Positions 1 to 64,000 of a stretch of 64,000 nucleotides of DNA are shown one piece after another; position 1 is the stretch's first letter, and each line of letters begins with the position of its first letter. The position numbers and the translations under genes were made by a program. The notes beneath the pieces are model-generated. The model had not been told where the DNA came from, ran no database searches, and worked only from the letters and a program-made list of their open reading frames with translations. Source of the stretch: a virus. Where the stretch lies: IMG/VR virus record IMGVR_UViG_3300028920_000002, positions 32,001-96,000 of that record; one strand, given 5' to 3'.

Positions 1-153
1 GGAGCCGAAATCAACAGCGTGTTCAGCGCCGGCTTGAATGACGGCACGAATACAATTGCGCCTACTGGCGAGCCAGTCTTCGGCTTAGTAGTCGTCTGCA
101 AGGAGTTTGGCCTTTCAGGCTACTTCTCGGCCATAATCGACGTGCCCACCTGA
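1..153 (+). CDS. 3' end of an upstream gene (partial, hypothetical)
   Basis: Frame 1 is open from base 1 (GAEINSVF...IIDVPT) to TGA 151-153, which overlaps the GAGGAG RBS of the next gene. Confidence 0.6.
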   Translation, partial: GAEINSVFSAGLNDGTNTIAPTGEPVFGLVVVCKEFGLSGYFSAIIDVPT

Positions 154-164
154 GGAGCCCACTG

Positions 165-2357
165 ATGGAACTGTTCATCCAGCCCGAGACCTACTTGGAG
201 AAGACCGCCGGCGAAGTGGAGCTGCCGGAAGACCCCAACATGTGGCCCCAGGAGGTGCTGCAGGAGCTGTTCAAGCAGGTCCCGTACATCTCGGACTTCC
301 AGCCCCACGTCGTCATGGACAAGGTGGACGCCGAGCAGGGCTATGGTCTCGGGCACGTCGAGATTGCCAACCAGAGCGAGGCGCAGGTCACCGCTGAGCC
401 GGAGATGGCCGAGGCGGCGGGCATCCGCACGGTGCGCATCCCGGTGGTCATCCGAGAGGGCAAGCTCACACCTTTCGACCTGCTCATCAACGACAACGGC
501 AAGATTCTCCCGCTCACCGAATCCCGCATCCGGCAGGCCCTCTTCCGCCCGCAGGCATTCGACGTCACCAGCAAGACGCCGGGCGACCAGAGCATGATTG
601 GGCAGCTCTACCCTCCGTACCGTCAGAACTACGGTTTCGGGCGCACTGGTACTGGCGTAGTGACTGGAACCGGACTCGGGAAGATGGGGTCTGCGCTCGA
701 CGCGTACTTGACTGCGGAGCTCGAGAAGACTGCGCAGAGAGCCCAAGTACCTGAACGACCCAAGTCGGACTTTCAGTTTCATCGGTTGGAGAAGAAAGCT
801 TCCATCCTCGAGTCCATTCTCCCAACGCTCAACCGGACGGACTTCGACAGCTTCTGGGAGAAGGTCAGCAGTGACCACAGCCTTCAGGCGCAGTTCCGTC
901 ACAACGCTGACGCTACGCAGGGGGCGCTCTGTCTGCTGGCCAACCACGAGCCCATCACGCTGGAGAAGACGGCCAGCGCGTTGGCTGAGGTGGTCAAACC
1001 TACTGTCGCTCAGGTCACGAAGACGGTCGATGGCTATCTGGTGAAGACCGCCAGCCACCTCTACTGGAAGCCGCAGACCAGGCTCCTGAACCGCGGGGAG
1101 GTGATTCAGGAGTTCGGTGAGAAGGTGGCTCTGGCGGCGGATGAATCCGGCGGCGTCACGCTGGCCGAGGGTGCCGACGCCGAGGACGCCGAAGGAGCTC
1201 TGGACCAGGAGGAGCCCATCAGCGTTTCGGACTCTGGCCTCTACAAGGTCTACGACGATACCGGCAAGGAGCTGGTGGGCTTCGTCATCCCCAACCTGCT
1301 CGACACCGACGGCACCCCGCTGCCGCTGAGCCTGTTCACCAACGGTTCTCAGACGGCGGTGCAGGACGATATCCAGGGGGTGCCCGCCGGCGACGGCGTG
1401 AATCTGCCCACCGCCCAGCCCGGCGGACGGGGAGCCTTCTTCTCCGTCACCGACGAGGGCAGCGTTCAGGCCACTGTCCCCCTCGTTTTGGGTGGGTCCT
1501 ACGCCACGGGTGACGGTCAGACCGTCCTGAACGGACAGACCTTTGACGGGCGCCCGGTGGAGGTCAGCGTCCAGTCGAACATCCAGACCGTCATGGGCAC
1601 GCCCGAGGGGCGGATGCTGGTGCCGGAGAGCTGGCAGTGGACTCCGATGTCTGATGAGCAGGTCTCCTTGTACGGAGGCGACGTCGGGGAGCAGCCTGAC
1701 GAAGGCGACGACGAGCAGCTGCAGCAGGCTTTCGGCGCCGAGAACGAGGGTGAGGCAGCTCCCCAGCAGGAGGAGCAGGCTGAAGAGAAGCAGAGCTCGG
1801 CCTTCATCTGGGTCCGCTCCGGCGGCCCGGACACCTTCTCCGTCAGCGGTCCGGCGCTCGAGAAGCTGGCCTACAGCGAACGGGAGTCGTTGAGTCTGGA
1901 TGACGCCATGTTCCTCCTGGCGGGCCTTGGTGTGTCACAGGCGTATGGCGTCAAGAAACTGGCGCACGCCTGTTCAGGGGCCAACCCGGAACGCGTGCGG
2001 ATTGGGCGCATCATCAAGACCGCGGCCGAGGTGGATGCCTGGTCCAGGGAGCGCGCACAAGCTCTGCACTCGGTGGTCCCACGGCTCAAGCAGGACCTGG
2101 TGAAGGAGGCCGCGCTCATCCCCAATCCGTCGGCCGTTGACACCGTACTCAGCCTGGGCTTCATCAACCCAGAGAACATCATGACGTTCGTAGGCTACCT
2201 GCCGGACATCGACGGCGCGCAGGGCAAGCTCTGCGAGTTGCTGCTCGCTTCCCGCCTCGGCATGGACGACATCCCAGCTTCGGCACTAGAGCGGGCAGTC
2301 CGCTCCGTCGAAGAGACCATCGAAGGTCTGAAGGTCCTCGCGTTCCAAGGAGGCTGA
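165..2357 (+). CDS. Large head-associated virion protein, KxA-motif rich (730 aa)
   Basis: RBS GAGGAG, strong GC3 bias, about 11 K-x-A/S motifs by eye (EKTA x3, EKKA, VKTA, EKVA, EKQS, EKLA, KKLA, IKTA, VKEA), position in head module. Confidence 0.75.
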   Translation: MELFIQPETYLEKTAGEVELPEDPNMWPQEVLQELFKQVPYISDFQPHVVMDKVDAEQGYGLGHVEIANQSEAQVTAEPEMAEAAGIRTVRIPVVIREGKLTPFDLLINDNGKILPLTESRIRQALFRPQAFDVTSKTPGDQSMIGQLYPPYRQNYGFGRTGTGVVTGTGLGKMGSALDAYLTAELEKTAQRAQVPERPKSDFQFHRLEKKASILESILPTLNRTDFDSFWEKVSSDHSLQAQFRHNADATQGALCLLANHEPITLEKTASALAEVVKPTVAQVTKTVDGYLVKTASHLYWKPQTRLLNRGEVIQEFGEKVALAADESGGVTLAEGADAEDAEGALDQEEPISVSDSGLYKVYDDTGKELVGFVIPNLLDTDGTPLPLSLFTNGSQTAVQDDIQGVPAGDGVNLPTAQPGGRGAFFSVTDEGSVQATVPLVLGGSYATGDGQTVLNGQTFDGRPVEVSVQSNIQTVMGTPEGRMLVPESWQWTPMSDEQVSLYGGDVGEQPDEGDDEQLQQAFGAENEGEAAPQQEEQAEEKQSSAFIWVRSGGPDTFSVSGPALEKLAYSERESLSLDDAMFLLAGLGVSQAYGVKKLAHACSGANPERVRIGRIIKTAAEVDAWSRERAQALHSVVPRLKQDLVKEAALIPNPSAVDTVLSLGFINPENIMTFVGYLPDIDGAQGKLCELLLASRLGMDDIPASALERAVRSVEETIEGLKVLAFQGG

Positions 2358-2358
2358 G

Positions 2359-3870
2359 GTGGCCGAAGGTTTCGGCCGACTCATTGGGGGCGTGAAGGCC
2401 GAGCTTGGCTACGGCCCGGCACTGCCTAAGCCCACGGAGGAGGAGAAGCGTGAGGCTCTGCAGCGCGCGGAGGAAATCAGGCGCACTGTCGGCAAGCGGT
2501 ACAACGTCTCCCCCTATCTGGCTGGGTCGCTAGCCACCGGCTTGAACATTCCTGGGCAGCACGACTTCGACTACGGGGTACGCGTTACCTCCAAGCCGAA
2601 GTTCGACAAGCTGGTCAATCGTTTGCAGCGGGCCGAGGGAGTGAAGACCTCTCCATACAATCAGACTGGTACGGACTACCACGTCTTCACCACCAGTGTT
2701 GGGGGCGAGCCCGTGGACTTGGCTGTCATGTATGGGGACAAGGGCAAGCTGCAGCGGCAGGCGATTCAGCGGGCTCAGAACCTCAGTCAGGACGAGAAGG
2801 ACAAAATCATTGCTGAGAAAGCGCGGCTCTCCAACGTCCTGTTCTTTCAGAAGCAGCGCAAGAAGCGCTTCAAGCGACAGGTAGACGCGCAGCTCGGTCT
2901 ACCGCGCTTCGGTAAAGAGAAGGTGGGACGTGTTGTGACCGACCAAGAATGGAGGCGACTCGCTACTCGCCCTACTGTGTTCGGCCATCGCACGAACAAC
3001 ATCGAGCCCATCATGCAGTCTCAACGACTGTTGAGCGCCGCTGATGCGGCGAAGAGGGGAGCGCTGAAGAGCTACGAGACGGGGACGGGTCGTGGGAGCC
3101 GCGAGCGCTCTGATTTGAGTGAGCGTAGAGGCGAGCGCAAGATGCTCCGCTCAGAGGTCTTCATGAACAAGGGCGGATTGATGCCCCCCAGCGAAGCGTA
3201 TGGACAATACGGCGTGCTCTTCGAGAAGCAGAAGGCCGCGCCCTCGAAGTACCTCAACGCCGTACCTCGAGAGCACACGGCAGAAACGGTGAAGAGCAAG
3301 CTCACTTACGTTGTGCCTGACAAGGAATTCGCGAAGTGGAATCGTAAGTTCCCTGACCGGAAAATCATGCGCGAGTCACACGTGCCGGAGCATATGAGGC
3401 TGCCAGGCAAAGACCGCGGAGAGCTCATCCAGAGAATCCTGACCGGACCCAAGCTCTACGAGAAGAAGGAAGAGGTCAAGATTGGTGGAGCACTGGCCAA
3501 GAAGAAGGGGCTGCGCCGGGTGGGGCAGCTCCTCAGTGGTTCCCGAATGAAGGCGTTGGAGGAGCGGGCTGCTGGTCTGGAGTCCCCATTTCGACGGCGC
3601 GCCCAGCGTGCGCTGGAGCCTGTCCGAAGTAGCGGGATGAAGAAGCGCCGTATAGAGGAGAGCCTCGGGCGCGTGAAGTCCAGAGGTAGGGTTGAATCCG
3701 CGCTGAAGGCCGAGCAGGAAGCAGTACAAAAGGCGAGAAAGACCACCAAGACTGTTGGGGGTGTGGCTGCTGGACTTGGGGCCGCGGCGCTTGGTGCTGG
3801 GGCGTTCAGCAAAGCCATGAAAGAGCCGGACTACGCGGCGATTGCGGCCGAGCAGCGCGCAAAGGCTTGA
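2359..3870 (+). CDS. Cargo polyprotein: Pol-beta-type nucleotidyltransferase + ADP-ribosyltransferase-fold (AbiGi/DarT-like) domain + C-terminal Gly/Ala membrane helix
   Basis: GS-x11-DFD (aa 56-71) and third Asp in VDLAV (aa 120); then H-x-T...I..S..LLS, VF, YGQYGVLF, E305; C-terminal GGVAAGLGAAALGAGAF; GTG start. Confidence 0.65.
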   Translation: MAEGFGRLIGGVKAELGYGPALPKPTEEEKREALQRAEEIRRTVGKRYNVSPYLAGSLATGLNIPGQHDFDYGVRVTSKPKFDKLVNRLQRAEGVKTSPYNQTGTDYHVFTTSVGGEPVDLAVMYGDKGKLQRQAIQRAQNLSQDEKDKIIAEKARLSNVLFFQKQRKKRFKRQVDAQLGLPRFGKEKVGRVVTDQEWRRLATRPTVFGHRTNNIEPIMQSQRLLSAADAAKRGALKSYETGTGRGSRERSDLSERRGERKMLRSEVFMNKGGLMPPSEAYGQYGVLFEKQKAAPSKYLNAVPREHTAETVKSKLTYVVPDKEFAKWNRKFPDRKIMRESHVPEHMRLPGKDRGELIQRILTGPKLYEKKEEVKIGGALAKKKGLRRVGQLLSGSRMKALEERAAGLESPFRRRAQRALEPVRSSGMKKRRIEESLGRVKSRGRVESALKAEQEAVQKARKTTKTVGGVAAGLGAAALGAGAFSKAMKEPDYAAIAAEQRAKA

Positions 3871-3903
3871 CCCACAAGAAGAAGTCGGCCACTTTCAACG
3901 GGG

Positions 3904-4872
3904 ATGATTCGCCGCAGCCCCTGCGAGTGCTACATCAAGTACCTGCTCGTGCACCCCGATGGGTACGCTGATACTGCAGTCATTGACCTGCTCCGGCTAC
4001 AACAGCTCGATGTAGTGAGCGCGGCGTACATCGACCGCTTGAGGCGGAGCATGCGTCTGCCCAAGCCGTTCTACCCCAGCAATAGGCTGCATAGGCCGTC
4101 GAGCCGGTTTCTCCGAGCGCAGCATATCTACCTGCTGTTCCACCCCGACCAGTCCATGCGGGAGGCCCAGCAGATTTTGCGCCATGCCCGAGGCAAGGAG
4201 CTCATGGAGACATTGGTGCTCGCCGGTGAGCCTCCAGCCTTCATCGCTCACAGACTTTCCGGGGCCGGCTTCAAGTGCACGACTGAAACAGTTGAGCGCT
4301 ACTGCCACCACTTCTGGAATCTCCGCCTACTCGACTCTACTGAGACTCGTGCACTACTCCGCTTGCGGTGGGAGTACGTCTCTGACGTTGAGGAGCCGGA
4401 AGATGCGCGCACGCGCACCGCGTTGAAGAAGGCGTACCACAACGACCCGCGGCGCATCGTGGCCGAGAACCCGGTCAGCCCGCTCGCCGGGGTGATGGGC
4501 CAGATGCAGCTTGGCTACATGCCCGGTCAGGTTGAGCTGTCTCGTCTAGCCGACGCAACTCGCACGGCGGCGCAGCTGCAGATGATGGCCTCATCGGTTG
4601 TAGGAGGTCCTGGCCGCGCTGCTGAGGCGAGGGATTGGTCCATGGTCGTGTCGGCCATGACTCAGCTCATTGCAGATATAGGCAGTCCGGAGGCAGAGTT
4701 GCAGAAGGAGCTGCAGCAGCTGGGGCTCAAGACCGAAGAGGCTATGGTCCCGCACATCAAAGAGCTCAGCGATGGGTCGCACACGGTGGATTTGCAGCCG
4801 ATAGGAGACAGCGATGTCAGTGAGGAGCCAAGAGCAGGAGCGTCAGGTGGTACTGGGGGAAGTGCCGGATGA
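3904..4872 (+). CDS. Hypothetical protein upstream of terminase (possible DNA-binding or small-terminase-like)
   Basis: 322-aa ORF, helical, C-terminal coiled coil; function inferred from position only. Confidence 0.6.
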   Translation: MIRRSPCECYIKYLLVHPDGYADTAVIDLLRLQQLDVVSAAYIDRLRRSMRLPKPFYPSNRLHRPSSRFLRAQHIYLLFHPDQSMREAQQILRHARGKELMETLVLAGEPPAFIAHRLSGAGFKCTTETVERYCHHFWNLRLLDSTETRALLRLRWEYVSDVEEPEDARTRTALKKAYHNDPRRIVAENPVSPLAGVMGQMQLGYMPGQVELSRLADATRTAAQLQMMASSVVGGPGRAAEARDWSMVVSAMTQLIADIGSPEAELQKELQQLGLKTEEAMVPHIKELSDGSHTVDLQPIGDSDVSEEPRAGASGGTGGSAG

Positions 4873-5275
4873 GAAGGCACGCGAGTACATCAATCATGCG
4901 CAGGATGTGAGCATCGGCAAAGATGCCATCCCGCAGTTCATCAAGTACAAGTGCTACAGCTTTCGGGCTGAGTACACGTTCATCGATGAGGACCTCGTCA
5001 TCCATTTCTATCTGCCAGCTCACGCGAATCTGGAAACGCCGGAGGCGGAGCAACAGTGGATGCGATACTGGATTGGGCGCTTCGCCGAAGTGCTGGACCG
5101 GATAGCACGAGAACACTTCGAGGCGGAGCATCCGCGGCTGGTGGCGAAATACACTGAGGAAGTGGCCTCGTGGTGGTTCCGAGCGCAGGGTTTTGGGGGA
5201 GGTCTGTCTCCTGAGATGCTGGTCGTGCGCTTCTTCGAGAAGCTCGATGAAGCACTAAGGACTTCGAGCAACTGA
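4814..5275 (+). CDS. Hypothetical protein
   Basis: 153-aa ORF with protein-like composition; start uncertain because it overlaps the previous gene. Confidence 0.6.
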   Translation: MSVRSQEQERQVVLGEVPDEKAREYINHAQDVSIGKDAIPQFIKYKCYSFRAEYTFIDEDLVIHFYLPAHANLETPEAEQQWMRYWIGRFAEVLDRIAREHFEAEHPRLVAKYTEEVASWWFRAQGFGGGLSPEMLVVRFFEKLDEALRTSSN

Positions 5276-5528
5276 ACTCCACGCGCTGGTTGTAGAAGCG
5301 CACGTTGCCGAACGTCCATCCGCACGCCGCTCCATACTGACGTATGTACTCACGAAGGCTCTCCCTCGCTTTGGGCAGAACACCACTCAGCTGAAATGCC
5401 ACCCGGTAGCCATCATCCTCTTCCCACGCCTGGACCAACCCTGTCAGGTTACCAGCGGCCCGATTCAGAGATTCCCACAGACCGCGCACTGCCTGTTCGG
5501 GGTCGCTCGTAGACTCAGGGGGGAACAT
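4998..5528 (-). CDS. Possible antisense hypothetical protein filling the 5276-5526 gap
   Basis: First ~90 aa look protein-like and occupy an otherwise empty gap; the tail runs antisense to 4814-5275; no clear RBS. Confidence 0.3.
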   Translation of the reverse strand: MFPPESTSDPEQAVRGLWESLNRAAGNLTGLVQAWEEDDGYRVAFQLSGVLPKARESLREYIRQYGAACGWTFGNVRFYNQRVEFSCSKSLVLHRASRRSARPASQETDLPQNPALGTTTRPLPQCISPPAADAPPRSVLVLSGPALRRSAQSSIASTVAPPPAFPDSRELADRNG

Positions 5529-7323
5529 GGCGGCTGAACAAGTCTACGTCGAACCAGAGGATGAGTGGGACGATAGTTGGTTCGACGACCGCATATGGAC
5601 ACCAGAGCCCGAGATTGTAGAGCAGCCGCTCGTCATACGTCAGAAGCGGAAGAAGCTGCCGAGAATACCGGAGGTTAGACCTTCGGACTTCACCGCCTTC
5701 GCCTTCCGCATGCCGAGGGAGGACGAAGAAGGGCGCATCGTCATCGACAACTTCTCGTTCGAGGGTCGCCGTCATCTGCGCCGTATATACGACACTCCCG
5801 CTAAGAAGCTGCTGCTCATCTGTGGTCGACAGGTCGAGAAGTCCACACTGCTGGGGAACATCGCTCTCTGCTACATGAGTCTAGTGCAGGGCTACCGCGT
5901 CTTGTACGTCAGCCCTTCTGCAACGCAGACGAAGACGTTCAGCAACGACCGAGTCAAGGAGCCGATTGAGACCAGTCCGATTCTCAAGAAGTTCACGACT
6001 CACATGCTGTCGCAGAACATCTTCGAGAAACAGTTCATCAACCGCAGCAAGATTACGATGCGGTACGCATTCCTCAATGCGGACCGAGCTCGAGGTATCC
6101 CCTCGTACATGCTGGACGTCGATGAGTTGCAAGACATCCTCGGAGACAACCTGCCGGTTCTCGAAGAGTGCCTCAGCCACGCTCCCGACCGTTGGAAGAG
6201 ACAGGTCTACTCAGGAACGCCCAAGAGTCTCGATAACACCATCGAGCAGTACCGCGTAAAGCGCTCAACGCAGAGTGAGTGGGTGGTGCCACACAACTGT
6301 AGAGGAGGAGAGGGAGGTCGCTTCTGGAACATCCTTGGTGAGAAGAACATCGGGCTGAAAGGTCTCATCTGTGAGAACTGCGGCACTCTCATCGACCCCA
6401 TGTGTGACGACGCGCAGTGGGCCTGCATGGTCTACCCCAGCGACAAGGTGGACTTCGAGAGCTACCGAATCTCTCAATTGATGGTGCCTTGGGTACCCTG
6501 GATTGACGTCCTCACGAAGTATCGGAACTACGGGCGCGACCGGTTCTACAACGAGGTGTTGGGGCTGAGCTATGACTCGGGGCTACGCCCGCTCACCATG
6601 CAGCAGGTGAAGGACCGATGCATGGACCACATCACCATGTCTGCAGTGGAGGCGTATCGGTCCAGAGCCTACACCACTCCGGTCTTCGCCGGCATCGACT
6701 GGGGTACTGGAGAGCACAGCTACACCGTCGTCTTCTTGGGCACCTACGTCGACATGCAGTTCCGCGTCTTCTTCGCTCACCGATTCACTGGTGAGGAGAC
6801 TGAACCCGAGCTGCAAATCAAGCGCATCATCGAACTCCTGCGGTACTTCAACGTCCGGCTCATCGGCTGCGACTATGGTGGCGGGTTCGCCATGAACCAC
6901 CGGCTCATTCGAGAGTTCGGAGCCGACAAGGTTCATCAGTTTCAGTATCTGGCACGAACCACCGGTAAGAAGGTGCAGTGGGACCCCAAGATGGGCCGCT
7001 GGAAGATTGCACGCACCGAAGTGATGAGCGACATCTTCAACGCCATCAAGCGCAACAAGTGCGAATTTCCTCGGTGGGAGGAGTTCGAGGAGCCTCACGG
7101 CAGTGACATGCTGAACATCTACTCGGAGTACAACGAGAAGCTCCGCATGATTCAGTACGACCACTCCCCCGACAACCCAGACGATTCCTTCCACGCGTTC
7201 TTGTACTGCTGGTTGGTGAGCATGCTCATCATCCCACGTCCTGACATCGTCGCGCCGACGAAGGAGGACCCACGTACTGGAATGCCCATGCAGAACTTCG
7301 CAGGTCCGGTAGACCAGAGCTAG
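5527..7323 (+). CDS. Terminase large subunit (lambda GpA-like ATPase + RNase H nuclease)
   Basis: Walker A-like GRQVEKST, PSATQTKTFSNDR, Walker B LDVDELQD, SGTPK coupling motif, CxxC insert, nuclease AGIDWG and DDSFHA. Confidence 0.92.
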   Translation: MAAEQVYVEPEDEWDDSWFDDRIWTPEPEIVEQPLVIRQKRKKLPRIPEVRPSDFTAFAFRMPREDEEGRIVIDNFSFEGRRHLRRIYDTPAKKLLLICGRQVEKSTLLGNIALCYMSLVQGYRVLYVSPSATQTKTFSNDRVKEPIETSPILKKFTTHMLSQNIFEKQFINRSKITMRYAFLNADRARGIPSYMLDVDELQDILGDNLPVLEECLSHAPDRWKRQVYSGTPKSLDNTIEQYRVKRSTQSEWVVPHNCRGGEGGRFWNILGEKNIGLKGLICENCGTLIDPMCDDAQWACMVYPSDKVDFESYRISQLMVPWVPWIDVLTKYRNYGRDRFYNEVLGLSYDSGLRPLTMQQVKDRCMDHITMSAVEAYRSRAYTTPVFAGIDWGTGEHSYTVVFLGTYVDMQFRVFFAHRFTGEETEPELQIKRIIELLRYFNVRLIGCDYGGGFAMNHRLIREFGADKVHQFQYLARTTGKKVQWDPKMGRWKIARTEVMSDIFNAIKRNKCEFPRWEEFEEPHGSDMLNIYSEYNEKLRMIQYDHSPDNPDDSFHAFLYCWLVSMLIIPRPDIVAPTKEDPRTGMPMQNFAGPVDQS

Positions 7324-8045
7324 TCGTCGAAGTCGATGTGGCTCAGGATGCGGTCATGGATGTCGCATCCAGTTTCCGGGAAGCGTTTGGTGGCCTCCGG
7401 TAATCCGTGCTTGGTACGGATGTAGAAGTAGGCAGCGTGGCGTAGACTACGTCTTCCCGCATCTAACCACCCATAGGCGATGCGCGTCATAGGCTCAGCA
7501 TCGAGTAGTTCGATGGGGCAGTTGACCGTGAGCTTATTTGCTAGCTCCAAGAAAGGCTCCCACGGTTCATCCTTGCCCAGAACCTTCTCGATGAGCGCGA
7601 AGTACTCTTCGCCGATGGCCATGAACACCTTGGCCCAATTCAGAATCTCGTCGGCATCAGTGATACGTCGGTCTTTGTACTCGTGGACCTTGAGCCACAT
7701 CGAGACGACCGAATCCTCGTCGAGCTGAAGCGGAGGTACACCGGCTCCACACATCTGCTCTAGGATGTCCACGCGCCGTTCGAGTGCGCGGGCGGTGGCG
7801 AACGCCTGAGCGGCGGTGACTGACACTTCAGGTAGGGTCACTCCTCGCCGGCGCGCCTCGGCCAGGGCGGACACTTCCTCCGACCAATACATCCTGGGCG
7901 CATTCAGCCTCTGTCCTGTAGGATAGTGGGGTCGGAGCATTCCTTGGCGCGCGAGTTGCATCACCTGGTGGACACTGACCCCGAGGACCTCTGCGGCCTC
8001 CTCGGGAGGAATCAGGCGGTTGCTTCCCATGACCTTGACCGACAT
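7320..8045 (-). CDS. Excisionase/MerR-like winged-HTH DNA-binding protein
   Basis: N-terminal LIPPEEAAEVLGVSVHQVMQLARQGML fits the HTH_17 pattern; ATG at 8045; stop shares CTAG with the terminase stop. Confidence 0.75.
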   Translation of the reverse strand: MSVKVMGSNRLIPPEEAAEVLGVSVHQVMQLARQGMLRPHYPTGQRLNAPRMYWSEEVSALAEARRRGVTLPEVSVTAAQAFATARALERRVDILEQMCGAGVPPLQLDEDSVVSMWLKVHEYKDRRITDADEILNWAKVFMAIGEEYFALIEKVLGKDEPWEPFLELANKLTVNCPIELLDAEPMTRIAYGWLDAGRRSLRHAAYFYIRTKHGLPEATKRFPETGCDIHDRILSHIDFDD

Positions 8046-8080
8046 GGTACTTCTTTTGTGCACGGCTGAAAGAGGTTCTG

Positions 8081-9736
8081 ATGCACGACCTTCCATCCAT
8101 CACCCTTCTGCAGCAGGCTCACGCAGTCCCCAAGACCGGAGAAGAACTCGAAGTTCTCGGGAAGACCGCGGCTTGTAGGTATGAATCGGGTGAGTGCTCC
8201 AGTCTCAGCGATGCTGTGGTGGAGACCGTCAAACACGCCGGCCTCTCCCCGGAGCAGGTGAAACGGGTCACCGAGTTCACCAACCAGGCGGCGTACCTCA
8301 ACGAGTTCCGCAAGCTGGGGAGCAACCACAAGTACATCGAGTTCGACGGCGGCCCGGCCGACCCCGGCGCTGTGTTGAAGGACCTCAACGATGGGAGTGG
8401 CGGCACCGTCTTCGACCGTGGCGTCCTCGACTACGCCTCCCAGCCGTCGACTCCTGTGAAGACCGCATCCGTGAAGCGCAACATGGCTCGGCTGGAGAAG
8501 GTGGCTCAGCGCTTCATGAGCGATGCGGACTTGGCACAGTTCGCTGGCATGCAGCCGATGGGCATGGAGAATTGGCGGGACAACCCCATGTATCAGAACC
8601 AGCGGAAGCTGCAGCAGGTGGCGATGCTCAGTGCCATGACCGGCCGGCAGCCCATCAAGGTCGCTGCTGCTGAAGAGAAGCCGTTGCCCGGTAACGGGCT
8701 CGGTGAGCGAGGGAGGGGCGCTCCAGGACCGGGTTCTGGGTGTGACCAGCCGGGACGTCGGCTTGGGCAGAGGGGCGAGGTCCCCCGTAAGTTTAGGCAC
8801 CGCGCTGCGGATTTGTCGGCGGTGCAGCTCGCTGGTGAGCGGAAGCAGTCGTCGGCCGAGCTCGACTTCAACCCGGCCGAAGCCGCCTTCGAGGACATGT
8901 TCCGAGCCGACGGGCCGGAGACTGAGCCGTACCACGAGCCCATGCAGGACACGCTCGACATGAGGGAGAAGCTCGCCGGCGCGCGGGACCACCTGACGGG
9001 TGAGCTCGGAGGGCTCGAGCTCGCCTTCGGCGAGGTCCTCGAGGACATGTACCAGCAGGTCAAGCAGGCGGCGCTGCAGGGCGCGACGCTCGGCCAGGTA
9101 ATTCGTGCCTGGAACGACGTGGTCCCCGGGCCGGAGTACGTGAAGACCGCCTTCGCCCACATCGGCCCGCGCCTGCATGAGGAGGGAGTCTTCCCCTCCC
9201 TCGACTCCATCGGCGAGTCGCTCACCAAGACTGCGGCCACTGGGCTGGTAAACCACAGTCACCCTTTGGTCCAGTCCATGGCCGCGTATATCACCGTGCT
9301 CGATAAGCTGGCTCATGTGCGCGCAGCACGGGATGAGCTGGCTCAGGAGTTCGAGCGCATCGATTGGTTCGCCAAGCGTGCAGCTCCGACCGCTCAAGGG
9401 CTCAACATCATGAAGCGGATGGCCCAGAGTGGAGGGCTCATCCCAAAAGTGACGGGCGCTGCCAGGCGAGCGGGTGAAGCTGTAGCTCCTCGGGTGCAGC
9501 AGGTGGGGGAGGCCCTCCTAGGCGCCGGCTCTCCAGCCGCTGCGCAGATGGGGCAACTCGCTGGCGGCGCCGTCAAGTACACCCCGCATGCCGTTGCCGG
9601 ATTGGCCGGCCTCGAGGCGTACCAGCGCGCCAAGTACAACCCGGCCTTCCAGACGGCGAAGAACGCCCTGCTCGGCCGCATTCCCTACACCCACCCCTGG
9701 CAAGTTCGGCAGTACCAGCTGCAGATGGGAGCATGA
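8081..9736 (+). CDS. Internal head protein, KxA-motif rich (551 aa)
   Basis: KTA x4, KVA x2, KQS, KLA x2, KRA motifs; C-terminal Gly/Ala-rich amphipathic segment; RBS AGAGG. Confidence 0.7.
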   Translation: MHDLPSITLLQQAHAVPKTGEELEVLGKTAACRYESGECSSLSDAVVETVKHAGLSPEQVKRVTEFTNQAAYLNEFRKLGSNHKYIEFDGGPADPGAVLKDLNDGSGGTVFDRGVLDYASQPSTPVKTASVKRNMARLEKVAQRFMSDADLAQFAGMQPMGMENWRDNPMYQNQRKLQQVAMLSAMTGRQPIKVAAAEEKPLPGNGLGERGRGAPGPGSGCDQPGRRLGQRGEVPRKFRHRAADLSAVQLAGERKQSSAELDFNPAEAAFEDMFRADGPETEPYHEPMQDTLDMREKLAGARDHLTGELGGLELAFGEVLEDMYQQVKQAALQGATLGQVIRAWNDVVPGPEYVKTAFAHIGPRLHEEGVFPSLDSIGESLTKTAATGLVNHSHPLVQSMAAYITVLDKLAHVRAARDELAQEFERIDWFAKRAAPTAQGLNIMKRMAQSGGLIPKVTGAARRAGEAVAPRVQQVGEALLGAGSPAAAQMGQLAGGAVKYTPHAVAGLAGLEAYQRAKYNPAFQTAKNALLGRIPYTHPWQVRQYQLQMGA

Positions 9737-9737
9737 G

Positions 9738-10259
9738 ATGAGCCCGCTCGACGAGTACATGGAGCTACGCAAGGAGGCGGCCACCCAGATGCTTCTACCG
9801 GGCTTCAGGCGTGGGGCCGGTACGCTGATGAGGGAGTTCGGCCACTCTGCCGTCAGCCCCCAGGCTGTCGGTGAAATGGGCAGGGCCTTCGGCATCGGTG
9901 CGGTGGGTGCCGCCGGCGCGGCGATGTTCGGCGGAGCTGTGTCTGGTGTGCGCAAGCTCATGGGTGCAGCGAGCGCCAAGCGCGACTTCCGGGACATGAT
10001 GGACACCCACCCCGACCTGCACGACGTCCAGCAGGAGAACCCGCGCTTCTTCAACCAGGCGTACAAGTCGCTCAGGCGAATGAACCCGACCTACGCCAAG
10101 GACCCGATGATTGCCGGCAGCTACATGAAGAAGATGATGGCCTCCCCGGACACCGCGGGTTTGACGCTGGCACAGAGCTTCCGGCAGCCACAAGAGCACG
10201 GACAGCAGCCGCTCGGACTGCGCGTGGGCAAGGATTCGCCCGTCACCTTCAACGTCTGA
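9738..10259 (+). CDS. Small head-associated membrane-helix protein
   Basis: Start reassigned to ATG 9738, 1 nt after the previous stop; leader ends in RKEA; glycine zipper GIGAVGAAGAAMFGGAVSG. Confidence 0.75.
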   Translation: MSPLDEYMELRKEAATQMLLPGFRRGAGTLMREFGHSAVSPQAVGEMGRAFGIGAVGAAGAAMFGGAVSGVRKLMGAASAKRDFRDMMDTHPDLHDVQQENPRFFNQAYKSLRRMNPTYAKDPMIAGSYMKKMMASPDTAGLTLAQSFRQPQEHGQQPLGLRVGKDSPVTFNV

Positions 10260-10260
10260 G

Positions 10261-11961
10261 ATGCTCAAGGTCAGCACCTTCTTCGCCGAGAGTGACCACG
10301 GCCTCGCCGCGGTACCGCTCTTCGGCAAGGCTGACGCAGCCTTTGAGAAGACGGCAGCGGCGGGATTGCTGCCGGAGGTGATGGCCTACATCGAAGGACT
10401 GAGGCCCCGGCCAGGAGCTCAGTACGTTCTCGTCAACGCTATGGGCGCCGGCGAGTACTACGGCTCAAACATCAACGGCGACTACTTCGAGGAGAGCGGC
10501 CTCATCCACAAGCCCGATGGCTGGAGCGGCAACCCGCTGACCGACAAGCTGTTGGCGAAGAACTGGCACTACGGATTCCCCACCTTCTACAACGCTCATC
10601 CGTACGCCCATCACCGCAACAAGGACCCCAGCCGGGCCTACGGTGAGGTCGAACTCGCAGTGTGGAACGACCACATGAAGCGGGTTGAACTCGTAGTCCG
10701 TGTGGACCTGGACAAGTGCAACAAGTTCGGAGGGGTCAGCGTCTGGGACCGGCTCAAAGAAGGTCAGTTCCCTGACGTCAGCATGGGCTCTCGTGTGCCG
10801 TTCGACCTGAGCTCCGTCAATACAGACTGGGAGTTGTACCGTAAGGCACTGGCGGGCTTCCGCCCAGGTAAACATAAGCATCCTGGCTTGGCGGTGGTGG
10901 AATTCCACAAGAAGCTCAAGGCCGAAAACGGTGTGGGCATCAAGGGTGTCTCCATCACCCGCAATGACTACGACGAGTGGACGAAGAATCACATGAACCG
11001 CATCCTGCCCGATGGCAGGAAGGTCTTCGTCTACAACCCGTTCCCCCGCTTCTTCGACATCAGCTTCGTCTTCATCGGCGCGGACAAGACCGCCAAGGTG
11101 ATGGTGTTCATCATCCGCTGTGGAGGCCCGAAGTACGTCTCCTCTGCCGATGCTGCAGAGAAGCTTGGGTACGATGAAGTAGCTACAGAGCGGCTCGAGC
11201 GCGCTGCTTCGGAAGGCGTGAAGACCGCCAGCATTGCTGATGAACTTTTGAAGAGTGCGTTCCTCGGCAAGAAGAGTGAGATTGAGAAGGAGGTCGTGCC
11301 ATCGCAGTTCGCGAGCAAGGCCATTCCGGTCCTGACCAAGTGCGAGAAGGACCTACCGGAGGAGGCGGTCAAGGCGCTGGCCTCCGTGCCCGAGAAGAAT
11401 GCGCTCTCTACCCTCAGCGGAATGGGGATTGTGCTCCGGCCTCGGGAGTTTCAGCGCATCACCCTCATTCGTGAGGGCAAGGGACCGTTGGCGGACCAGC
11501 TCAGTGAGGCGGACCAGCTCTTTCCAAAGAGCAAGGACAGCTTGCCGATGGCCCTTTCTGCAGGCGATTTCATGCCTGCTCTGGCCCGGCTGCTGATGCC
11601 CTTGATGATGGAGCGTTCAGCGCTGGGCCCGTACGTCGAGAAGCGTGTTGTAGTCGTTGATTCTGACAAGAAACCCACCAAAGAAACGGCCACTTCCCAT
11701 CCAGACGAAAGTCTCCGTAAGATGAGTGCTGCGTACAACGGGTACCGGCAGAGTTTGATGGATACAGTGGCGCACACCCAAGAGCTCATCGAGTCAGCAG
11801 CGCTGCCTGAAGACGTCGAGTTGCGAAAGCTCGCTGCCGCACCCGCTGAAGAAGTCTTCACCCAGTTGGCGGTCAACTACTTGGAAGACGCTTTCATGGA
11901 TGAAGCACCGTTTGCCGTTACGGAAAACACGGTGGTACAACCCAAGGACCTCAGGCGATAG
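10261..11961 (+). CDS. Prohead (capsid maturation) serine protease, HK97/assemblin fold
   Basis: Candidate His in AHHRNKD, YGEV...VELVV, candidate Ser nucleophile in VSMG, FFDISFVFIGAD; lies between terminase and capsid genes. Confidence 0.82.
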   Translation: MLKVSTFFAESDHGLAAVPLFGKADAAFEKTAAAGLLPEVMAYIEGLRPRPGAQYVLVNAMGAGEYYGSNINGDYFEESGLIHKPDGWSGNPLTDKLLAKNWHYGFPTFYNAHPYAHHRNKDPSRAYGEVELAVWNDHMKRVELVVRVDLDKCNKFGGVSVWDRLKEGQFPDVSMGSRVPFDLSSVNTDWELYRKALAGFRPGKHKHPGLAVVEFHKKLKAENGVGIKGVSITRNDYDEWTKNHMNRILPDGRKVFVYNPFPRFFDISFVFIGADKTAKVMVFIIRCGGPKYVSSADAAEKLGYDEVATERLERAASEGVKTASIADELLKSAFLGKKSEIEKEVVPSQFASKAIPVLTKCEKDLPEEAVKALASVPEKNALSTLSGMGIVLRPREFQRITLIREGKGPLADQLSEADQLFPKSKDSLPMALSAGDFMPALARLLMPLMMERSALGPYVEKRVVVVDSDKKPTKETATSHPDESLRKMSAAYNGYRQSLMDTVAHTQELIESAALPEDVELRKLAAAPAEEVFTQLAVNYLEDAFMDEAPFAVTENTVVQPKDLRR

Positions 11962-12034
11962 CCGGCGTGGAGAGGGGTCTCCCCCTCGAGGAACACGTGG
12001 AGTAACTCAGAGACCCAATCCCACGGAGAATCCC

Positions 12035-13027
12035 ATGAACGAGTGGCTCGCGCAGATGTACGGCACCAACACGGACCCCCAGGTCGTCGAAGAAGAGCAG
12101 GCCAAGCTGGCGCAGGTGGAACTGTTCGCCAAGCTCGCCTCCGATTCCGGCGTCGACCTCGACGAGTACACGGATGAGCAAATCCAGGAGCTCTTCAACG
12201 AGGTCATGCTCAAGGAAGCTCAGGAGAACGAGCCCGGCGAGGGCGCTGCTCACGAGAAGTCCGAGTCCAAGGCCAAGGAAGAGGGCGAGGACGAGGGCGA
12301 GGCCGCGACCAAAGAGAAGGCCAAGGAGGAGTTCGCCGAGAAGAAGGCGTTCTCCGAGAAGTTCGCCGAGGCCGACTTCATGGGACGCGTGATGGCCCAC
12401 GCCTTCACTCAGGAGAAGGACGCCATCGAGAAGACCGCCAAGGAGGACAAGAAGCCTCTGAGCGAGCGCGTTGGTGAGGCAGCTGGCCGCAACCTGGAGA
12501 AGGGCACGGCGGCCGTCGGTGGTGGCTACGGCGGCGCAGTGGGTGGTGTCGGTGGTGCGGTTGCGGCGCGCAAGGCCGGCGAGAAGATTGTCGGCAAGCA
12601 CTGGGTCCGCTCCCAGCAGGGAGGCAAGCTCGGCCGGCTCGGCAAGGCCATCGGCGGCAAGAAGGGCCAGATTGCCGGCGCCGCTCTCGGTGCGGCAGGC
12701 GGTGCGGCAGCCGGCGGGCTCGCCGGTCGCGGCTACGGTCGGTTCGCCAAGGGAATGACCCGAGGTGCGGCCGAGGAGAAGAAGGCGTCGGCCACTCCGA
12801 ACCTCGACCTCATCGCGGCAGAGCACGCCGTGAAGATTGCCGAAGCGGCGGAGTACGACACCGATGAGGCCATCGAGCGCCTCAACGCGGTGCTGACCCT
12901 CGGCGTCGAGGACAGTGAGAAGCTGGCCTACGCGCCCGACGAGGAGACGGCCGTTCACATCCGCGGGCTCGAGCTGCTCGAGTCTGCCGGCTACCCGGTC
13001 AACTGGGAGGAAGTCTTCGGCGAGTAG
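12035..13027 (+). CDS. Scaffold-like/internal head protein with glycine-zipper insert
   Basis: Start at ATG 12035 with RBS ACGGAGA; acidic helical ends, 8 KxA motifs, Gly-zipper block bounded by EKTA and EKKA. Confidence 0.72.
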   Translation: MNEWLAQMYGTNTDPQVVEEEQAKLAQVELFAKLASDSGVDLDEYTDEQIQELFNEVMLKEAQENEPGEGAAHEKSESKAKEEGEDEGEAATKEKAKEEFAEKKAFSEKFAEADFMGRVMAHAFTQEKDAIEKTAKEDKKPLSERVGEAAGRNLEKGTAAVGGGYGGAVGGVGGAVAARKAGEKIVGKHWVRSQQGGKLGRLGKAIGGKKGQIAGAALGAAGGAAAGGLAGRGYGRFAKGMTRGAAEEKKASATPNLDLIAAEHAVKIAEAAEYDTDEAIERLNAVLTLGVEDSEKLAYAPDEETAVHIRGLELLESAGYPVNWEEVFGE

Positions 13028-13046
13028 AGCTCTGGTGAGGTGATGG

Positions 13047-14528
13047 GTGGTTCTCTGGCACAAACTGGCTGCTTCGTCCGGGTCGGGATTACCCGACCCG
13101 ACGCAGTCCGAGGCCAATCTGGGTCAGGTGCCACCCGTGGCCATCGCGAACAAGCCGCCCCCGGGCCGCACGGGACCGCGGGGCTTGCAGCCACGTCAAA
13201 CGTACTCCCGCGTGAACACGGGGAGTCCACCGGTGCCTGATGCAGGAGCTTCGTCCCAGAAAGCCTCACCCCCTCGAGGGATGGAGTTCCTCCCGCAGAA
13301 GGTGGCTCACTCAGAGGAAGGTTTCATGAACAGCATGATGCGCAAGCCGCTTCTTCAGGACCTCGTCAAGGAGGCGATGGAGGGGACGGTTCAGAAGGTG
13401 AATGTCACGGCGGAAGCTCTCCGTCAGTTCGGTGGCTACCCGAACGACGAGGAACAGACCAAGACCGCGTCTGTCGAAGAGCCGTCAGTCCTGAATGGCG
13501 AGTTCGTGGAGAAGCTCGCCTCGGCGCTCGAGTACATCTCCGACGCGCTCGAGAAGGACGCCGCCAACCCCAACTCTCCCGACAACGCCTCCCCCGGCGT
13601 CGGACCTGGTCAGGGTCAGAACACCCTGCAGGTCATGAAGGCCGAGTCCAGCGAAGAGAACATCGACGCTGGCGAGGGTGGCAAGGCGGTGCCCAAGGAG
13701 CAGCCGCCCATGAACCCGTCGCTTCAGAGCGTCCCGGGTCAGAGTTCTGACCCATCCAACGCTCTCGAGAGCAACGACTCCATGATGCACGGCGAGCAGC
13801 CCGTCGAGCCCATCAGCAACGAGAAGGCCAGCATCAAGGCGGCCCAGGCCCTGTTCGAGAAGAACTTGGAGCGGCTCGGCCTGCCCAAGGAGGCATCTCG
13901 TACGCTCCAGGCGCCACCGCAGGCCAAGCTCGGCGGGGCCAACCAGGAGCTGCTCGCCAAGAACCTGGCGCGCCTCGGCTTCCAGAAGCAGGCTGAGGAT
14001 GCCATCAACCCGGCGCAAATCTCCGCCGGGCCCGCACCCGCGCAGGGCGCCGCTGCTCCTCCTGGAGTGAGCGAGGCGGAGAAGGGGCCCATCCCGGCCG
14101 AGCCCAGCGACGTCAACAGCCAGAAGCGCCTCATCGCTTCCAACGACGCGGCTATCAACTACAGCAAGCGCGACGCGAAGGCCGACCCGAAGAAGGACAT
14201 GGGCAATCTGTTGGCCGAGCCGATGCAGAGCAAGGCCACCGACAAGACCCTGAGCCGGGTCTGGGACCACACCGACCAGGCCGGCGCGAAGATTGCCGGC
14301 GACATGACCCGCACCGCCGCGGCTCGGGCTCTGCTCGCGAAGCTGGCCTCGAAGCAGGAGACCAAGACCGCCGAGGGTGAGAGCTGTGCCTCCGGCGAGG
14401 ACAAGGTCCGCAGTGCGGTCGCCAAGGCAGTCAAGGGCAAGGAGAAGGACTCGCAGGGTATGGGCGGACCGACCCCGACTCCCGAGGGCCACTCCGGTTT
14501 CCGGTCCGCTGACGTCGGCGGCATGTAG
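13047..14528 (+). CDS. Scaffold-like/internal head protein, Pro/Ala-rich, KxA-motif rich
   Basis: GTG start with RBS GAGG; about a dozen KxA motifs; second in-frame ATG with its own RBS at 13326. Confidence 0.7.
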   Translation: MVLWHKLAASSGSGLPDPTQSEANLGQVPPVAIANKPPPGRTGPRGLQPRQTYSRVNTGSPPVPDAGASSQKASPPRGMEFLPQKVAHSEEGFMNSMMRKPLLQDLVKEAMEGTVQKVNVTAEALRQFGGYPNDEEQTKTASVEEPSVLNGEFVEKLASALEYISDALEKDAANPNSPDNASPGVGPGQGQNTLQVMKAESSEENIDAGEGGKAVPKEQPPMNPSLQSVPGQSSDPSNALESNDSMMHGEQPVEPISNEKASIKAAQALFEKNLERLGLPKEASRTLQAPPQAKLGGANQELLAKNLARLGFQKQAEDAINPAQISAGPAPAQGAAAPPGVSEAEKGPIPAEPSDVNSQKRLIASNDAAINYSKRDAKADPKKDMGNLLAEPMQSKATDKTLSRVWDHTDQAGAKIAGDMTRTAAARALLAKLASKQETKTAEGESCASGEDKVRSAVAKAVKGKEKDSQGMGGPTPTPEGHSGFRSADVGGM

Positions 14529-14536
14529 GAGCCATC

Positions 14537-14923
14537 ATGAACGACCAGGAAAAGCAGAAGGTTGCGCAGGTCCTCAAGGACGCCGCCGCCGGCATGCGTC
14601 AGCTCCAGGCGGAGCGAGATGCGGCCATCACCATGGCGGCCAGCCACCAGGAGAAGCTGGCCACCATCGAACGTCGGCTCATGGCCGAGAAGGTCGCTGC
14701 GGAGATGCACCGTAAGGGTCTCCGCACCGACGAGAACTTCAGCGACCTCGCAGACGACCTAGAAAAGGCCGCTGCCGAGGGCAAGCTGGCGACGATTCAG
14801 GAAGCGGTGGACATGGTGGCACCAGACATGGGCATCAAGACCGCCTCCATCAACCACGACACGGCGCAGGCCGGCTCGGGCACCTCGGAGCTCGAAGCCT
14901 TCCTCGTCGGGCAAGTCGGCTAG
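14537..14923 (+). CDS. Coiled-coil scaffolding protein
   Basis: RBS AGGAG; 128-aa helical protein with 7 KxA motifs, two genes upstream of the capsid gene. Confidence 0.7.
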   Translation: MNDQEKQKVAQVLKDAAAGMRQLQAERDAAITMAASHQEKLATIERRLMAEKVAAEMHRKGLRTDENFSDLADDLEKAAAEGKLATIQEAVDMVAPDMGIKTASINHDTAQAGSGTSELEAFLVGQVG

Positions 14924-14974
14924 TCCGACGAGGACCATTCAAGGAGTCCTTCCCCAGGAAAGCAGGAGACAATC

Positions 14975-15520
14975 ATGAGCACCATCCAGAAGGTCAACTT
15001 CGAGAACGTCTCGAACATGATGCAGGTCCAGACGCGGGACTTCGAGCTGGCGGCTGCGCAGAAGGTCATCGTCAACCCGCTCAACGCCAACGCGCTCATC
15101 GACGGCGAGTGGATGAACTTCGACAGCACCGGCAAGCTCGTCCGCGCCGTGGACATCAGCGGAGCAGAGGGCACGGCAGCCACCGCCATCAGCTGGCCGG
15201 CATGGGGCGAGCGGGGGCGTACCGACTGGCAGGCTCTCGGCGGCCGGAAGATTCCGCTGCTGTGGCTCGGCCCGTGGGAGTTCGACACCCGCGTGTTCAA
15301 GGCCACCGGCGTCGGCGCGCTCACGGACATCACCGCCATCGGCCAGGCCGTTCAGGTCGCGGTCATCGACATCGGCGGTACGAAGTACGCCGGCCTCGCT
15401 GGACACGACGGTGGCCCGCAGGTGGGTGGCACCGACACAGGCATCATCGTGGCGCGCGTCGTGCGCCTCCCGGCCAACAACGGCGGCAAGCTGCGGATTC
15501 GCGGAGGCATGCTGTACTGA
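14975..15520 (+). CDS. Head decoration/cement protein
   Basis: RBS AGGAG, very high GC3, beta-rich 181 aa, immediately upstream of the major capsid gene. Confidence 0.62.
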   Translation: MSTIQKVNFENVSNMMQVQTRDFELAAAQKVIVNPLNANALIDGEWMNFDSTGKLVRAVDISGAEGTAATAISWPAWGERGRTDWQALGGRKIPLLWLGPWEFDTRVFKATGVGALTDITAIGQAVQVAVIDIGGTKYAGLAGHDGGPQVGGTDTGIIVARVVRLPANNGGKLRIRGGMLY

Positions 15521-15576
15521 GCAGCGCGCCTTCCTAACCTCTCTGGCCACCAAGGACTGAACCAAGGAGAACCATC

Positions 15577-16704
15577 ATGAGCAGCGTCGTTTCACCGCGA
15601 ATGCTGAACGACCTCTTCGCGCAGAAGCTGAACACGCAGGAGGGCAAGGAAAAGATTGCCCAGTACGGCGGCAGCTACATCCGCGACCGGCTACGCGAGG
15701 TCAGCTTCGCACGCAAGATTCTTCCGCCGGAGCAGGTCACGCGCAACGACTGCCAGCGGTCCACGAACCACGACACCCTCGTGAAAATCGTGGACATCGA
15801 GCCGCAGTCCCGCGCGATGGCCATCACGTTCCGGGGGCAGCCCTCCGCCCGCTTCATCCGCGCGCCCCGCGCGGAGTGCGCGTTCTTCACCATCAGCTCG
15901 GAAATCTTCCAGAAGACCGAGCAGGAACTGCTGGCCTACGAGATGCCCATCACCAAGGTCATCGAGGAGAACAGCGTGAAGGACATCCAGGAAATCGAGG
16001 ACCGCGAGTTCCTGCTGCACATCGAAGCGGCCGTGCAAGCCCTGCAGACCGAGGCCAATGGCGGGACGCCGACGGCGCTCAACAACACGGCCATCGGCAC
16101 GACGGTCGAGTTCAGCGTCCGCAAGGGCGAGCTGGCTCGGGCGTCCGGCGTGGGCGACGACGCCGTGGTGCGGCCCATCCAGCGGGTGGACATCGTCAAC
16201 CTGTTCAAGATGCTGGACGGGAATCGGCTGCGCGCCGAGCGCATGCTGATGACCGAGGTCGACTACGACGACATCCTTCAGTGGACCGTCGAGGACCAGG
16301 GCGACCGCATCCAGTCGGAGACCACGGTCGACGGCTACAAGTACAACACGCTGCTCGGGCGTGCGTACATCCGCACCATCAAGACGGACCTGCTTCGACC
16401 GGGCAACGTCTACATCTTCACCGCTCCGCAGTTCTTCGGCCGGTTCTTCATCCTGAACCAGACCAAGTTCTACATCGACAAGGTCGCCAACCTCATCTCC
16501 TGGCAAGCCTGGGAGGACATCGGCATGCTGGTGGCCAACATCGCGTCGGTGCGGAAGATGGAGCTGTACTCGGCGGACGCCAACCCGTCCACCGACGCCG
16601 ACAGCCTCCTCGCCAACTTCATTCCGAAGGAGGAGGAAGAACTGGGAGCGGTCAACAACCGCGTCGACTCGGGACTCAAGTTCCCGCAGGTCGTCCAGTT
16701 CTAG
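15577..16704 (+). CDS. Major capsid protein (HK97 fold)
   Basis: RBS AAGGAG, extreme codon bias, 375 aa, IRDRLREVSFARKILPP N-arm pattern, followed by a terminator. Confidence 0.85.
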   Translation: MSSVVSPRMLNDLFAQKLNTQEGKEKIAQYGGSYIRDRLREVSFARKILPPEQVTRNDCQRSTNHDTLVKIVDIEPQSRAMAITFRGQPSARFIRAPRAECAFFTISSEIFQKTEQELLAYEMPITKVIEENSVKDIQEIEDREFLLHIEAAVQALQTEANGGTPTALNNTAIGTTVEFSVRKGELARASGVGDDAVVRPIQRVDIVNLFKMLDGNRLRAERMLMTEVDYDDILQWTVEDQGDRIQSETTVDGYKYNTLLGRAYIRTIKTDLLRPGNVYIFTAPQFFGRFFILNQTKFYIDKVANLISWQAWEDIGMLVANIASVRKMELYSADANPSTDADSLLANFIPKEEEELGAVNNRVDSGLKFPQVVQF

Positions 16705-16735
16705 TCGCAGTTCCGCCCTTGGTCGGCCCGGAGTT

Positions 16736-16774
16736 GGGCGCCGGCGCCTCCGGTGTGTCGGCGCCCTTCTTCGT
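16736..16774 (+). terminator. Rho-independent terminator after the capsid gene
   Basis: 12-bp stem GGGCGCCGGCGC/GTGTCGGCGCCC (two G-U pairs), 7-nt loop, followed by TTCTTCGT. Confidence 0.7.
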
Positions 16775-16812
16775 ATGGGCCGTAGGGGCCAACCTCAACA
16801 GGAGAACAGACC

Positions 16813-17325
16813 GTGGCCGCCAAGAAGAAGCCCGAGTTCTACCAGATTCGTTCGGCCGTTCGTACGCTCGACACGCGAGTGCAGCGCGTCACGTCACCGG
16901 CCCGGCACCGCTTCACCTACATGTTGGGTGGTGGGCTGGTCCGCCTGACCCGCAAGCGCCCGGCCACTGTGTCGGCGGACGTGCTTCAGAAGCTCCTGCC
17001 TGAGCTCAAGGACAAGGAGCAGCAGGGCATTCTCGTCGTCACCAACGCTGCGGGCGAGCGGCTCGACCTCAACAGCCTCAAGGTGGTGAGCAAGCCGGCT
17101 CCGGCTTCGCCGCTGCCCAACATCCAGCCCGACTCTATCGCCAACGACAAGAACGAGGGCATCGGCAAGCCGATGGCACCCGAGGAGGGCGCACTGCCTG
17201 AGGGAGCCGTCGTGCCCGCTCCGGTGGTCACCCGACCGGACCGCATTCCCGAGGGCATTGAAGAGCCTGACGGAGCCCCCGAAGTCGTCGAGAAGAAGAA
17301 GGGCGGTCGCCGGAAGAAGGGCTGA
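16813..17325 (+). CDS. Hypothetical protein following capsid gene
   Basis: GTG start, RBS AGGAG, basic N- and C-termini. Confidence 0.75.
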   Translation: MAAKKKPEFYQIRSAVRTLDTRVQRVTSPARHRFTYMLGGGLVRLTRKRPATVSADVLQKLLPELKDKEQQGILVVTNAAGERLDLNSLKVVSKPAPASPLPNIQPDSIANDKNEGIGKPMAPEEGALPEGAVVPAPVVTRPDRIPEGIEEPDGAPEVVEKKKGGRRKKG

Positions 17326-17834
17326 TGTCAGAAGCGCTGCAAGGTGTGGAGAGCGCAACGCCCACTCTACGGGCGTTCGTACATACCGTGCGCCTCTACA
17401 TGAGGGATTTCCCTGAGCTCAACCGGCTCATCGCAGGCGAGGAGAGCACCGACCGGATGATTGGCTGGGCGGTGCTCGACGCGCTCAATGCGTTCAACGG
17501 CACTCCACACGTCACCAACCTGACCCTCGAAGAACTGTTCGCGCGCAACCAGCAGCATCTGATGTTGCGCATGACGGTGATATCGCTCGTCGAGTCGGTG
17601 GGCCTCCTGCAGACGCGCAACCACATCAACTACTCCACCGGTGGCATCAACGTCGGCGTGAACGACAAGACGCCGCTTCTCATGAACTGGCTACAGTACT
17701 TCAAGTCCTACACCGACCAGCTCAAGCAGCAGGTCAAAGTGAGCTTGAACATCGAGGGCATTCTGGGCTCGGACCAAGTGGGTGCCCATAGTGAGTACTG
17801 GGCCGCGAATCTCTCCTACCTCTCGTACTACTGA
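17325..17834 (+). CDS. Head-tail adaptor/neck protein
   Basis: Start overlaps previous stop (TGATG); helical 169 aa with RNHINYSTGGINV; position after capsid gene. Confidence 0.62.
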   Translation: MSEALQGVESATPTLRAFVHTVRLYMRDFPELNRLIAGEESTDRMIGWAVLDALNAFNGTPHVTNLTLEELFARNQQHLMLRMTVISLVESVGLLQTRNHINYSTGGINVGVNDKTPLLMNWLQYFKSYTDQLKQQVKVSLNIEGILGSDQVGAHSEYWAANLSYLSYY

Positions 17835-17840
17835 GGCGTC

Positions 17841-18302
17841 ATGGCGGCTCTCTACACGCGCAAGTTCGGCAAGCTCGAGGACATGCAGCTCTTTCTGCAG
17901 GGCGGCATTCGCGGCGGCAAGAAGGTCGTTCAGCTCGACGGTAAGGTCTTTGGTCTGCACGGCAAGACGCTCGTGTTCAACACCCCGACTGGCACGGTCA
18001 CGTTCGCTGATGCTACCAACGCCGGCCTTACCTACAAGCAAATCGTCGACGAGATTGCCGCTGACGTGACCACTGTCGTGGGTAGATTCGACGGTGATGG
18101 TCGCCTCACCATCTTGGACGCCGACCTCAGCGGCCCCATCGACCTCGACGTTACCGGCACGGCCAACAAAGCTCTAGGCTTCAGTACGGTCAATGACACA
18201 GTCGGAACGCTCTACGCCGCGCCGGATGGTTCGGCTCCACGACTCGTCACCATGGGAGGCAACTCTCAGGGTGATGGCTACCACGTTGTGACGGAGGAGT
18301 GA
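17841..18302 (+). CDS. Virion protein with the sheath-type surface module
   Basis: TLVF...TVTFAD...LTYKQIVDEI...GRLTI...ANKALGF resembles the inserts in the sheath. Confidence 0.65.
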   Translation: MAALYTRKFGKLEDMQLFLQGGIRGGKKVVQLDGKVFGLHGKTLVFNTPTGTVTFADATNAGLTYKQIVDEIAADVTTVVGRFDGDGRLTILDADLSGPIDLDVTGTANKALGFSTVNDTVGTLYAAPDGSAPRLVTMGGNSQGDGYHVVTEE

Positions 18303-20236
18303 TGTCACGCATCGAAGACGCATTGAGACGGGACATCCCTCTGCATGTGGCGGCAGAGTACTTCTCCATGGTGAAGCAGGCTCGTGAGCTCACGATGAAG
18401 GGACGCGAGCAAATCAAGGAGAAGAACTTCGCCATTCCGAAGGGTGATGGGCCAGGAGATACTGGCAAGTACCCCATCCACGATGAGCGCCATGCGAAGA
18501 CCGCGCTCACCTATGTGGAGCAGCACGGCACGCCGGCGGAGAAGGCCAAGGTCTACTCGGCAGTGGCGAAGAAGTACCCAGGTCTCAGCCGCGAATCGAG
18601 CGTTCCTGCACTGCGAGAGAAGGCTCAGGAGAAGAAGGCCGCGGAGGAGAAGAAGGCGCCTATCAAGACGATGCACCCCGGAATCTCGGCGGCCATCGGC
18701 GCGGGTGGTGGTCAGGGAGTTCCTGACCTTGCGGCTGCTGCCTATCAGAAGATGAAGGGCAAGTCGGTTCGTGGAGCCGGCGTCAAGTCCCGCCTCGTAG
18801 GTGGCGCCATCGGTGCAGCTACGTTGGGAGCTGCCGGGTTGGCTGCACGTCGGCAGGAGAAGAAGCATCAGAAGCAGGAGAAGACGGCGGCCGATGAGTC
18901 CGACTCCGAACTGCGAGAGAAGGGACGACAGCGCGCTGTCTCCAGCATGGCCGCCGAGTTCGAGCGGGAGAAGTCCCGTCGGGCAGAGCGCGCCGGCGGC
19001 GCCCTGGGCGCCCTGGGTGGAGCTGCAGCAGGGGCGTTGGCTGGTAAGAAGCTCGTGGGTGGCAAGCTCGGGACGCTTGGTGGGGCGGCTCTCGGTTTGA
19101 CCACCGGGCGGCAGGCCGGCAAGGAGGTCGGCACCGAGGTCGACATCAAGCGGCACGAGAAGACCGCGGCGCTCAGATTCGATGAGGCGGCAGAGGCGCA
19201 GCTGCGCCCCATCGAGGCCGACACGCGTAAGGGTATGGGCAAGCTCTTCCGAGATGCTGGCATCGTGCGTGGGGCCGTACCCTCCGCTCTGGTCAGCGGG
19301 CTGGGAAGCGCTGCCCTCACCGCCGGAATGGGTGGTGGACTACGCGGGGCAGGCCGCGCCGCCGGCGCTGGCGCCCTCGGCGGGCTCGTCTTGGGCGGTC
19401 TCGGCGGTGCTCTGGCCGGGCAGGCCAAGGGGCAGGAGGCAGCCGAGCGCCTCAACGAGATGCGCCGCAACGCCGTCCTGGGGCGGGCCATCCAACAGCA
19501 GGCAGCTGCGCCTCCGCCGGAGGCAGTTCAGGAGCCGGTGAAGGCCGCTGCTGCCCGCATGAAGTTCAAGCTGGCCGCCACCAAGCTGGCCGACGACGGT
19601 GCCATGGGCCAGGAGGCCCCCATGACCTCCCCGACCGCGCCTGAGCTGCAGCCCCAGAACTATCTGGCGGCCGAGCAGATTGGCCAGCAGGCCCAGGACG
19701 CGACCGAGATGGCCTACTACAAGGAGCAGGCCCGTCAGGCTCAGCAGCAGGCGGCCATGGCCTCTCAGCAGGCCGAGGCGACGGCCGCTGCCTCCGCCGA
19801 GGGCCAGGCGCAGGCCCAGCAGCTCCAGCAGCAGGCGATGATGGCTCAGGATGAGGCCACCAAGCAGACCCAGGTGGCCGCCCAGCTACGCATCGCCCTG
19901 CAGGCCCAGCGGGCCAAGCTCATGGACGTGGTGAGCCAAGACCCGACTGAGGCCCTGGCCGCCGAGATTGGGCAGGGGCCGGCGCCGGCGGTGCCGCCGG
20001 GGGCCGAGGAGGCGGGGGCCGCCGCGGGCGCTCCACCGCCGCCCGAGGCCGGTATGCCCCAGCCTCCGCCTTCGGCCGCCGCCGCCAAGGAGATGGAGGA
20101 GGCCGCCCGCGCCCAGAACGACGCCGCCGAGCAGACCGCTCAGGCCGAGGGAGCCGCCCAGGGTGGCCCCGCTGCCGCCCCACCGCCCGGAGGCCCCGCC
20201 GGGCCGCCCGGCGCCGCCCCACCTGCAGGACCGTAG
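18302..20236 (+). CDS. Modular internal head polyprotein (KYPI-type small domain, three glycine zippers, Gln/Ala coiled coil, Pro-rich tail)
   Basis: Modules separated by KQA, EKKA x2, EKTA x2, KAA, KLA x2; GKYPIHDERHAKTALTY...KKYP resembles DUF6582. Confidence 0.72.
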   Translation: MSRIEDALRRDIPLHVAAEYFSMVKQARELTMKGREQIKEKNFAIPKGDGPGDTGKYPIHDERHAKTALTYVEQHGTPAEKAKVYSAVAKKYPGLSRESSVPALREKAQEKKAAEEKKAPIKTMHPGISAAIGAGGGQGVPDLAAAAYQKMKGKSVRGAGVKSRLVGGAIGAATLGAAGLAARRQEKKHQKQEKTAADESDSELREKGRQRAVSSMAAEFEREKSRRAERAGGALGALGGAAAGALAGKKLVGGKLGTLGGAALGLTTGRQAGKEVGTEVDIKRHEKTAALRFDEAAEAQLRPIEADTRKGMGKLFRDAGIVRGAVPSALVSGLGSAALTAGMGGGLRGAGRAAGAGALGGLVLGGLGGALAGQAKGQEAAERLNEMRRNAVLGRAIQQQAAAPPPEAVQEPVKAAAARMKFKLAATKLADDGAMGQEAPMTSPTAPELQPQNYLAAEQIGQQAQDATEMAYYKEQARQAQQQAAMASQQAEATAAASAEGQAQAQQLQQQAMMAQDEATKQTQVAAQLRIALQAQRAKLMDVVSQDPTEALAAEIGQGPAPAVPPGAEEAGAAAGAPPPPEAGMPQPPPSAAAAKEMEEAARAQNDAAEQTAQAEGAAQGGPAAAPPPGGPAGPPGAAPPAGP

Positions 20237-20249
20237 CTAGGAGCCAGTC

Positions 20250-21956
20250 ATGTTGGACCAATTCCTCGAGGTCGCCTACGAGGCACAGCAGAAGAAGGAA
20301 GCTCAGGCCGAGATGGTCGAGGGCTTCAAGAACCTCCCCGAGCGGGAGCTGTTCAAGCTGGCCACCGGTCAGACCAAGCTCGCCATGTACGACGGGGACG
20401 ACTGGCTCGAGAAGTACAAGGACACGGAGCTCTACCCCGAGGCCCTACAGCTCGAGCAGCAGTGCCTGCAGGCCAAGATTCAGCAGGAGCAGAAGCGCTT
20501 GGCCGAGCAGGAGGAGCGGGACTCCAAGCGCGAGGAGCAAGATGAGGAGTGGCGCGCGATGGACGCCATCCGCCTGAAGAAGCGCATCCTCGACCTCAAG
20601 CTCAATCAGGCAGAGCTCGCAGCTCTCGGCTCAGAAGGCGGAGAGGCCGGCGAGGAAGAGGAGTCTGAGGAGGAAGAGGCCGAAGAGGAGGCCGAGGAGC
20701 CTGAGGCTGAAGAGGGCGAGGAAGAAGCCGAGGCCGACAACGCCGCAGTGGCAGCTGATGAGAAGGCTGCTTCAGACATGAAGACTGCAGTGTCTATTGA
20801 TTGGGTGCGTCGCGGCGCTAGGAGTGGTGCCAAGCAAAGGACTCTGAAGGGGGAGGGTGAGAAGCTAGTTCAGTCCATCCGCAAAGCTCGAGCGCCGTCG
20901 CCCAAGAGGCAGGCGGCTAGCAAGGGTCTAGCTGAAGGCATGGTAGAGGCTGCCCGAACCAAGAAGGCGTCAGCGGCTCTCACGAAGGTCGCTCAGCCTC
21001 CGGCGGCGCAATCCATGAACCCCATCAAGGCTCGGCGGGTTGTCCAGCCTCAGCTGGAGGACGTGGCTCTCGACATGGACCTGCCCGAAACCTACACGCC
21101 ACAGGACGTAGAGGCCGGCGGTGCGCTGCTCGGTGAGAACATCGCAGCTCAGCGGGGAAAGCTCCAAGAGCAGGCTCAGTACGCCCAAGAGCATCCGGTG
21201 ATGAACAAGCTGAAGGGCGCGGTGCCCGGCGCTGTGATTGGCGGGGTGGGCGGTGGCCTAATCGGTGCAAGTACGGGAGGTACGGGCAAGCAGATGTTGG
21301 CTCGGGGAGCCATCGGTGCTGGCCTCGGCGCGCTCGGCATGGGAGGAATCACCGCTGCCGCCACTCCCGGCGCCGCGAAGCGTCAGGAGACGGCGGGTGA
21401 GTACGAGGCTGCTGAGCAGGCGCTCACGCCAGAGCTGCGGCAGGCCCTGGTAGAGCGTGAGCTCAAGGATTGGGGAGCTGAGCAGGCGCACAACCGGGCT
21501 CTTGCTTTGGCAGAGGCTCGAGCACCTCGTACGAACATCTCGCAGACGACGCGCAACGTCATGCGTCCGCCGTACGCTGCGGAGGATGAGGACGAAGGGG
21601 ACTACCGGTATGCGTCCGCTCAGCTCAAGCTCGCGGCGGCGAAGATTCGCATGCGCCAAGAGATGGAGAAGGAGGCGTGGGGCCCGGTGCTGGCGGCGAT
21701 GGGCAAGGGCCTGCAGGGCATGGGGCAGTTCGCTGCCAAATCCGGCCGTCAACTCGGTGGTGCCATCAGCCGTGGCGCCAAGGCAGGTACGGTAGCGCCG
21801 GTAGGCCGCACCCTGGGTAGGCAGGCGCAGGCTGGAATGATGCGCGCAGGCCAGTGGGCGGCGAAGAATCCCAAGGCTGCCCTAGGTATTGCTGGCGCCG
21901 GCGCGCTGGGCGTTGGTGGTCTGGGGTACATGGCAGGCCGCGGCTCCAACCAGTAG
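20250..21956 (+). CDS. Modular internal head polyprotein (coiled coil, acidic tract, glycine zippers)
   Basis: RBS AGGAG; KLA x3, KTA, KKA, KVA, KEA motifs; two Gly-zipper segments. Confidence 0.72.
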   Translation: MLDQFLEVAYEAQQKKEAQAEMVEGFKNLPERELFKLATGQTKLAMYDGDDWLEKYKDTELYPEALQLEQQCLQAKIQQEQKRLAEQEERDSKREEQDEEWRAMDAIRLKKRILDLKLNQAELAALGSEGGEAGEEEESEEEEAEEEAEEPEAEEGEEEAEADNAAVAADEKAASDMKTAVSIDWVRRGARSGAKQRTLKGEGEKLVQSIRKARAPSPKRQAASKGLAEGMVEAARTKKASAALTKVAQPPAAQSMNPIKARRVVQPQLEDVALDMDLPETYTPQDVEAGGALLGENIAAQRGKLQEQAQYAQEHPVMNKLKGAVPGAVIGGVGGGLIGASTGGTGKQMLARGAIGAGLGALGMGGITAAATPGAAKRQETAGEYEAAEQALTPELRQALVERELKDWGAEQAHNRALALAEARAPRTNISQTTRNVMRPPYAAEDEDEGDYRYASAQLKLAAAKIRMRQEMEKEAWGPVLAAMGKGLQGMGQFAAKSGRQLGGAISRGAKAGTVAPVGRTLGRQAQAGMMRAGQWAAKNPKAALGIAGAGALGVGGLGYMAGRGSNQ

Positions 21957-21969
21957 GAGATGCATTTGA

Positions 21970-22860
21970 GTGCCCTGCCTGAAGGTCATCAACATCAAGG
22001 TTCGGTCTCTGTCGGTCGAGTACAACGAGGTCTCTTGGGAACTCGAGCCGACCAGCGAAGACGCCCTTGACTACACCTTCGAGGTGTTGAGGTCCGAAGG
22101 ACCTGAGGGACCTTTTGCGCCAGTTGCTCCTCCATTCGACGACCAGTACATCTTCGTCGACAACATCATCAAGAGCGCGAATCGACACCGTCAGTACTTC
22201 TACAAGGTGCGAATCACCAGCAAAATGTCTGGTGATTCCGAGGAGTTCGGACCTGCATCTCTCGGCGCAGATGCAGAGCTGGTGACGATTGAACTGCGCA
22301 CTCACATGAACCTCTTGTTCAAGGAGTACGCGGGTCGGTTGTGCTGGCTGCTGCCGGTGCGCACCTTCGGGCAGCGCTGCACGTGCTTCAACGAGACGCT
22401 GCAGCGTCGCACGCGTTCTGGCTGCCGTACCTGCTACGACACCGGCTTCGTCCGTGGGTACATGCACCCCATCGAGTTCTGGGCGCAGTTCGACCCCAGC
22501 CCCAAGGCAGAGCAGGAGACCAGCCTCGGTAAGCTCGAGCAGAGCAACACCACCCTACGCTTCGGCTATTGGCCACCGGCCAAGCCTGGCGACCTCATCA
22601 TCGAGAGCGAGAATCGACGGTGGAGAGTGGTGCAGGTCAGCTCGACGCAGCACAATCGAAGCGTGGTCCATCAGGAAGTCCAGGTCCACGAGGTTCCCAA
22701 GAGCGACATCGAGTACCTCATTGAGCTGCAGCTCGATAAGGCGCTGCGCGACATCACGAGCTCGCCCCCACGCAACTTCACCAACCCACACAACCTCGAA
22801 GCTTTCGAGGACGAGCACATCCCAGCCATCTACGACCTCTACTCCGGGTGCAGCCGATGA
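21970..22860 (+). CDS. Neck/head-closure protein with Ig-like N-terminus and Cys4 Zn module
   Basis: GQRCTC...GCRTCYDTGFVRGY; PGDLIIE...RWRV beta-barrel-type C-terminus. Confidence 0.62.
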   Translation: MPCLKVINIKVRSLSVEYNEVSWELEPTSEDALDYTFEVLRSEGPEGPFAPVAPPFDDQYIFVDNIIKSANRHRQYFYKVRITSKMSGDSEEFGPASLGADAELVTIELRTHMNLLFKEYAGRLCWLLPVRTFGQRCTCFNETLQRRTRSGCRTCYDTGFVRGYMHPIEFWAQFDPSPKAEQETSLGKLEQSNTTLRFGYWPPAKPGDLIIESENRRWRVVQVSSTQHNRSVVHQEVQVHEVPKSDIEYLIELQLDKALRDITSSPPRNFTNPHNLEAFEDEHIPAIYDLYSGCSR

Positions 22861-23228
22861 CTGCGTCAGTTCAGTACAGCGCTATGGCTGATGAGCTCAC
22901 CAAGATAGCTCAGCAGCCACAGGATGCAGCATCGAGTCCGCTTGAGGAGCAGAAACTTCCTCCGCACCCGGCACTCACCGCTGGTAAGGGAGCTCTGGGC
23001 TTCGGCGCCGGTCTGGGAGCTGGCTACCTGGGAGCGAAGGGGCTCGACCTGGCCATGGGTGGCCCAGGCAAACTGGCACCATGGGGGCTCAAGGCGGCGC
23101 CTGTACTCACCGGTCTTGGCGGACTGGCCTACATGCACTCTCAGGGCGTCACGCTCGACAAGATGCGCGAGGACGCTGCTGTGCGCCGGCGCATGAAGGA
23201 GGCTCAGCGTGGTCGCGTCAATTCCTGA
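22857..23228 (+). CDS. Small membrane-helix protein with DELxKIA leader
   Basis: ATGA overlap; AMADELTKIA then two Gly-rich hydrophobic segments. Confidence 0.7.
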   Translation: MTASVQYSAMADELTKIAQQPQDAASSPLEEQKLPPHPALTAGKGALGFGAGLGAGYLGAKGLDLAMGGPGKLAPWGLKAAPVLTGLGGLAYMHSQGVTLDKMREDAAVRRRMKEAQRGRVNS

Positions 23229-24141
23229 GACGCGGGCGCTGTCTGCCTTCCCGGGCAGCAGCTTCAAGTACGGACCGCTCATGCATGTCCGCTACTTGTT
23301 CATCAGGTTCTGTCAAGGCTTGTTCCACGCGGCGCCGGAGAACTGCTACCACTGGGTAGAAGACCAGCACACCACCGAAATCTTCATCGCTGACGAAGAG
23401 ACGCTCAACCCGGAAGTCATCGCCAAGCGGCCCGGCATCTCCTTCACTCGAGGCCCAGTGCAGTTCTACTCGCTCGGCATCGACGACATGCAGGAGTACG
23501 ACTTCAGCTTGGATAAGAAGACCAAGGGTGTCCTCATTCCGGGCACGATGACCATCAACTGCTGCTCCAGAGTGCCCATCGAAAGCGAGCACATCGCATG
23601 GGTTGTCGCCGAACATCTGTGGCTTCTTCGACACCTCATGATGAGAGCTGGATTCTTCGAGATTGCCCGAGGAATTCAAGTCGGTGCGCCTTCAGCGGCT
23701 GGCTCCATCATCGCGCAAGACCGCGGTGAGGAGTTCACTTGTACGCCGGTGAGCGTGCCCTTCCAGTTCGCACGTACTTCTTCCTACACCCCGCTGGGCA
23801 AGGAAATCGTCAACAACATCGACATGAACTTGAGAGTCCGTAGGGGTTTGCCCATACAGAGTCTCGGTCCCGCACAAGCTGGACACGAGTATCCCATGGG
23901 TGTCTATACCTGCCAGCCGGAGTCATTTGCGCCTAACGCCGCCGACCTCCAGCGGGATGAAGACCTGCCCAAGATTCCTCACCCGCTCAATCCGGCAAAG
24001 ACCGTGAGAGTCCGCGTTGTTCGGCCCCATCGGGCGGGTACCAGACTCATCCAACGCCAGGGCGCCACTATTCCCATAGTGCGGCCCTGCGTGGAACAAT
24101 CGAACTCGCAATCAGCCCCAGTGTTTACGCAGCAAGGCTAG
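23209..24141 (+). CDS. Tail terminator/completion protein (putative)
   Basis: 310 aa, immediately before the sheath; alpha/beta pattern typical of tail terminators. Confidence 0.55.
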   Translation: MVASIPETRALSAFPGSSFKYGPLMHVRYLFIRFCQGLFHAAPENCYHWVEDQHTTEIFIADEETLNPEVIAKRPGISFTRGPVQFYSLGIDDMQEYDFSLDKKTKGVLIPGTMTINCCSRVPIESEHIAWVVAEHLWLLRHLMMRAGFFEIARGIQVGAPSAAGSIIAQDRGEEFTCTPVSVPFQFARTSSYTPLGKEIVNNIDMNLRVRRGLPIQSLGPAQAGHEYPMGVYTCQPESFAPNAADLQRDEDLPKIPHPLNPAKTVRVRVVRPHRAGTRLIQRQGATIPIVRPCVEQSNSQSAPVFTQQG

Positions 24142-24156
24142 AGAAAGGAGCCCGCA

Positions 24157-27100
24157 GTGGCCGCAGAACAGCTTGCACGCCCCGGCGTAGAGGTCATCCA
24201 GGAGTTCCGCACGGTCACTCCTTCTGTCATCACGCCTACGCTCAATCCCTGTGTGGTCGGTGTGGCGAAGCAGCTCGTGGAGGTGCTTCAGTCCGATGGG
24301 GCTGGTGGCTCCGAGCTCAACCCGGATGCGCTCATCACCCTACCCGGCTTCTTCATCGCGTCGGCCGGCAGCGGTAGCCCCGTGGTCTACGGTGGATTGG
24401 ACGGCCTGGCGCTGGCCCTGTCCATCAATGAAGGCCCGGTAGTGACCATCACCTTCGCCGACCCAACGGCGACCGGACTGACCCCAGCGACGGTGGTCAA
24501 CGCCATCAACCAGCAGTTCACTCAGGATGGCATCACTTCGGCCATCGCAGAGACGGTGGGCACTGACCGCTTCCAGGTGCGCACTACGGGGGTCGGCGAG
24601 TTCCAGAACATCTTCGTCGACTCGACTACCGCTCAGGCAGTGGCGGACGCGTTCGGTATCGGTCTGCAGAAGACCTATCAGGGGCTGACCAGCTACAACC
24701 AGTACATCGTCACCGTCCCGGAAATCGCCTTCCCGGACCCGCGTGACAACCTCGACGAGCTCGCCATCCAGAAGGACACCATCCGGGTCTTCCTGTACCA
24801 GGGTAGCGGCACTGGGCTACAGGAGGTCAAGCGGGACGAGAGCTTCCTACGTCGCGGTGAGGTGAACGACCAGGCCAGCTTCACCAGTACCATCGCTGGC
24901 CCGCCGACGTACCCGACGGACTTCTATGACAAGACCGTGCGCATCCTGGTGGATGGGGTGCTGCAGGTCTACACGTTCCCGGGTTCTGGTACGGCCCCGG
25001 CCGACGCCGACGCTGTGGCCACACTGCTCAGCGCTGGTTTCAGCGGTGTGACGGTGACCAACTTGGCCGGCGTTCTGACTTGGACGCGCGACGACGGTGG
25101 CTACGCCAACACCATCGCTGTGGATGGCACGGCCGGTACTGCCCACACCATCCTTGGTCTGACGACTCAGAGCTCCGCAGGCATCTCCATCCGAGCCATC
25201 GACGATGGCAACGGTGATGCCGTCACTCCGCTGCTGCAGTTCGACGGGGCATCTCCGCAGGACTTCACCGCCACTGGCGCACCCGCCACGGCGGCCGTCC
25301 TGGCCGGTACCGGTGTGGTGACCTACGGCAACATCAGTGCCGGTGACACCCTCGTCATCTCCGATGGCAACCAGGAGCAGACCATCACCTTCCTGGGCAC
25401 GGAGACGAGCATCGATGGTGGCTCCCCCGACATGAAGACCACCATCGAGGCGGTGGTGGGACCGGCTGCCGGAGGCAAGATTACCGTCGATGACGCTGGC
25501 ACCGACCAGCTACGGCTCACCCACTCAGACCTCGGCGAGGAGTCGTACATCAAGCTGGTGGGTGGCACGGTCAGCTTCGCTGACCTGGACGATGATGCCA
25601 CCCCGACGTTGTACGCCGGCGTCACGGCCAACGGCGACCCGTTCGCCCCGCAGCCGGGTGACCACCTGTACATCGACGGGTTGTTCTACGCCACCATCAC
25701 CAAGGTCGCCCCAGGCGGAGCTGGTAACGAGGACGTGCTGAAGATTGACCGTCAGGTCCCCATCAGCAACAACATCGGCCGCCGGTTCTACATCATCTCG
25801 CAGGACATCGTCCCCGGGGATGCCGCCATCGGCGTGACCATCCCGACACCGGACCTGACGGTGGATGCAGAAGGCAACGTCATCCTCAAGCACAACCTGC
25901 TGCGGGACACCACCGGCGCGCCCATCAGTGGCAAGGCGCCCATCTACCTGTCGTACACCGCCGTGCGTCAGGATGTGACGGCTCTGGCCAGCAACCCGGG
26001 CTTGCTGCGTTTCGACACCACGACTGAGCTCGACTCGGCTCTGGAGCCCATCAACACCGACAACCCGTTGGCGTTGGGGTTGTACTACGCGATGATTAAC
26101 GCCGCTGGCATCCAGGTGACCGGTCTGGGCGTGGACGAAATCAGCGCGGACAGCCCGTTCGGTACGGTGGAGGCATTCACCCGGGCGGCGGAGTACCTCG
26201 AGGGCTACGAAGTGTACGCCCTGGCTCCGCTCACCCACGACCGAACGGTCGCCGAGGTGTTCAACACCCACGTCAACTTCATGAGCGAGCCCGAGAGCAA
26301 GGGTGAGCGTATCGTCATCTGGAACCCGGAGGTTCCGACCAACCGCAACGACACGCTGGTCGCCTCGGGCACCGACGGCGACGGTCTGACCACCACCACC
26401 TTTGACACCAAGGTGGTCAACCTCAGCGCGCTGCTCCTGAACGCCGGCGTGGATGCCACCGGCACCATCCCGGTCAGTGATGGAGTCCTCCTCGACATCG
26501 CCAGCGATGCCAAGCGCTACAGCGTGGAGAGCGTCAGCGGCGGCGTGGTGACCATCCGTACGGTCTTCAACGCCGGCGAGAACGATGACGGCTACTACAG
26601 CACTACCGCCCTCACCCTGCCTCTCATCAGCGAAGCCTTCGCGATTCGTGTACGAGGCACCGCGCTGGTCACGGCAGCTGGTACGGCAGACAAGGATGCC
26701 ATCGCGGAGACCGTGGCCACGACCGGCCAGGCATTCCAGAACCGTCGGTTCTGGATGACCTTCCCGGACCAGGCGGCGGCCACCATCGAAGGGCTCGAGC
26801 AGCTCGTCAACGGCTTCTACATGAACGCGGCCATCGCGGGCATGATTGGCCAGCAGCCTCCGCAGCAGTCCTTCACCAACTTCCCGATGACCGGCTTCAC
26901 CCGGGTCATCGGGTCGCAGGACACCTTCAACGACCGGCAGCTCAACGTGATGGCCGGCGGCGGCGCCTACATCATCGTGCAGGACGCTGAGGGCGCCCCG
27001 CTCATCAGCCGGATGGCTCTGACCACCGACCTGACGAGCATCGAGACCCGGACTGACTCCATCACCAAGGTCGTGGACTTCACCGCGAAGTTCATGCGCC

Positions 27101-27330
27101 GGGGCCTGCGGAGTTTCATCGGCCGGTTCAACATCACGCAGGGCTTCCTGGACACTCTCGGCTCCGTCATCCAGGGCCTGCTCGGCTTCTTGGTGGAGAC
27201 GGGCGTGCTCATCGGTGGCAACCTGAACAACCTGGTGCAGGACGAAGATGCCCGGGACACCGTCCTCATCGACGTCTCGCTCGACCCACCCTACCCCTGC
27301 AACTACATCCGCCTGACGCTGGTGGTGTGA
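24157..27330 (+). CDS. Contractile tail sheath protein with inserted surface domains (1057 aa)
   Basis: RBS AAGGAG; N-terminal RPGVEVIQE, C-terminal KVVDFTAKFMRR...DVSLDPPYPCNYIRLTLVV sheath signature. Confidence 0.9.
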   Translation: MAAEQLARPGVEVIQEFRTVTPSVITPTLNPCVVGVAKQLVEVLQSDGAGGSELNPDALITLPGFFIASAGSGSPVVYGGLDGLALALSINEGPVVTITFADPTATGLTPATVVNAINQQFTQDGITSAIAETVGTDRFQVRTTGVGEFQNIFVDSTTAQAVADAFGIGLQKTYQGLTSYNQYIVTVPEIAFPDPRDNLDELAIQKDTIRVFLYQGSGTGLQEVKRDESFLRRGEVNDQASFTSTIAGPPTYPTDFYDKTVRILVDGVLQVYTFPGSGTAPADADAVATLLSAGFSGVTVTNLAGVLTWTRDDGGYANTIAVDGTAGTAHTILGLTTQSSAGISIRAIDDGNGDAVTPLLQFDGASPQDFTATGAPATAAVLAGTGVVTYGNISAGDTLVISDGNQEQTITFLGTETSIDGGSPDMKTTIEAVVGPAAGGKITVDDAGTDQLRLTHSDLGEESYIKLVGGTVSFADLDDDATPTLYAGVTANGDPFAPQPGDHLYIDGLFYATITKVAPGGAGNEDVLKIDRQVPISNNIGRRFYIISQDIVPGDAAIGVTIPTPDLTVDAEGNVILKHNLLRDTTGAPISGKAPIYLSYTAVRQDVTALASNPGLLRFDTTTELDSALEPINTDNPLALGLYYAMINAAGIQVTGLGVDEISADSPFGTVEAFTRAAEYLEGYEVYALAPLTHDRTVAEVFNTHVNFMSEPESKGERIVIWNPEVPTNRNDTLVASGTDGDGLTTTTFDTKVVNLSALLLNAGVDATGTIPVSDGVLLDIASDAKRYSVESVSGGVVTIRTVFNAGENDDGYYSTTALTLPLISEAFAIRVRGTALVTAAGTADKDAIAETVATTGQAFQNRRFWMTFPDQAAATIEGLEQLVNGFYMNAAIAGMIGQQPPQQSFTNFPMTGFTRVIGSQDTFNDRQLNVMAGGGAYIIVQDAEGAPLISRMALTTDLTSIETRTDSITKVVDFTAKFMRRGLRSFIGRFNITQGFLDTLGSVIQGLLGFLVETGVLIGGNLNNLVQDEDARDTVLIDVSLDPPYPCNYIRLTLVV

Positions 27331-27339
27331 GGCCCCCCG

Positions 27340-27726
27340 ATGTTGGACCTCGTCACCACCCAGGCGCTCCGCGATGAGCTCGTGAAGATTGCCAACGTCA
27401 AGGCGTTGGCGATTGGCAAGCGACTCGCGAAGCGGCCTCTCCCGCCCAGCGTCCGAGGGCTGAAGCCAAAGGCCGAGGCCCTCAAGAAGGTGGACTTCAG
27501 CATCGACCCGAAGCAGATGGCGTCCTGGGCGGGGAAGACCTCCACGGCGTCGGTCAAGTTGTCGGCCAAGCTGCCTCCCCAAGCGAAGGCCAGCTTGGAA
27601 GCCCTCGCCACACGGCTGGCCAAGAGCGAGAAGAAGGTACCTCAGAAGCTCGTCATGAAGAGCCTCGGCGGAGGCGGTGGCCTCATCAGTGGCAGGGGCA
27701 AGGCTGCCGTCATGGGCCTGAAGTAG
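27340..27726 (+). CDS. Basic small protein with DELxKIA leader, between sheath and tube
   Basis: ALRDELVKIA leader; Lys-rich remainder. Confidence 0.65.
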   Translation: MLDLVTTQALRDELVKIANVKALAIGKRLAKRPLPPSVRGLKPKAEALKKVDFSIDPKQMASWAGKTSTASVKLSAKLPPQAKASLEALATRLAKSEKKVPQKLVMKSLGGGGGLISGRGKAAVMGLK

Positions 27727-27749
27727 AATACTCGTAGAAGGAGAAGGAC

Positions 27750-28511
27750 ATGGCAGGAAACTACAGCGACTGGTCGCCCTACACCAACTACGTCCAGGCC
27801 GGCCTGGTCGACGGGGCGTACGTCAACGCAGGGCACACGCTGCTAGCCGCCGGCCCTCCGCGCATCGCCAACATCGGCGGGGCTGCGAGCTTCGCTCAGG
27901 CGGTGAGCGGTGATGGGCAGTCAGCCAATCAGATTGTGCTGCCCATTGGCATCATCCAGAACTTCGCCCTGAGCCACAACCGGCAGTTCAGCCGCATCTT
28001 CGAGATTGGCTCCGAGCGGAGCTACTTCATCTCGGGTCGTACGGTCGGGCAGCTGCAGCTCGGGCGCATCTACTACCACGGTGCGTCCCTGCTTCGCATT
28101 CTGTACGCGTACTACCAGGACCTCATCCCGCCGACCTTCGTGCCGGCGATGTGGCCCAACGCTGGTACGGCGTCGATGAGCAACCCCCACGACGTCATCA
28201 TCCCGCCGGGGTACGAGAACATCTACCTCAACCTGGCGAGCGACCTGTTCGCGCAGCCCATCGGCATCCTGATGTACATCCGGGACGTCAACCAGGACGC
28301 GTTGGGCTCCGGCTACTTCGAGGCGTGCTACGTCCCGAACCACAACTGGCGGACCGATTCGCAGGGTGTGCTCGTACAGGAGGACGTCGGCGTGCAGTTC
28401 GAGCGCATGGTGCCCGTCGCCATCAGCGCCCTGACCCTCATCACCTCAGCCAGCCAGAACGCCGGAGGCGCCAGCGCCAACGAGACCTTCCTCGGCATCC
28501 CCGGTTCCTGA
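27750..28511 (+). CDS. Tail tube protein
   Basis: RBS AAGGA; IGIIQNFALSHNRQFSRIFEIGSERSYF; follows the sheath. Confidence 0.75.
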   Translation: MAGNYSDWSPYTNYVQAGLVDGAYVNAGHTLLAAGPPRIANIGGAASFAQAVSGDGQSANQIVLPIGIIQNFALSHNRQFSRIFEIGSERSYFISGRTVGQLQLGRIYYHGASLLRILYAYYQDLIPPTFVPAMWPNAGTASMSNPHDVIIPPGYENIYLNLASDLFAQPIGILMYIRDVNQDALGSGYFEACYVPNHNWRTDSQGVLVQEDVGVQFERMVPVAISALTLITSASQNAGGASANETFLGIPGS

Positions 28512-28523
28512 TAGGAGGTCCTC

Positions 28524-28931
28524 GTGGCAGCAACACCCTTCACCTTCTCTGGCACGCTCGTACGACCGCCCGTTCCGGGTCAGGCGAACAACAACATCCC
28601 GGTTCCGCTCACGACCTTCAGCTCGAGCTTCAAGCCGAAGAGCGAAGATGAGTACGACCTCTCGGGCGCGGGTACGAAGGCCGTGGACATGGCCGGTATC
28701 TCGAGCGCTGGCGCCAAGTTCTTCTCCATCGAGGTCAGCACCACCACGCCCGACGACCTGCCTGCATCCGCTCCGGTGAACCTGCGCGTCAACGGTGGCA
28801 CCGACGACATCGAGCTCAGCCCCGGCGGCTTCATCATCTTCGGCAGTCCGAATCCCACGGCCAGCGGCATCACCAGTCTCGACCTGGTACACACGCAGGA
28901 CGCGAAGGTCATCGTCAGGGTGTACGGCTGA
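28524..28931 (+). CDS. Hypothetical virion protein
   Basis: GTG start, RBS AGGAGG, beta-rich, high GC3. Confidence 0.7.
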   Translation: MAATPFTFSGTLVRPPVPGQANNNIPVPLTTFSSSFKPKSEDEYDLSGAGTKAVDMAGISSAGAKFFSIEVSTTTPDDLPASAPVNLRVNGGTDDIELSPGGFIIFGSPNPTASGITSLDLVHTQDAKVIVRVYG

Positions 28932-28942
28932 CCGGAGGCTAC

Positions 28943-29317
28943 GTGCTATTGGCCTCCTTCATGAGCGGTCCGGGGGCGGAAGCCGCCGAACTTGCTGGGA
29001 GAAGTGGGCTCACCCTGCTCGAGTCCAGCCTGCTCGGGGCCATCGCGGTACTATCTTTGCTTGTCGCGATTTTTGCGGTCTGGAAACTCAACCGGGTGCA
29101 AAATGAGAGGGTAGAGGACCAGAAGCAGATGAGCGAGCGTATGGAGAAGTTGGCTGACAGGCTGGTCAGCACTTTCTCCGAGACGAACAGCGCTCTACAA
29201 AACCTGACGCAGGCCGAAGTGCAAGGTCAGGCGCTCATGCAGCAGCTCAAGTCTTCCATCGACGGGGTCATCATGGCCGCGGTCCGTCGTGGTTCCTCTC
29301 ATCCGCCCCGTCCATGA
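28943..29317 (+). CDS. Single-TM coiled-coil membrane protein (holin-like candidate)
   Basis: RBS GGAGG; TM LLGAIAVLSLLVAIFAVW followed by coiled coil. Confidence 0.55.
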   Translation: MLLASFMSGPGAEAAELAGRSGLTLLESSLLGAIAVLSLLVAIFAVWKLNRVQNERVEDQKQMSERMEKLADRLVSTFSETNSALQNLTQAEVQGQALMQQLKSSIDGVIMAAVRRGSSHPPRP

Positions 29318-29327
29318 GGGGGTTCTC

Positions 29328-29591
29328 ATGCTCATGTTTTTCAGACGACTGGTTGGTGTGGAGGACACACAGCGAGAGGAGCATGCGCGCTTCAAACGCA
29401 ACCTGAACGGCTTCGATAAGCGAGCCACTGAGCTCAACGACATCGAATCCCAGCTGGCCAAGGTGGTACACGCCATCGACGAGAAGAAGGATGCCGTACA
29501 AGCTAGTCGTTGCTCAGGAGCATCCGGCGAACATTCATTGAACCTGACCATAGACGGAGAGAGCTGTGTCACAGGAGAAGCAGCAGAATGA
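29328..29591 (+). CDS. Small coiled-coil protein
   Basis: Start reassigned to ATG 29328 with RBS GAGGGG. Confidence 0.6.
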   Translation: MLMFFRRLVGVEDTQREEHARFKRNLNGFDKRATELNDIESQLAKVVHAIDEKKDAVQASRCSGASGEHSLNLTIDGESCVTGEAAE

Positions 29592-30153
29592 GGGGACCGT
29601 CAGCCAAGAGGCGCAGGTCATCCGCCGCAAAGACCTGACGGACCTCGCCGACACGTTCAAGCAGGCGTTGTGCCCGGTCCAGAACCTTGTGGGGTTGGTG
29701 GGCGACCAGAACGTTTTGGTCAAAGAGACCAACAGACAGGTCAAGGACACCAGCCACAAGCAGAAGTGGCAGAGTGTGTGGCTCATCGCGCTGACCATTG
29801 GCTTCATAGCTGTGGCGGTAGCGCAGACACGTACTAGCAGTGCCCAAGATGTTACTGCCAAGAGCCAGAAGCAGCTTGTCGAGAGCGGCGCTCAGGTTCA
29901 GAAGGACTTGTCTGATGTCACTGTCGAGCTGCGCGGTCTAGTCGCACTTGCGAAGAAGACCGGGCAGCAGGTGGAGGACATCAAGGAGAACAAGGAAACC
30001 GAGCCCGAAGTTCAGCTGGTGGCTGAGACCGACCCGGTGAAGGCCCGCCGAGCACCGGTGAAGGTGCGTATTCTTCCTCCGAAGAAGAAGGGGGCTGCGC
30101 CTCCGCCGCAGTCGGCGGTAGAATTACCCATTCCCAGCAAGCACGTGAAGTGA
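29566..30153 (+). CDS. Single-TM coiled-coil protein (spanin-like candidate)
   Basis: TM SVWLIALTIGFIAVAVA, long coiled coil, Pro-rich C-terminus. Confidence 0.5.
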   Translation: MSQEKQQNEGTVSQEAQVIRRKDLTDLADTFKQALCPVQNLVGLVGDQNVLVKETNRQVKDTSHKQKWQSVWLIALTIGFIAVAVAQTRTSSAQDVTAKSQKQLVESGAQVQKDLSDVTVELRGLVALAKKTGQQVEDIKENKETEPEVQLVAETDPVKARRAPVKVRILPPKKKGAAPPPQSAVELPIPSKHVK

Positions 30154-30770
30154 TGGAAAGCCCCAGCCCCGAGCTGATGCACGCATACGGTACCGACGAA
30201 TTCTACGTCGACAACCTGGAGAAGCGTGCGGCTCTGCCGATACTCGCTCGAATGGCTGCGGGTGCCGGTTTCCTCGGCCTGGTGGCTCATCAGAGACGGC
30301 ACGAGGAGCGTCTGCGTACTCAGGCTGCCATCCTGAATGAGATGTTCCGCCAGGAGGAGGCGGAGCGCATGGCGGCCACCATCCAGTCGTTTCAGCATCC
30401 AGGAGACAGAATGATGGCTGGCATCTATCCGCTCGACCAGGGCATGGAGCGCTTGGCGTCGGTGGCCGCACACATCGGTCGAGGAATGGCACACCAAGAG
30501 CTAGAAAAAGAAGCCGGCATAGGTGGCGCGGCGCTGAGTGCCCTCGGCAAGGGGCTGAGCCGGGCCAAAGGAGCCGTAGGCAGCGCCACCAAGATTGGGT
30601 GGAAGGGCAAGCTTCTTGGACTGGGTGCCCTTGGCGGAGTTGGATACCTCGGGTACAAGGGCCTGCAGGCGGGCAAGGACTACATGATGCAGCCCACTTC
30701 CGGTGGCCGTTGGGGTACGGGGCAGCAGCTCAGGACGCGTGTCAATCAGTGGGGGCAGCCTACCTACTGA
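30150..30770 (+). CDS. KxA-motif membrane-helix protein
   Basis: NLEKRA and ELEKEA, each followed by a Gly/Ala-rich hydrophobic segment. Confidence 0.7.
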   Translation: MMESPSPELMHAYGTDEFYVDNLEKRAALPILARMAAGAGFLGLVAHQRRHEERLRTQAAILNEMFRQEEAERMAATIQSFQHPGDRMMAGIYPLDQGMERLASVAAHIGRGMAHQELEKEAGIGGAALSALGKGLSRAKGAVGSATKIGWKGKLLGLGALGGVGYLGYKGLQAGKDYMMQPTSGGRWGTGQQLRTRVNQWGQPTY

Positions 30771-31318
30771 CGCCACCAGTAGGTCGGTGGGGACTCGTCC
30801 GGCCCGTCCGTGATGGGCACCAGCGCACCCTCTCGGTACTCCAGTTCGATGGAGTCATCAGCGAGGGCGTCCTCGAGGCTGAGGACATGCTCCAGTGCGG
30901 CGGGCACCTGGGACTCCTCTGCCGCTTGTACCTGTGGCTTCGGTGTGCGTCTCGGCTCCGCGAAGTCAAGCACCGCGGCGTCGAGTTGACCCATCTCGCT
31001 TGGCCCGAGCTCGTCGAGCTTCTTCTGGCCCGCGATGAGCTGTTGTAACAAGTCCCCGAGTTCTGGGTTGAACTTCTCGGGTTCCTCCAGGTACTCCTGA
31101 TACAAAACTGCTGGGTCGCCGATAAGGGCCGTGAACAGCCCCTCTCTCCGCTTTGGCTCGGCGTTCGTCTCTGCGCTTTGGGTCAAGGCAAACGGCGTCG
31201 GGAATTTCGGAAGCGCTGGCCGACGCAATAGCCACAAGTTGTTCGGAACTGTAAAATCTGGGTAGCCCAGCCTTTGTAAGTTCCAGCTGAATCTGCGAGA
31301 ACTCTGCTTGGATTCCAT
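30764..31318 (-). CDS. Hypothetical acidic protein
   Basis: ATG with GGAG 7 nt upstream; strong codon bias in the 3' two-thirds. Confidence 0.62.
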   Translation of the reverse strand: MESKQSSRRFSWNLQRLGYPDFTVPNNLWLLRRPALPKFPTPFALTQSAETNAEPKRREGLFTALIGDPAVLYQEYLEEPEKFNPELGDLLQQLIAGQKKLDELGPSEMGQLDAAVLDFAEPRRTPKPQVQAAEESQVPAALEHVLSLEDALADDSIELEYREGALVPITDGPDESPPTYWWRQ

Positions 31319-31490
31319 TGCCGTGCTCCACTAGGAAGTCTTGCAGGATGGCGCTGACGAGCTTGGACAGATTGGCCATCGGTCGTCCGCTCGTCAGCAG
31401 CCTGTACTGCATCACCGCCACGTACATCCCCAGGACCTTCCAGCAGCCGCCGGTTATCCCGAAGGGCACCCTCGTGTAGACGCGCTTCAC
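30966..31490 (-). CDS. Ribbon-helix-helix-like protein overlapping the next gene
   Basis: GTGA coupling with upstream gene; VYTRVPF...ANLSKLVSAILQDFL RHH-like pattern; 3' third looks off-frame. Confidence 0.5.
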   Translation of the reverse strand: MKRVYTRVPFGITGGCWKVLGMYVAVMQYRLLTSGRPMANLSKLVSAILQDFLVEHGNGIQAEFSQIQLELTKAGLPRFYSSEQLVAIASASASEIPDAVCLDPKRRDERRAKAERGAVHGPYRRPSSFVSGVPGGTREVQPRTRGLVTTAHRGPEEARRARAKRDGSTRRRGA

Positions 31491-32092
31491 CCTGGAAGAG
31501 TATCTCGCTCTTCTACGTCGGGCAACTGGTTGCTCAGTAGTACGCAGTAGAAGCGGTAGTACTGACTGTTCTCACCCTCTAGCTCGTCGGGCAGCTTCAC
31601 CAGCCGCCCTCCCTGCGACAGGTATTCTAGGCAGGCGTCCTCAACCCGTGCCTCCGACGGCGCTTCTTCGTCAACCAGGTCTGGGCAGAGAGGTAGGTTG
31701 TTTACGTCGTAGCAAAGGGAGATGCCACGACGATGAGACTCTCGCACCACCTCCTTGCTCGCACCGGTGTCGTGTGTGCTGAGCGTCCAGTGTTCACGAG
31801 CGAGGTTCTTGACCACGGCTGGACCTTGGATGAGCTTGAACGGCGTCGCAGAATTGAGCCTCTCTGACGTCCACCGAGGGGCCCACTCTTCTGGTAGGAA
31901 TCCACCCTTCTTCATCCACCCGTTGAGGGCTGCGACGTGGTCGACCAGGTCGTTCACGTTGGCGATGAGCTCGTCTACTTCCTCGGGCTTGGCTTCCTCG
32001 GCCAGCTCAACCCAGGAGCCGTAGCTGTCGATGACGTCGCCGACTTCCTTGTTGAGCTCCATGAGCTCCTTCAAGCACTGGTCAGGGTCCAT
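31487..32092 (-). CDS. Hypothetical protein
   Basis: 201-aa ORF in a coupled minus-strand operon. Confidence 0.7.
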   Translation of the reverse strand: MDPDQCLKELMELNKEVGDVIDSYGSWVELAEEAKPEEVDELIANVNDLVDHVAALNGWMKKGGFLPEEWAPRWTSERLNSATPFKLIQGPAVVKNLAREHWTLSTHDTGASKEVVRESHRRGISLCYDVNNLPLCPDLVDEEAPSEARVEDACLEYLSQGGRLVKLPDELEGENSQYYRFYCVLLSNQLPDVEERDTLPG

Positions 32093-32489
32093 CTTCGTCC
32101 TTTTGGTCGGTGCGGGCCCTCATGTCTGCCTCCAGCTGCTCCAGCAACTCGTTGAAGGAGGCAGCTCTGGCCTCGACGGAGAACTCGTGCAGGCGATGCT
32201 CTCGGTTCGCCGCGAGCGCGTGCTCACACTCGTCGTTGTTGCACTCGTAGAAAATCATCATCCAGGTCTCGCCCTGCTGCGGCAGGTCGTCTTCCCAGTC
32301 GATGTCGGAGCCGGAGGTTCCGGCGTGCTTCGGTGACGGGCGAACGAGATGAGCTTCTCGGTGCTGGTCCTGATACTCCCAGACCTTGATGGCTCCAGGC
32401 TGCGTCAGGTCTGCCCCGCACTCGGGGCACTTCTCGGGCACCTCGACTTCGCGGGTGCGAACAATGATGTCGTCAACGGTCAGCTTCAT
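32082..32489 (-). CDS. Zn-ribbon protein
   Basis: CPECG ... CNNDEC; ATGA coupling. Confidence 0.7.
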   Translation of the reverse strand: MKLTVDDIIVRTREVEVPEKCPECGADLTQPGAIKVWEYQDQHREAHLVRPSPKHAGTSGSDIDWEDDLPQQGETWMMIFYECNNDECEHALAANREHRLHEFSVEARAASFNELLEQLEADMRARTDQKDEDGP

Positions 32490-33316
32490 TGCCGTGGCCT
32501 CTCAATCTTTTCGAGGCCCATGGCCTCGAGCAGGAAACTGGTGAGGTGCTCTTTGAACAGCTTGTAGTGGAGCACCGGTCTAGCATCTGGTGGGAAGCGC
32601 CCACCCTTGAGCTCCAAGGCATAAAGGATTGCTGTGCGCCGTCTGCTCTTGGGTTTGAGCCACTGCCAGTAGTTCTCAGACCAGCAGGCGGGCAGCAAAT
32701 TCTGATGACCTACGGGCGCCTCCCAACGCATCGCACGGTCGATGAGCCAGCCAGGCTGCTCCCCCGATAGCATCAGCTCTGCCACAAGAGGGCCGCGCAT
32801 CGTGTAGTTCGACCGCACCACCGGCTCAGGAATCTTGCCGTAGACGAGGTTGTGGATGTACTTGCTGACGTATGGCCCCATCCGGCTGTAGAATTCGGCT
32901 GCGTCGATGTGATTGGCCGGCTCTGGCTCACCCTCCCCTGCCAGAAGCCTACCGTCGTAGCTGAGCTTCATCTCCGTGCCCAGCGCACGTGTCTTGGTGG
33001 GTGTGCTCAGGAAGCCGTAGCCATCGTAGGAGTAGGCTTGAAACGGCGTCCACTCTGTGACTTGGCGCATAGTGGTGAGCGTGCGCCACGCTCCCAGAGT
33101 CAGCTTGATGAAGTCTGAGTAGAAGTAAGCAATTTTGGCGTCGCGGTAGGTTAGGGTGATGGCCTGGTCCTCGTCGGGGCCATCCAAGTAGGTCGCCCAG
33201 CCCAGCTTGCGGTGCCAGGTCTTCACCTTGACCGGGTATCGGTAGCCGAGTATCCGACGCTCTTCTATCTTCTTTTGGCCACTGGTCAGCTCTGTGTAGG
33301 CACGTTCGTAGTCCAT
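32486..33316 (-). CDS. Hypothetical protein (276 aa)
   Basis: Start reassigned to ATG 33316 (MDYERAY); the upstream extension is antisense to a plus-strand gene. Confidence 0.7.
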   Translation of the reverse strand: MDYERAYTELTSGQKKIEERRILGYRYPVKVKTWHRKLGWATYLDGPDEDQAITLTYRDAKIAYFYSDFIKLTLGAWRTLTTMRQVTEWTPFQAYSYDGYGFLSTPTKTRALGTEMKLSYDGRLLAGEGEPEPANHIDAAEFYSRMGPYVSKYIHNLVYGKIPEPVVRSNYTMRGPLVAELMLSGEQPGWLIDRAMRWEAPVGHQNLLPACWSENYWQWLKPKSRRRTAILYALELKGGRFPPDARPVLHYKLFKEHLTSFLLEAMGLEKIERPRQ

Positions 33317-33395
33317 GGTTCCGCTTCTCTTATGCCGGTTTCTGCGGGAGAATGACCCCAACACCTCGCCACAGGCGAAACTAAGGAGCATCGAA

Positions 33396-34409
33396 ATGAC
33401 ACTCGGTTCTGGACTCATGACTGCACAGCGTCCAAAGCAGAGCCGCTTCGTTACCGGCAAGCGTGGTCTGGCCGGCGAGGTGGGCGACCTGCGCGACGAT
33501 ATTGAAGAGGAACTCAGCCCCATGGCGGCCATCGCCGTGCAAGAGTACGTCGACCCTCTGGCTACGGCAGCCAACAACCTGATGGCAGCTACGACCTCTC
33601 AGGCGGCTGAGGATGAGCTGCTGCCGGATGCCACACCGGCGACTGGTGTGCTCACGCAAGCCACCATCGACAACCTGAGCACCGGTGGGCCCCGACAGAT
33701 TCTCTTCACTGTGGCAGGTGGCACACCCGCTCATCGCGCTCCGACCGCTACCATCTACGGTACTGCTGTTGGCGGCGCGAAGACGAGCGAAACGGTGAGT
33801 CTGCCGAGTGTTGCTGGCACGGCTCTCACCGGAACCTTCTTCGTCGACATCGACCGCATCGTTCTCGCTGCAGGCAGCGGCACCGGTGCTACTGTGGCCA
33901 TCGGTCTGGGCGCTCTGCTTGGACTCAGTGCCTCAGTGGTGTCACGTGCTGGGCGCGTTGCGGTCATCCAAGAGGTGGCAGCTGGCTCAGTTGTGACCAA
34001 CGGTACTGTACTCGAGGGTGCGGATGCTGCGGCTACCGTCACTGGCTCACAGGACCTCTCCTCGGGCGGCACGCTCGGTACCGAGACGCTCATCGTCGAG
34101 GTCGATGGAGCTGCTGCTCAGACGGTGACCTTCGCCACTCCGGCGAACACCGCAGCCGTCGTGGCGGCAGTCGAGCTAGTCATCCCCGGCATTGCCAGTG
34201 ATGATGGCTCTGACCACCTGGTGCTCACCAGCCCGACCACTGGCCCCACCTCGAGTCTTGCAATCTCGGGTACCTCGCTCACCAAGCTCGGTATCACCGC
34301 TGGGTACTACCAAGGAACCAGCGGCGGCAAGGGCACCTACGCCCCCAACAGCGCGCCCAACGGCTCCAACGACTACGCGCTGTACTACGAGTACGACCCC
34401 ACCGCGTAG
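33396..34409 (+). CDS. Virion structural protein carrying the sheath-type surface module
   Basis: Start reassigned to ATG 33396 with RBS AAGGAG; Thr/Ala/Gly beta-rich; TLIVEVDG...QTVTF...DHLVLTS...LG module. Confidence 0.68.
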   Translation: MTLGSGLMTAQRPKQSRFVTGKRGLAGEVGDLRDDIEEELSPMAAIAVQEYVDPLATAANNLMAATTSQAAEDELLPDATPATGVLTQATIDNLSTGGPRQILFTVAGGTPAHRAPTATIYGTAVGGAKTSETVSLPSVAGTALTGTFFVDIDRIVLAAGSGTGATVAIGLGALLGLSASVVSRAGRVAVIQEVAAGSVVTNGTVLEGADAAATVTGSQDLSSGGTLGTETLIVEVDGAAAQTVTFATPANTAAVVAAVELVIPGIASDDGSDHLVLTSPTTGPTSSLAISGTSLTKLGITAGYYQGTSGGKGTYAPNSAPNGSNDYALYYEYDPTA

Positions 34410-34457
34410 CTATTCTTCCGGCACGCGGCGGCCATCCGCCATCCCATCCTGGCGACC

Positions 34458-34493
34458 GAGGAGGGGAGCTTCTGGTATGTGGCTCCCCTCCTC
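34458..34493. terminator. Perfect 12-bp inverted repeat between convergent genes
   Basis: GAGGAGGGGAGC-12 nt-GCTCCCCTCCTC; no U-tract on either side. Confidence 0.5.
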
Positions 34494-34495
34494 AC

Positions 34496-35227
34496 CTATT
34501 CTGGTGCGCGGATGTGCGCCGGCACCGTGAACTCGAGCAGGATTGGGTTGAGCCAACCGACGACCTTGCGGCCCCCGCCCTTCTTCGCCCTGAGAGACTC
34601 GTCCCAGGCCCACACCTTGCCACTGCGCTGGTCGAAGAACTTCACTCCTTCACCGATGTGCTGTGACTTGATGCCACCTCGACCCCCATCGATGGTGGAC
34701 CACAACTCACCTCCGTCGATGCTGCAGTCGACGCCATCGAAGTAGAAGACGTGCTCGCTTCTGGGGGTGTTGTTGGACACATAGACGATGTCTCCTGTGC
34801 TGGGGCGCTTGCTCTTGTTCTTGCTGAGCAGGTACTCGACGAACGCCCCCTCCTTACGTCCTCGGAAGAACAAGTAGGATAGGTTCTTTCCCCGCTTCCA
34901 CTTCCTCTTCAGCCAGCCTGTACCGTTGGGGTCTGGTTCATCGAGGTCCCGGTTGAGGATTGGTCCTCGGTAACCCGCACGCTCGAGTAGGAACTGGGCA
35001 AACTCCCCACAGGTACTGAAAAGAGTGCCTGAGTCCCTCATGGGCTCAGCCCGACCCTGGCAGATTTCGATGAACTGCGGGTCGCCGACCTTGGCGTGCT
35101 TGTACATGTGGGCCACGGTCTGGATGTACTCCCGCTGGGTGTCCTCGTCGTACTCCCACAGTTTGATGCTGCGGCTGCCCAAGGTGAGGATGTCGACCCG
35201 CTTCGCGCCGGTGATTCCTGCAGTCAT
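34496..35227 (-). CDS. Papain-like (CHAP/NlpC-P60-type) Cys-His hydrolase, cell-wall amidase candidate
   Basis: STCGEF (Cys), PSTGDIVYV, EHV (His), WSTIDGG in the expected order. Confidence 0.62.
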   Translation of the reverse strand: MTAGITGAKRVDILTLGSRSIKLWEYDEDTQREYIQTVAHMYKHAKVGDPQFIEICQGRAEPMRDSGTLFSTCGEFAQFLLERAGYRGPILNRDLDEPDPNGTGWLKRKWKRGKNLSYLFFRGRKEGAFVEYLLSKNKSKRPSTGDIVYVSNNTPRSEHVFYFDGVDCSIDGGELWSTIDGGRGGIKSQHIGEGVKFFDQRSGKVWAWDESLRAKKGGGRKVVGWLNPILLEFTVPAHIRAPE

Positions 35228-35296
35228 GTTCGGCCTCCACCCTCAGTGTAACTATGGGCGTGTTCGGGTACAACAACTACGGGAGTTGGAGTAGCA

Positions 35297-35545
35297 GTGA
35301 GTGAAGAAGTCGTTCAGAAGTTCCGGTTTCTCACCCGCAACAAGCGGTGGAGCGGCTACGTTGAAGTAGCCGAGTGTGAGAAGAACGGCAGAAGCTACGT
35401 CATTTTGCGCTTGCACGTAGGCAATCGGTCAGTTCTACTTCCGAGACGCGGCCTCGAGGATGTAGTCCTAGCTCTGACTCGAGCCTTGGGAGTCGCGAAT
35501 GCCAGGTACGAACGTATCATCGAGAAGATGAACAGGAGAGAATGA
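35297..35545 (+). CDS. Hypothetical protein
   Basis: GTG start, RBS GGAG, 82 aa. Confidence 0.65.
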   Translation: MSEEVVQKFRFLTRNKRWSGYVEVAECEKNGRSYVILRLHVGNRSVLLPRRGLEDVVLALTRALGVANARYERIIEKMNRRE

Positions 35546-35546
35546 C

Positions 35547-36185
35547 ATGGCCGACACGAGCGAGTTCAGGAAGAAGCTGCGGTCGGGCGAATACGTTTCG
35601 CTGACAGGCGCCAAGCGCGCCATCGGGAAGATGAAGGGTTGGAGCGAAGTCGACCGAAACAAGGCCCGTGCGGCAGCCGAGAGGCACTTCGCCGGCGAGG
35701 AGAGTCCTCCCAAGAAGGTTGCCAAGAAGAAGACCAAGAAGAAGGCGCAGTCGAAGCCGGCGAAGAAGGCCGCTGCCAAGAAGGTGCCGAAGAAGCGCAA
35801 GGCCAAGAAGGTTCGCCGCGCCCAGAAGGCAGTGACTACGACGCATCGTGCGTCTCCCAAGCCGAGAGGCGACCAACCGGTGATGCAACGCATCGAGCTC
35901 GCCCACGCTACGGTCGGCACCTACAAGCAGGCCCTCGATACGCTCGAGCGCTGCAAGCAGCTCGCCCCGGAGGTGGACATCACCAAGGGAGTCCAGAAGG
36001 CCACCGACGGTCTGACCCAGCTGGTGCAGGGACTCTTCACCGATGTGGTGGGTACGCTCTCCCCGAATGAGGAGAAGGCGGCGCAGCTGCTGGCCAAGAG
36101 CCAGCCCAGCAACGGCGGCATGGTGGCCCCGACCCCGCCCGTCGTGACTCCCCCGCCTCAGCAGCCGCCCGGAGCTACCATCTAG
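35547..36185 (+). CDS. Histone H1-like Lys/Ala-rich DNA-binding protein
   Basis: RBS AGGAG; central KKVAKKKTKKKAQSKPAKKAAAKKVPKKRKAKK tract between helical domains. Confidence 0.68.
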   Translation: MADTSEFRKKLRSGEYVSLTGAKRAIGKMKGWSEVDRNKARAAAERHFAGEESPPKKVAKKKTKKKAQSKPAKKAAAKKVPKKRKAKKVRRAQKAVTTTHRASPKPRGDQPVMQRIELAHATVGTYKQALDTLERCKQLAPEVDITKGVQKATDGLTQLVQGLFTDVVGTLSPNEEKAAQLLAKSQPSNGGMVAPTPPVVTPPPQQPPGATI

Positions 36186-36628
36186 CTCTGGCCCTTGGGT
36201 CTCCAGACTAGGCTGAGCAGGTCCTTGTCGTCTTCGACAGTGGGGCTGCCTAGTCCCCTATGGTCACCCCTGTCCTCGATGGGGATGGCCCACCTGCGCG
36301 TGCCGTGTGGGGTCTCCAGCAGGACGTGGATGGCATCCTCATCCTTCTGGCTGGCCAGTAGCACGGCCCAGGCGTTGGTGCGCTTGACAGCCGCCTCCAT
36401 CTGAGAGCGCCAGTTGGCCTCTTCTTCAGGCAGCTCTACGATGACCGGACCGTCACGAACCATGCCGTCGTCATCAACGAAGGAGCGGCCTGGCCACGTG
36501 ATGAAGAACGGAGCGAAGCTCTCATCCTCCCACGAGTCGTAGATGGTTTGGATGCCACCTTCTTCTACTTCTCTGCACAGCTGGTCGTGGATGAATCGCT
36601 GCGAAGTATAGTAGTCCAGGTTGGCCAC
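36182..36628 (-). CDS. Hypothetical protein
   Basis: Start reassigned to GTG 36628 (VANLDYY); stop shares CTAG with the convergent gene. Confidence 0.6.
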   Translation of the reverse strand: MANLDYYTSQRFIHDQLCREVEEGGIQTIYDSWEDESFAPFFITWPGRSFVDDDGMVRDGPVIVELPEEEANWRSQMEAAVKRTNAWAVLLASQKDEDAIHVLLETPHGTRRWAIPIEDRGDHRGLGSPTVEDDKDLLSLVWRPKGQS

Positions 36629-36637
36629 GGTTGAACT

Positions 36638-36943
36638 ATGAGCCGAACACACCAGGCGATGCAAGTCTTTCGTCGGGAGCTGCGCAGCCGATTCCCTCGT
36701 CTCAAGCGCGCGGCGCACGTAGATGAGCTACTGATAGAGCCAGGCGTACACGGGGAATTCACGCTCGTGTTGCGCTGGTCGCGAGGACCAACCGGCCCGG
36801 GGGAGTACCGCAAGTACTTCAGTCGGCAGTTCGTATTGGGGAGGACGGCTACTGCATCTCCGCTGCAGCAACGGCCGAAGATGAAGACCTGTAGATTCGT
36901 CGACCAGGTAGCGGAGGAAGTTCTCAGAGCAAGAGGTGTCTGA
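36638..36943 (+). CDS. Hypothetical basic protein
   Basis: 101 aa, first gene of a long coupled plus-strand run. Confidence 0.6.
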   Translation: MSRTHQAMQVFRRELRSRFPRLKRAAHVDELLIEPGVHGEFTLVLRWSRGPTGPGEYRKYFSRQFVLGRTATASPLQQRPKMKTCRFVDQVAEEVLRARGV

Positions 36944-37391
36944 AGTACCGGGTGCGGTGAGCACCGTCATATCAGTCGTCTGCAGCCACTTTGGGGTGAC
37001 CCAGTCTTCGCTGCTAGGCACGAGAAGAACGGGCAGCATACCCAAAGCGCGCATGATGGCCTACTTCCTCCTGCGCGAGAGGTTTCAGTACAGCTACCCC
37101 CAGATAGCCGCTGCGTTCAAGAAGGACAGCAGCACTATCATCCAAGGCTACAAGAAGCTCAAGCAGCAGATGCAGAGCGACGTAGACCTAATGGCAGCCG
37201 CAACGCTGCTGATGAAGAAAGTGGAGCGGCTGGTTACCTTGAGCAGCGGTAACGTCATCTATACCACGGTGTCGACCCCGGTGAGGGCGCGCTTGGAGGA
37301 GCTGCTCAAGACAGGGATGTACGGAAACGACCTCGGAGACGTGGTCGAGAGATTGGTGTGTCAGCAACTGCAAGGATTGAAGAGCAAATGA
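36936..37391 (+). CDS. DnaA domain IV (Bac_DnaA_C) HTH fused to a C-terminal ribbon-helix-helix
   Basis: VCSHFGVTQSSLLGTRR...ARMMAYFLLRE...SYPQIAAAFKKDSSTII aligns by eye to DnaA domain IV; VIYTTVSTPVRARLEELL...GMYGNDLGDVVERL is RHH-like. Confidence 0.8.
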   Translation: MSEVPGAVSTVISVVCSHFGVTQSSLLGTRRTGSIPKARMMAYFLLRERFQYSYPQIAAAFKKDSSTIIQGYKKLKQQMQSDVDLMAAATLLMKKVERLVTLSSGNVIYTTVSTPVRARLEELLKTGMYGNDLGDVVERLVCQQLQGLKSK

Positions 37392-37690
37392 ATCTAGCTA
37401 CCCACTATGCCGAAGCCACTGAGTGGAACCTGGCAACACTCAGTGAGTTGTGCCACCTGAAGTCCAGCAGCCAGGTACGAATCAACCGGCAGACCAGCAT
37501 CTGCCAGAAGATGCTGCAGGTGTGTCAAGAGTGGGAGCCGGAGATTGTGTGGGGCACGGACCCAGATGACGTGCGCTCGCTGTTTCGCCGCGTGGCACCC
37601 AGAGTGTGGAACCTGCTCAAGGCAGCGAAGGAAGAACCGGAAGGGCTCGAGGTAGCTCTCCTCAAGTGGAGAAGGGAACGAGCGGGATGA
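37388..37690 (+). CDS. Hypothetical protein
   Basis: ATGA coupling at 37388. Confidence 0.65.
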   Translation: MNLATHYAEATEWNLATLSELCHLKSSSQVRINRQTSICQKMLQVCQEWEPEIVWGTDPDDVRSLFRRVAPRVWNLLKAAKEEPEGLEVALLKWRRERAG

Positions 37691-37860
37691 ACAATACCCA
37701 TTGTGACCTCTGTACTGACCCGTACGGTAGGAAGAAGCCCTGCAAGGTGACAGGTATGTCCAAGCTCGGCATCAAGAACGTGTGTCAGGAGTGCGCGGAG
37801 TTCCTGCTAGTAGGCACGCGTCCCAAGAAGAAGAGCAAGAAGGCAGCGAGGAAGAAGTGA
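37687..37860 (+). CDS. Zn-finger microprotein with basic tail
   Basis: ATGA coupling; CDLC...CQEC; KKKSKKAARKK. Confidence 0.62.
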   Translation: MNNTHCDLCTDPYGRKKPCKVTGMSKLGIKNVCQECAEFLLVGTRPKKKSKKAARKK

Positions 37861-38046
37861 ATGGCTAGGCACTACAAAATCATCATCAAGGTGGCGTACG
37901 AGGAAGGCACCATTCCTGAGAAGGGAATGGAGGATGACCTACGTCGGGGAGTAGATGCAGCCGTACAGATTGGCTTGCTCAACGATGCGGACGCTAACGC
38001 AGTGGTAGAGGAGTACGACGTTGAAGTGGAGGAAGTGACCAAGTGA
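37861..38046 (+). CDS. Small acidic hypothetical protein
   Basis: 61 aa, abuts both neighbours. Confidence 0.65.
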   Translation: MARHYKIIIKVAYEEGTIPEKGMEDDLRRGVDAAVQIGLLNDADANAVVEEYDVEVEEVTK

Positions 38047-38822
38047 ACATCGTCAAACCAAGCTACGAAATCCTGGGCATCTTCCCAGGTGAAGAAGACT
38101 GCCTGCAGTGGCTCGAGCGCATCGGGCGCACCTGCTACAAGAGCGAGGACAAAATCACTGCAGAGAGCGCACCCAAGTTCGTGCGCAGCATACTGAAGCT
38201 GGACCGGATGGAGAAACTGGCGAGCAGGTTTCTATCGATTGCCACAGACCCGGAATACGATGGTCCGCATGAGGCCGTGATGGCTTTGATGGAGGCTGTG
38301 CATGACATGCTCGCCGACCCTCCGCACGAGTCCGTCATCGAGCACAGCCTGATGACCGTACGGTTCGTTTTCGACCGGGGCATCTCTCACGAGATGGTGC
38401 GTCACCGCCTATGTGCCTTCAGCCAGGAATCCACCCGCTACTGCAATTACGGCAAGGGCGACGACATCAACTTCATCAAGCCTCCGTTCTGGCCGGAGGA
38501 AGACAGCGGAGACTCAGCCGTGAGCGAGTCAGAGCCCTACGATGTTTGGGAGCACGCTTGTTTGACGGCAGAGAGCGATTACAACGCCCTGGTCAACTTT
38601 CACAAGGCCAAGCCCGAGCAAGCCCGCTCCGTGCTTCCCAACTCCCTCAAGACGGAGATTGTCGTCTCAACCAACTTCCGTGAGTGGCGCCACATCTTCA
38701 GGCTGCGCACCAGCAAGCGCGCTCACCCGCAGATTCGGGAAGTCATGGTGCCTCTGCTGAAGGAGCTCAAGGCCAAGCCCAACCTGGGCCTGCTCTTCAG
38801 TGACATCGAGGTGACCGAATGA
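38043..38822 (+). CDS. thyX: FAD-dependent thymidylate synthase
   Basis: HESVIEH, RGISHEMVRHRLCAFSQESTRY signature, NFREWRHIFRLR...AHPQIRE. Confidence 0.95.
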   Translation: MNIVKPSYEILGIFPGEEDCLQWLERIGRTCYKSEDKITAESAPKFVRSILKLDRMEKLASRFLSIATDPEYDGPHEAVMALMEAVHDMLADPPHESVIEHSLMTVRFVFDRGISHEMVRHRLCAFSQESTRYCNYGKGDDINFIKPPFWPEEDSGDSAVSESEPYDVWEHACLTAESDYNALVNFHKAKPEQARSVLPNSLKTEIVVSTNFREWRHIFRLRTSKRAHPQIREVMVPLLKELKAKPNLGLLFSDIEVTE

Positions 38823-39265
38823 AAGCGACAGTGAAGACAACGACGTACTCACCGAGAGACAACTTCTGCCGAGGCGTGGCAGAGCTGCTGCAGAAGGCAG
38901 CGGAGGATGGCACCGGCACCGACGACACCACCGATGCCATCTGCGTGTTGGCCAACAAGTGCTTCAGCACAGGGGCTGACTATCCAGACCTGCCCCGACC
39001 GGACTACGTCGACGACCAGATGACCGTGACCTACATCGAAGAGTGGTCGGACTGGTTCTACGCGAACACCGAGACGTTCGAGGGCGAGCTCGGCATGCAG
39101 TTGGCCTACCTGTGGCCGGCCATCATCAAGGGGAACCAGATTGAGGTCGACATCGACTCGGCCATCGTACGGGTGCTCAACGAGAATGCGGTGCCCAACG
39201 ATGAGCAGCCGGAACCCAACTCCATCTGGTCCTACATCGACGCCGTGGCCGAGGTGAGCGAATGA
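38819..39265 (+). CDS. Hypothetical protein, C-terminal domain paralogous to 40448-40885
   Basis: WSDWFYANTETF...QLAYLWPAII...IWSYI. Confidence 0.75.
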   Translation: MKATVKTTTYSPRDNFCRGVAELLQKAAEDGTGTDDTTDAICVLANKCFSTGADYPDLPRPDYVDDQMTVTYIEEWSDWFYANTETFEGELGMQLAYLWPAIIKGNQIEVDIDSAIVRVLNENAVPNDEQPEPNSIWSYIDAVAEVSE

Positions 39266-39462
39266 AACCGCTCTACAAGACGACCATCGTCATCTGGTCG
39301 GCCTACGACCCAGAAAAGTCGAGTATGGAACTTGAGGACTTGGCTCACGACGCCACAGTAGGAGAGGCGTACTGCTCCAAGCAGAAGAGCGAGCGGGTAG
39401 AGAAGCCGGAAGAAAACCCTGATTGGGACGGCACCGAGTTCTTTGGAGACGAGGATGATTGA
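39262..39462 (+). CDS. Small hypothetical protein
   Basis: ATGA coupling, 66 aa. Confidence 0.65.
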   Translation: MKPLYKTTIVIWSAYDPEKSSMELEDLAHDATVGEAYCSKQKSERVEKPEENPDWDGTEFFGDEDD

Positions 39463-39682
39463 CCCATCTCTGGAAGAGCTGGAGAAGGCAGAAGCACGAT
39501 TCCTCGAGGCTCATGGGTGGAGTCCCGTGCCCAAGCCTCGAGGGGCTGAGAACAACCCGGAAGTTCCTCAGTGGTGGAGAGACCAGTTCGCTGAGGAGGG
39601 AGAGATGAAGGAGTACCGGCAAGACACGGCCGTGGAGTTGCAGAAGGCACGGCTCGTAGACCTGATGAGGTACGAAGGATGA
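39455..39682 (+). CDS. Small hypothetical protein
   Basis: Start reassigned to ATG 39455. Confidence 0.6.
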   Translation: MIDPSLEELEKAEARFLEAHGWSPVPKPRGAENNPEVPQWWRDQFAEEGEMKEYRQDTAVELQKARLVDLMRYEG

Positions 39683-40113
39683 CTTACGACCAGGTATCCA
39701 TCGCATTCGACAATCTGCGTGAGCTCGTGGGCGAACTGTACGTACATGAACCTTGTGGAGGGCCTCTTCACATCATCACTGATGATGGAAACATCGAAGA
39801 CACACATCTCGTTAGCTGCTATCGGTGGCTGCACGGGGAGAAGAACACGGCCTTCATCACTTCGGTGTGCAAGGCCATCCTCCATGAGCTCATGCTACTG
39901 ACTGAAGCACAGAGGCTCTTGTGGTGGCTGGAGGGTTCTATCCGAGAACTGAAGCTGGACCCGGTACGTCTTGCCTTCGAGGCTGGTGCAGAGAAGGCGT
40001 ACATCGTGGATAAAAGCAATGGTAGCTACGGCGCCCGGTTGGTAGGTGGAGCAAAGGGCTCCACGTGGTCCTGGGATGGGCTGGAGCAGACCAGGGAAAG
40101 GATGAAGAAGTGA
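39679..40113 (+). CDS. Hypothetical protein (GGPLHIITDDGN motif)
   Basis: ATGA coupling, 144 aa. Confidence 0.7.
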   Translation: MTYDQVSIAFDNLRELVGELYVHEPCGGPLHIITDDGNIEDTHLVSCYRWLHGEKNTAFITSVCKAILHELMLLTEAQRLLWWLEGSIRELKLDPVRLAFEAGAEKAYIVDKSNGSYGARLVGGAKGSTWSWDGLEQTRERMKK

Positions 40114-40451
40114 AAGAACCCAAGGTCAGTCCGAAGCCTACATTCTGCGGGCACAAGATGGAGTGGGTCGAGCGCGCGATGCCCAACTACTTCGGCTCGT
40201 TCTGGATGTACCGAAGCAAGGACAGGAAAGTGGTCGTTCGCGCTTGGCCAGCACAGAAGACAGAGAATGACGATTGGGTGATGCCTCCAGAAGTACTGAT
40301 GGTGATAGACCACGCGCATGAAGAGTTCGTCGGCAGGTATAAGACGCACAAGGAGTTGCTACGCGTGCTGAAGCGGGCAGAGTCAGAACTGATGCGTCAG
40401 TACAAGGAAGCAGCCAAGGAGTACAAGATGCTCCTAGAGGTGGTGAAATGA
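40110..40451 (+). CDS. Hypothetical protein
   Basis: GTGA coupling at 40110. Confidence 0.62.
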   Translation: MKEPKVSPKPTFCGHKMEWVERAMPNYFGSFWMYRSKDRKVVVRAWPAQKTENDDWVMPPEVLMVIDHAHEEFVGRYKTHKELLRVLKRAESELMRQYKEAAKEYKMLLEVVK

Positions 40452-40885
40452 AGTTCAACGTCGACTGGTCTAAGACCTACGTGGCCAGCGGAATCGTGCA
40501 GGTGGAAGCTGAAACGCGAGACGAGGCGGAGAACATCGTGGCTGAGCGAATGGGAAACTATTCAGGCTCGATGAACTACGTTGACGACGAGGACCATGTC
40601 CACGCCTACCCTGTGGATGGAGAGCCGCCTCACCCGGAGCTGCCGAGGCCAGATAGCGACCTGACCATCATCAGGTTCATTCGACAGTGGTCAGAATGGT
40701 TCTACGCGCACACCGAGGTCTTCGGCTGCGGTCTGTCACTGCAGCTGGCCTACTTGTGGCCGGCTATCGTCAAAGACAAGTACATAGATGCCCCCGATAG
40801 CTCTGAGCTCGTCAAGCTCTTGCAGGAGCATGTGGTTCCTGAAGACAACGCCATCTGGTCCTATATCCATATCGAGGCAGAGTGA
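40448..40885 (+). CDS. Hypothetical protein, C-terminal domain paralogous to 38819-39265
   Basis: WSEWFYAHTEVF...QLAYLWPAIV...IWSYI. Confidence 0.75.
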   Translation: MKFNVDWSKTYVASGIVQVEAETRDEAENIVAERMGNYSGSMNYVDDEDHVHAYPVDGEPPHPELPRPDSDLTIIRFIRQWSEWFYAHTEVFGCGLSLQLAYLWPAIVKDKYIDAPDSSELVKLLQEHVVPEDNAIWSYIHIEAE

Positions 40886-41178
40886 GCCGAGAAGTTCATG
40901 GTTCCGTGAAGTGGCGGGACGTGGAGCTGCAGGTGTCATCCAAAGAGAAGGGCGACACCAATTGGCACTACCGAGAGAATGGTACGGAGCTCATGCTTCG
41001 CTATGTTGGAGCACTGGATACCTACCGCGCCACCATCAACGCCATGGGGCTGCAAGGCTTTGGTGTTGGCTATAGCCCGGATGATGCATTGGACGGAGCA
41101 GTGGACAGCTTGGCCGGGAAGGTCGCAAAGGTGGAGGTAGTGCTCACCCGATTTGCCAAGCAGGAGGAGATTGGGTGA
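40882..41178 (+). CDS. Hypothetical protein
   Basis: GTGA coupling, 98 aa. Confidence 0.65.
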   Translation: MSREVHGSVKWRDVELQVSSKEKGDTNWHYRENGTELMLRYVGALDTYRATINAMGLQGFGVGYSPDDALDGAVDSLAGKVAKVEVVLTRFAKQEEIG

Positions 41179-41351
41179 CCGATAAGAAGGAGAAACGTGC
41201 TCCTCTGGAGCGCTGCGTCATGTGCCTACACTACCGCTCGAGTCCTCAGGGCGTCGTTTGTCATAAGCGGAAGGATGGGCCACTCGACAATGGGATGGGA
41301 TGGTGTCCAGAGTTCACTGACATCGTTCACAGCGGGAAGAAAGAGAAGTGA
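41175..41351 (+). CDS. Cys4 microprotein (58 aa, not in the ORF track)
   Basis: GTGA coupling at both ends; VTDKKEKRAPLERCVMCLHY...VVCHK...GWCPEF. Confidence 0.62.
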   Translation: MTDKKEKRAPLERCVMCLHYRSSPQGVVCHKRKDGPLDNGMGWCPEFTDIVHSGKKEK

Positions 41352-41542
41352 GCGACAAGAGCCAGGCAAGAGCTGTGCAGCGAGTCAGCGGTTGGCCCTA
41401 CCAGAAGTGTCTGCAGTGGGTTCGTGCGGGTAAGACCGTCATCATGAAGTGGAGCATCTACCACGCCATCACCAACAGCGAGGCTGCAGTCAAGCTCTGG
41501 AAGGAGACGGAGGGTGTCAAGACGACTAAGCTTTCAAACTGA
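41348..41542 (+). CDS. Small hypothetical protein
   Basis: GTGA coupling, 64 aa. Confidence 0.55.
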   Translation: MSDKSQARAVQRVSGWPYQKCLQWVRAGKTVIMKWSIYHAITNSEAAVKLWKETEGVKTTKLSN

Positions 41543-41753
41543 CATCACTCTTGTTCTTCACCGTTGCTGGAAGTGTGGCAACTGGTGGGGTGTGGAAGAA
41601 AGGGTGAGTACCTCATCCACACTGTGCCCCTGCTGTACACATGCGGAGAACGAGAGTCTGCGAGGTACGGTGACTCAACTGGGAGCCACCATCAGCGCGC
41701 TCAAAGGAGCGCTCACCAAGGCTAAGAAGCGGTGGCAGAAGAAGGGGAAGTAG
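41514..41753 (+). CDS. Zn-ribbon + coiled-coil microprotein
   Basis: CWKCG...CPCC then heptad repeats. Confidence 0.6.
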   Translation: MSRRLSFQTDITLVLHRCWKCGNWWGVEERVSTSSTLCPCCTHAENESLRGTVTQLGATISALKGALTKAKKRWQKKGK

Positions 41754-41902
41754 AGAAGGCTCGGGCGATGCAGCATCGGGCGGAGGCGTGGCGCTCTCGC
41801 GCCGGCGCCTTCGCTAGCTTTGCTCTCGGCCTTCTCTACTTGGCGGGGGCCTGGTTCGTCTGGAAGATTGGTTGGATTCTGTATGGAGCATTGAAACCAT
41901 GA
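41732..41902 (+). CDS. Small membrane protein (56 aa, not in the ORF track)
   Basis: AGAFASFALGLLYLAGAWFVWKIGWILYG hydrophobic helix; stop overlaps next ATG; start could be ATG 41768. Confidence 0.5.
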   Translation: MAEEGEVEKARAMQHRAEAWRSRAGAFASFALGLLYLAGAWFVWKIGWILYGALKP

Positions 41903-42117
41903 AGAAATACGCGGTGGCCTACACCTACATCGCTGACAACGACCTAGAAATTGAGTTCGTGGAAGCCGAGTCGTGTCGAGACGCCATCATCCAGGTAATC
42001 CGTAAGCAGGACTGGCCCGAAGACCAGTGCCAGCAGTTGCCCGAGGACCTTGAGGCAATCAAGGAATGGATGTTCAACGGAGACAGCCTAGTCGACGTGA
42101 AGGAGCTACCACAATGA
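41899..42117 (+). CDS. Small hypothetical protein
   Basis: ATGA coupling at 41899 (MKKYAVAY). Confidence 0.65.
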   Translation: MKKYAVAYTYIADNDLEIEFVEAESCRDAIIQVIRKQDWPEDQCQQLPEDLEAIKEWMFNGDSLVDVKELPQ

Positions 42118-42860
42118 TTGTAGGAATCAGCGGGCTGTCCGGTAGCGGCAAGAGCGCTGCCGGCGACGTCCTGGTGAAGAACCATGGCTTCGTGGCCGTG
42201 GCATTCGCTGACGTCATGAAGCGCATCTGCATTGAGGTCTTCGACTTCACGCCCGAGCAGGTGTGGGGAGACGGGAAGAATGAACCTGACGCCAGGTACC
42301 CCATACTTTGCCGCAACTGTGGTTGTACTGGGCGTTCGGTAGTCAGTCCCATTCACTTCGGTCATTGCTGCAGCAAAGAGTGCGCCTACGAGTTTGATGA
42401 CAGGGACGGCATCGGTCAGGTTCTAGGAGAGTGTGGAGGCGGTGAAGGTGATGAGCAGTACCTCACTCCGCGTAAGGCTCTTCAGAAGCTCGGGTCGTGG
42501 GGTAGAGACTGCTACTCCGACGTCTGGGCTGAGGCAGCTTTGCGGGATGCCAAGCTCATCTTGGACAAGCACAAGGATTACAACCGAGAGGTGGGTCCGC
42601 TGCTCGGGTGCGACCGTGACTACGAGGGCGTCGTCATCACCGATGTCCGCTTCAAGAACGAGATGAAGGCGGTGAAGGATGCCGGTGGGAAGCTCGTTCG
42701 CATAGTCCGGCCAGGCTACGAGAAGCCACAGTGGGACCACCCCAGTGAGACCGAGCAGCTCGAGGTGCCGGATGAGGAGTTCGACTACATCCTGGAGAAC
42801 GTAGGGGACTTGAAGGTCCTAGAGTTGTACACCGACCGGATGATGGAGGCACTTCGGTGA
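42114..42860 (+). CDS. Deoxynucleoside monophosphate kinase with Cys-rich insert
   Basis: MIVGISGLSGSGKS P-loop, AFADVMK, TPRKALQKLG, VVITDVRFKNE. Confidence 0.88.
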   Translation: MIVGISGLSGSGKSAAGDVLVKNHGFVAVAFADVMKRICIEVFDFTPEQVWGDGKNEPDARYPILCRNCGCTGRSVVSPIHFGHCCSKECAYEFDDRDGIGQVLGECGGGEGDEQYLTPRKALQKLGSWGRDCYSDVWAEAALRDAKLILDKHKDYNREVGPLLGCDRDYEGVVITDVRFKNEMKAVKDAGGKLVRIVRPGYEKPQWDHPSETEQLEVPDEEFDYILENVGDLKVLELYTDRMMEALR

Positions 42861-43192
42861 CTGGTAAGAAGGTCTGGTGGGTGTACATGATTCAGTCCCG
42901 CAGGCCGACGTGTACGGGAGTCGAATATGGGCGGAAGCCGGACGGGGTCATCTACATCGGAGTCACCACGAATATCGAGCGGCGTATCAAGCAGCACAAC
43001 GAGGGCAAGGGGGCGAGGTACACACGGGGGCGCGGTCCGTGGACCACCCTGGCTTGCCACTCCTACAACAGTCGCAGCGACGCGTTGAAGGTAGAGGCTC
43101 GGTTGAAGAAGCTCAGCCACGCGCAGAAGTACGATGTGTCCGCTTTGCCTGACCCCAGGCATCCACAAGACCCCAACCCCTGGGTTCCGTAG
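42857..43192 (+). CDS. GIY-YIG endonuclease (short UPF0213 type)
   Basis: WVYMI...IYIGVTTNIERRIKQHNEGKGARYTRGRGPW...ALKVE. Confidence 0.9.
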   Translation: MTGKKVWWVYMIQSRRPTCTGVEYGRKPDGVIYIGVTTNIERRIKQHNEGKGARYTRGRGPWTTLACHSYNSRSDALKVEARLKKLSHAQKYDVSALPDPRHPQDPNPWVP

Positions 43193-43193
43193 C

Positions 43194-43212
43194 GTGATAG
43201 TATCCCAGCATG
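43194..43212 (+). promoter_or_regulatory. Extended -10 promoter, probably leaderless transcript
   Basis: CGTGaTAGTAT followed 6 nt later by ATG 43210, which has no Shine-Dalgarno. Confidence 0.45.
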
Positions 43213-43611
43213 GCTCAACCTCTCGAGTTCACCCTCAGTCAGCAGGAATACGAGGCTCTTGTAGCCCTAGCGCGTCGTGGCTGTGTTGATAGCGAGGGGA
43301 ACACAGACGTGCAGAAGCTAAGAGACTTGGAGGCGTTCCTACGCCTCATCGAGAAGAACAATGGTGTCACTCGGGATGCAGTGTGGGTTCAGTGGCAGGA
43401 GCTAGACGCTCCGCTGCCGGCCGGCACCAACTTCCCAGATGAGTGGCCGGTGAACATGCGCGCCTATGTGGAGTACGTAACTCGAGCCGTCAACCAGAGC
43501 GACGTCGAGGCGGTACTCGAAGCTCAGGCCAAGAATCCCACGAGCGTCCTGGTCACTAGAGACCCGGGCGCCCGAGTGGGCTGGACTCCCATTGACGACT
43601 TCTTCAGATAG
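43210..43611 (+). CDS. Hypothetical protein
   Basis: 133 aa, protein-like composition. Confidence 0.72.
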   Translation: MAQPLEFTLSQQEYEALVALARRGCVDSEGNTDVQKLRDLEAFLRLIEKNNGVTRDAVWVQWQELDAPLPAGTNFPDEWPVNMRAYVEYVTRAVNQSDVEAVLEAQAKNPTSVLVTRDPGARVGWTPIDDFFR

Positions 43612-43612
43612 G

Positions 43613-43873
43613 GTGGACCTCCGTACCGTTCATGTGCGCACACACATGAATGCGGAGTATGTCTTCCCGGACATGGACATCGCAGAGCTCAAGAAGGCCC
43701 TGCCCGAGAGTGGACGCATCACCACGTCAAATCCGACGCTGGCGCTCATCAACGCAAGCTTCGCGGTGATTTCAATTCCATTTCGCATTGTCTCCACCAT
43801 CGAAGCGGAGGATGATGCGGCGGAGATGGAGCTGCTATGGGCCTGCCCTGCGTCAACTGCAAGCGAGACATAG
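43613..43873 (+). CDS. Small hypothetical protein
   Basis: GTG 43613, 1 nt after the previous stop; start uncertain. Confidence 0.55.
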   Translation: MDLRTVHVRTHMNAEYVFPDMDIAELKKALPESGRITTSNPTLALINASFAVISIPFRIVSTIEAEDDAAEMELLWACPASTASET

Positions 43874-44244
43874 CGGAGAACGAGGCTGAGTTCTTCGCGG
43901 GCATCTTGGTCTGCAAGGACTGCAACCGAGTCGCCACGCACCTGTGCGAGCGTGCACACAAGGAGCTCAAGTGGCTGCTGCTGATGCACCAAGAGCTCAT
44001 CCGCAACGCCATCGTTCAAGGGAAGCTTCAGCTGCAAGTACAACAGGGGCTGGAAGAGGTCTCGAGGGACGAGCTTCTGGAGGCCCTTGCTAAGATGGCC
44101 AGACAAGCCAGGGAAGAGCAGGAACGTGAATGTCCACTCCCACTACCTACAACGAGAAGGACGGTCTCGAAGGAGAGTACGACGTCCAATGCTCGCACCC
44201 TGGATGCGGATGGGAAGCCAAGCTCCGACTCGAACTCGGAGTAG
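43837..44244 (+). CDS. Zn-finger + helical protein
   Basis: CVNC...CKDC. Confidence 0.68.
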   Translation: MGLPCVNCKRDIAENEAEFFAGILVCKDCNRVATHLCERAHKELKWLLLMHQELIRNAIVQGKLQLQVQQGLEEVSRDELLEALAKMARQAREEQERECPLPLPTTRRTVSKESTTSNARTLDADGKPSSDSNSE

Positions 44245-44399
44245 GGCTAAAGGTTGGGGACTCGGTCTACCGGGACCCCTCGAATGAGATGGTAGGAAAG
44301 TGCCGGAAGTGTCTTCGCTACAGCCTGGTGGTGAAGACTGCACCAACTCAGCACGTGACAACGTCCCCCAACGGTTTCTGGAAGGTGCCGACGGAGTAG
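44130..44399 (+). CDS. Zn-ribbon microprotein
   Basis: CSHPGC...CRKC; overlaps the low-information tail of the previous gene. Confidence 0.6.
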   Translation: MSTPTTYNEKDGLEGEYDVQCSHPGCGWEAKLRLELGVGLKVGDSVYRDPSNEMVGKCRKCLRYSLVVKTAPTQHVTTSPNGFWKVPTE

Positions 44400-44725
44400 T
44401 CCGTCTGTACTACTCAGACAAGGTGGTGGGCACTGCCGAGGGCGTGCGGTCTTCACTACAACAACACACGAAACAATCGAGAGTGCGTTGGCGCCGATGG
44501 GACATCGAGCGCCTTCGCTTCGAGCACGGCTCGTCGATGCTGCGCATCCAGGGTGCGTCCCTGCAGCAGCTCATCGGCGACCGCTACATCGTCTTGCGGG
44601 GTGAGCTCACCCCCTTCTACGACCCGTGCCCAGCGGCCAAGAACCTCGTTCTCGCCGAGGTTCTTTCGATGCCCAAGGGCATGACTCACAAGGAGCTGTT
44701 CTTCCTGCTCCGACCGCGCGCTTGA
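44300..44725 (+). CDS. Hypothetical protein (start uncertain)
   Basis: Protein-like from about 44380 onward. Confidence 0.55.
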   Translation: MPEVSSLQPGGEDCTNSARDNVPQRFLEGADGVVRLYYSDKVVGTAEGVRSSLQQHTKQSRVRWRRWDIERLRFEHGSSMLRIQGASLQQLIGDRYIVLRGELTPFYDPCPAAKNLVLAEVLSMPKGMTHKELFFLLRPRA

Positions 44726-44736
44726 CGGCCGCGGTT

Positions 44737-44773
44737 TTCCTAGCTATCAGTTTGGGGTGTACAATGTACACCC
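44737..44773 (+). promoter_or_regulatory. Sigma70-like promoter overlapped by a perfect palindromic operator
   Basis: TTCCTA-17 nt-TACAAT; GGGTGTACA-A-TGTACACCC (44755-44773) covers the -10 box; RBS AGGAGG follows. Confidence 0.55.
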
Positions 44774-44785
44774 GCCAGGAGGCGT

Positions 44786-46150
44786 ATGGCTGACCAGAAA
44801 CCCACGACCCCGTTCTCCCCGCCGCTGCAGGACGTGGCACCGCGGGTAGGACTCACCCCGGCGCAGGCGGCTCAGCTGGCGGCCCAGCAGGCCGCTGTAG
44901 GGCAGGAGGCGTTCATCGACCCCAACATCACGGACCCCGCCGCGCTGGCCTACGCGGCCGGCGCAGCGGCCCGTAGGAGCGCCAAGGGCGCGCTGCCCAA
45001 GTACCAGACCCCGGTGGCCGACGGCCCCGGCCCCGCCATCCCTCCGCTCGAGCAGCCGCACCAGGAGGGCATGACGATGGAGCAGCAGGCGGCGATGTAC
45101 CGGCAGCACAACACCGCCCAACAGGCTGCCCAATTGGCCGGCCAGCCAAGAGGAGCAGGCTCCATCATCGAGTCCGGCGGGGCAGGTGTGGGGAGCATGG
45201 CGGCGGGCGCGCCGAAGCTGACCATGCCCACGCCCGCCCAGATAGGCATCCAGCCGGGCGACATGCTCCCGCCCGAGGCTCAGCAGGACCCGAACTTCCG
45301 CAAGGGTCAGGGGGCTCTGGTGGCCGCCAGTCAGCCAGACATGGCGTTGAAGTACGGGGTGGTACGCAACGGCATGCGCATCCCTCCCCAGGCCCTGCAG
45401 GCCAACGTAGGCCAGTACGGCGGCCCGTCGAGCGGTAATCGGCAGCTGAGCCAAGACAGCGTTCGAGACCTGCAAGCGTTGCAGGGACTGCAGGCTGCCC
45501 AGCAGACGCGCCCGGAGGGCATGCCGCGGGATGAGAAGGAGGCCGAGGAGCAAGCCGCCAAGAGCTCGGCAGCGGCCTCGGCGCACGCGGGGACACCGCC
45601 GAAGCCCGGCGAGGCTACCGACAAGGAGGTCGCTGCGGCCATCAGGGAGATGGACGACTTCGACTTCGACCAGCTGCGCCGCCAGCTGCAGGAAGATGCC
45701 ATCCGCAACCCGGAGCAGAAGCGCATCATCGAAGGGCGCCTCGAGCCTCTCGACATCGATGAAATCATCATGAAGGACCGGGTGAAGCAGAAGGTCCCCA
45801 TCATCCCGGGCCGGCTCGTCTACACCTTCCTCAGCATGACCGGTGATGACGACCTCGCACTCAAGCGCTTGCTGATGAAGGAAAGCAAGAGCGTCGAGGT
45901 GACCGACCAATACCTGCTGGAGAAGTTCTCCTTCATGGCAGTGGCCTGTGGGCTCTACGCCATCAACAACAACGTTCTCCCCTCGCACCTTGGAGACGAC
46001 GGCGAGTTCGACGACAAGAAGTTCTGGGAGAAGTTCCGTTGGGTGCTCAAGCGTCCTCTGCACATGCTGGGTAGCATCGGTGCCAACCACAGCTGGTTCG
46101 AGACCCGTGTGCGCAAGCTGTTCACGGCGGAGAAAGTGGGAAATGGTTGA
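44786..46150 (+). CDS. Tail assembly chaperone (gpG-like) with long Gln/Ala/Pro-rich N-terminal extension
   Basis: Ends in an in-frame G GGA AAT slippery heptamer; C-terminal alpha/beta domain (VKQKVPIIPGRLVYTF...); downstream ORF is in the -1 frame. Confidence 0.62.
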   Translation: MADQKPTTPFSPPLQDVAPRVGLTPAQAAQLAAQQAAVGQEAFIDPNITDPAALAYAAGAAARRSAKGALPKYQTPVADGPGPAIPPLEQPHQEGMTMEQQAAMYRQHNTAQQAAQLAGQPRGAGSIIESGGAGVGSMAAGAPKLTMPTPAQIGIQPGDMLPPEAQQDPNFRKGQGALVAASQPDMALKYGVVRNGMRIPPQALQANVGQYGGPSSGNRQLSQDSVRDLQALQGLQAAQQTRPEGMPRDEKEAEEQAAKSSAAASAHAGTPPKPGEATDKEVAAAIREMDDFDFDQLRRQLQEDAIRNPEQKRIIEGRLEPLDIDEIIMKDRVKQKVPIIPGRLVYTFLSMTGDDDLALKRLLMKESKSVEVTDQYLLEKFSFMAVACGLYAINNNVLPSHLGDDGEFDDKKFWEKFRWVLKRPLHMLGSIGANHSWFETRVRKLFTAEKVGNG

Positions 46151-46167
46151 CCACTCCCGAAGGGTGG
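46138..46167 (+). other. Programmed -1 ribosomal frameshift signal
   Basis: G GGA AAT at 46138-46144 in the correct phase; 6-bp hairpin 46151-46167 six nt downstream; -1 frame open (GKWLTTPEGW). Confidence 0.72.
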
Positions 46168-46572
46168 GCTCGAGCGAATCTTCTGCTCAAGTCCATGCAA
46201 GCGCCACCCCCAAAGGGGTCGCTTCGGGAGTGGGTACTCATCCTGCTGGTCGGCAAGCTCGAGGACATCGAGCACGCCAGATTCAGGGCGCTTGCTCAGC
46301 TCATCATCGACAAGGAAACCGGCGTCAAGGCGTTCGAGGAGTACATGGACATCGCCTTCCCGAGCCTGGCCGCACGCAAGAAGAAGCAGCATGAGGAAGT
46401 GCTCGAGATTCTGCACAAGGAGGTTGGCAAGACTGCGCTGAAGGTTACACCACTGGCCACACCCAAGATGCGAAGCCGCATGCAGCAGCAGCGGGTCACA
46501 GCACAACGGGCTGACGAGCAAACGCAGCGCAAGTACAGCAAAGCCAGCGTCTCACCATGGAAGCGAATGTAA
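46147..46572 (+). CDS. gpT-like C-terminal part of the frameshifted chaperone
   Basis: -1 frame relative to 44786; only a TTG start with no well-spaced RBS. Confidence 0.62.
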   Translation: MTTPEGWARANLLLKSMQAPPPKGSLREWVLILLVGKLEDIEHARFRALAQLIIDKETGVKAFEEYMDIAFPSLAARKKKQHEEVLEILHKEVGKTALKVTPLATPKMRSRMQQQRVTAQRADEQTQRKYSKASVSPWKRM

Positions 46573-46958
46573 AGACCGTCTACTTCTGCCCAGAGTGCGG
46601 CAGCGCCTCCCTGGACCTGTCCGAAATCATCGGTGGTCTGTCCCGCTGCAAAGCGTGTGCGTGGGAGGGGCACAACAGCCAGCTCGTAGCTACGCCCATC
46701 CCAGCCGAGCTCGAGGGCGACGAGCGCACCTTCATGGAGATGATTGCCGACCTCAGAAAGCTGCTGGGCTACAACGCCAAGGAGTATGGGTCATTCCTGG
46801 TCAAGTACGGCTTCGCGGAGTTGAAGCAGAGCAGGAAGGGAGTTGTGCTCAACCCCAAGCAGATGGCTCGCTACATGTCTGCCATCGGTCGGGCCATGCT
46901 CCTATCGCTCATCGAGGAGCGCTCGGCGATGGAGAAGGAGAGACACAGTGCCAGTTAG
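46557..46958 (+). CDS. Zn-ribbon protein
   Basis: CPECG...CKACAW. Confidence 0.72.
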   Translation: MEANVKTVYFCPECGSASLDLSEIIGGLSRCKACAWEGHNSQLVATPIPAELEGDERTFMEMIADLRKLLGYNAKEYGSFLVKYGFAELKQSRKGVVLNPKQMARYMSAIGRAMLLSLIEERSAMEKERHSAS

Positions 46959-47328
46959 CGAACTACCTCCGTCAGGCGATGAGATTCTCTTTCACCCAGA
47001 TGTGGTGGATGAGCCCGAGGAAGAGTCGGAAGTAGGGGTCAATCAGCTGTATTGCTTCTTGGATGAGACCAGGCTGTGCAACGCGGCTTGTGTGGCCTGG
47101 AAGACTCACCCAAAAGAGAGCCAGCGCAGCGAGCTCTCCGAGTTTCAGACGCATTGCGTCCTGCTCCACAACGTGGAGCGGCTGGGGCGAAACGTGACCA
47201 TCGCCGCCTCTGCTCTATCCAGTAGCGTGACCCGAGAGAAGACCCGAGAGGCGGATGAACGACGCAAAGCTCAGTTCAATCCAACGTCTCAGACACCAAC
47301 GTCTCCATTTCCGGGGGGCAAGCCATGA
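46948..47328 (+). CDS. Cys4 protein with coiled coil
   Basis: Start reassigned to GTG 46948 with RBS AGGAG; YCFL...CNAAC...HC. Confidence 0.65.
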   Translation: MPVSELPPSGDEILFHPDVVDEPEEESEVGVNQLYCFLDETRLCNAACVAWKTHPKESQRSELSEFQTHCVLLHNVERLGRNVTIAASALSSSVTREKTREADERRKAQFNPTSQTPTSPFPGGKP

Positions 47329-48011
47329 TTCAAGCCAACATCATCGCCGTCGACCAGAGTCTGGAGCTCGCTTCGGGTCTCACCAAGAACTTCCTCGTGC
47401 TGCAGCTTGCCAACGGAGCCTTCGTTCGCGCGGAGGTCGATGAACAAGCTACGAGGGCGGTGCTCCAGCAAGTCGTGGGCGACGACGAGGAGTTGGGAGA
47501 GGTCACTCCTGCAGCCGCTGGTGCGAAGACCGTGGACATCTCTCCGCCTCCCACGCCGCCGGCGGGCATCAATGTTACGGCGGCGCCTGAGCAGCTGGTG
47601 TCGTGGGATGAACTTCCCGAGGATGTGCTCAGCGAGCACATGAAGCGGGCGCTCGAGATGCTCAATGCCCCGGCAGAGATGCCCTTCGAGCAGCTCAGCG
47701 GTCTGGTGAAGCAGATTCAGGACAGCTTCACACCGGACGACTGGATTGCTGTGGGTGTGAGCCCTGGTGCCATCGAAGGGCCACGCCCACCTCAGCCTGC
47801 AGCTCCTCAGCCGGCACCGCAGCCGCAGCAACCCGCGGTCGGAGAGATTCAGTGGGCGGATGGCAGTCCCATCGTACCCGGCATGGGGCGGGTAGCACGC
47901 ACGGTGCCCAAAGACGACATGGGCTACCCCATCGTAGGGGGTAGTGATGTCGACCCCGGTGAAGTGGTCGGCGGCCTCGACCAGGACGAAGACGGCATAG
48001 GGCAGATGTGA
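47325..48011 (+). CDS. Hypothetical acidic, Pro-rich protein
   Basis: ATGA coupling, 228 aa. Confidence 0.72.
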   Translation: MIQANIIAVDQSLELASGLTKNFLVLQLANGAFVRAEVDEQATRAVLQQVVGDDEELGEVTPAAAGAKTVDISPPPTPPAGINVTAAPEQLVSWDELPEDVLSEHMKRALEMLNAPAEMPFEQLSGLVKQIQDSFTPDDWIAVGVSPGAIEGPRPPQPAAPQPAPQPQQPAVGEIQWADGSPIVPGMGRVARTVPKDDMGYPIVGGSDVDPGEVVGGLDQDEDGIGQM

Positions 48012-48469
48012 TTTTCATCAGCTGTACAGAGTGCGGCTTCACTGTTCGTGTCTTCGGCAGCGACGACGCGGAGATGGAGAACTTGGTCGGTCCTGGCAGC
48101 GACTGGTACCCGGACAAGTTCCCCTGCCCCAAGTGCGAAGGCTCGGCGGCCATCACCTCTATCGAGGGCAAGATGCTCCCCAACCTGAAGGTCATTGACC
48201 TCAACCCGCAGGAGGCATTCGTGGCCTTCTCGGGTGGAGGTCTACCGCCAGAGTGGGATTGTACGGTCACCTCTGTGCAGAACGTCTTGGTCAACTCGAC
48301 TATCGAGTCGGTGAGCCTGCGCCCCATCGCCGGCACTAAGCGTTGTTGTTTGGACTCCATCACGCTTCGGGGAGGGATGCGCGTCTACCTGGCCTCGAGC
48401 GTACACGGCGCGGCGGTCTACCGGATTGCTGGTCCGCACAGCTACACCAAGGAGGCGGTCGGTGAGTGA
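48008..48469 (+). CDS. Zn-ribbon protein
   Basis: GTGA coupling; CTECG...CPKCEG. Confidence 0.72.
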   Translation: MIFISCTECGFTVRVFGSDDAEMENLVGPGSDWYPDKFPCPKCEGSAAITSIEGKMLPNLKVIDLNPQEAFVAFSGGGLPPEWDCTVTSVQNVLVNSTIESVSLRPIAGTKRCCLDSITLRGGMRVYLASSVHGAAVYRIAGPHSYTKEAVGE

Positions 48470-49277
48470 GACCATCACCATGCGCTACCGACGGGGGCAT
48501 GCGCTCGTGGACAACATCCACTTGTTCACTGGGACCATCCAAGTCACCAGTGATAATCCTATGGACCCGGAGACCGATAATCCGTTCGTAGGACTGAAGT
48601 TCTCACAGATGATGTCTCGGTTGGCACGCGTACTACGAGACCTACCGGACGCTCGAGTGGTGCTGCAGCGCACGGACAATCCGGGACTGCGCGCTGTTCA
48701 GTTGGGTGAGGAGACGCGCGTGCTACTTCGGGACGACCCCGCTGCCGCCATCCGCGCGATGACTCCTCAGGTAGGGCAGCCTGTCCAGCCAGAGGAATCT
48801 GACTTCACCCAGCGCTTCATGGTGGGGCGTACGCGCTGTCTGCGCTCCGGCCATGAGACGTTGGCGGACGCGTTTGGTGAGGAGCTCTACCTCACCATGA
48901 AGTCTGGGCTCATCCAAGACCCGGAGAGTGGACACTGGCTCTCCCTGGGGTTTCATATGAAGAGCGGCAGCTTCAGCATCCGCAAGGATGGGTCGAACAA
49001 GTCGTCGGAGTGGCTGCCCATCGAGCTGGTGGGTGGCCCCCAAGGCGGTTTTGATAGCCCTGAGTTTGCCACCGGTCTGGCTCAGGTGCGATGGGCCAAG
49101 GTCAAGACGGCAGTGCTACTCAAGCGCAGCTGCAAGAAGTTCTACCTCCCACGAGAGTGGAACACGTCGGACAAGCGACCGTGGATTCCGCATGAGGAGC
49201 TACGGCAGAAGTACCAGGACTACCTGGAGCAGAAGGAGAAGGTGACATGCCTCAAGGATTCGGAGGACGCCAAGTAG
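48462..49277 (+). CDS. Hypothetical protein
   Basis: Start reassigned to GTG 48462 with RBS AGGAGG. Confidence 0.68.
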   Translation: MSETITMRYRRGHALVDNIHLFTGTIQVTSDNPMDPETDNPFVGLKFSQMMSRLARVLRDLPDARVVLQRTDNPGLRAVQLGEETRVLLRDDPAAAIRAMTPQVGQPVQPEESDFTQRFMVGRTRCLRSGHETLADAFGEELYLTMKSGLIQDPESGHWLSLGFHMKSGSFSIRKDGSNKSSEWLPIELVGGPQGGFDSPEFATGLAQVRWAKVKTAVLLKRSCKKFYLPREWNTSDKRPWIPHEELRQKYQDYLEQKEKVTCLKDSEDAK

Positions 49278-49636
49278 GAGTACAGGTTCCCGTCGACCAG
49301 AAGGTCGAGCCGGAGTTCGGCGCGCCCAACAAGGTCATCGACGTCATCCCCTTGGATAACGTGGCGGTGCGCTACACCGATGGTACTGGCCGTGTACACC
49401 GAGAGGTGTGGATGCTCGGCAAGGACGGCACTGCCTACAAGCACCCTGATGCGGAGCAGTGGTCCGGCCAGCTGCGCACCATCAAGGGTGTTCTCCTCGA
49501 GCAGCTGGTGAACAAGGTGAAGACGGTCGCTGCACCCGATGCCGACATCCCAGAGGAGGATGCAGTCGACGTGGTCAGCGCCGAGGTGGCCGAGGAAGCT
49601 CCGGCAGAGGGTCCCAAGCAGGAAGTCCAGGTGTGA
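49247..49636 (+). CDS. Hypothetical protein
   Basis: RBS AGGAG, 129 aa. Confidence 0.65.
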   Translation: MPQGFGGRQVGVQVPVDQKVEPEFGAPNKVIDVIPLDNVAVRYTDGTGRVHREVWMLGKDGTAYKHPDAEQWSGQLRTIKGVLLEQLVNKVKTVAAPDADIPEEDAVDVVSAEVAEEAPAEGPKQEVQV

Positions 49637-49965
49637 ACTTCCGCCCACTAGGTGACCGGTTGCTCGTCAAACTCGAGCCCGAGAAGAAGCCGAGCGGCCT
49701 CATCGTACAGCTGGGGCCGCAGCCGGTGCGCACTGCCAAAGTCGTGCGCGTTGGGCCTGGCAAGAGCTGGGCTCCTCCCACAGGAGGCAAGATGGTTTTC
49801 TGGGAGACGCAGGTGAAGCCAGGAGAGCGCGTTGCCTTCTTCAAGGCCGCCGTGGATACCGCCCAGGGCCAAGCCGTCACAGACATCCTGGGTGAGGACT
49901 ACGCGCTCATCAGTGAGACGGATGTGCTGTTCATCGTGGAGGACGAGGTGGAGGTGTCGGTATGA
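49633..49965 (+). CDS. groES: Co-chaperonin GroES/Cpn10
   Basis: Start at GTG 49633 (GTGA coupling); FRPLGDRLLVK, SGLIV mobile loop, VVRVGPG, VKPGERV, GEDYALISETDVL. Confidence 0.9.
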   Translation: MNFRPLGDRLLVKLEPEKKPSGLIVQLGPQPVRTAKVVRVGPGKSWAPPTGGKMVFWETQVKPGERVAFFKAAVDTAQGQAVTDILGEDYALISETDVLFIVEDEVEVSV

Positions 49966-50330
49966 CGATGAAGGAATGCCAACCGCCGGATTTGAAGGAT
50001 TGCTTCCCCGGCCGGGAGCCAGGTGACATCTTCACGGAGGGTCGGGTCCATGAGCCGCAGGACGCGCCAGTAGTCGAGAGCGCCATCCGCCTGGCGGCCG
50101 GGGATGAAATCGCAGCCCGCTTCCTGTCCGCGGCCAAGGACCGGCGGGTCACGCCCGCCAAGCTGCTGCAGATAGCGCTGCAGGACTTCCTGACGGAGGA
50201 GCTAGCGCGCCCGGGTAGCGAGCGGGACGAGGAGGTCAACGCCTGCCCCGAAGAGGGGCAGCCCATGGTGGTGGAAGCCGAGCTGGCTTCCTACAAGCGC
50301 GCCCGCCAGAAGGAGGGGAAGTGCGAGTAG
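49962..50330 (+). CDS. Hypothetical protein (possible RHH-like core)
   Basis: ATGA coupling; RVTPAKLLQIALQDFL. Confidence 0.6.
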   Translation: MTMKECQPPDLKDCFPGREPGDIFTEGRVHEPQDAPVVESAIRLAAGDEIAARFLSAAKDRRVTPAKLLQIALQDFLTEELARPGSERDEEVNACPEEGQPMVVEAELASYKRARQKEGKCE

Positions 50331-50590
50331 TTACCCACCCAGCACCTGGCGTTGTCGAGGTCAACTACATGTGGCTACCCGCCTGGATTGGCCTGAATCC
50401 AGTCGTCATGAAGGAGTTGGGTGACGCCTTGAAGCAGAAGGTGGAGGGCAAGGAGCTCAGCGAGGATGTGCTCGACGAGGTGCACGGCATGGTCGTCGAG
50501 TGGCTGGCTGGGCGATTCGCCGCTGTGAAGGGCCTAAAGGAGCATCTCGACCACCTCTCCGAAGTGGATATCGAGTCCGATGAAGAATGA
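50321..50590 (+). CDS. Small hypothetical protein
   Basis: GTG start with RBS AGGAGG. Confidence 0.68.
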   Translation: MRVVTHPAPGVVEVNYMWLPAWIGLNPVVMKELGDALKQKVEGKELSEDVLDEVHGMVVEWLAGRFAAVKGLKEHLDHLSEVDIESDEE

Positions 50591-50750
50591 CCGCACCTAC
50601 ATCCGTATCGATGCCAACCTCAAGAAGTGGGCGCAGGCGTACGCCAAGCGCAGGCACACCACTCTCTCAGAGCTCTTCACCCGCTTCCTGACCAACCTTC
50701 GGGAGCGCGAGAAGGAAAACAAGAACCCAACGGATGCACCGCAAATCTAA
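50580..50750 (+). CDS. Ribbon-helix-helix (CopG-like) regulator, 56 aa (not in the ORF track)
   Basis: MKNDRTYIRIDANLKKWAQAYAKRRHTTLSELFTRFL; TAATG coupling to the next gene. Confidence 0.75.
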   Translation: MKNDRTYIRIDANLKKWAQAYAKRRHTTLSELFTRFLTNLREREKENKNPTDAPQI

Positions 50751-51328
50751 TGGAGTACGAGGAGGTCAAGGACACCATCCAGGTGCCGGCGAACACCGGC
50801 ATCGAGGGGTTCCTGCACACCATCAGGGAGATTCTCCGCCGCTCAGGTGTGCAGAGCATCAACATAGATGCACGCGGTATGGTGTCCTACCGACGCTTCA
50901 TCCCCAAGACCAAGGATGGCGCCGACCTGCGCAACATCGGAGTGAGCTTCGAGGAGCTACAGCCCAGCGGCATAGTACGCAATGCGAACGTCGAAGAGGT
51001 GCAGCTCTACGACAACGTCAATGCCTCTGTGGTGGTGGGTGCTCTCTGCGATATGGCTCGGACCATCCGCTTGAACCCAACTGCATTCGTCAGCGGTGCG
51101 GACACCGTGTTCTGGGAGTGGCATCGGGCCACTACAGGGGTGAGTCTGCGAAGTCGCGACCATCTGTATGGTCTCCCCTTCCTGACCGACCGACTGATTC
51201 CCGACACGGCGTTGCTGCTGTGCGCGGGATACGGCAGGGACGCTTCCTTCGCCGACACACGACAGGTCTACAAGGTGGAGATGCCCTCCGCTGAACTACC
51301 GAACTCCGATGTGGAGGTAATACCATGA
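50750..51328 (+). CDS. Hypothetical protein
   Basis: Start reassigned to ATG 50750. Confidence 0.7.
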   Translation: MEYEEVKDTIQVPANTGIEGFLHTIREILRRSGVQSINIDARGMVSYRRFIPKTKDGADLRNIGVSFEELQPSGIVRNANVEEVQLYDNVNASVVVGALCDMARTIRLNPTAFVSGADTVFWEWHRATTGVSLRSRDHLYGLPFLTDRLIPDTALLLCAGYGRDASFADTRQVYKVEMPSAELPNSDVEVIP

Positions 51329-51816
51329 GACCAGTGGCCAAAGCAGTTATCCGTGCCGGCCTCGTCCCACCGGACGTGCTTGCTCAAATGCAGAAGTGGG
51401 GTGTGGACGTAGAGCCTGTGCCGGAAGACCAGATTCTGGATAGCCCAGACAAGATTGTCGCTCACATCCAGGAGGCGCTGGAAAGCAAGGCGCAGGTGGA
51501 AATCACCGAGACCGACCTCGACATTCTGCATCGCTACCTGGACTCAGCCAAGCAGAAGCAGGGCCGCCTGCATCTGCGTGATGGCGAGGACAAGACGGTG
51601 GCCAAGGTGAGCTTCTGCGTCACGCAGATGGGCGACTTCGCCATACCCTGGCTCGATGAGGCCAACCCCGACATGTTCATCAACGGGGAGTCGTTCCTCC
51701 GCTACAAGGAGGGTGACGAGAGCCGGGATGTGTACTTCATCGATATGCGGGAGCTGCACTTCGGCGACCGCAAGGCATTCGTCGTCTGCACTCCTGGGGC
51801 GTCGAAGGAGGAGTGA
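51325..51816 (+). CDS. Hypothetical protein
   Basis: ATGA coupling, 163 aa. Confidence 0.72.
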   Translation: MRPVAKAVIRAGLVPPDVLAQMQKWGVDVEPVPEDQILDSPDKIVAHIQEALESKAQVEITETDLDILHRYLDSAKQKQGRLHLRDGEDKTVAKVSFCVTQMGDFAIPWLDEANPDMFINGESFLRYKEGDESRDVYFIDMRELHFGDRKAFVVCTPGASKEE

Positions 51817-51817
51817 G

Positions 51818-52282
51818 ATGTCTGAACAGGTAGCTGAGCTCTACCGAGCGTTGAAGCAGCGAATCGGTTACGAGGTGGTCAAGGAGCAGGTGACCAACAG
51901 CCAGATTCGTGTCATCGGCAGAGTTCCTCAGCAGCTGACGCGCAACTGGATTGTGGTCATGCATCACCTGCTGCTGGGGGAGAATGCCGCTCCTTGGAGC
52001 CTGGATGTCTCGAAGCAGTACTTCCTGCGCGGAGGTCAGGTGGTGTGGGGTTGGCGACTCATCTTCCAGGCAAGCAGCATCGAGGACCACATACCCGGCA
52101 TCATTCAGCTGCTGGGTAGTGCTCCAAAGGCCAAGTTCATGGTGGAGGAGCAGCGGCTGCCTGGTGTGCGCGGTCAGCGCGTGACCATGAACGACAGAGG
52201 CAAGGGTGCTTCGGGCGTGCTCAAGAGCCAAGCCGGTCCTCAAGCGGTGAAGCACGCTCAGCGCGTAGCTCGAGGTGCATGA
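51818..52282 (+). CDS. Hypothetical protein
   Basis: Start reassigned to ATG 51818 with RBS AGGAGG. Confidence 0.7.
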   Translation: MSEQVAELYRALKQRIGYEVVKEQVTNSQIRVIGRVPQQLTRNWIVVMHHLLLGENAAPWSLDVSKQYFLRGGQVVWGWRLIFQASSIEDHIPGIIQLLGSAPKAKFMVEEQRLPGVRGQRVTMNDRGKGASGVLKSQAGPQAVKHAQRVARGA

Positions 52283-52974
52283 TGCCAGGCACGGTCAGCA
52301 AAGAGCCGGTACAGTACGTCGACCCTGCGCTTCAGGAGGAGCAGAAGATTGCCACCGAGCTCCCAGAGGAGGAGCTGGAGGCCATCAAGTCTCGGATGAA
52401 GGCGCTCGATGAGCTCCTCGGCGAGAAGGGGCTGGCGAAGTACAAACTCGAAGTGATGTTCGGCAAGGACCACTCACTGCGCAAGCCGACCGGGGGCATG
52501 GTGAGTTTCTGGGAGAGTGGCAACAAGCTGCACGGTGGCGGGGACTCCAAACTCTACGTCTGCGATTCCATGGACCCCAAGAAGACCAAAGGGCCGGGCT
52601 GCGGTGCCTTCATCCCGGACAGCGCCAACGGGTTGAACTTCATCGTGTGCCCTGCCTGCGGCAAGATGTGGAAGAACGACCACATCACCGGCGAGTACTT
52701 CTACAAGCTCCCCATTCAGAGCTGGGCGGATGTACTACTCAAGTGGTTTCTGAAGCTGGAGATGAATGCCGACATCCGGGTGAAGTACCACAAGGACGAC
52801 ATCCGCAATGCGGCTGCGATTGAGCAAGAGAAGGAGAAGCGAGGAGAGGTTCTAGGCAAGGCTCGTAGTTTCGCTCAGCGTCCGTGCTACATTTATCCCC
52901 TGCGCAACATTATCAAGGACACGTCCGCCGGTGCCGATTTGCGCGGGCGGATTCTCGCGTTTCTGACGGCTTGA
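52279..52974 (+). CDS. Zn-binding hypothetical protein
   Basis: YVC...GCG...CPACG. Confidence 0.72.
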   Translation: MMPGTVSKEPVQYVDPALQEEQKIATELPEEELEAIKSRMKALDELLGEKGLAKYKLEVMFGKDHSLRKPTGGMVSFWESGNKLHGGGDSKLYVCDSMDPKKTKGPGCGAFIPDSANGLNFIVCPACGKMWKNDHITGEYFYKLPIQSWADVLLKWFLKLEMNADIRVKYHKDDIRNAAAIEQEKEKRGEVLGKARSFAQRPCYIYPLRNIIKDTSAGADLRGRILAFLTA

Positions 52975-52977
52975 GCC

Positions 52978-53364
52978 ATGACCCTCCGAACCAACCCCGC
53001 CTACGCCCACATCGCCTATCGCAAGGCCATCCTCGGGCGCACGATTCAGTTCCTCTCCGACAACTTCCTGGCTCTCAGCGCGGATGAGCCCAAGGACGTC
53101 ATCCTCTGTGAAGACGTCTTCCGAGAAGACAGTGAGGTGGACATCCGTTCCATCGAAGAGTACATCGAGGAGCTGCAGCAGGAAGAAGAGTCGCTGCGGT
53201 TGGAGCTTGCGAAGTTCGACTTCGTGAAAAAGGATGAGCATGAAGGGTTCAGAGGCAAGAAGAAAGAAGCGGGTGGAGCGCCAGGCCAGCAAGCGGGTGC
53301 AGAAGAAGGTCGTAAAGGCGGCCGGTCCCGGAAGCGTGCCGGCGGACGTCAGGCAAGTTCGTAG
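52978..53364 (+). CDS. Hypothetical coiled-coil protein
   Basis: First ~90 aa well biased; tail overlaps the next gene. Confidence 0.65.
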   Translation: MTLRTNPAYAHIAYRKAILGRTIQFLSDNFLALSADEPKDVILCEDVFREDSEVDIRSIEEYIEELQQEEESLRLELAKFDFVKKDEHEGFRGKKKEAGGAPGQQAGAEEGRKGGRSRKRAGGRQASS

Positions 53365-53821
53365 GGCGTTCGACCAGGTCGGCCACCACCTGCAGGTGCT
53401 CGGCAAGACCGTCAACGCCAACGTCCAGGTGATGCAGCAGGGCTTCTTCGCCAACGACATCTGGATGGAGTGCCTGAAGCGAGCTCTCGACGACGTGGCG
53501 ATGGGCACGCCCCGTCTCAGAACCAGGCAGGAGGATGCCGGCGACCGGGCCATCGAAGAAGCCGAGGGTCTGGATTGGGAGAGCTACTGGAAGGATGCGC
53601 ACGACTTCGTCATGGAGAAGGCGAAGGAGCAGGAGCGCGCCCGGCTAGCTCGGCAGGAGGCGGAAGACGCAGCTGCCAAGGAACAGGATGAGGAGGTCAA
53701 CGAGGCCGAGGAGGCTGCAGACCTCATCGAATTTGGAGGCGACTATGCACGTCCAGAAGAGCAAGAAGAGGGAACCGGCGAAGCTGGTGAAGGACTCGAA
53801 CGTGGCGGTGGTGAAGACTAA
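53234..53821 (+). CDS. Hypothetical protein, basic N-terminus, acidic coiled-coil C-terminus
   Basis: 195-aa ORF with strong codon bias. Confidence 0.65.
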   Translation: MSMKGSEARRKKRVERQASKRVQKKVVKAAGPGSVPADVRQVRRAFDQVGHHLQVLGKTVNANVQVMQQGFFANDIWMECLKRALDDVAMGTPRLRTRQEDAGDRAIEEAEGLDWESYWKDAHDFVMEKAKEQERARLARQEAEDAAAKEQDEEVNEAEEAADLIEFGGDYARPEEQEEGTGEAGEGLERGGGED

Positions 53822-53954
53822 CACCGTCGGCGGCATGCGTCAGATGCGCTGCCCCAAATGCCACAACATGGCCGTTCCGCAGAGGACGTCCGGCGGGCAG
53901 CCGGTGATGCGCTGCGGCAGCTGCGGCATGATGTTCAAGTGCACGGCTATGTGA
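53745..53954 (+). CDS. Zn-ribbon microprotein
   Basis: Start at ATG 53745 with RBS GGAGG; CPKC...CGSC. Confidence 0.68.
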   Translation: MHVQKSKKREPAKLVKDSNVAVVKTNTVGGMRQMRCPKCHNMAVPQRTSGGQPVMRCGSCGMMFKCTAM

Positions 53955-54345
53955 GCCGCTTCATCACCCAGGCGGTGGATGCCAGCTCCCCAGCGATGTA
54001 GAACCCGAAGTCGATGTAGAGTTTGATGGCAGCTCGATTCTCTCTACGAACAGTGAGCATGGCTTGCGGCCTGGCGCCCAGGGCCATGTTCAGCATCTGC
54101 CTTGCCAGCCCTCGCCTGCGGAACTCTGGCACCACACCCAGACGAAGTACGTCTACCAGGTTGCCATCCATCGCCGCTAGTAGGTAGCCGATGATTCCAC
54201 GCTGCTTGTCCACAGCCACTAGACCGAAGCCGTACTCGAGCTCGCGGGCAATGGTGGCGGAGTTGAAGCAGTTCTCTCTGAAGAGTTCTATCTCGAGCGC
54301 TTCTAGCTCTTCAGCGTCGTCTTCGGTGGCGTCCCGGATTTCCAT
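53947..54345 (-). CDS. GNAT (RimI-like) N-acetyltransferase
   Basis: Start reassigned to ATG 54345 (MEIRDAT); LRLGVVPEFRRRGLARQML motif A; LTVRRENRAAIKLYIDFGF motif B. Confidence 0.88.
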   Translation of the reverse strand: MEIRDATEDDAEELEALEIELFRENCFNSATIARELEYGFGLVAVDKQRGIIGYLLAAMDGNLVDVLRLGVVPEFRRRGLARQMLNMALGARPQAMLTVRRENRAAIKLYIDFGFYIAGELASTAWVMKRLT

Positions 54346-54388
54346 GAGGTCGTAGTAGCAGAGTGGTATCGGTTGGAGGGTAGATTCC

Positions 54389-54637
54389 GTGGAAAAGCTC
54401 TGGTTCATTATCCGATTCTTCCGCAACGATGAGGAGCTCCCTGACTACGAGCCTGCTGAGGACAAGCGGCGGGTAGAGTCCTGTGTAAACGAGGACATCG
54501 CTCAGTTCAACAGCTTCTTTCAAGGACTTGGTAATGACCCACTCAGCAAGTTCGAGGTCTCTGCTATCAAGACCTACCTCGCCTGGAAACTTGGCCTCGC
54601 TCGGGAGAAGAAAGATGAGCTACCGCCCAGTAGTTGA
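54389..54637 (+). CDS. Small hypothetical protein
   Basis: GTG start; NDPLSKFEVSAIKTYLAWK helix. Confidence 0.6.
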   Translation: MEKLWFIIRFFRNDEELPDYEPAEDKRRVESCVNEDIAQFNSFFQGLGNDPLSKFEVSAIKTYLAWKLGLAREKKDELPPSS

Positions 54638-54935
54638 GTATTCGTGTGGTCGCTGCGCTCGGAAGTGGTACTCGGACCCACCGAAGGAGGAGCAGAAGGG
54701 CCCCGTCGCTCCTACGGTTGCGGTGAGCTACAGCGAGCCGGGAGAGGAGCCCATCGACATCTCGTTCGATGTACTCTGCGAGGGGTGCAAGAACACGGTG
54801 AAGAACCTGGTTCAATCCATCTCCAAGGAAATCAAGGGCAAGAGTCCGGCGCGACGGAAAGGTGGGGCTAAGAAGAAGGAAGAGCCGCGCACTCCTCCCT
54901 CTTCTTCCAAGGCGCATCCGAACCGGATGCCCTGA
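54615..54935 (+). CDS. Zn-finger protein with basic tail
   Basis: Start at ATG 54615; CGRC...CEGC. Confidence 0.65.
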   Translation: MSYRPVVEYSCGRCARKWYSDPPKEEQKGPVAPTVAVSYSEPGEEPIDISFDVLCEGCKNTVKNLVQSISKEIKGKSPARRKGGAKKKEEPRTPPSSSKAHPNRMP

Positions 54936-54936
54936 C

Positions 54937-55638
54937 TCACGCTTGAGCGCGGTCGTTGCGGTAGCGCCGCCGTCCAGCGGGCTTCTTGCGTCGGTAGGAG
55001 CTGTAGTGCCGCTTCGAGCTCGCCGGGCGGAAGACGCGCAGCCGACCGCCGGGCCACGCCACCACGAGCACCGGCACATCCGTATGCTCCGCTGGCTCAC
55101 GGTGCACTCGCAGACTTGAGCCTGGGTACATCTTCACTAGCCAGTGGCAGACGTTGCCCTCCACGCCGTGGTAACCGAAGTGGCCCGTGGACTCACTGAG
55201 GTCGGTGTTCCGCACCAACTCTACACCGGGGTTGTTGGAGAGGTCATGGTAATCACGCTCGATGCGTGGGCCCATGCGCGGGTGCTCCACCAGCTTCTCG
55301 GTGTAGGTGTTCGCTCTCAGGAACACCTTGCCACCGGGCGGGGCCGGGATGGCGATGTGCACCAGAGCGAGCGGGTCACTCTGCCGCGCTTCACGCTTCA
55401 TCGACACCAGGCGGAACGGACCTCGGTCAGCAATACGTGCATAGGGCAGATGTAAGTCCTTACCCTCGGCGTACTTCTCGAAGTCCTCTACCAGCTGACC
55501 ACCAGCCATCAGAAAGCGGTCGGCGATGTAGACACCTACGCCGGCGTCGCCATCACAGATGCGGAGGAATCTCGTATGCGGCTCCGGCTCATCCTCGCGG
55601 AGAGTCGGGTAGTCTTCCGTCACCAAGTAGCACTTCAT
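54937..55638 (-). CDS. Hypothetical protein
   Basis: Start reassigned to ATG 55638 with RBS GAGGAG. Confidence 0.68.
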   Translation of the reverse strand: MKCYLVTEDYPTLREDEPEPHTRFLRICDGDAGVGVYIADRFLMAGGQLVEDFEKYAEGKDLHLPYARIADRGPFRLVSMKREARQSDPLALVHIAIPAPPGGKVFLRANTYTEKLVEHPRMGPRIERDYHDLSNNPGVELVRNTDLSESTGHFGYHGVEGNVCHWLVKMYPGSSLRVHREPAEHTDVPVLVVAWPGGRLRVFRPASSKRHYSSYRRKKPAGRRRYRNDRAQA

Positions 55639-55708
55639 GGTGTCTCCTCTCGTTCTGGGAACGTGGTTCCCACCAGGATTCTTATCCCGTATTCGAGAGG
55701 AGTTTTGG

Positions 55709-55969
55709 TTATGCTGCCGCGGGACGAAGTGCTCCCTCAACTGCATTGACCGCGAAGGACAAAGCAGTCTGGACATCTTCAGTGCTCGCGTCGATGCCCT
55801 TCAGGACACCCAGAGCGACCTCAGCCCCTGCCGGGCTCGAGACCTCAAGCCCACGCAGTTGCTGGGCCTCCTTGGTGTGCCCTGAACGCGCGAGCACGTC
55901 ACGGCACAGCTCAACGCTGATGGTGGCGTTCTCGTAGTTCACTGGGTTCACCTGAGGGATGAGGTACAT
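55709..55969 (-). CDS. Small hypothetical protein
   Basis: 86 aa helical ORF downstream of the AT-rich island. Confidence 0.6.
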   Translation of the reverse strand: MYLIPQVNPVNYENATISVELCRDVLARSGHTKEAQQLRGLEVSSPAGAEVALGVLKGIDASTEDVQTALSFAVNAVEGALRPAAA

Positions 55970-56100
55970 CTCTATTTACAATTTGGTTCTTCTTCCGTGT
56001 ACTTGCAAGAGAAAATCGTCATTGTACTTCAACGGTCAAGTGAACAATCGATGAAGTAATTGGGGCTAGAAGAAGAAAACTCTAGTGTTCACAAGACCTT
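55970..56100. promoter_or_regulatory. AT-rich intergenic island (promoter region or origin unwinding element)
   Basis: Visibly the most AT-rich stretch in the window; TGTACTT direct repeat (55998, 56023), TACAAT on minus strand, GTGAACA/TGTTCAC inverted pair. Confidence 0.5.
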
Positions 56101-56141
56101 GCGCGGGGCGCCCCACGTTGGGACGCCCCGGCACAGTCCGG

Positions 56142-56555
56142 TCACGGCAGCGGGAACGGCAGCACCTTCTTGGCGATGAAGATGAGCGCCACGCCGGCGA
56201 TGGTCATCGCGCCAGCGTTGCACAGCACATCGACGGACCGATGGCCCGCGGCGCGCAGCGCGACTCTCGTCCTGCTCTCGGTCTCGGTGACCGGAGCGGG
56301 GGTGGGTGCAGGCGCGCTCTGAATCGGGGCGCCGTTGCCGGGCTGGGGATTGGTCTGGGTTGCGTCGCTCATGATTCTCTCCTCTGCAGAGTGTGGGCTC
56401 TTTGCCCTTCCACTCTTCTTATCCCGCTTCCTGCGCGGTTTTTGCTCTGGCTGGGGAAGCGCGTAGCCAGCATCTGACAGGGTGTACGTGAGCGGGCGCT
56501 TCTCGGGGTTCCGCTCGTACGTCTTCTTCGACTCTCGTTCTTGAATCTCCGGCAC
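56142..56555 (-). CDS. C-terminally membrane-anchored small protein with two in-frame starts (GTG 56555, ATG 56372)
   Basis: Both starts have RBS (AAGGAG; GAGGAG); TM AGAMTIAGVALIFIA near the C-terminus. Confidence 0.55.
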   Translation of the reverse strand: MPEIQERESKKTYERNPEKRPLTYTLSDAGYALPQPEQKPRRKRDKKSGRAKSPHSAEERIMSDATQTNPQPGNGAPIQSAPAPTPAPVTETESRTRVALRAAGHRSVDVLCNAGAMTIAGVALIFIAKKVLPFPLP

Positions 56556-56760
56556 CGGGTCTCCTTTCCGCGTCCACTTTTGTTATCCCTTCAACCGGAC
56601 GAAGTTTGCGGGAGGGGCGAGCCACAAGAGGGACCGGCAAGCCACACAGTGGCGAACGAGCACTCTGCTCCGCCGGCAGGACCAGCGGTGGAAAGGAGGT
56701 GTGACTCACCCCTCCAGAACTGTTATCCCCACTTCCCTGCTAGCTTTGCGGGGTGGGTCC

Positions 56761-56783
56761 CGTGGTAGAGTTGAGTGGTCATG
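56761..56783 (+). promoter_or_regulatory. Extended -10 promoter for tape measure operon, probably leaderless
   Basis: CGTGgTAGAGT at 56761-56771, 9 nt before ATG 56781; no Shine-Dalgarno. Confidence 0.4.
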
Positions 56784-59700
56784 GTGATGACATCCACCGA
56801 GATTGCTGCGCTCAACGCGGGCTTCCAGCAGCAGACTATGGCCGGCATGCAGCACGCTGGGATGATTAGTCAGTACGCTGCGACGAGAGACCCATCTCAA
56901 GGGGCGGACCAACTGGCGGGCAACATAGTCAACCGAACTGCAGCCATCGGAGCTCCGATGGCTGGACTCGGTATGATGCTGGCCGGGGTAGACCCCATTA
57001 GCATGGGCATCAAAGGCGGCATGGGCGCTGCCGCCATGGGTGCTAGTGGATTCGGAATTGGTGCTGCTGCGCTGGGTGGTGCTGCCGCGGTAGGTGTTCC
57101 GATGATGGCCGCCCAATATGCCGGTGGTCAGATGATGACCGGTATGCAGCAGCAGCAGATGCTGCAAAGCACCATGCGTCAGTACTACCGAGAGCCGAAT
57201 ATGTACGGCCAACTCGGTCCTACTCGAGGTCAGGTGGGGGACATGGGCGCAAGCATGCGCATGATGTCTCAGCAGCGTGGCCCTGGTGGTGAATTCACCA
57301 GTATGGAAGAGCTAGGTCGCCTGGCTGCCAACATGGGTCGGATGGGACTCGACCAGGGCGTGCGCAACGCCAAGGACTTCAACGAGCAGTTCCAGAAGAT
57401 GCTCAAGGCGGTGAAGCAAGTAGCCACCGACCTTGGTACTTCGCTGGAGCAGGCGCAGCAGACCATGGCGTCCATGCGCGCTGCCGGCGTACTTGAGCGT
57501 GGTGGCCAAGTACGCATGGCCGCACAGATGCGGCAGGGGGCCTTGGCGGGAGGCATCGCTACCTCAGAGATTGCGGGCATGGCGATGGTCGGCTCGCAAA
57601 TCTCGAGGATGATTGGTGGGAGGGGAGCCGCTGGTGCAGAAGCGGGCGCCTCTTTGATGACCGACATCGGCGCCGCCCAGCGGGTAGGAGCGTTGAGCGA
57701 AGAGCAAATCTACAACGCTACCGGCCTCACCGGCGCCGAAGGGCGAAGGGCCCTGGCTACCGGGATGATGCAGAATACTGCTCGCTTCCTCAAAGGAGGA
57801 CTGGGCCGGCGCTTCTTGGCATCGGTAGCCGGAGAGAACGGTCAGGTCAACCAAGAGGACATTGATGAGTATCTGGCTGGCGGCGTTGGTACTGGACGCA
57901 CGATGCAGATGGCCGCCCGCAACCTCGGTCGTGTGGGCAGGGCGGGTTTCATCCGAAATGAAGGCAGGTATCGTGGAGAGGCCATGCGCGCCCTGCGTGG
58001 CCAGGGCTCAGCCCTGGTTCTTCGTAGCTGGATGAATCAGCGCGGCATGAACGTCGATGACATGGACGACCGCTCCATGATTTGGATGAAGCGGCGTACT
58101 GGCATGGACTACGAGCAGCTAGAGGCAGCGATGAGTCTGCTGCGCAACCAGACACGCATCTCCATGCGCCGAGAGATGTCTGCGGAGCAAGACCAGAACG
58201 TCCAACGGTTGAATCGTCAGCGCCAGCAGCGCGGTGTTCAGGGAGTCAAGAGGCAGGTAGAAGATTTTCGGGCCAAGGTACAGGGCACGCTTCAACAGAT
58301 GGGCGCTGACTTGTATGAGGGCGCGTCAGAGCTGACTGAGGCGTTCATCAACAAGTTGACCGACAACTACGTCACTTCGATGAACCGCGACGTGACGGAG
58401 ATAGCCAGGGAGCTGCGAGTTGGTGGGGCGGCAGCTCGCCAAGGAGCTCTTGGAGAATTGGGTGTTGGACCTCAAGGTGGCATCCTTGGCTTTAAGCGCG
58501 GGGCTACGCTTGGAGTGGGTACGACTGGTCAGATGGGCATGCGTCAGTTGTACGGTGAAGGACTCACGGGTGGTTACGCAGGGGTGCAAGCTCGCAACCA
58601 ACGGGTCTTCTCTGACGTTGACCGTGCTGGGTTTGCTGGGTCGGATATCGATACCGGCAGCATGGCGAGCGTTCGTAAGGGCTTGCTCGAGTACAACCAG
58701 GTCCAAGACTCCTTCTTCACTGAGCGACACCAGAGTGCACGAGACCTCGGCAAGAAGTACGAGCTGGAGTTCAAGGCGGCTATCGGGTCCCGGGAGATTC
58801 GTGGGCAGCGCATGAATCGTGTGCGCTCATTTCAGTGGTGGCTCTCGGAAAAAGCCAAGACGGACAAGGATGCTGCTGCGCTCTATTCGCAGATACAGGG
58901 TGGTGGAATTGAGGGTAAGAAGAGGGCGGCTGCTATCTATGGAGAGCTTGCTCGTGGTGCCAACGCAGGCGCTGAAGCGCAATTCATGGGCACTCCCACC
59001 CTTGAGGGCATCTATGGTGGAGGAGCATTCCTCACCACGGGACAACGTGAACGGGCGGTCGGTGGCGCGTTTCTTCAGGGACGCCAACTTCGGGAAACCG
59101 TAGTCGAGGCCGAGACCCGAGGGCGCGTAGAAGACGTAGCTGGCGCCTTGGGGGGCGCGGCCGGTACGGTGGCGGAGATTGCCGGTTTCGGCCTGGTCAG
59201 TGCTAGGGAGGGTAAGGAGTTTGGTCAGCGTGTTGCTGATTGGCTCACACCAACAGTGGCCAAGGTCGCCGGTGTTGAGGGGGCGGTCGGTATTACTGGT
59301 CGTGACCGTGCGGCTGTAGGCCGCTTCATGGAGGGTGAGCGCGGTCAGGAGATGATGCGCGCCATGCTGAGCGAGGACCACGCTGTTCGTCGAGCAGCTA
59401 TGGGCCAAGCTGCCACGCGTTTCATGGAGCTGGGTCAACGGATGGAGAAGGCCGGTCTAGGAGGGCTCACACAAGAGGAGCGTACTCAGTACCTGGCTAC
59501 TCAAGGAATGCTGGCGGGCTCGCAGTATGCTGAGATGTTGTCAGAGTATGGCGTGACTTCCCTGGACCAACTATCCGAAGCGGACCGTGAAATCGCTGAG
59601 GGTAGGTTGAAAGAGATTGCCACACGTTGGGGTATGGGAGACCCCAAAGCTGTGGTCAATGCACACGCCACAATGGGCGCAAGTCTCACCAGAGCACAGT

Positions 59701-60587
59701 ACGAGAAGCGTAAGGCGTATTTTGGTCAGGAAGGTAGGCGAGCTAGGGGCTTGATGACGGTGCTCAAGACTAGCGGAGTGGTGAACGAGTATGGCGTACC
59801 CCAAGGAGAGCTGTCCGAGAAGTTGAAGGGCGTCAAGGGTCAGCGCGGAGCTGAGCTGGCAGGCAGGTTCCTGAAGGGGATGTTTGGGGCTACAGCGGCT
59901 AGGGGTCAGATGACTGGACTCTCTCCGCAACAGGACCTACAAGCGCTGATGACTGCTGAGCAGGACACTGGTTCGGCGATGCAGGCTCTGCAGCAGATGA
60001 CGGTTGCTCAGCAGCGGCAGATGGCGGAGCAGCTGAAAGGCGTGCCTGGAGCACAGGATGTACGCAAGCAGGTACTTAGGCAGACTGCGGCTACTCAACG
60101 CATCGAGAAGGCCAGAGGAGGTCGTTGGGGGCAGGTGAAGGCCATGTTGGGTGTGGCCGGAGTATCTGCACAAGATTTGAAGGAGGCTGGACTTACCAAA
60201 GAGAAGTGGTCGAAGATGAACGCGGAGGAGGAAGTCCGCGCTCTGGCCGCTGCGGCGGGAATCGACCCGACAGATGAAAAGGCCATGGGCTCACTCCGCG
60301 AAGGAGTCATGTCACTCCGTCAGGGCGGACAGGCAGGGCGCGGTGCTGCAGCTACCGCTGGTCTCGACTTGGCGGCGATGGGGGCCTCGAAGGAGGCGCA
60401 AGAAAAGAGGGATGCGCAAAACCGAGCGGCACAGCAGAATGACCCCAGCTACCGTGCGTTGGTCGACATCAAGGGTGCCATCGAGAACCTGCCCGGCAAT
60501 ATTGCTGCAGCGATGCCAGTGCAGGGCGAAGGCGCCGAGCCGTCGAATCCCCCGGGTGCCCACGGTACTAGGACGACTGGGCCATGA
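56775..60587 (+). CDS. Tail tape measure protein (about 1270 aa)
   Basis: Long Ala/Gly/Gln/Met-rich helical protein with N-terminal hydrophobic block, directly before baseplate genes; start may be ATG 56781. Confidence 0.8.
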   Translation: MVMVMTSTEIAALNAGFQQQTMAGMQHAGMISQYAATRDPSQGADQLAGNIVNRTAAIGAPMAGLGMMLAGVDPISMGIKGGMGAAAMGASGFGIGAAALGGAAAVGVPMMAAQYAGGQMMTGMQQQQMLQSTMRQYYREPNMYGQLGPTRGQVGDMGASMRMMSQQRGPGGEFTSMEELGRLAANMGRMGLDQGVRNAKDFNEQFQKMLKAVKQVATDLGTSLEQAQQTMASMRAAGVLERGGQVRMAAQMRQGALAGGIATSEIAGMAMVGSQISRMIGGRGAAGAEAGASLMTDIGAAQRVGALSEEQIYNATGLTGAEGRRALATGMMQNTARFLKGGLGRRFLASVAGENGQVNQEDIDEYLAGGVGTGRTMQMAARNLGRVGRAGFIRNEGRYRGEAMRALRGQGSALVLRSWMNQRGMNVDDMDDRSMIWMKRRTGMDYEQLEAAMSLLRNQTRISMRREMSAEQDQNVQRLNRQRQQRGVQGVKRQVEDFRAKVQGTLQQMGADLYEGASELTEAFINKLTDNYVTSMNRDVTEIARELRVGGAAARQGALGELGVGPQGGILGFKRGATLGVGTTGQMGMRQLYGEGLTGGYAGVQARNQRVFSDVDRAGFAGSDIDTGSMASVRKGLLEYNQVQDSFFTERHQSARDLGKKYELEFKAAIGSREIRGQRMNRVRSFQWWLSEKAKTDKDAAALYSQIQGGGIEGKKRAAAIYGELARGANAGAEAQFMGTPTLEGIYGGGAFLTTGQRERAVGGAFLQGRQLRETVVEAETRGRVEDVAGALGGAAGTVAEIAGFGLVSAREGKEFGQRVADWLTPTVAKVAGVEGAVGITGRDRAAVGRFMEGERGQEMMRAMLSEDHAVRRAAMGQAATRFMELGQRMEKAGLGGLTQEERTQYLATQGMLAGSQYAEMLSEYGVTSLDQLSEADREIAEGRLKEIATRWGMGDPKAVVNAHATMGASLTRAQYEKRKAYFGQEGRRARGLMTVLKTSGVVNEYGVPQGELSEKLKGVKGQRGAELAGRFLKGMFGATAARGQMTGLSPQQDLQALMTAEQDTGSAMQALQQMTVAQQRQMAEQLKGVPGAQDVRKQVLRQTAATQRIEKARGGRWGQVKAMLGVAGVSAQDLKEAGLTKEKWSKMNAEEEVRALAAAAGIDPTDEKAMGSLREGVMSLRQGGQAGRGAAATAGLDLAAMGASKEAQEKRDAQNRAAQQNDPSYRALVDIKGAIENLPGNIAAAMPVQGEGAEPSNPPGAHGTRTTGP

Positions 60588-60853
60588 AGTCACTCATCTA
60601 TCAGGGCGTGACGCCTCTCGTTGAACCTTCTGGTTGTGGGGCCATTCCCTGCCGAACCGAGGTTCCCATTCGCATCAAGCGTGGGAGTCGAGTGTACAAT
60701 TTCATACTCCGGGACAAGGTGATTCCAGAGGACCCTTACCTCATCCTGGTGAAAGCCATCGCCTTCTCCATTCAGCAGCGTGAACCGTACGTGGGTAGGC
60801 CCCCGGACCGAGGTGTGCGAGACTTCCTCATCAAGAACACGGTGATTATCTGA
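60584..60853 (+). CDS. Small hypothetical protein
   Basis: ATGA coupling, 89 aa. Confidence 0.6.
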   Translation: MKSLIYQGVTPLVEPSGCGAIPCRTEVPIRIKRGSRVYNFILRDKVIPEDPYLILVKAIAFSIQQREPYVGRPPDRGVRDFLIKNTVII

Positions 60854-61008
60854 TGGACCGGTTCTGGGACAAGGTTTCGCTTCTACGTAAGCACTTCAAG
60901 CAGGGTCGCCGAAAGGCCGATTTGGCACGTGAGTATGGCCTCAGCCGTACTACTGTAGGCCGTATCGTGAGCGGAAAGCTCTGGCCTCACGTGGAAGGTA
61001 GGGTGTAG
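60853..61008 (+). CDS. HNH homing-endonuclease remnant lacking the nuclease core (51-aa HTH; not in the ORF track)
   Basis: MDRFWDKV joined almost directly to ADLAREYGLSRTTVGRIVSGKLWPHV. Confidence 0.62.
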   Translation: MDRFWDKVSLLRKHFKQGRRKADLAREYGLSRTTVGRIVSGKLWPHVEGRV

Positions 61009-61010
61009 CC

Positions 61011-63047
61011 ATCGCCGTCTTCATCGAGCTCACCACCAACCCTGTAGAGCAGAACTACAGCAAGAACATCGACAAGCATCGTGCCGGCGGTCGTAGCTCT
61101 CGTGCTGGCAAGCAGGTCGCCCGGCGTCCACACCGAGGTATCGAAATCAAGGAAGACACCTACGCCATGCTCAAGGTCATCACGGCCAGTGGCGAGGACA
61201 TTCCATTAGTCGATTCGAGCTCGTTCTTGGGGACCACGACTGGTGGCTACTCCAACTTCCTACTGCAGCAGGTGGTGGAGTCTCGGATGGAGCGGCATCA
61301 AATCATCGAGACCTTTGGGGCCTCGTACGTGTTCTTCTTCGGAGAGTCCCCACGCTTCCTGGATTGCGCATCCATCATTCTCAACACACACGACTTCAAC
61401 TGGCGTGCAGAGTGGTGGACCAACTACAACACCTACCTGCGTGGTACTCGGTTGGTAGAGATGGGTGCGCGCTGCTACTTGTTCTACGACGACAACATCA
61501 TCGAGGGCTACATCGTGCAGGCATCCGCCACCGAGCAGGCGGGCATGCCGTACCACATCAATCTGAACTTCCGCTTCTTCGTCACCAACTGCAGCAACCT
61601 CTCGATGGAGGGCAATATCGGCGAGTTCCCCATCCGCTCGAGCGTGGTGCTCCCGGACGGGGTGGAGCTCGGCAGTGGGGACGCTTGGCGCCGCATCATC
61701 AACGCGTATCGAGGTGAGGCTGCGTCGGCATTGGCTGGTCGAGAGGCCAGCCGACGTATGGCAGAAGCAGCGCGTACCAAGGCAGAGAGTGAGAAGACTG
61801 GCCTGTTTGGCCTACCTGCTCCTACGAAACTCGGGGCGCCAACCAGGCAGAGCCTGACTAGTATCATCCGTGAAGCCGGTCCTACTTTCTCTGCTGACCC
61901 TTCGGTGCTAGCCGGCTTGGGAGCAGGGCCCGGCATCCTGGTGGACCCAGCTAACCCGGCCAACCCGATGATGAGCATCCCGCGGGATGGCAAGCCCCTG
62001 CGCGGCTACATCGCGGAGAACTACGACGAATACACCGGCCTCGGCTATGCGCTCACCTACGCCTCCTTCGCTCCCGGAGCCAATCGCCCACCGCTGTTCA
62101 TGCAATCCCATCTCACCAGGGACCTGCAGGAGTCGGACGACGCGTTCCGGCAGGCCATTGAGGCCCTCACCTGCTTCGGAGCCAACATCAACGGCCCGGA
62201 GCCGCTCATCAGCCTGGGTCTCGGTCCCAACTTCTTGCGTGGAGGCAAGCTGGACGCCGCCAGCTTCAGGGCGATGGCCCTAGACCCTACCGGCTACTCC
62301 ACCGCCAAGGAGCTGCTGTACGAGCCACTGAAGGGGCAGTATGAGCGCACACAGGATTGGTGGAACAGCGGTCGGGCCGCCGAGCAGTTTGACCGCTCTC
62401 AGCGACGCTTCGAGGAGGGAGCCAGCCGCTTCGGGGACGCCATCCTGCGGGCCCACGACCCATTGGGGGTGGTCTATGGCGGGCGCCAGCCTCAAGAAGA
62501 GAACCTGGTCACCAACTCCCGTTACACCGAGGGCGCCGGCGACCCGCTGTACGGCTACCCGAGCGACTTCGCTGAGGGTCCTGGCTACGGACAGACCGGC
62601 TTCGGCAACTTCGGCGGAATCAGCTTCGGTTCCGGCTCGAGTACGGGGGACCCGGGCTTCAAAGACCCGAACAAGTTCACCTTCGCCGGAGTGGCAGATG
62701 AGCGTGATGCCTTCGACCGCTTCCTGCTGCCGCAAGATGATGGTACCTCGCTCAGCGGGCGTAATCGAGACCGTCGTGGCTTCAACTCTGGCGGTGCCTC
62801 CTTCGAGATTGGAGGGGAGATGAGCGCCTTCTCCCTCATCTCCGTAGATGGCATTCTCACTCCTGAAGGCGACGCGCGTAGCCAGGTCGACGCCATTCGT
62901 GAGCGCCAGGAGGCGCAGAAGTTCGGATTCTCCGTGGACAATCCGTTCGGCGTGCAGTGTCCTACTCCACCAGGCACCGTCAGCTTTAGCGATAGCACTG
63001 GCACAGATAGTAGCTATTCAGATGGCTTCAGCCATTCATTCCCATGA
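61011..63047 (+). CDS. Baseplate/tail-tube-initiator-like protein; coding frame extends 52 codons upstream of ATG 61167
   Basis: Frame open and well biased from 61002; first plausible start is ATC 61011 (I-A-V-F-I-E-L); follows the tape measure gene. Confidence 0.62.
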   Translation: MAVFIELTTNPVEQNYSKNIDKHRAGGRSSRAGKQVARRPHRGIEIKEDTYAMLKVITASGEDIPLVDSSSFLGTTTGGYSNFLLQQVVESRMERHQIIETFGASYVFFFGESPRFLDCASIILNTHDFNWRAEWWTNYNTYLRGTRLVEMGARCYLFYDDNIIEGYIVQASATEQAGMPYHINLNFRFFVTNCSNLSMEGNIGEFPIRSSVVLPDGVELGSGDAWRRIINAYRGEAASALAGREASRRMAEAARTKAESEKTGLFGLPAPTKLGAPTRQSLTSIIREAGPTFSADPSVLAGLGAGPGILVDPANPANPMMSIPRDGKPLRGYIAENYDEYTGLGYALTYASFAPGANRPPLFMQSHLTRDLQESDDAFRQAIEALTCFGANINGPEPLISLGLGPNFLRGGKLDAASFRAMALDPTGYSTAKELLYEPLKGQYERTQDWWNSGRAAEQFDRSQRRFEEGASRFGDAILRAHDPLGVVYGGRQPQEENLVTNSRYTEGAGDPLYGYPSDFAEGPGYGQTGFGNFGGISFGSGSSTGDPGFKDPNKFTFAGVADERDAFDRFLLPQDDGTSLSGRNRDRRGFNSGGASFEIGGEMSAFSLISVDGILTPEGDARSQVDAIRERQEAQKFGFSVDNPFGVQCPTPPGTVSFSDSTGTDSSYSDGFSHSFP

Positions 63048-64000
63048 CCGGTGAGCACGTCTCCTTCGCTCTCCCTCTGCGCATCCGCCTCTTCTTGGAA
63101 GGGGTGGAGGTGCCCATCATCTCTGCCACCATCCAGACCTCCCCCAATAGTCCAAGCATGGCGACGTTCCAAGTGCCACCGCTGGTGGAGGGCACTCGCC
63201 TACTGCCCCGTACGTTGGTGCACCTGTTCTTCCTCGACATGTACGCGACCTCCAATCCGTACGTGACCGCGACGAATCTGCGCACCTCAAGAGAAGACGC
63301 CAACCAGAGTCCCACGGCAGTCGATGAGGCTCAGGCATCTCGTGGGATAGCTATCACTCCATCGCCTTGCGGACATCGAGCCCTAGGCGACTCCGAGAAC
63401 AGGCGATACAAGCTGCTCTTTGTAGGTGAGGTGATTGGCTTCCAATGGACCAAGAGCCCAGTAAGCCGCTCGCTGGTGCTGCAGTGCCAGGACCTCAGCA
63501 ACTACTGGGACTACGCGTATCAGTGGGGTAATACCGGCATCTTCGGTCCCGGGTACAAGGCCATCTTCTCAGGTGGAGCCACGAATCTTTTCACCGACTT
63601 TCTCTCGAGCAAGGGCAGCGTCATCACGCAGATTGTGTCTCGAGGAAAGTGCAACACCTACCCCCAGCTCAAGGGGCTGGCAGCCGGCATCATCCGACTC
63701 ATCGAGGCCATCGGCGGAAGCTACTACGCTCGACCTGACCCCAAGGGTAAGGCCACGCGTAAGTACGCTGGTCAAAACGTCTTCTTCAGTACGGCAGAGC
63801 TACGCCTGCACATCACGCAGATGATAGCGGCGGTGGAGGACGACCCGACCTCCAAACGCATTCTCAGCCGCCAGGGCTACAGCGGGATGTTCAACCGTGC
63901 CATCGGTGGACAAGGTGCCCAGGTCTCTATCCGCAAGGCCATCAACGCCTTGAGCGCCATCATGTTTCACGAGACGTACGCTCAACCCTGCCCGCTGTAC
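63044..64000 (+). CDS. Baseplate hub (gp27/VgrG-like) protein, 3' truncated by window end (not in the ORF track)
   Basis: ATGA coupling; open to base 64000; LRIRLFLEGVEVPI...LLFVGEVIGF...LVLQCQDLSNYWD. Confidence 0.7.
   Translation, partial: MTGEHVSFALPLRIRLFLEGVEVPIISATIQTSPNSPSMATFQVPPLVEGTRLLPRTLVHLFFLDMYATSNPYVTATNLRTSREDANQSPTAVDEAQASRGIAITPSPCGHRALGDSENRRYKLLFVGEVIGFQWTKSPVSRSLVLQCQDLSNYWDYAYQWGNTGIFGPGYKAIFSGGATNLFTDFLSSKGSVITQIVSRGKCNTYPQLKGLAAGIIRLIEAIGGSYYARPDPKGKATRKYAGQNVFFSTAELRLHITQMIAAVEDDPTSKRILSRQGYSGMFNRAIGGQGAQVSIRKAINALSAIMFHETYAQPCPLY

Follow-up and report, generated by a model that had tools for sequence, protein, structure and literature searches.

Herpesvirus assemblin cuts at V/L-x-A|S and HK97 gp4-type proteases cut after Lys, and P3 is usually hydrophobic for the T4, HK97 and herpes proteases. 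In the accessible literature, the phage head proteases that act on many substrates and have had their sites mapped (T4, phiKZ, 201phi2-1, SPN3US) all cut after Glu. T4 gp21 recognizes (L/I)-x-E, and phiKZ gp175 and SPN3US gp245 recognize A-x-E and S-x-E. In SPN3US gp245 the P3 and P1 positions are fixed, P2 is free and Ser is preferred at P1', and about 80% of the SPN3US head proteins stay uncut (PMC10052503). T4 gp21 and SPN3US gp245 self-trim (PMC9958956, PMC5694885).

The window analyzed here comprises 64,000 nt (positions 32,001-96,000) of the IMG/VR record IMGVR_UViG_3300028920_000002, from a large uncultured phage. Its cultured relatives are Salmonella phage Arash and Bacillus phage G. 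The head region of the window carries a K-x-A consensus that is probably recognized by the prohead protease encoded by the phage itself (gene 10261), with the cut most likely after Ala. The window phage, Arash and phage G would then share a process in the style of T4, but with a herpesvirus-like cutting rule that is undescribed.

Among 1,600 gapped residue pairs, K-x-A ranked first in the head region (103 against 64.2 expected). The same test gave K-x-A the first rank in Arash (44 against 19.7), Vibrio D69 (50 against 20.7) and phage G (35 against 15.8). The minus-strand genes of the window were flat (50 against 47); these genes and Lys-rich proteins are the valid negative controls. In T4 core proteins, used as a positive control, LxE and IxE ranked first and second, which are the known gp21 sites, and in the HK97 control K-S was the third-ranked pair. 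No x-x-E pair was among the top eight of the window, so the Glu motif of the T4 and phiKZ systems was not found there. A site matrix trained solely on distant homologues gave 28 matches against 2.3 expected in the plus-strand genes, and 0 against 1.8 in the minus-strand genes. The original prediction had listed 13 genes as carriers of the motif. All were found at the given coordinates and with K-x-A, and pooled they hold 90 copies against 51.7 expected, above the highest of 2,000 shuffles (78), so the comparison with a shuffled null came out in its favor. By raw count only six of them are enriched, with a local 20-residue shuffle as the null for each gene. These genes and the capsid gene are as follows.

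165..2357, + strand: internal head protein, 730 aa; 10 K-x-A against 2.8 expected, 9 high-scoring
2359..3870, + strand: basic 503-aa protein; K-x-A depleted, 1 against 5.4 expected
8081..9736, + strand: scaffold/core-like protein, orthologue of Arash gp220 (E 1e-15); 12 K-x-A against 3.8 expected
9738..10259, + strand: small protein with an N-terminal leader ending in K12-E-A, orthologue of Arash gp221 (E 6e-9)
10261..11961, + strand: predicted prohead (head-maturation) serine protease, 566 aa, by fold, triad and homology to phage G gp19
12035..13027, + strand: acidic scaffold-like protein; 10 K-x-A against 5.6 expected, p=0.03, a weaker enrichment
13047..14528, + strand: low-complexity scaffold/core-like protein, start at 13047 or 13326; 12 K-x-A against 5.6, p=0.003
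14537..14923, + strand: helical scaffold-like protein, 128 aa; 7 K-x-A against 1.8 expected
15577..16704, + strand: major capsid protein, phage G gp27-like (PHROG 2522; PDB 6WKK match from residue 12)
18302..20236, + strand: modular Ala/Gly-rich protein; 10 K-x-A against 8.6 expected, chance level
20250..21956, + strand: modular acidic/basic protein; 11 K-x-A against 7.1, p=0.08, borderline
22857..23228, + strand: small protein, leader D-E-L-T-K-I-A plus four more sites; 5 K-x-A against 1.3, p=0.004
27340..27726, + strand: small basic protein with leader D-E-L-V-K-I-A; not enriched by count
30150..30770, + strand: small protein with leader D-N-L-E-K-R-A, likely start 30177; not enriched by count

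Copy numbers of 7-13 had been claimed for several genes; 7-12 is right and none reaches 13. Four further listed genes (9738, 10261, 27340 and 30150) have one or a few strong or conserved sites or a leader, with no enrichment by count. Gene 2359 had also been listed but is depleted; its two K-x-G sites (residues 188 and 374) could be weak sites. The description of a code across the whole head proteome did not hold, as the portal is not enriched, the capsid protein has one conserved site, and several genes have only a leader or chance counts. Dicing of these proteins into dozens of fragments was likewise too strong a claim, and most head proteins of SPN3US stay uncut. The results support a motif that is conserved, non-compositional and clustered in head proteins resembling scaffold or cargo.

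The motif consensus is hydrophobic-E-K-(T/L/V/E)-A-(S/A/G/E). Two residues before the Lys, hydrophobic residues are favored (L x2.3, M x2.7, V x2.0), and Thr is favored most at the middle position (x4.4). Ser or Ala had been noted behind the motif, and homologous scaffolds bear this out (S 25%, x3.5; A 19%). At the third position, where Ala, Ser and Gly had been proposed, Gly is tolerated: one conserved site of the protease has 15 K-x-G against 78 K-x-A. Ser has poor support there (x0.56-0.78) and was rejected as a general third residue on these site statistics.

It is highly improbable that the motif is an artefact of composition or helix periodicity in helical proteins rich in Lys and Ala. 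Genes 18302, 27340 and 2359 do lie at or below chance, and the scarcity of K-x-A in sheath and tube, offered earlier as evidence, is purely compositional: these proteins are without the motif because Lys is scarce in the sheath (1.7% Lys, K-x-A 2 against 1.5 expected) and absent from the tube, and both were rejected as controls. However, the enrichment outlives the local 20-residue shuffles, and KA, KxxA, AxK and RxA counts are much lower than K-x-A in the enriched genes. The preferred middle residue, Thr, is a poor helix former. The 57 sites comprise 34 different 9-mers, which also rules out a DNA repeat as the source, and the enrichment spans genomes of about 30% to 61% GC. For the six enriched genes the artefact reading is largely refuted.

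In gene 8081 five K-x-A sites are kept in 13-18 of 19 homologues, and conservation of the motif Lys is 0.69, compared with 0.17 for other Lys. The K33 site of gene 12035 is kept in 17/17 homologues and its K109 site in 16/17, and four sites of gene 13047 are kept in 3/3. Many single sites are without position conservation among homologues; in scaffolds the sites recur about every 27 residues with drifting positions. Gene 165 is a probable orthologue of the Arash virion protein gp218, a weak assignment from the top match (E 0.013) plus gene order. An ESM Atlas search with the 165 and 8081 proteins gave no usable match, and neither the scaffold proteins nor protease 10261 could be placed in a family by sequence searches of Pfam, PHROG and PDB. 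Gene 18302 has one high-scoring site and a few EKTA-type sites between modules, and gene 20250 has no site above the score threshold. The K26-I-A site of the capsid protein is kept in 13/13 homologues and is not among the high-scoring sites. It lies in the N-arm helix, aligned to the start of phage G gp27, which itself has no K-x-A, and it is probably left uncut.

Seven genes share a helix-like N-terminal leader of the D-E-L-x-K-x-A type. K-x-A falls within the first 32 residues in 27/61 late genes against 10.5 expected; elsewhere the count of such early sites is 24 against 22.8. In gene 9738 the leader site is kept in 9/16 homologues. As with T4-type capsid targeting, a short shared leader ending in a predicted protease site stands on unrelated small proteins. 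These leaders would also suit an uncut signal for docking or capsid targeting, with the capsid protein, the scaffold or the C-terminal domain of the protease as its binding partner; we regard this reading as rather unlikely. Several sites lie inside predicted helices: the motif had been said to end a helix, which is partly true, and gene 14537 has four of its 7 sites inside a predicted 58-residue helix (3-60). K-x-A-rich Arash proteins are moreover still detected in virion preparations. Two features of these data speak against cleavage: peptide recovery was not predicted by motif density (rho -0.11, p=0.47), being low for gp220 (0.30) and gp225 (0.15) and not for gp223 (0.69) and gp242 (1.0), and the reported coverage is 80-100%. 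The data include non-virion enzymes and implausible coverage values and come with no reported semi-tryptic search settings. Against a signal that is only bound, the sites stand on either side of the protease domain and exactly at the borders of swappable inserts, they recur in scaffolds at drifting positions, and the pair test recovers the true T4 cleavage motifs. Targeting and cutting are also compatible, as in the T4 capsid-targeting sequence.

The predicted functional positions of the protease, for which cleavage at K-x-A is the preferred reading, are listed here.

10348..10356, + strand: K30-T-A32, predicted self-cleavage site freeing the propeptide; K-x-A in 71/73 aligned homologues and 19/19 IMG/VR loci
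10612..10614, + strand: His118, predicted catalytic His; conserved in 18/18 aligned family proteases
10780..10782, + strand: Ser174 (VSMG), predicted nucleophile; invariant in 78 homologues
11056..11058, + strand: Asp266 (FFDIS), predicted third residue of the triad; every family member has Asp or Glu here
11083..11085, + strand: Asp275, candidate partner of the motif Lys (S3 pocket), from lineage covariation
11221..11229, + strand: K321-T-A323, predicted self-cleavage site following the catalytic domain; score 3.0, in a linker with pLDDT<50

The 10261 protein consists of a propeptide (1-32), a catalytic domain (about 40-288), a flexible K-x-A-rich linker (about 289-345) and a helical C-terminal domain. 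In its AF2 model (pLDDT 84), residues 40-288 matched the VZV protease (Z 9.4), T4 gp21 (Z 9.2, rmsd 2.7 over 130 residues) and the HCMV protease (Z 6.8), with 4.9 for the best unrelated structure. Herpes proteases topped the Foldseek list without significance. Alignment of the 10261 family to T4 gp21 and HK97 gp4 by hhalign was not significant; in this weak match Ser174 is in register with T4 Ser140. No protease family match (E<=0.1), including Pfam S77 or S78, was obtained for the 78 homologues. In homologues, inteins are inserted right behind S-M-G. The gene is single copy, homologous to phage G gp19 (E 2e-26), which was already named a head maturation protease (PMC12484599; that proteomics paper is inconsistent on whether gp19 was detected). 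It lies between the terminase (5527) and capsid (15577) genes, an order shared by Arash and phage G. The proposed relation to assemblin was upheld: the fold, the order of the conserved His-Ser-Asp triad and the head-module position place 10261 as a predicted member of the assemblin/prohead protease superfamily (clan SH). The K-x-A count of 10261 is not enriched (6 against 4.5 expected), with three high-scoring sites. Conserved sites flank the catalytic domain, and 93/134 homologues have K-x-A/G directly after it; retention of the motif in homologues agrees with the original prediction.

The predicted cut most likely has Lys at P3, Ala at P1 and a small residue at P1'. In PaBG, HRDY3 and Erwinia scaffolds, ATA (19 against 2.2 expected) and TAS (10 against 1.4) are enriched, in RSL1, Motura and BcepSauron VxA (40 against 19), and in Gordonia Stormageddon RxA ranked first in the pair test. 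Sister phages retain x-A-S/A with the Lys swapped for Arg, Ala or Val, and a cut after Ala is therefore favored. The scissile bond between Ala and the following Ser or Ala was drawn from motif shape and this lineage comparison. The same cut, K-x-A|S/A, had been proposed originally, and cleavage after Lys by the same protease at the same motif (hydrophobic-E-K|T-A-S), as in HK97-type proteases with Ala as a P2' determinant, had been overlooked. We consider a cut after Lys unlikely. The hydrophobic residue two before the Lys would then be P3, Lys and Arg interchange in actinophages, and the rank of K-S in the HK97 control points the same way. Asp74 (N-x-N-G-D) aligns by motif with HK97 Asp41 and T4 Arg55, a position that we take to line S1, and would suit a P1 Lys. 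However, Asp74 was rejected as proof of a Lys pocket, since PaBG, HRDY3 and Erwinia retain it although their scaffold motifs (A-T-A-S, S-x-S) contain nothing basic. The conserved part throughout the family is x-A-S/A, and a cut after Lys would place a bulky, variable residue (T/L/V/E) at P1', whereas the residue following Ala is small. With cleavage after Ala, and with the S1 and S3 pockets placed where we presume them to be, Asp275 may speculatively pair with the motif Lys. This residue is Asp in all lineages with a Lys/Arg motif and aromatic in those with an Ala/Val motif; it is Asp/Glu in 134/135 close homologues, and the covariation amounts to only one independent change on the tree.

From the computed motif enrichment, conservation and location, and from the computed protease fold and triad, we infer the following steps in the prohead. 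Once the prohead is built, 10261 would shed its own propeptide at K30-T-A and its C-terminal part at K321/K331. It would then chop the scaffold/core proteins (8081, 12035, 13047, 14537 and parts of 165), whose fragments would exit the head, and clip D-E-L-x-K-x-A leaders and module joints, so that basic Gly-rich cargo and enzymes would stay inside. Not all K-x-A tripeptides would need cutting, and the capsid protein would probably stay whole.

This action would parallel that of T4 gp21 on gp22/gp67/gp68 and internal proteins. Both proteases have the fold, the triad and a gene adjoining scaffold and capsid genes in common, and the T4 system likewise has many scaffold sites, short leaders on small proteins and a propeptide before the catalytic domain. 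10261 differs in its motif, in having no Pfam S77 match and in an extra 280-residue C-terminal part; the window capsid protein has no obvious removable domain, unlike T4, and processing here is a prediction. The distant relative PaBG, which has a homologous protease, gives indirect evidence of processing, as its virion capsid protein is about 20% lighter and several of its proteins are multi-band (PMC7412058). The likeness to phiKZ gp175 and SPN3US gp245 is one of site pattern, with fixed P3 and P1, free P2, a preference for Ser at P1' and self-trimming, as predicted for 10261. Their P1 is Glu instead of the predicted Ala, and their sites lie mainly in N-terminal propeptides, whereas the window sites occur throughout proteins. 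Arash has an RNA polymerase in its virion and numerous internal proteins, as phiKZ-like phages do (PMC10585845). Herpes assemblin, the best structural match, shares the predicted P1 Ala and P1' Ser/Ala and a protease joined to a C-terminal part, the release of which is predicted for 10261. It differs in a hydrophobic P3 instead of the predicted Lys, in His as the third catalytic residue instead of Asp/Glu, and in having few sites, compared with dozens of candidates in the window. HK97 gp4 is of the same clan, and its N/D-x-N/D-G-D, F-x-x-H, S-x-G and E/D-x-S motifs align with 10261, which has no Pfam S78 match; HK97 has K-S pairs instead of K-x-A.

Direct sequence homologues of 10261 are phage G gp19 and proteins of cluster C mycobacteriophages, PaBG, RSL1 and Erwinia/Dickeya jumbo phages, and their lineages differ in the first motif residue (K, R/K, A/S, V). 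No cleavage specificity was found for these annotated homologues in accessible literature, a literature search on K-x-A with phage, protease and capsid returned no paper, and the papers on Myrna and on the phage G tail say nothing of cleavage. The code had not been recognized as described before; the specificity alone appears new, as T4 and phiKZ-like phages are already known for prohead proteolysis of this type, with multi-site head processing and targeting leaders. An Ala-cutting phage enzyme would, if confirmed, bring herpesvirus-like specificity to phages, and the natural P3 series (Lys, Arg, Ala, Val) would show how the assemblin fold reads substrates. In phage G, Arash and many uncultured phages, K-x-A also predicts unannotated internal head and cargo genes and the mature ends of their products.

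More tentatively, the large clade of mostly uncultured myophages that includes Arash and phage G may share an Ala-specific assemblin-like prohead protease with a P3 code switchable by lineage (Lys, Arg, Ala, Val), for which K-x-A sites are also insertion points for swappable cargo. As part of that reading it is conceivable, though doubtful, that scaffold genes gain basic peptides and enzymes by splicing at K-x-A, and that these are loaded into the head and freed by cutting; such a load-and-cut cargo system could be read off the sequence alone. The protease clade contains 2,223 clusters at 50% identity, Arash and phage G included. In gene 12035, K133-T-A and K249-K-A enclose an insert that is basic and rich in Gly (residues 136-251, net +14, 27% Gly) and that homologues lack or have replaced. 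Gene 8081 has a lineage-specific basic Gly-rich tail behind K432-R-A, and in gene 30150 a tail of this basic, Gly-rich kind follows an internal E-L-E-K-E-A.

The Lys-x-Ala (K-x-A) motif was counted in the 13 genes for which it had been noted. These genes, named by their window start, contained 90 K-x-A; local shuffles gave an expectation of 51.7, and none of 2,000 exceeded 78. The excess came from 165, 8081, 12035, 13047, 14537, and 22857. Of the genes claimed to carry the motif, these six were enriched, 18302 and 20250 were at or near chance, and 2359 was depleted (1 vs. 5.4 expected). The protease gene 10261 showed 6 K-x-A against 4.5 expected, yet three high-scoring sites; a leader site was present in 9738, 27340, and 30150. 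With all 29 plus-strand genes of 165-30770 included, and neither genes nor motif chosen beforehand, K-x-A ranked first of 1,600 gapped pairs (103 vs. 64.2). In the same test it was flat in minus-strand genes and in tail/baseplate genes. A DNA repeat as the origin of K-x-A was rejected. The sheath and tube, proposed as a nearly motif-free contrast, were uninformative because Lys makes up only 1.7% and 0% of them. The tube protein (window:27750-28511, 253 aa) has no Lys at all against a genome average of 5.4%. Lys is very scarce in several baseplate/tail proteins too, one of which (643 aa, genome position 174666) has just 2.

The scaffold-like proteins of the window and of related IMG/VR loci (73 in all, some loci being near-duplicates) gave the consensus hydrophobic-E-K-(T/L/E/V)-A-(S/A/E/G)-(A/V) with a median spacing of 27 residues. 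A cross-validated scoring matrix, trained on distant homologues only, gave 28 sites in window plus-strand genes (2.3 expected), 8 in a second late cluster outside the window (1.4 expected), and 0 in minus-strand genes (1.8 expected). As positive control, the gapped-pair statistic placed LxE and IxE, the known T4 gp21 sites, at ranks 1 and 2 in T4 gp67, gp68, gp21, gp22, and the gp23 propeptide. Conservation in homologues held for part of the sites: protease K30 was fixed in 19/19, 12035 K33 in 17/17, and 8081 K140 and K328 in 18/19; others drifted in position or were lineage-specific. In the head modules of Arash, D69, and phage G, K-x-A again took rank 1, and in that of Gordonia phage Stormageddon R-x-A did; the phage G and Stormageddon gene sets were chosen by position with counts partly known in advance. 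K-x-A is a real, conserved short motif and likely a prohead protease site, cleaved after Ala or, less probably, Lys. The process itself is already known from T4 and phiKZ-like phages; added here are the T4 control, a cross-validated score, the finding that the first motif residue switches between lineages, and an explicit after-Lys rival. A literature search, limited as some key papers were out of reach, found no paper on K-x-A specificity.

The genes concerned are as follows.
Window 5527: terminase
Window 10261..11961 (+): protease, 566 aa
Window 15577: major capsid protein
Window 24157: sheath
165, 8081, 12035, 13047, 14537, and, beyond the window, genome position 13053: predicted class I, multi-site scaffold/core proteins
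22857, 27340, 30150, and a further four beyond the window (9738 similar): predicted class II, small proteins whose short leader ends in D-E-L-x-K-x-A

The protease family is large, with 2,223 clusters at 50% identity. Homologues of 10261 are phage G gp19 and the annotated head maturation proteases of PaBG, RSL1, and Erwinia phages; Pfam protease families gave no match to 10261. In the model (pLDDT 84), residues 40-288 matched VZV assemblin (Z 9.4) and T4 gp21 (Z 9.2). His118, Ser174, and Asp266 were conserved in every aligned relative, and inteins of homologues insert right at these motifs. K-x-A preceded the catalytic domain in 71/73 homologues and K-x-A/G directly followed it in 93/134, the layout expected of self-trimming, as done by T4 gp21 and SPN3US gp245 (PMC9958956, PMC5694885). 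By fold and triad residues, 10261 is most likely an assemblin/gp21-type protease. Many homologues (P0001, P0003, P0005, P0015, P0051) are interrupted by one, two, or three inteins that contain LAGLIDADG nucleases; the insertion points lie ahead of N-x-N-G-D, ahead of the catalytic His, or immediately behind S-M-G. In P0002 the protease domain is followed by an inorganic pyrophosphatase domain. Mycobacterium phage Cali gp93 (L038:19887-23747), annotated as 'tape measure', is homologous to 10261 in its N-terminal part and continues as a long, scaffold-like stretch that contains 14 K-x-A; its label is likely a misannotation.

Herpes proteases cut A|S, which fits a cut after Ala. Such a cut, which we moderately favor for K-x-A, also fits the pattern measured in SPN3US, where P3 and P1 are fixed and Ser is preferred at P1' (PMC10052503). 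A cut after Lys of the same motif is improbable; the hydrophobic residue two before Lys would suit it, as would Asp74, which aligned with HK97 Asp41 and T4 Arg55, but Asp74 is kept in PaBG, HRDY3, and Erwinia although the motif there lacks any basic residue. A-T-A-S and S-x-S abound in the scaffolds of these three; in those of RSL1, Motura, and BcepSauron, V-x-A and A-S do. Because sister lineages keep the x-A-S/A core but not Lys, the balance tips to Ala. Asp275 is a speculative candidate for a Lys-binding residue: every lineage with a Lys/Arg motif has it and the others have an aromatic residue there, but this amounts to a single change on the tree. In these and other jumbo phages (L040, L042, L043, L047-L054), the scaffold A-T-A-S, S-x-S, and V-x-A-S/A motifs are probably the matching protease sites. 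Capsid propeptides of the same cultured phages share a G-E-x-N-A-S-like motif resembling the herpes maturation site.

Early K-x-A sites were frequent in late genes (27 vs. 10.5 expected), and the class II leaders recall the T4 capsid-targeting sequence. In class I, 14537 was predicted as a long helix with K-x-A sites within it. The 12035 protein has a basic, Gly-rich 116-residue insert bordered by K133-T-A and K249-K-A; its homologues have a different insert or none, and the joint still has a site. The claim that the motif runs across the head proteome was too wide; K-x-A is concentrated in scaffold/core and leader-bearing proteins. The shell is probably not a main substrate, since capsid K26-I-A lies in a helix that aligns to the beginning of phage G gp27, a protein lacking K-x-A, and the portal was not enriched. 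The second head cluster (G000:C1:12543-18599, outside the window) has K-x-A-rich genes 12543 and 13053, leader genes 13962 and 14815, and portal 16542.

The PaBG capsid protein loses ~20% of its mass, and five PaBG proteins form multiple bands (PMC7412058); cutting at candidate small-residue sites would take off 15-21% of this capsid. Arash virions showed low peptide recovery for gp220 (8081-like) and gp225, not for gp223/gp242, with no overall trend and published coverage that looks unreliable. Mass spectra already exist for two cultured phages, Arash and phage G, in which K-x-A cutting could be tested.

The phage genome is complete (186.7 kb, terminal repeats, 60.5% GC), and the window spans its bases 32,001-96,000. 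Its closest cultured relatives are Salmonella phage Arash, which shares portal, RNA polymerase subunits, sigma factor, helicase, sheath, and tube, and Vibrio phages D69/D148/D181; phage G gp27 was the sole PDB relative of the capsid protein. The RNA polymerase subunits are fused here, as one 2,151-aa protein (G000:C1:23816-30271; K-x-A 17 vs. 14, not enriched) matches both gp206 and gp216 of Arash, whose virions contain them in some of the highest amounts. A homologue of the Arash virion sigma factor gp10 (G000:C1:103130-103963) starts M-L-K-T-A, a high-scoring site. A 1,255-aa polyprotein (G000:C1:169453-173220) ending in an Arash gp217-like helicase showed K-x-A clusters at residues 387-392, 623, and 773-786, with a total below chance (8 vs. 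12.3). ARAGORN called a possibly spurious tRNA-Pro at window:30042-30118 (-), antisense inside the gene at 29566.

Follow-up and report, generated by a model that had tools for sequence, protein, structure and literature searches.

The gene at 2359–3870 (+) of the window, i.e. the 64,000-nt stretch of viral DNA that was analysed, encodes a protein of 503 aa in which a predicted GrpB-like Pol-beta nucleotidyltransferase (NTase) domain, D1, is followed by a predicted DarT-like ADP-ribosyltransferase (ART) domain, D2, and by a basic tail. A polyvalent-type effector that is made with the head proteins, packaged, perhaps cut, and injected is the reading that we favour, and we regard it as evenly poised between right and wrong. 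The ORF is a single genuine gene, with the following features.

2349..2361, + strand: strong Shine-Dalgarno sequence GGAGG (2349–2353) and GTG start (2359), with the box 5 nt before the GTG.
2359..2436, + strand: N-terminal leader, aa 1–26, of which the version in the window, GGVKAELG, is degenerate (alignment A1).
2437..2913, + strand: D1, predicted GrpB-like Pol-beta NTase, about aa 27–185, with G56-S57, D69, D71, D120, K154, and K172 conserved.
2914..2934, + strand: inter-domain linker, aa 186–192, containing K188-V-G and forming the lowest-confidence internal stretch of the model (pLDDT 76).
2935..3486, + strand: D2, predicted ART fold, DarT-like, about aa 193–376, ending in E371-V-K374-I-G376 (pLDDT 91.6).
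3487..3750, + strand: tail part 1, aa 377–464, strongly basic (pI 11.7; 26 K/R in 88 aa).
3751..3870, + strand: tail part 2, aa 465–503, Gly/Ala-rich and hydrophobic (GGVAAGLGAAALGAGAF), with the C-terminus ...EQRAKA and then the stop codon.

The GTG start lies 1 nt past the stop codon of an upstream 730-aa ORF, with which the gene forms a translationally coupled operon; no promoter- or terminator-like sites were seen between genes on the + strand. The source phage is uncultured and lytic-looking, with a genome of 187 kb, and the gene lies near the DNA-packaging genes in a late operon, between the fused beta-beta' RNA polymerase gene and the terminase gene, with TerL, the portal protein, and the major capsid protein among the operon neighbours. 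The gene order, i.e. fused RNA polymerase, three genes, the 2359–3870 gene, two genes, and TerL, recurs in three other phage contigs, at 43–50% identity. No matches were obtained when the neighbouring genes were scanned with Pfam, when the 730-aa and 322-aa neighbour proteins were compared with PDB sequences, or when the region (as nucleotides) and the protein were searched against 50,697 phage records. Pattern scans identified one close relative, fragmentary, in IMG/VR and no close relatives in GTDB genomes. With Pfam, PHROGs, and NCBIfam, the protein yielded a weak NTP_transf_2 match (E = 0.041), a weak archaeal CCA match, and nothing else, and PDB sequence and profile searches with the whole family, D2 alone, and the D2 alignment yielded no match. 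A fold search of BFVD returned solely uncharacterised phage proteins (E = 4e-3 or worse), and the ESM Atlas model of the protein was poor (pTM 0.34) and uninformative. The motifs named in the first-pass annotation are all present in the ORF, and not by chance.

D1 is predicted to be a GrpB-like Pol-beta NTase with intact catalytic residues. The hG[GS] element, the [DE]x[DE] pair, and the third carboxylate of the Pol-beta signature are represented by G56-S57, D69-x-D71, and D120, which show no variation among 11 close homologues (alignment A1) and reach at least 90% conservation among the 34 members of a broader alignment (A2). The Pfam model NTP_transf_2 was matched by 19 of the 39 family members (best E = 6.7e-8), above the cut-off in relatives P0017 and P0016, and the same scan gave Polbeta matches and weak DUF4269 matches (8 relatives); D1 also has a weak TIGR03671 match. 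The AlphaFold models, with pLDDT values of 91.6 (D2) and 92.6, allowed both domains to be compared with known structures. The best match of D1 was GrpB 2nrk (Z 10.9, rmsd 3.4, 145 of 165 residues), the GrpB domain of mycobacterial CoaE (6n39) gave Z 10.2, and Pol-beta NTases in general gave VIA Z scores of 7–11, including 8.4 for a class I CCA-adding enzyme. The Foldseek check proposed for this domain likewise returned NTase folds (PAP/TUT7/CCA, E = 3e-4). Among known families, D1 resembles GrpB (2nrk, 6n39) and DUF4269; all of D1 aligns with GrpB, although the GrpB profile (PF04229) was absent from the Pfam families reported in any scan. An NTase with GrpB-like features, as claimed earlier, is thus borne out by the conserved motifs, the NTP_transf_2 matches, and the fold matches, but the domain opens with an N-terminal helix near aa 27 and not at aa 45–50, so that the proposed span of aa 50–185 is too short at its start. 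To our knowledge, the function of GrpB itself is not known.

From sequence conservation and modelling, D2 is predicted to adopt an ART fold like that of DarT, its H-Y-E-type triad being intact. In the model, H210-R-T212 ends strand 1 (207–212), F268 and Y281 follow, and E305 opens another strand (305–308). These residues, together with LLSA and the full Y281-G-Q-Y-G-V-L-F motif, are conserved in relatives, and H210, F268/Y281, and E305 are conserved through 34–39 divergent members. The top structural match is DarT1 (8baq; Z 6.9, rmsd 3.6, 131 aa), with further DarT matches to DarTG 7omu (Z 6.4), 7omv (Z 5.7), and 7yk3 (Z 5.6); Tpt1 (7yw4) gave Z 5.8, with only its NAD+ lobe (residues 110–230) aligning. 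Nearly all of the best 50 VIA matches are ARTs (Z 3.0–6.9), and the ARTs matched include DarT, Tpt1, Rhs ART toxins, pertussis and cholera-type toxins, and PARPs. Tpt1 and DarT also led the Foldseek results, but with E values of 0.6 or worse, which are insignificant. Since the matches are modest (Z of 6.9 at most) and those of Foldseek insignificant, the ART assignment depends on how uniform the hit list is. The ART-like fold proposed from H-x-T, YGQYGVLF, and a late Glu accordingly stands, on DarT-led structural matches and conserved residues.

DarT (PF14487), the DNA ADP-ribosylating toxin of DarTG, is the best fold match of D2, yet it has no sequence-level match: its profile gave zero matches in the phage's own genome (E up to 10) and in 39 relatives (E up to 1), and neither a DarG macrodomain nor NADAR was found, the neighbouring genes scanned having zero Pfam matches. 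DarT presumably begins with H-x-T-h-x-x-N-L-x-x-I-l-x-x-G, which resembles HRTNNIEPIMQSQRLL of D2, and we take this as a lead only. DarT2 has an H-Y-E-type triad, as in D2 (PMC11543638). Unlike DarT, D2 is joined to an NTase, and its gene belongs to a phage and not to a host defence locus. The Tpt1 Pfam model matched none of the 39 members, there is no N-terminal RNA lobe, and the NTase stands upstream of D2. The suggested parallel with the AbiG system gained no support, as the AbiGi (PF10899) and AbiGii models matched none of the 39 members at E up to 1, PADLOC yielded just weak generic NTase similarity and no AbiGi match for the protein, and neither AbiGi nor AbiGii has a structural match according to a 2026 review (PMC13064643); the likenesses are a two-part system and an ART-like AbiGi, a family listed as such (PMC12522546). 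Membership of D2 in the AbiGi, DarT, or Tpt1 family was rejected because profile matches are lacking, and D2 appears to be an ART family that is new to Pfam, with no match in Pfam (including any model built from the work of Iyer et al. 2017), PADLOC, or PDB sequences. A 2H phosphoesterase was rejected because the second H-x-T (E-H306-T) is unconserved, and a HEPN partner of a minimal NTase because D2 is alpha/beta and not helical.

Both enzyme domains were identified in 73 of the 114 relatives examined, in the order D1-D2 in 46 and D2-D1 in 27. Because D1 and D2 travel together in both orders in so many relatives, the earlier proposal of two independent effectors is doubtful. The fusion partners in relatives are SNF2 helicase, InPase (PF18823), 2H-SAK phosphoesterase, Peptidase_C39, KTSC, and glycine zippers, and in another phage a D2-D1 gene is flanked by genes for an SNF2 helicase and a 2H/Acb1-like protein. 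Unrelated modules are thus carried on a single chain (three here) and shuffled among relatives. Polyvalent proteins of phages and conjugative elements, as described by Iyer et al. 2017 (PMC5512222), are alike in combining several unrelated enzyme modules per chain and in being encoded among late virion genes, and the repertoire given there has SNF2, InPase, 2H phosphoesterase, papain-like peptidase, KTSC, ART, and Pol-beta NTase in common with the relatives studied here. The present protein differs in having three modules only, within 503 aa, and in the absence of MuF and zincin peptidase modules. That paper gives Pol-beta NTases solely for polyvalent proteins of conjugative elements, and in the portions of it consulted here a K-x-[A/G] motif at module joints was not found.

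Such a motif stands at both borders of D2, as EKVG (aa 187–190) and VKIG (aa 373–376). The claim that border motifs separate the domains proved to apply family-wide, since 32 of 37 D1-to-D2 linkers contain K-x-[A/G] (random windows: 6.8 +/- 2.3), as do 13 of the 19 windows directly after D2 (random windows: 3.0 +/- 1.6). Upstream of D1 it is not enriched (10 of 33 vs 8.8). The longer form [LIVMF]-x-K-x-[AG] occurs at 1.84 times the composition expectation in the + strand head arm vs 1.03 times elsewhere in the genome, and the upstream 730-aa gene has 10 copies vs 1.4 expected. The protein's own sites, KEKVG and EVKIG, are weak versions of an L-E-K-x-A consensus and lack a hydrophobic residue at -2.

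Head packaging, cleavage, and injection of the protein are plausible, because the late operon that holds the gene between the fused RNA polymerase and the terminase is conserved. The capsid-cargo idea fits the polyvalent-protein relatives, the position of the gene, and published views: according to PMC9503650 and PMC5512222, ARTs whose genes neighbour those for terminase and portal are regarded as head-packaged, and processing and injection are attributed to polyvalent proteins. The protein would be made together with the head proteins and loaded into the capsid, its basic tail lying on the DNA. A head protease might cleave it at the K-x-[A/G] joints, and it would enter the cell together with the phage DNA. 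There, the ART would carry out NAD+-dependent ADP-ribosylation of a target, which is likelier to be a nucleic acid than a protein because of the nearest structural neighbours of D2, and the step contributed by the NTase to this pathway would be the addition of a nucleotide; host takeover or counter-defence may be the purpose. T4 Alt is likewise a phage ART encoded with head genes, and packaging is shown for Alt and only inferred here. Alt, which acts on proteins, is a member of the R-S-E (Alt/VIP2) class, whereas D2 is of the H-Y-E type and nearest to nucleic-acid ARTs.

A bolder form of this reading, in which K-x-[A/G] is a 'punctuation' code of large uncultured phages, read by a putative head protease, by which a shuffled set of enzyme modules is loaded into the capsid and released from it, and the DarT-like ART and GrpB-like NTase are an obligate pair acting on nucleic acid, seems to us improbable. 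Slightly less improbable, although still on the unlikely side, is an uncleaved bifunctional enzyme, packaged or not, in which K-x-[A/G] reflects structural features of the N- and C-terminal edge strands of the ART domain and not protease sites. As the motif is enriched on both flanks of D2 and not before D1, it could be a structural feature of the end strands of D2; the model has a beta-bridge near aa 192 and its last strand at aa 370–374, and a divergent subfamily extends the motif to a conserved K-x-A-x-[VI]-L-[DN]-L leading into D2. D1 and D2 are strictly paired, whichever comes first, which suggests joint action, and searches of the head-module ORFs with Pfam, PHROGs, NCBIfam, and PDB sequences turned up no recognisable prohead protease; both points agree with an uncleaved enzyme. 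The unassigned ORFs of the head module lie at 9738–10259, 10261–11961, and 13047–14528 of the window, and a DUF2201 metallopeptidase is encoded as well. However, the position of the motif after D2 varies (0–6 residues beyond the last strand), and it also marks joints of unrelated Pfam domains (before Peptidase_C39, before InPase, and between the helicase and D1) and flanks the tail module of relative P0111. Solo cellular D1 and D2 proteins are without it, whereas head-arm proteins that lack D2 are enriched in it, and these features speak against a purely structural role.

The predicted enzymes could instead remain in the cytoplasm, unpackaged, as a repair pair countering host tRNA/RNA nucleases, in which a Tpt1/KptA-like ART removes or caps terminal phosphates with NAD+ and a CCA-like NTase rebuilds the ends. 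Tpt1 is among the best ART matches and occupies the top Foldseek row, D1 matches terminal uridylyl and poly(A) polymerases as well as the CCA-adding enzyme and TIGR03671, and 2H phosphoesterases, the RNA-repair partner of KptA (PMC9503650), occur next to relatives or as part of the same chain. DarT nevertheless scores higher than Tpt1, whose Pfam model had no match among the 39 members and whose RNA lobe is absent here, GrpB covers D1 better, D1 (about 160 aa) is without the body and tail domains of CCA enzymes, and a late head-gene operon is an unusual place for repair enzymes, so that we judge a repair pair to be quite unlikely. A self-regulating toxin pair, in which the NTase restrains a toxic DarT-like ART by nucleotidylation, as MntA does with HepT, for rival-phage exclusion or timed host killing, would suit the co-occurrence of D1 and D2 in either arrangement. 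DarT itself is a strong toxin that a partner restrains, and NTase partners of toxins are known (PMC5512222). Against such a pair, the similarity found by PADLOC is of a weak, generic NTase kind, the lytic-looking 187-kb phage carries the gene in a structural operon and not in a defence island, and cellular genomes have solo forms of D1 and of D2, some of them with a signal peptide; we consider it very unlikely.

The packaged effector is not new as a general idea, since T4 Alt is a known head-carried phage ART and such ARTs have been predicted among polyvalent proteins. What appears to be new is an ART family that stands structurally closest to the DNA- and RNA-directed DarT and Tpt1, its persistent pairing in both orders with a GrpB-like NTase, which hints at coupled two-enzyme chemistry and could offer a first clue to what GrpB-like NTases do, and the use of K-x-[A/G] to mark module joints in many divergent phage polyproteins, recurring in head-arm proteins. 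If K-x-[A/G] is a protease site, cargo proteins and their mature ends would be predictable from sequence across a whole lineage of uncultured phages, and if the punctuation-code reading is true, a new two-step NAD+/NTP-dependent modification would take place at phage entry.

The tail (aa 377–503; pI 11.3 as a whole) is an add-on, as close homologues stop at about aa 375 without it. The glycine-zipper anchor proposed for its end was upheld in part: a Gly/Ala-rich stretch is present at about aa 465–483 and relatives match a Pfam glycine zipper, but the protein's own tail gave no match. At the other end, the leader, a short peptide with E-L-x-K-[LI]-[AGS], is present in most of 10 close homologues. 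T4 has a capsid-targeting sequence and gp21 processing, with sites of the form [LI]-x-E (K-x-[A/G] here). The leader and the module-border motif of this family recall that arrangement (cf. PMC5512222).

The gene at window 2359-3870 (+ strand), seen in the first-pass annotation and confirmed here, is a 503-codon open frame with a GTG start, which lies 5 nt behind a GGAGG box and one base past the stop of an upstream 730-aa frame. No promoter- or terminator-like site was found in the + strand gaps to the neighbouring genes. The virus record is 186,723 bp long (the window covers its bases 32001-96000), contains direct terminal repeats and is rated complete, and no DNA or protein likeness to the gene was found among the catalogued phages (50,697 records). 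A word-indexed search identified ten relatives (43-51% identity, 348-393 aa), all of which stop at, or a few residues from, aa 375 of the 503-aa protein; its final 127 residues therefore form an extra module.

The first domain (D1, aa ~27-185) is a Pol-beta nucleotidyltransferase (NTase). G56-S57, D69-x-D71, and D120 are invariant among close homologues; in 34 divergent homologues, conservation is at least 90% for these residues and for K154 and K172. The protein itself matches Pfam NTP_transf_2 marginally (E 0.041); among 39 relatives, Pfam matches were to NTP_transf_2 (19/39, best E 6.7e-8), DUF4269 (8), and Polbeta (6). In the two-domain model (pLDDT 92.6, pTM 0.71), Foldseek matched D1 to poly(A) polymerase, TUT7, Trf4, the CCA-adding enzyme, and CD-NTases (E ~3e-4). 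An exhaustive structural search ranked GrpB (2nrk; Z 10.9, rmsd 3.4, 145/165 residues) first and the GrpB domain of mycobacterial CoaE (6n39; Z 10.2) second, thus bearing out an earlier remark that D1 is GrpB-like; TUT4, CdnE, and the archaeal CCA-adding enzyme scored Z 8-10.

The second domain (D2, aa ~193-376) has no sequence match in Pfam, PHROG, NCBIfam, PADLOC, or PDB, whether searched singly or as a profile. D2 was modelled with confidence (pLDDT 91.6, pTM 0.86), and the top Foldseek rows, at insignificant E values (>=0.6), are all ADP-ribosyltransferase (ART) folds, namely Tpt1, DarT, SpvB, AvrPphF, OspC3, heat-labile toxin, and Arr. In a second search, which aligns every representative chain, the best match was E. 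coli DarT1 (8baq; Z 6.9, rmsd 3.6, 131 residues), followed by DarTG (7omu; Z 6.4), yeast Tpt1 (Z 5.8), and two further DarTs (Z 5.6-5.7); a single row below Z 8 may be a chance match, and the evidence for an ART is the uniformity of the list. Nearly all of the remaining top 50 are also ARTs (Rhs ART toxins; pertussis, cholera-type, and diphtheria-type toxins; and PARPs). Of 34-39 divergent members, most or all keep H210, T212, E240, F268, Y281-G282, N300, E305, and P320. In the model, the first strand ends with H210-R-T212, F268 and Y281 sit around the next strands at a spacing of 13 residues, and E305 opens a strand. By analogy with the general layout of ART folds, D2 is assigned a putative H-Y-E-type triad. 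An H-Y-E class of ARTs has been described (PMC11543638). The proposed combination of an NTase and an ART is supported for this protein.

An exhaustive HMMER search yielded 106 cluster representatives at E <=0.001, and 114 relatives, including close homologues, were screened locally for D1 and D2. Both domains are present in 73 (46 in the order D1-D2 and 27 in the order D2-D1), D1 only in 30, and D2 only in 11. One relative, P0035 (419 aa), carries two D1 copies in tandem (aa 19-174 and 212-372); D2 was not detected in it. Both solo forms checked (2/2) sit in ordinary cellular gene neighbourhoods. The solo D2 proteins P0049 and P0063 have signal-peptide-like N-termini, and the P0063 contig (JGI 3300050046) encodes an aldose epimerase and a PLD-type enzyme as cellular neighbours; the new ART family therefore seems also to exist as secreted bacterial proteins.

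In longer relatives, D1-D2 is fused to SNF2 helicase, InPase (PF18823), 2H 'Swiss army knife' phosphoesterase, Peptidase_C39, KTSC, and glycine zippers, partners that belong to the known repertoire of polyvalent proteins (PMC5512222). According to the same paper, polyvalent domains include ARTs and Pol-beta NTases, the latter reported in conjugative elements only; no description of the NTase-ART pair was found in it or in a survey of viral NAD+ systems (PMC9503650). On another phage contig, a D2-D1 gene is flanked by SNF2 helicase and 2H/Acb1-like genes. This 9-kb region (L007:1599-10462) contains a separate Rpb1_5-bearing RNA polymerase piece, the helicase, D2-D1, and the 2H/LigT/Acb1-like phosphoesterase, parts that are fused together in other phages.

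The EKVG and VKIG separators noted earlier proved to be instances of a family-wide motif, K-x-[A/G]. It is present in 32/37 D1-to-D2 linkers that are otherwise of differing length and sequence (windows drawn at random from these proteins, 6.8 +/- 2.3; shuffled linkers, 9.7 +/- 2.6), and directly past D2 in 13/19 continuing proteins (vs 3.0 +/- 1.6), counts that are not independent because the sequences are related. In most of the remaining 6/19, it occurs a few residues earlier. In multi-domain relatives, K-T-A or K-x-A marks Pfam domain borders, e.g. directly before Peptidase_C39, before InPase, and at the helicase/D1 joint, and K-x-[A/G] is absent from the solo cellular forms of D1 and D2. 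For the extended form [LIVMF]-x-K-x-[AG], the + strand ORFs of the head arm, the genome part with the head genes, contain 70 copies (38 expected from composition) and the rest of the genome 87 (85 expected). The upstream 730-aa neighbour (window 165-2357, + strand), for which searches of Pfam, PHROG, NCBIfam, and PDB sequences gave no match, contains 10 (vs 1.4 expected), including LEKTA (three times), LEKKA, LEKLA, and LVKTA, and by its sequence looks like a heavily punctuated polyprotein.

The simplest reading of these sequence patterns is that K-x-[A/G] is a candidate protease site. Alternatively, it may be a structural feature at the edges of D2: no enrichment was found upstream of D1 (10/33 vs 8.8), and in one subfamily the motif continues into a conserved D2 segment. 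The two sites of the 503-aa protein are without a hydrophobic residue at -2. The putative portal-position protein (window 8081-9736, + strand) is 551 aa, ~100 longer than its relatives (419-450 aa), and contains 7 extended motifs (vs 1.4 expected), four in its first 140 residues.

The added tail (aa 377-503) is basic (pI 11.3; Lys/Arg 30/127) and has no paralogue in the same genome. It is common to only one relative, P0111 (33% identity over 90 residues), where the module is preceded by KVA/KEA and followed by KKA/KTA. A glycine-zipper end had been proposed; the tail does end with GGVAAGLGAAALGAGAF and 20 further residues, but no Pfam glycine-zipper match was obtained.

The gene lies among genes for transcription and head formation, of which the following are relevant here (L005 is a stretch of the same genome).

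Features around the NTase-ART gene
Genome 19396-22031 (L005:7396-10031), - strand: DUF2201 putative metallopeptidase with VWA-like domain (E 3e-20 and 1e-13)
Genome 23816-30271 (L005:11816-18271), + strand: fused beta-beta' RNA polymerase, 2151 aa (Rpb2_6 E 2.7e-63, Rpb1_2 E 4e-27, Rpb1_5 E 4e-19)
Window 15577-16704, head module: capsid protein, HK97 fold

The polymerase gene, which lies 1.7-8.2 kb before the window begins, is followed in one direction by genes for 411-, 215-, and 730-aa proteins, the NTase-ART gene, genes for 322- and 153-aa proteins, TerL, and the head module; this order is kept in three other contigs. As the first gene of an operon running into the head genes, the polymerase gene may thus encode a virion RNA polymerase. 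ARTs beside terminase and portal genes have been regarded as head-packaged in comparative work (PMC9503650). It is plausible that the NTase-ART protein is capsid cargo that is cleaved and injected, a proposal that fits several independent lines of context; the parallel drawn with the AbiG system is unsupported. None of the sequence methods used (Pfam, PHROGs, NCBIfam, and PDB sequence search) recognised a head protease. The sole recognisable peptidase near the head arm is the DUF2201 protein, whose gene adjoins that of a MoxR-type AAA+ ATPase just upstream of the polymerase operon on the opposite strand.

The nearest catalogued relatives of the fused polymerase (31-32% identity) are in Vibrio phages D181, D148, and D69 (~187 kb) and Salmonella phage Arash, all of which lack the NTase-ART gene. 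A 258-aa ORF (window 7320-8096, - strand) with a weak excisionase-type HTH match (E 0.002) separates TerL from the putative portal gene, and relatives keep this ORF at the same position (236-246 aa).

Follow-up and report, generated by a model that had tools for sequence, protein, structure and literature searches.

A metagenomic phage protein that joins a DnaA domain IV to an RHH-like tail at the head of a nucleotide-metabolism gene block

The DNA-reading part of DnaA is its domain IV, for which structures are available from E. coli (1J1V) and Mycobacterium tuberculosis (3PVP). In the E. coli protein, Arg399 contacts the TTA of the DnaA box in the minor groove and the helix formed by residues 434–451 contacts TnCACA in the major groove; the substitutions T435M and R399A each abolish binding (PMC5742627). 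Domain IV has also been re-used outside DnaA. The TnpA(REP) proteins of subclass 2.1, which are Y1 HuH enzymes, carry a C-terminal Bac_DnaA_C-like domain, and their associated repeats are unlike DnaA boxes (PMC6006769). There, the partner is a transposase-like nuclease and the setting is cellular, in a non-phage element, which distinguishes these proteins from the family described here.

Stand-alone ‘DnaA C-terminal’ proteins of 79–200 aa with the domain IV fold are frequent in the annotation of uncultured phages (for example A0A6J5M868 and A0A6J5LT00 in BFVD/UniProt). These are annotation-level entries for which we found no functional study in the literature. In BFVD, 41 viral models match at E ≤ 0.001, and many stand-alone forms of about 90–175 aa are present among the top 150 representatives. 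Most of them have no ribbon-helix-helix (RHH) tail, whereas the family analysed here adds such a tail and occupies a fixed genomic position. The tail itself has the strand-helix-turn-helix layout of the RHH regulators and antitoxins (Arc, CopG, NikR, ParD, MazE and the N-terminal domain of PutA). In those proteins the RHH reads DNA and is usually N-terminal. In contrast, the tail studied here comes at the C-terminus, after another DNA-binding domain. No RHH sequence profile matches it, and in the close relatives its ribbon is poor in base-reading residues. We found no description in the literature of a DnaA-IV–RHH fusion or of a fixed place for one in front of dNTP genes.

The window, by which we mean the whole stretch of 64,000 nucleotides that was analysed, comprises bases 32001–96000 of a 186,723-bp IMG/VR phage record (G000) that has direct terminal repeats and is rated 100% complete. 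The features discussed below are collected in Table 1. The open frame of the DnaA-IV/RHH gene is 159 codons long, and the sole start codon available other than the one given in the table is GTG 36957. The assigned GTG overlaps the TGA of the upstream 101-aa ORF by 8 nt, and the N-terminus that it produces has a length that matches that of relatives of 152–155 aa. The public gene call (P0002) is a 111-aa protein starting at Met41, which lacks helices 1 and 2 of the domain and is at odds with the full-length relatives. The ESM Atlas entry corresponds to the same 111-aa form and is a poor model (Atlas pLDDT 0.58).

Table 1. Features of the DnaA-IV/RHH locus (positions are those of the window; E. 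coli DnaA numbering where indicated)
Feature	Residues	Position	Strand	Basis or remark
Upstream ORF, 101 aa		36638..36943	+	Overlaps start of DnaA-IV gene; conserved partner gene
DnaA-IV/RHH gene, 151 aa		36936..37391	+	ORF list and translation; GTG start, TGA stop
DnaA domain IV (Bac_DnaA_C)	9–74 (Pfam); fold about 6–81	36960..37157	+	Pfam
Basic loop GTRRTGSIPKAR	28–39	37017..37052	+	Arg31 = E. coli Arg399 by HMMER alignment to 1j1v
DnaA signature position, KDSSTIIQG	63–71	37122..37148	+	HMMER alignment
Long linker helix	83–104	37182..37247	+	Secondary structure of AF2 model
RHH-like tail	105–150	37248..37385	+	AF2 models, structure comparison
Downstream ORF, about 100 aa		37388..37690	+	Start in ATGA overlap with DnaA-IV stop codon; same operon
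ThyX thymidylate synthase		38043..38822	+	PF02511, E 1.2e-40; first recognisable nucleotide-metabolism gene
TTATCCC in window		52893, 55682, 56419, 56583, 56723	+	
E. coli Arg399	Arg31			Kept
E. coli Pro423	Pro55			Kept
E. coli Asp433	Asp64			Kept
E. coli His434	Ser65			Changed
E. coli Thr435	Ser66			Changed
E. coli Thr436	Thr67			Kept
E. coli His439	Gln70			Changed

The original prediction, made from the letters of the window, described the protein as a DnaA domain IV without an AAA+ domain, and both statements hold. PF08299 (Bac_DnaA_C) matches residues 9–74 (E 7.8e-17) and scores 61.5 bits, above the curated gathering threshold of 31.5, and a profile of the family matches the PDB chains of DnaA at E 1e-22. 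The AF2 model, for which an alignment of 20 family sequences was the input, has a pLDDT of 90.7. When compared by Foldseek, it gave a TMt of 0.91 over 93 columns with the M. tuberculosis DnaA DNA-binding domain (3pvp_A; rmsd 1.1 Å) and a TMt of 0.90 with E. coli domain IV (1j1v_A), the rmsd being 1.1–1.2 Å for both DnaA structures. The remainder of DnaA, domains I–III, is absent. The full-length DnaA equivalog TIGR00362 scored 64.3 bits, where the cut-off is 343.9, and was matched over its last 90 profile positions only; the NCBIfam DnaA models behaved alike, aligning over their last ∼90 positions and falling far under the equivalog cut-off. The AAA+ family PF00308 had 0 matches not only in the protein but in the whole 186,723-bp phage genome, which rules out a split DnaA with its AAA+ part encoded elsewhere in the phage.

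The two strings to which the prediction had drawn attention were confirmed: GTRRTGSI occupies residues 28–35 and KDSSTIIQG residues 63–71, and HMMER aligns them with SKRRSRSV and RDHTTVLHA of E. coli DnaA, respectively. In place of the canonical signature R-D-H-T-T-V-x-H, the window protein has K-D-S-S-T-I-I-Q. The further claim of a ‘rewritten’ recognition helix is too strong. The major-groove face is indeed altered, by His434→Ser, Thr435→Ser and His439→Gln (for the per-base roles of these three residues we relied on PMC5742627 and general knowledge), but the equivalents of Arg399, Pro423, Asp433 and Thr436 have all been kept.

Nor is the changed signature a trait of the family. The six close relatives, which are 36–44% identical and of the same length, all have NRDHTT or NRDHTS, and in a more distant set of 13 DnaA-IV+RHH proteins the majority have RDHTT or RDHST; KDSST is found in this copy only. 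A survey of 157 homologues returned DHTT 50 times and DHST 38 times, so the Thr435Ser change is ordinary. About 100 of the signatures recovered in that survey retain His434. Its loss was rare, with DSST (the window protein), DQST, DNST and three cases of DYTT. At position 439 the six close relatives have serine, cysteine or alanine, so that His439 is already lost there. With Thr435Ser common and position 439 varying within the family, the change that sets this copy apart is His434Ser. Judging from these residues, the RDHTT relatives, which lack His439, may themselves not be binders of the textbook box.

The DnaA-IV/RHH family consists of ∼17 clusters, all from a lineage of large uncultured phages known through metagenomes. 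The architecture is shared by the six close relatives (152–155 aa) and about a dozen more distant clusters, and there is no named member among these metagenomic proteins. The search for cultured or annotated relatives gave just four weak matches, to unannotated faecal phage contigs, and no match at the DNA level. A search of 185,579 prokaryotic species genomes returned 0 relatives and so gave no indication that the family occurs in prophages or cells. Some metagenomic proteins have an unusual repeat architecture, with three to six tandem DnaA-IV-like stretches per chain [P0010 (482 aa), P0011 (673 aa), P0018 (1680 aa) and P0023 (899 aa)].

The position of the gene is as constant as its architecture. 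In five independent phage contigs the order is tail and lysis genes, DnaA-IV/RHH and then dCMP deaminase, DNMK and ThyX, with the DnaA-IV/RHH gene heading the ThyX/dCMP-deaminase/dNMP-kinase block in every case. Its 5′ neighbour in the relatives is usually a short overlapping ORF that is itself conserved. In the window this is the 101-aa ORF, which is 45–46% identical to the ORFs at the same position in contigs L002 and L004 and had 0 matches in Pfam, PHROG and NCBIfam. Its C-terminal half is strongly conserved and reads SPLQQRPxMKxCRFxD...VLxARGV. Translational coupling of this ORF to the DnaA-IV gene makes it a possible candidate for a partner protein. The ORF on the 3′ side aligns poorly to the ORFs at that position in the relatives, and no family could be detected for it. 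On the opposite strand, a 178-aa ORF (36182–36718) overlaps the start of the 101-aa ORF by ∼80 nt. Some relatives have a minus-strand ORF of 122–147 aa at this position and others have none, so the true start of the 178-aa ORF probably lies further in.

Sequence divergence is distributed unevenly along the protein. Between the window copy and its relatives, the N-terminal part is 24–34% identical and the tail 62–72% identical. The corresponding values among the relatives themselves are 51–76% and 65–90%. The low identity of the N-terminal part relative to the tail indicates that the DnaA-IV head has diverged unusually fast in this phage lineage.

In the AF2 model, the tail consists of an extended segment (residues 105–113, including NVIYTTVS), a helix (114–126), a turn (GMYGNDL) and a second helix (133–150). 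The last ∼47 residues were also folded alone, giving a pLDDT of 71. When this tail model was compared with 48,161 PDB chains without the Foldseek pre-filter, RHH proteins made up about 47 of the top 50 rows. NikR (Z 5.9) and ParD2 (Z 5.7) were among them, as were PrpA, MazE9, CdbA, the RHH of PutA, AmrZ, SvtR, TraM, Arc and omega; the Z scores of these neighbours ranged from 3.6 to 5.9 and the alignments covered model residues 3–52, that is, the extended segment and both helices. Across 20 family members, the residues in the tail ‘strand’ alternate in hydrophobicity, the helix is capped by proline or serine, and the turn between the helices contains a glycine. Foldseek also placed ParD, PrpA, NikR and the ParB of pCXC100 at the top for the tail, but with E > 1. 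The prediction that an RHH follows domain IV is supported at the level of the fold, with moderate strength given the pLDDT of 71, and we regard an RHH fold for the tail as quite probable. A free-standing RHH-like protein of 58 aa, found by scanning viral contigs (L006:1299-1475, IMGVR_UViG_3300022723_000109), shares LLETGLYGxxLxDVAERL with the tail, which shows that the tail is an independent module. A word search for short free-standing homologues of the tail returned none.

RHH domains are obligate dimers and their strands form only in the dimer. A dimeric binder, as originally proposed, is therefore a reasonable expectation. The reading that we prefer, with a probability of roughly 0.4, is that the protein binds DNA as an RHH-mediated dimer with two heads, most likely at DnaA-box sites of the host, and that its specificity is altered in this phage. 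The N-terminal module is a DnaA domain IV that has kept its fold, the minor-groove arginine and most of the DNA-facing residues. The RHH module, joined to it through the 22-residue helix, would produce a homodimer in which two DnaA-type heads are borne on long helical arms, and would in this way take over the job done in DnaA by AAA+ oligomerisation. Such a dimer would target DnaA-box-type sites of the host, in oriC or the DnaA regulon, and would compete there with host DnaA during takeover. Host sites are favoured by the canonical head of the relatives, by the lack of DnaA boxes on the phage's own DNA and by the restriction of the family to phages. In the phage studied here, the fast divergence of the DnaA-IV part and the loss of His434 would probably give an altered sequence preference.

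If so, phages may have copied the domain with which the host initiator reads DNA, in a two-headed form, and may use it to compete at DnaA boxes, an idea that can be tested. The RDHTT relatives and the KDSST copy, built on a shared scaffold, also constitute a natural pair with which to map the role of residue 434 in box specificity.

Scans of the phage DNA for canonical boxes covered G000 and a relative phage, G001, whose protein keeps RDHTT; the G001 sequence is 145.8 kb long and 78% complete, so that sites in that phage could be missed. Perfect TTATNCACA and TTWTNCACA sites were absent from G000, and neither phage contained a perfect TTATCCACA; for TTATNCACA, G001 was scanned solely with one mismatch allowed. 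Sites with one mismatch to the DnaA box numbered 10 in G001, against 6–16 expected, and were scattered and unclustered. In G000 there were 22, against 4–12 in Markov-2 shuffles. These too were unclustered, and the about two-fold excess is due in part to four TTATCCCCA sites, two of which lie within promoter-type boxes. Recurrent palindromic operators (7-mer arms, spacer 0–30) were found in neither genome.

The heptamer TTATCCC, with the TTAT of the DnaA box and a new 3′ half, had been put forward as a candidate target of the protein. It is over-represented in G000 (23 copies against 1.4–6.8 expected). It is also the reverse complement of the −10-like element GGGATAA, and most copies are found in one architecture, gCAAA-N17-GGGATAAg-N6-GTGG(A)-RBS-ATG. 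Most of these promoters precede ORFs, including those for a DnaB-like helicase and for a protein whose sigma-like match is weak and does not reach the cut-off. The promoter class gCAAA-N17-GGGATAAg amounts to about 18–20 copies and is common to G000 and G001, and its −10-like hexamer, GATAAG/C/A, does not have the usual final T. At 56.4–56.7 kb of the window, three copies stand in tandem 140–164 bp apart, and the short ORFs predicted there overlap one another. The weak match to sigma-70 region 4 lies at genome positions 103799–103945 (15.2 bits, E 0.003) in the gene that follows a GGGATAA promoter; a second match, above the Pfam cut-off, is in a 165-aa frame at genome positions 129499–129597, and both lie outside the window.

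The comparison with G001 favours the promoter description of this element. G001 carries GGGATAAG in the same promoter architecture as G000. Three co-oriented copies of GGGATAAG at 21.7–23.0 kb adjoin the G001 counterpart of the gene located after box 55682 in the window, while other homologous genes in G001 have the variants GTGATAAG, GGTATAAG and GGCATAAG. As GGGATAAG is present in a phage whose protein bears RDHTT, the box and the helix do not co-vary; co-variation of the two was ruled out by the upstream regions of the G001 homologues, where GGGATAAG is retained despite the canonical helix. The variants affect the box positions in the way that a −10 hexamer degenerates. On this comparison, the TTATCCC ‘variant DnaA boxes’ are −10-like promoter elements, and the tempting link between them and the DnaA-IV/RHH protein is removed.

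A promoter element can nevertheless be bound by a regulator, and the protein might recognise TTATCCC (= GGGATAA) at the −10 of phage promoters and shut them off. We consider this unlikely. TTATCC comprises six of the nine DnaA-box bases, and the family-wide loss of His439, together with the variability of box bases 8–9, would fit a reader of TTATCC only. The element is abundant, and most copies share one conserved promoter-like layout with a conserved CCAC 6 nt away. Because the hexamer is without the final T, a reader other than a plain sigma-70 contact may be involved, but the phage itself encodes sigma-like proteins. The helix change specific to the window copy has no matching change in the box, and the G001 promoters vary at the exact box positions, as a degenerate −10 would. 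In addition, no TTATCCC box occurs near the DnaA-IV/RHH operon, and the boxes occur one at a time, apart from one inverted pair genome-wide, a poor fit to a symmetric two-headed binder.

Within the close clade the last ∼30 residues of the tail do not vary, among phages with ∼30% identity elsewhere in the protein. Synonymous sites differ between these phages, which rules out a constraint at the nucleotide level and places it on the protein. In contrast to the invariant end, the ribbon residues vary among phages, and the ribbon of the close relatives, VVCAGFS, is without good base-reading side chains. Most likely, then, the tail is not a DNA reader but serves to hold two chains together and perhaps to bind a conserved partner. 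From the pattern of conservation, the main job of the invariant tail could be a protein contact unrelated to DNA. Taken further, the protein would be mainly a protein-binding decoy or adaptor that captures a conserved host or phage protein through the tail, perhaps also through the Hda-contact surface of domain IV (domain IV of DnaA binds Hda; PMC5742627), with DNA binding secondary or decayed in this phage. Translational coupling to the conserved 101-aa ORF would supply a possible partner, and His434 has been lost from the window copy. However, the basic loop and the equivalents of Arg399, Pro423, Asp433 and Thr436 are all kept, indicating that DNA contact is still under selection, and we think it quite unlikely that an adaptor function is the main role of the protein.

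The two-headed arrangement that we prefer depends on the tail being an RHH. If it were instead a simple helical hairpin packed on the linker helix, the protein would be a monomer binding a single box. Several observations are compatible with this: the tail alone had 0 profile matches in Pfam, PHROG or NCBIfam; DSSP assigned no strand in the monomer model of either the full-length protein or the tail; and all Z scores were below 6, a range in which common arrangements can score. Searching the PDB by sequence with the tail yielded nothing but designed helical repeats and LRR proteins, matches that we judged to be spurious. A weak lead in favour of an RHH comes from the ESM Atlas, where the nearest named clusters were RHH_1/CopG at 0.85. 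A missing strand is the expected outcome for a monomer model of a domain whose strands arise in the dimer. The near-uniform RHH identity of the 50 best chains, with alignments that take in the extended segment together with the two helices, and the strand-type hydrophobic alternation, helix cap and glycine turn seen family-wide also speak against a hairpin, which we regard as decidedly improbable.

That the protein is an origin-binding initiator, whose iterons would be the four co-oriented TTATCCC boxes around an AT-rich island at window positions 55679–56731, is very improbable: the phage has a DnaB-like helicase and no recognisable initiator, the box cluster adjoins the AT-rich stretch and the three co-oriented G001 copies lie beside the homologous gene, but the boxes are not spaced like iterons (737, 164 and 140 bp), each box has the full promoter architecture (three of the four are followed by an RBS-like motif and a start codon, box 56723 by a short, low-confidence ORF only), the same element precedes genes scattered across the genome, and a module for loading a helicase or melting DNA is absent from the protein. 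Equally far-fetched in our view is a composite in which the protein is, across this lineage of large environmental phages, a dimeric mimic of the DnaA DNA-binding domain at host DnaA boxes, halting initiation or de-repressing dNTP supply, and has here been retargeted through the loss of His434 to the phage's own TTATCC early promoters to act as an early-to-middle switch.

A search of the DNA adjoining the DnaA-IV/RHH gene for promoters, terminators and repeats gave nothing above chance. At the non-coding head of the operon (window 35246–35280) there is a direct-repeat pair of the form GTA(C)AAC(A/T)AC, consisting of GTGTAACTAT and GGGTACAACAACTAC. The pair is kept in four phages, the other locations being L002 ∼8755–8810, L004 ∼8755–8810 and L017 ∼4700–4760, and may represent a promoter or an operator. 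It bears no likeness to the DnaA box, and its bare heptamer, GTACAAC, is frequent in coding DNA.

Follow-up and report, generated by a model that had tools for sequence, protein, structure and literature searches.

Genes and features of the locus

We analysed a window of 64,000 nt, bases 32001-96000 of a complete virus record of 186,723 bp (186.7 kb) with direct terminal repeats of about 127 bp and 60.5% GC. The phage is uncultured and is a member of a widespread uncultured family with genomes of 180-200 kb. This family is known from metagenomes and from one cultured distant relative, Salmonella phage Arash. A blastn search with positions 54000-58000 returned no match among 50,697 phage records, and no cultured phage in that set is similar at the DNA level. 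Genes were called with a home-made heuristic, which gave 240 genes and 93% coding sequence. Positions below are those of the window unless they are given as genome positions.

The features at the locus lie on the minus strand (Table 1). A preliminary description of this DNA had seen four co-oriented boxes around an AT-rich stretch at a strand switch, and each part of that picture was recovered. The switch is divergent, at 56709/56775. The boxes are plus-strand decamers, TTCTTATCCC at 55679 and 56416, TTGTTATCCC at 56580 and CTGTTATCCC at 56720, within which TTATCCC starts at 55682, 56419, 56583 and 56723; in the minus sense this 7-mer reads GGGATAA. The local copies resemble each other over 20-26 nt, and the window holds six copies of TTATCCC where 2.1 are expected, a count that one of 100 shuffles reaches. 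The distances from the decamers to minus-strand start codons are 41, 44, 25 and 11 nt, as had been described, but the open reading frame behind the last copy looks spurious. That frame (56419-56709, 96 aa) was rejected as a gene: it is Pro/Arg-rich and overlaps the conserved 137-aa gene.

The boxes had also been likened to DnaA boxes. The last copy reads TTATCCCCA and is indeed one mismatch from TTATCCACA; the remaining three read TTATCCCGT, TTATCCCGC and TTATCCCTT, and a single one of the four lies within one mismatch of TTATNCACA. Because only the last copy reads TTATCCCCA, the likeness is not a property of the motif.

Copy P1 is the first to be met along the minus strand, and its -35 block stands at the canonical offset. 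The predicted +1 is the first base of a 16-bp stem, and the structure that begins there has a minimum free energy of -57.1 kcal/mol (z -3.9; none of 200 shuffles folds as well). An Rfam scan of 55300-57100 gave no match, this structured RNA included. P2 is predicted to serve the 137-aa gene, which starts 34 nt 3' of it with GTG at 56555, behind the Shine-Dalgarno sequence GGAAAGGAGA. P3 encodes D-K-K-S in the frame of this gene. Behind it come GAGGAGA and, at 56372, an in-frame ATG that would open a putative nested C-terminal isoform of 76 aa with a hydrophobic tail. Both P3 and the internal Met are conserved in relative G004. The 137-aa gene has no Pfam or PHROG match. P4 is followed by a 5' hairpin, GGGAAC-CAC-GTTCCC, and by the ATG at 55638 of the 233-aa gene, which has no family match in Pfam or PHROG either. 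The orthologous gene in relatives G004, G001 and G012 is likewise preceded by a promoter copy and a downstream hairpin of different sequence.

The hairpin behind the 137-aa gene is terminator-like but lacks a U-tract, and GC-rich hairpins of different sequence stand at the matching place in G001 and G004. The AT-rich claim holds for the genome at large: the 130 nt from 55965 have 36.9% GC, the runner-up 130-nt window has 44.6% and the genome mean is 60.5%. Within the island are two TTGnAAGTACA repeats 25 nt apart and no GGGATAA motif. A scan of 54800-57000 for sigma-70 consensus promoters and intrinsic terminators found neither, so the island is without a canonical host promoter. In G001 and G004, too, the lowest-GC segment of the locus lies directly 5' of the homologous 86-aa gene, and the island blocks TCTAGCCCCA and CTTGTCAAGTACA are common to these relatives. 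The island is most simply a conserved regulatory spacer, a promoter or operator of another class than GGnATAA. It is also possible that the island by itself acts as an origin.

Table 1. Features at the locus and two weak motif copies elsewhere in the window
Feature	Position	Strand	Details
Promoter copy P1 (predicted)	56711..56753	-	GCAAA (-35) 56745-56749; GGGATAA 56723-56729; predicted +1 56715; PWM 34.3
Structured RNA of about 105 nt (putative leader or small RNA)	56611..56715	-	from the predicted +1 of P1 to just before the -35 of P2
Promoter copy P2 (predicted)	56571..56613	-	GGGATAA 56583-56589; predicted +1 56575; PWM 42.3, among the genome's best
Promoter copy P3 (predicted), within the 137-aa ORF	56407..56449	-	GGGATAA 56419-56425; predicted +1 56411; PWM 31.4
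137-aa gene	56142..56555	-	38% identical homologue in G004, covering the part upstream of P3
GC-rich hairpin	56104..56130	-	12-nt arms, 3-nt loop (inverted repeat I13); directly after the 137-aa stop
AT-rich island	55970..56100	-	no other 130 nt of the genome has lower GC; 5' of the 86-aa gene
86-aa gene	55709..55969	-	without Shine-Dalgarno; tblastn 56% identity in G004, 46% in G001
Promoter copy P4 (predicted)	55670..55712	-	GGGATAA 55682-55688; predicted +1 55674; PWM 25.6
233-aa gene, predicted P4 target	54937..55638	-	homologues in G004, G001 and G012
Weak copy GGCATAA	33318..33360	-	first G 33336; -10/+1 block only; downstream-block score 15.4, -35 score -6.3
Weak copy GGTACAA	35243..35285	+	first G 35267; PWM 20.7; 82-aa gene 30 nt downstream

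A bipartite motif across the genome

The GGGATAA boxes belong to a longer minus-strand motif of 43 nt: CnGCAAA, 11 nt, TT, 2 nt, GGnATAA, nAR, 3 nt, YGGA. An iterated, ungapped weight matrix (PWM) grown from 13 seeds converged on 29 sites genome-wide, against 0.4 in shuffles that keep mononucleotide composition only and one in a reversed-sequence control. Numbered from the predicted start, the upstream block is C(-36), G(-34), C(-33), AAA(-32 to -30), and an unconserved spacer separates this -35 block from TT(-18/-17). The -10 core is GG(-14/-13), n, A(-11) T A A(-8), and downstream of it stand A(-6), R(-5) and Y(-1) G(+1) G A(+3). The A residues at -11, -9 and -8 are present in all 29 sites and T(-10) in 27, and no site has T at -7. 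Of the 23 sites with a good upstream block, 21 keep the -35 block at a single fixed offset and two have it displaced by 1 nt (-1). A genome scan with just the downstream block returned 35 hits, 3.8 being expected. Among intergenic hexamers, GGGATA, GGATAA and ATAACA are the most enriched (7-9 fold).

Placement of the sites is tied to co-oriented gene starts, as seen in the genome-wide scan that the preliminary description had suggested as a check. Twenty-two of the 29 lie 20-76 nt (median 30.5) 5' of such a start, a position that 3.7% of randomly placed sites would take (P = 3e-26). The sites are dispersed over 1.5-143 kb of the genome, and the structural blocks at 24-63 kb and 144-182 kb hold none. 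One copy stands 38 nt before the tmRNA gene (genome 143109-143475) and another precedes a structured non-coding stretch. Three pairs are arranged back to back and divergently, with interlocked -35 and -10 boxes. In several copies the conserved GGAG also serves as a Shine-Dalgarno sequence. Ten genes downstream of motif copies were searched against Pfam, mostly with no match; those recognized were DUF6847, a pyrimidine-dimer glycosylase and a collagen-repeat protein.

Two weak copies lie elsewhere in the window (Table 1). The variant noted earlier near 33328 is real: it reads GGCATAAGAGAAGCGG and has a start codon 20 nt on, but it lacks the -35 block.

The sigma factor and the fused beta-beta' polymerase

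Outside the window, at genome 103178-103963, the phage encodes a candidate sigma factor of 261 aa. It matches phrog_351, "RNA polymerase sigma factor", at 7e-10 and has weak Pfam hits to Sigma70_r3 and Sigma70_r4; its region 2 was not detected with Pfam Sigma70_r2. In NCBIfam it reaches 28.1 bits with SigB/F/G (1.5e-6; cut-off 234) and 19.7 bits with FliA/WhiG, TIGR02479 (5.5e-4; cut-off 189.6), and it lies far below the curated cut-offs of all named sigma subfamilies. An AlphaFold model built on 30 homologues (pLDDT 86.7) is matched along its whole length by B. subtilis SigB, SigA, Streptomyces WhiG and SigD, with probability 1.00. Going by these matches and the model, the protein is a group-3-like factor of the sigma-70 family with the DNA-reading regions 2 and 4. 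The residues of its recognition helix are nearly invariant across the phage family.

A motif copy stands directly 5' of the sigma gene, and the same is true of its counterparts in the four closest relatives, L014-L017. Their copies read GGCATAA, GGCATAA, GGGATAA and GGTATAA, with GGAGG 7 nt later.

The phage also has a single fused beta-beta' gene of 2151 aa, at genome 23816-30271 in a structural block, with Rpb2_6 at 2.7e-63 and Rpb1 domains 1, 2 and 5. No motif copy precedes it in its own orientation. The gene is found in 26 of 27 relatives, one per genome and mostly as frames of 2050-2200 aa. A genome search for the T7-type polymerase family PF00940 gave no match, as did the control search, which also matched nowhere. 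A T7-type promoter is a contiguous element of about 23 bp, and the separate -35 block of the motif argues against this type. Another possible reader of the -35 block, a 159-aa Sigma70_r4 protein (L009:1207-1686), was absent from 27 of 27 relatives in a search run without a positive control, so this result carries little weight.

Conservation in relatives

Metagenomes hold 116 homologues of the sigma factor, several of them on contigs of 180-200 kb. A single sigma sequence retrieved no viral loci, and an alignment of 30 homologues retrieved 63. Every relative was thus found through its sigma gene, and the co-occurrence of sigma and motif, being there by construction, shows conservation and not specificity. 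Because the relatives were selected in this way, the link between sigma and motif rests on the architecture of the motif and on its presence before the sigma gene.

The strict pattern GGNATAAVRNNNNYRG occurs 29 times in the phage's own genome against 0 in the control, and 147 times against 26 over 26 relatives, where the hits are often strongly strand-biased. It is absent from G018 and G025. In Arash, a looser pattern gave 8 hits against 2 in the control, an enrichment that is not convincing. With the PWM, complete bipartite copies were found in many loci whose sigma factors are 27-58% identical to the one described here.

The locus itself is conserved. Homologues of the 233-aa, 137-aa and 86-aa genes were found across G004, G001 and G012, and the orthologous locus in these three relatives carries three or four tandem co-oriented copies over about 1.1 kb. 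Their GGGATAAGA cores are conserved and the spacers between them have diverged.

Discussion

The TTATCCC boxes are probably the -10 elements of four tandem, phage-specific bipartite promoters, with the phage's own 261-aa sigma factor as the most likely reader. The preliminary description had offered a GGGATAA promoter element for minus-strand genes as one of two readings. This reading gains support from the present analysis and extends to a bipartite, genome-wide class that is conserved across the phage family. The motif with its statistics, placement and conservation, the sigma and beta-beta' genes and the sigma fold are what the analysis shows directly; the identity of the reader, the start points of transcripts and the timing of promoter activity during infection are inferred.

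In the proposed mechanism, GCAAA would be the contact of sigma region 4. Region 2 would recognize and open GGnATAA, flipping out A(-11) as happens at sigma-28 promoters, and RNA synthesis would begin on the G of the conserved TGGA, at the four minus-strand positions given in Table 1. P1 and P2 are predicted to drive the 137-aa gene behind a structured leader, the internal P3 would give the nested 76-aa isoform, and P4 would drive the 233-aa gene. The core enzyme may be the single fused beta-beta' of the phage, possibly delivered with the virion, or it may be the host core. Use of the host core and a virion-delivered phage holoenzyme are equally possible.

Several points weigh against the sigma reading: the low scores of the protein with all named sigma subfamilies, its region 2 being missed by Pfam, the unconvincing enrichment of the pattern in Arash and its absence from G018 and G025, and the kick-start that a sigma gene behind its own promoter requires. 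A holoenzyme delivered with the virion would solve this bootstrapping problem. The beta, beta' and sigma (Gp10) proteins of Arash are among those detected in its virions (PMC10585845), and this points to an injected enzyme for early transcription. Arash, the sole cultured relative, is distant, and its sigma factor is 26.5% identical to the 261-aa protein. We regard it as possible, though only tentatively so, that the GGnATAA sites are read by a wholly phage-encoded holoenzyme of fused beta-beta' and sigma, perhaps packed in the virion and injected so that the accessory genes are transcribed at once.

It is unlikely that the motif's reader is an alternative sigma factor of the host, FliA/WhiG-like or SigB/F-like, with the phage borrowing a host regulon signal and its own sigma having another role. 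The core GATAA and the -35 AAA, at nearly the same spacing, do resemble sigma-28 promoters, and the GGG lead is shared with SigB and SigF, whose -10 elements typically begin with these bases. However, the motif is conserved in phages of 43-64% GC, which probably have different hosts, and the phage family always has a sigma factor of its own with a nearly invariant recognition helix. The motif before the sigma gene speaks against a host reader as well, and the upstream half of the -10 element is GG(G), not the GCC of a sigma-28 promoter.

A site for a phage transcription factor that activates or represses promoters of another polymerase form is a very unlikely reading. One such factor would be the DnaA-domain-IV/RHH protein at 36936-37391 (151 aa), which the preliminary description had proposed as the cognate protein in the same window. 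Its DnaA domain IV is real (PF08299, 7.8e-17), and GGGGATAA has GGATAA in common with the complement of the DnaA box. Yet only 2 of 26 relatives have this protein, and the motif is enriched in relatives without it (G005, 11 vs 1; G008, 10 vs 3; G015, 12 vs 1; G022, 12 vs 1), while G012 retains the syntenic promoter cluster in its absence. Two blocks at fixed spacing with a conserved Y(-1)G(+1) are the architecture of a promoter and not of a factor site. The link to the 36936 protein is thus given up in favour of the sigma factor, whose gene lies outside the window.

We give little credence to an action of the motif on RNA or translation, like that of the start-associated sequences GGGATAGGAGCCC of Cluster K mycobacteriophages. 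GGGATA is common to both, and both stand near start codons of non-structural genes in one orientation (PMC3203893). The GGAG that doubles as a Shine-Dalgarno sequence in several copies would fit this reading too. Against it, the internal spacing of the motif is fixed and the distance to the start codon varies, and RNA genes are served as well, which together indicate that the motif acts as a promoter of transcription and not in translation. The copy before the non-coding tmRNA gene, in particular, argues for transcription over translation, and so does the one before the structured non-coding RNA. A conserved block 30 nt further upstream and the divergent pairs with interlocked -35 and -10 boxes also stand against a translation signal.

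The other reading in the preliminary description, an oriC-like origin in which the DnaA-IV/RHH protein reads variant DnaA boxes beside an AT-rich unwinding element, can practically be dismissed: the island is the lowest-GC stretch of the genome, near a divergent strand switch, and one box is a single mismatch from TTATCCACA, but the boxes belong to a dispersed, gene-oriented family (29 sites, or 35 with the downstream block alone), exact TTATNCACA is found nowhere in the 186.7-kb genome on either strand, 24 of 26 relatives lack the DnaA-IV protein so that no reader is co-conserved with the boxes, the conserved position of the island, with a hairpin on one side and on the other an 86-aa gene that has no Shine-Dalgarno, suits a promoter or operator, and cumulative GC skew, a weak test for a phage, climbs steadily from a minimum at 2 kb to a maximum at 185.6 kb with no turn at the locus (88 kb).

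The promoter reading has several consequences. The motif provides a usable transcription map of about 29 transcription units, with start sites predicted to the base, and it sets the accessory genes, where it is present, apart from the structural blocks, where it is missing. The sigma factor and the promoter form a defined pair that can be tested in vitro, and the promoter is a handle for finding the core enzyme that works with the phage sigma. The promoter reading also disposes of a false origin annotation and of a false link to a DnaA-domain-IV protein. We found no published promoter analysis for this phage family; the word "promoter" is absent from the Arash paper (PMC10585845), and a literature search on GGGATAA turned up nothing relevant. 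The motif consensus itself is not known to have been described before. If the phage-encoded holoenzyme proves to be the reader, this would be the first promoter consensus for a sigma-dependent multisubunit RNA polymerase of a phage.

Comparison with known systems

DnaA-box clusters at bacterial oriC likewise have several co-oriented TTATCC-containing words near an AT-rich stretch. In contrast to such clusters, there are no canonical boxes here, the word is dispersed and tied to genes, and there is neither a skew signal nor a co-conserved DnaA-type protein. The Cluster K start-associated sequences, which the motif resembles only superficially, are asymmetric 13-bp elements that contain GGGATA, are present in 11-19 copies per genome, belong to non-structural genes and stand at most a few nt from the start codon, where they are thought to act in translation (PMC3203893). 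The phage motif differs in having a -35 partner and a variable start distance of 20-76 nt and in preceding RNA genes too, and beyond GGGATA the consensus is different.

In the open complex of a Pseudomonas sigma-28 promoter, the elements are (-15)GCCGATAA(-8) and (-36)TCTAAAG(-30), and A(-11) is flipped (PMC12784957). Promoters of sigma-28 (FliA/WhiG) are bipartite like the phage motif, with an A-run in the -35 element, a GATAA core ending at -8 and a base other than T at -7. The phage motif has the invariant A at -11, GATAA from -12 to -8 and a Y-G step at -1/+1. Its GCAAA (-34 to -30) places the A-run 1 nt downstream of that of sigma-28, and the spacing is about the same. The bases upstream in the -10 element are nGG(G) instead of GCC, and the -35 element is GCAAA instead of TAAAG, which in sigma-28 promoters stands about 14-15 nt 5' of the -10 octamer. 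Conserved positions outside the sigma-28 pattern are TT(-18/-17), A(-6) and the YGGA at the predicted start. The absence of T at -7 is at odds with a housekeeping -10 element and fits the sigma-28 layout. The reader in the phage would be a sigma factor of the group-3 type with regions 2, 3 and 4. [quoted passage not shown]

Phage sigma factors with promoter classes of their own are exemplified by SPO1 gp28 and gp33/34 and by T4 gp55. As in SPO1, T4 and the jumbo phages with sigma factors, a sigma-family protein of the phage would here direct transcription to a phage-specific consensus before blocks of genes. Unlike those systems, the phage described here has a fused beta-beta' of bacterial type in addition. 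A survey of jumbo phages in 2021 found carriers of multisubunit polymerases without sigma factors and carriers of sigma factors without such polymerases (PMC7824862). That this phage family has both, unlike the jumbo phages of the survey, is the most interesting context of the motif. The polymerases of phiKZ/AR9-type jumbo phages are made of split polypeptides and use no sigma factor, and they recognize short AT-rich or template-strand motifs (PMC7598289, PMC9209446). Homologues of beta and beta' are encoded there as here, but the present family differs in its one fused beta-beta' gene per genome, a sigma factor whose modelled fold is canonical, and a bipartite -35/-10 promoter. Judged by its sequence, the element would work like a group-3 promoter of the sigma-28 type while standing outside that family, and its place is with the sigma-dependent promoter classes of phages.

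Placement of the predicted phage promoters

One copy of the phage promoter (the bipartite -35/-10 motif predicted to be read by the phage's own sigma factor) lies within the 137-aa gene, where its core, GGGATAAGAAGAG, also encodes D-K-K-S. The copy is followed by a Shine-Dalgarno sequence and then by the conserved in-frame Met, a layout kept in the related phage G004 (L082:1498-1860). The internal promoter and Met would yield a nested product of 76 aa, a C-terminal isoform whose tail is hydrophobic.

P1 and P4, two of the four tandem minus-strand copies in the window, each precede a predicted transcript start with a folded 5′ region. The RNA predicted from P1 folds on the minus strand into a closing 16-bp stem with two hairpins inside (MFE -57.1, z -3.9). 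This RNA, which has no match in Rfam, may serve the 137-aa gene as a protective leader or may be a small RNA. Hairpins occupy the same place as that of P4 in the orthologous UTRs of three relatives, and their conservation in position with differing sequence suggests a conserved 5′ structure.

Elsewhere in the genome, a promoter copy precedes the phage tmRNA gene by 38 nt, a gap that predicts a leader of ~24 nt in need of processing. In each of three divergent pairs, the -35 box of one promoter abuts the -10 box of its partner. Finally, the strong copy at genome position 115791 faces the 3′ end of the plus-strand tRNA operon, with no gene lying within 1.2 kb of it. An antisense or small-RNA transcript may start from this copy.

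Features of the phage genome considered here (window coordinates unless a locus or the genome is named)
Feature	Location	Strand	Detail
137-aa gene	56142-56555	-	in-frame internal ATG at 56372
Structured RNA, ~105 nt	56611-56715	-	first base is predicted +1 of P1
P4 5′ UTR	55640-55674	-	starts with hairpin GGGAAC-CAC-GTTCCC
Hairpins, orthologous UTRs	L082:2351-2430 (G004), L080:1388-1470 (G001), L081:1246-1330 (G012)
86-aa gene	55709-55969	-	conserved
AT-rich island	55970-56100	-	130 nt with lowest GC genome-wide; upstream of 86-aa gene
tmRNA gene	L086:3071-3475 (genome 143071-143475)	+	tag ANDNATPALAVDKAA
Divergent back-to-back promoter pairs (3)	genome 109945-109996, 118768-118819, 130919-130956 (L084, L085)
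Promoter copy	L084:15776-15791 (genome 115791)	-	score 38.2 (strong)
159-aa protein	L009:1207-1686 (genome 129205-129684)	+	C-terminus matches sigma-70 region 4.2
Fused beta-beta′ RNA polymerase gene	L077:317-6772 (genome 23816-30271)	+	2151 aa; within structural gene block
TGTACA examples	44758-44771, 60693, 95750

Possible other promoter classes and the transcription proteins

The 86-aa gene lacks a Shine-Dalgarno sequence in three phages, and the island upstream of it contains blocks, TCTAGCCCCA and CTTGTCAAGTACA, common to relatives. Island and gene may represent a second promoter/operator class or a leaderless mRNA. The palindrome TGTACA occurs 18 times in intergenic DNA across the whole genome, against 5.8 expected. 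Before genes it frequently reads TGTACAA or TGTACAC, and one copy lies 18 nt downstream of TTGACC. One possibility is that TGTACA forms the -10 region in a host-type class of promoters; another is that it is a site for a regulator.

The C-terminus of the 159-aa protein is a strong, RpoD-like match (37 bits) to sigma-70 region 4.2, whereas region 2 is missing. A search of 27 relatives, run with no positive control, did not recover the protein. It may act as a region-4 decoy or an accessory factor. Of 27 relatives, 26 carry the fused beta-beta′ gene, with one copy per genome, making this a phage family with both polymerase and sigma. The two do not occur together in the jumbo phages surveyed in PMC7824862.
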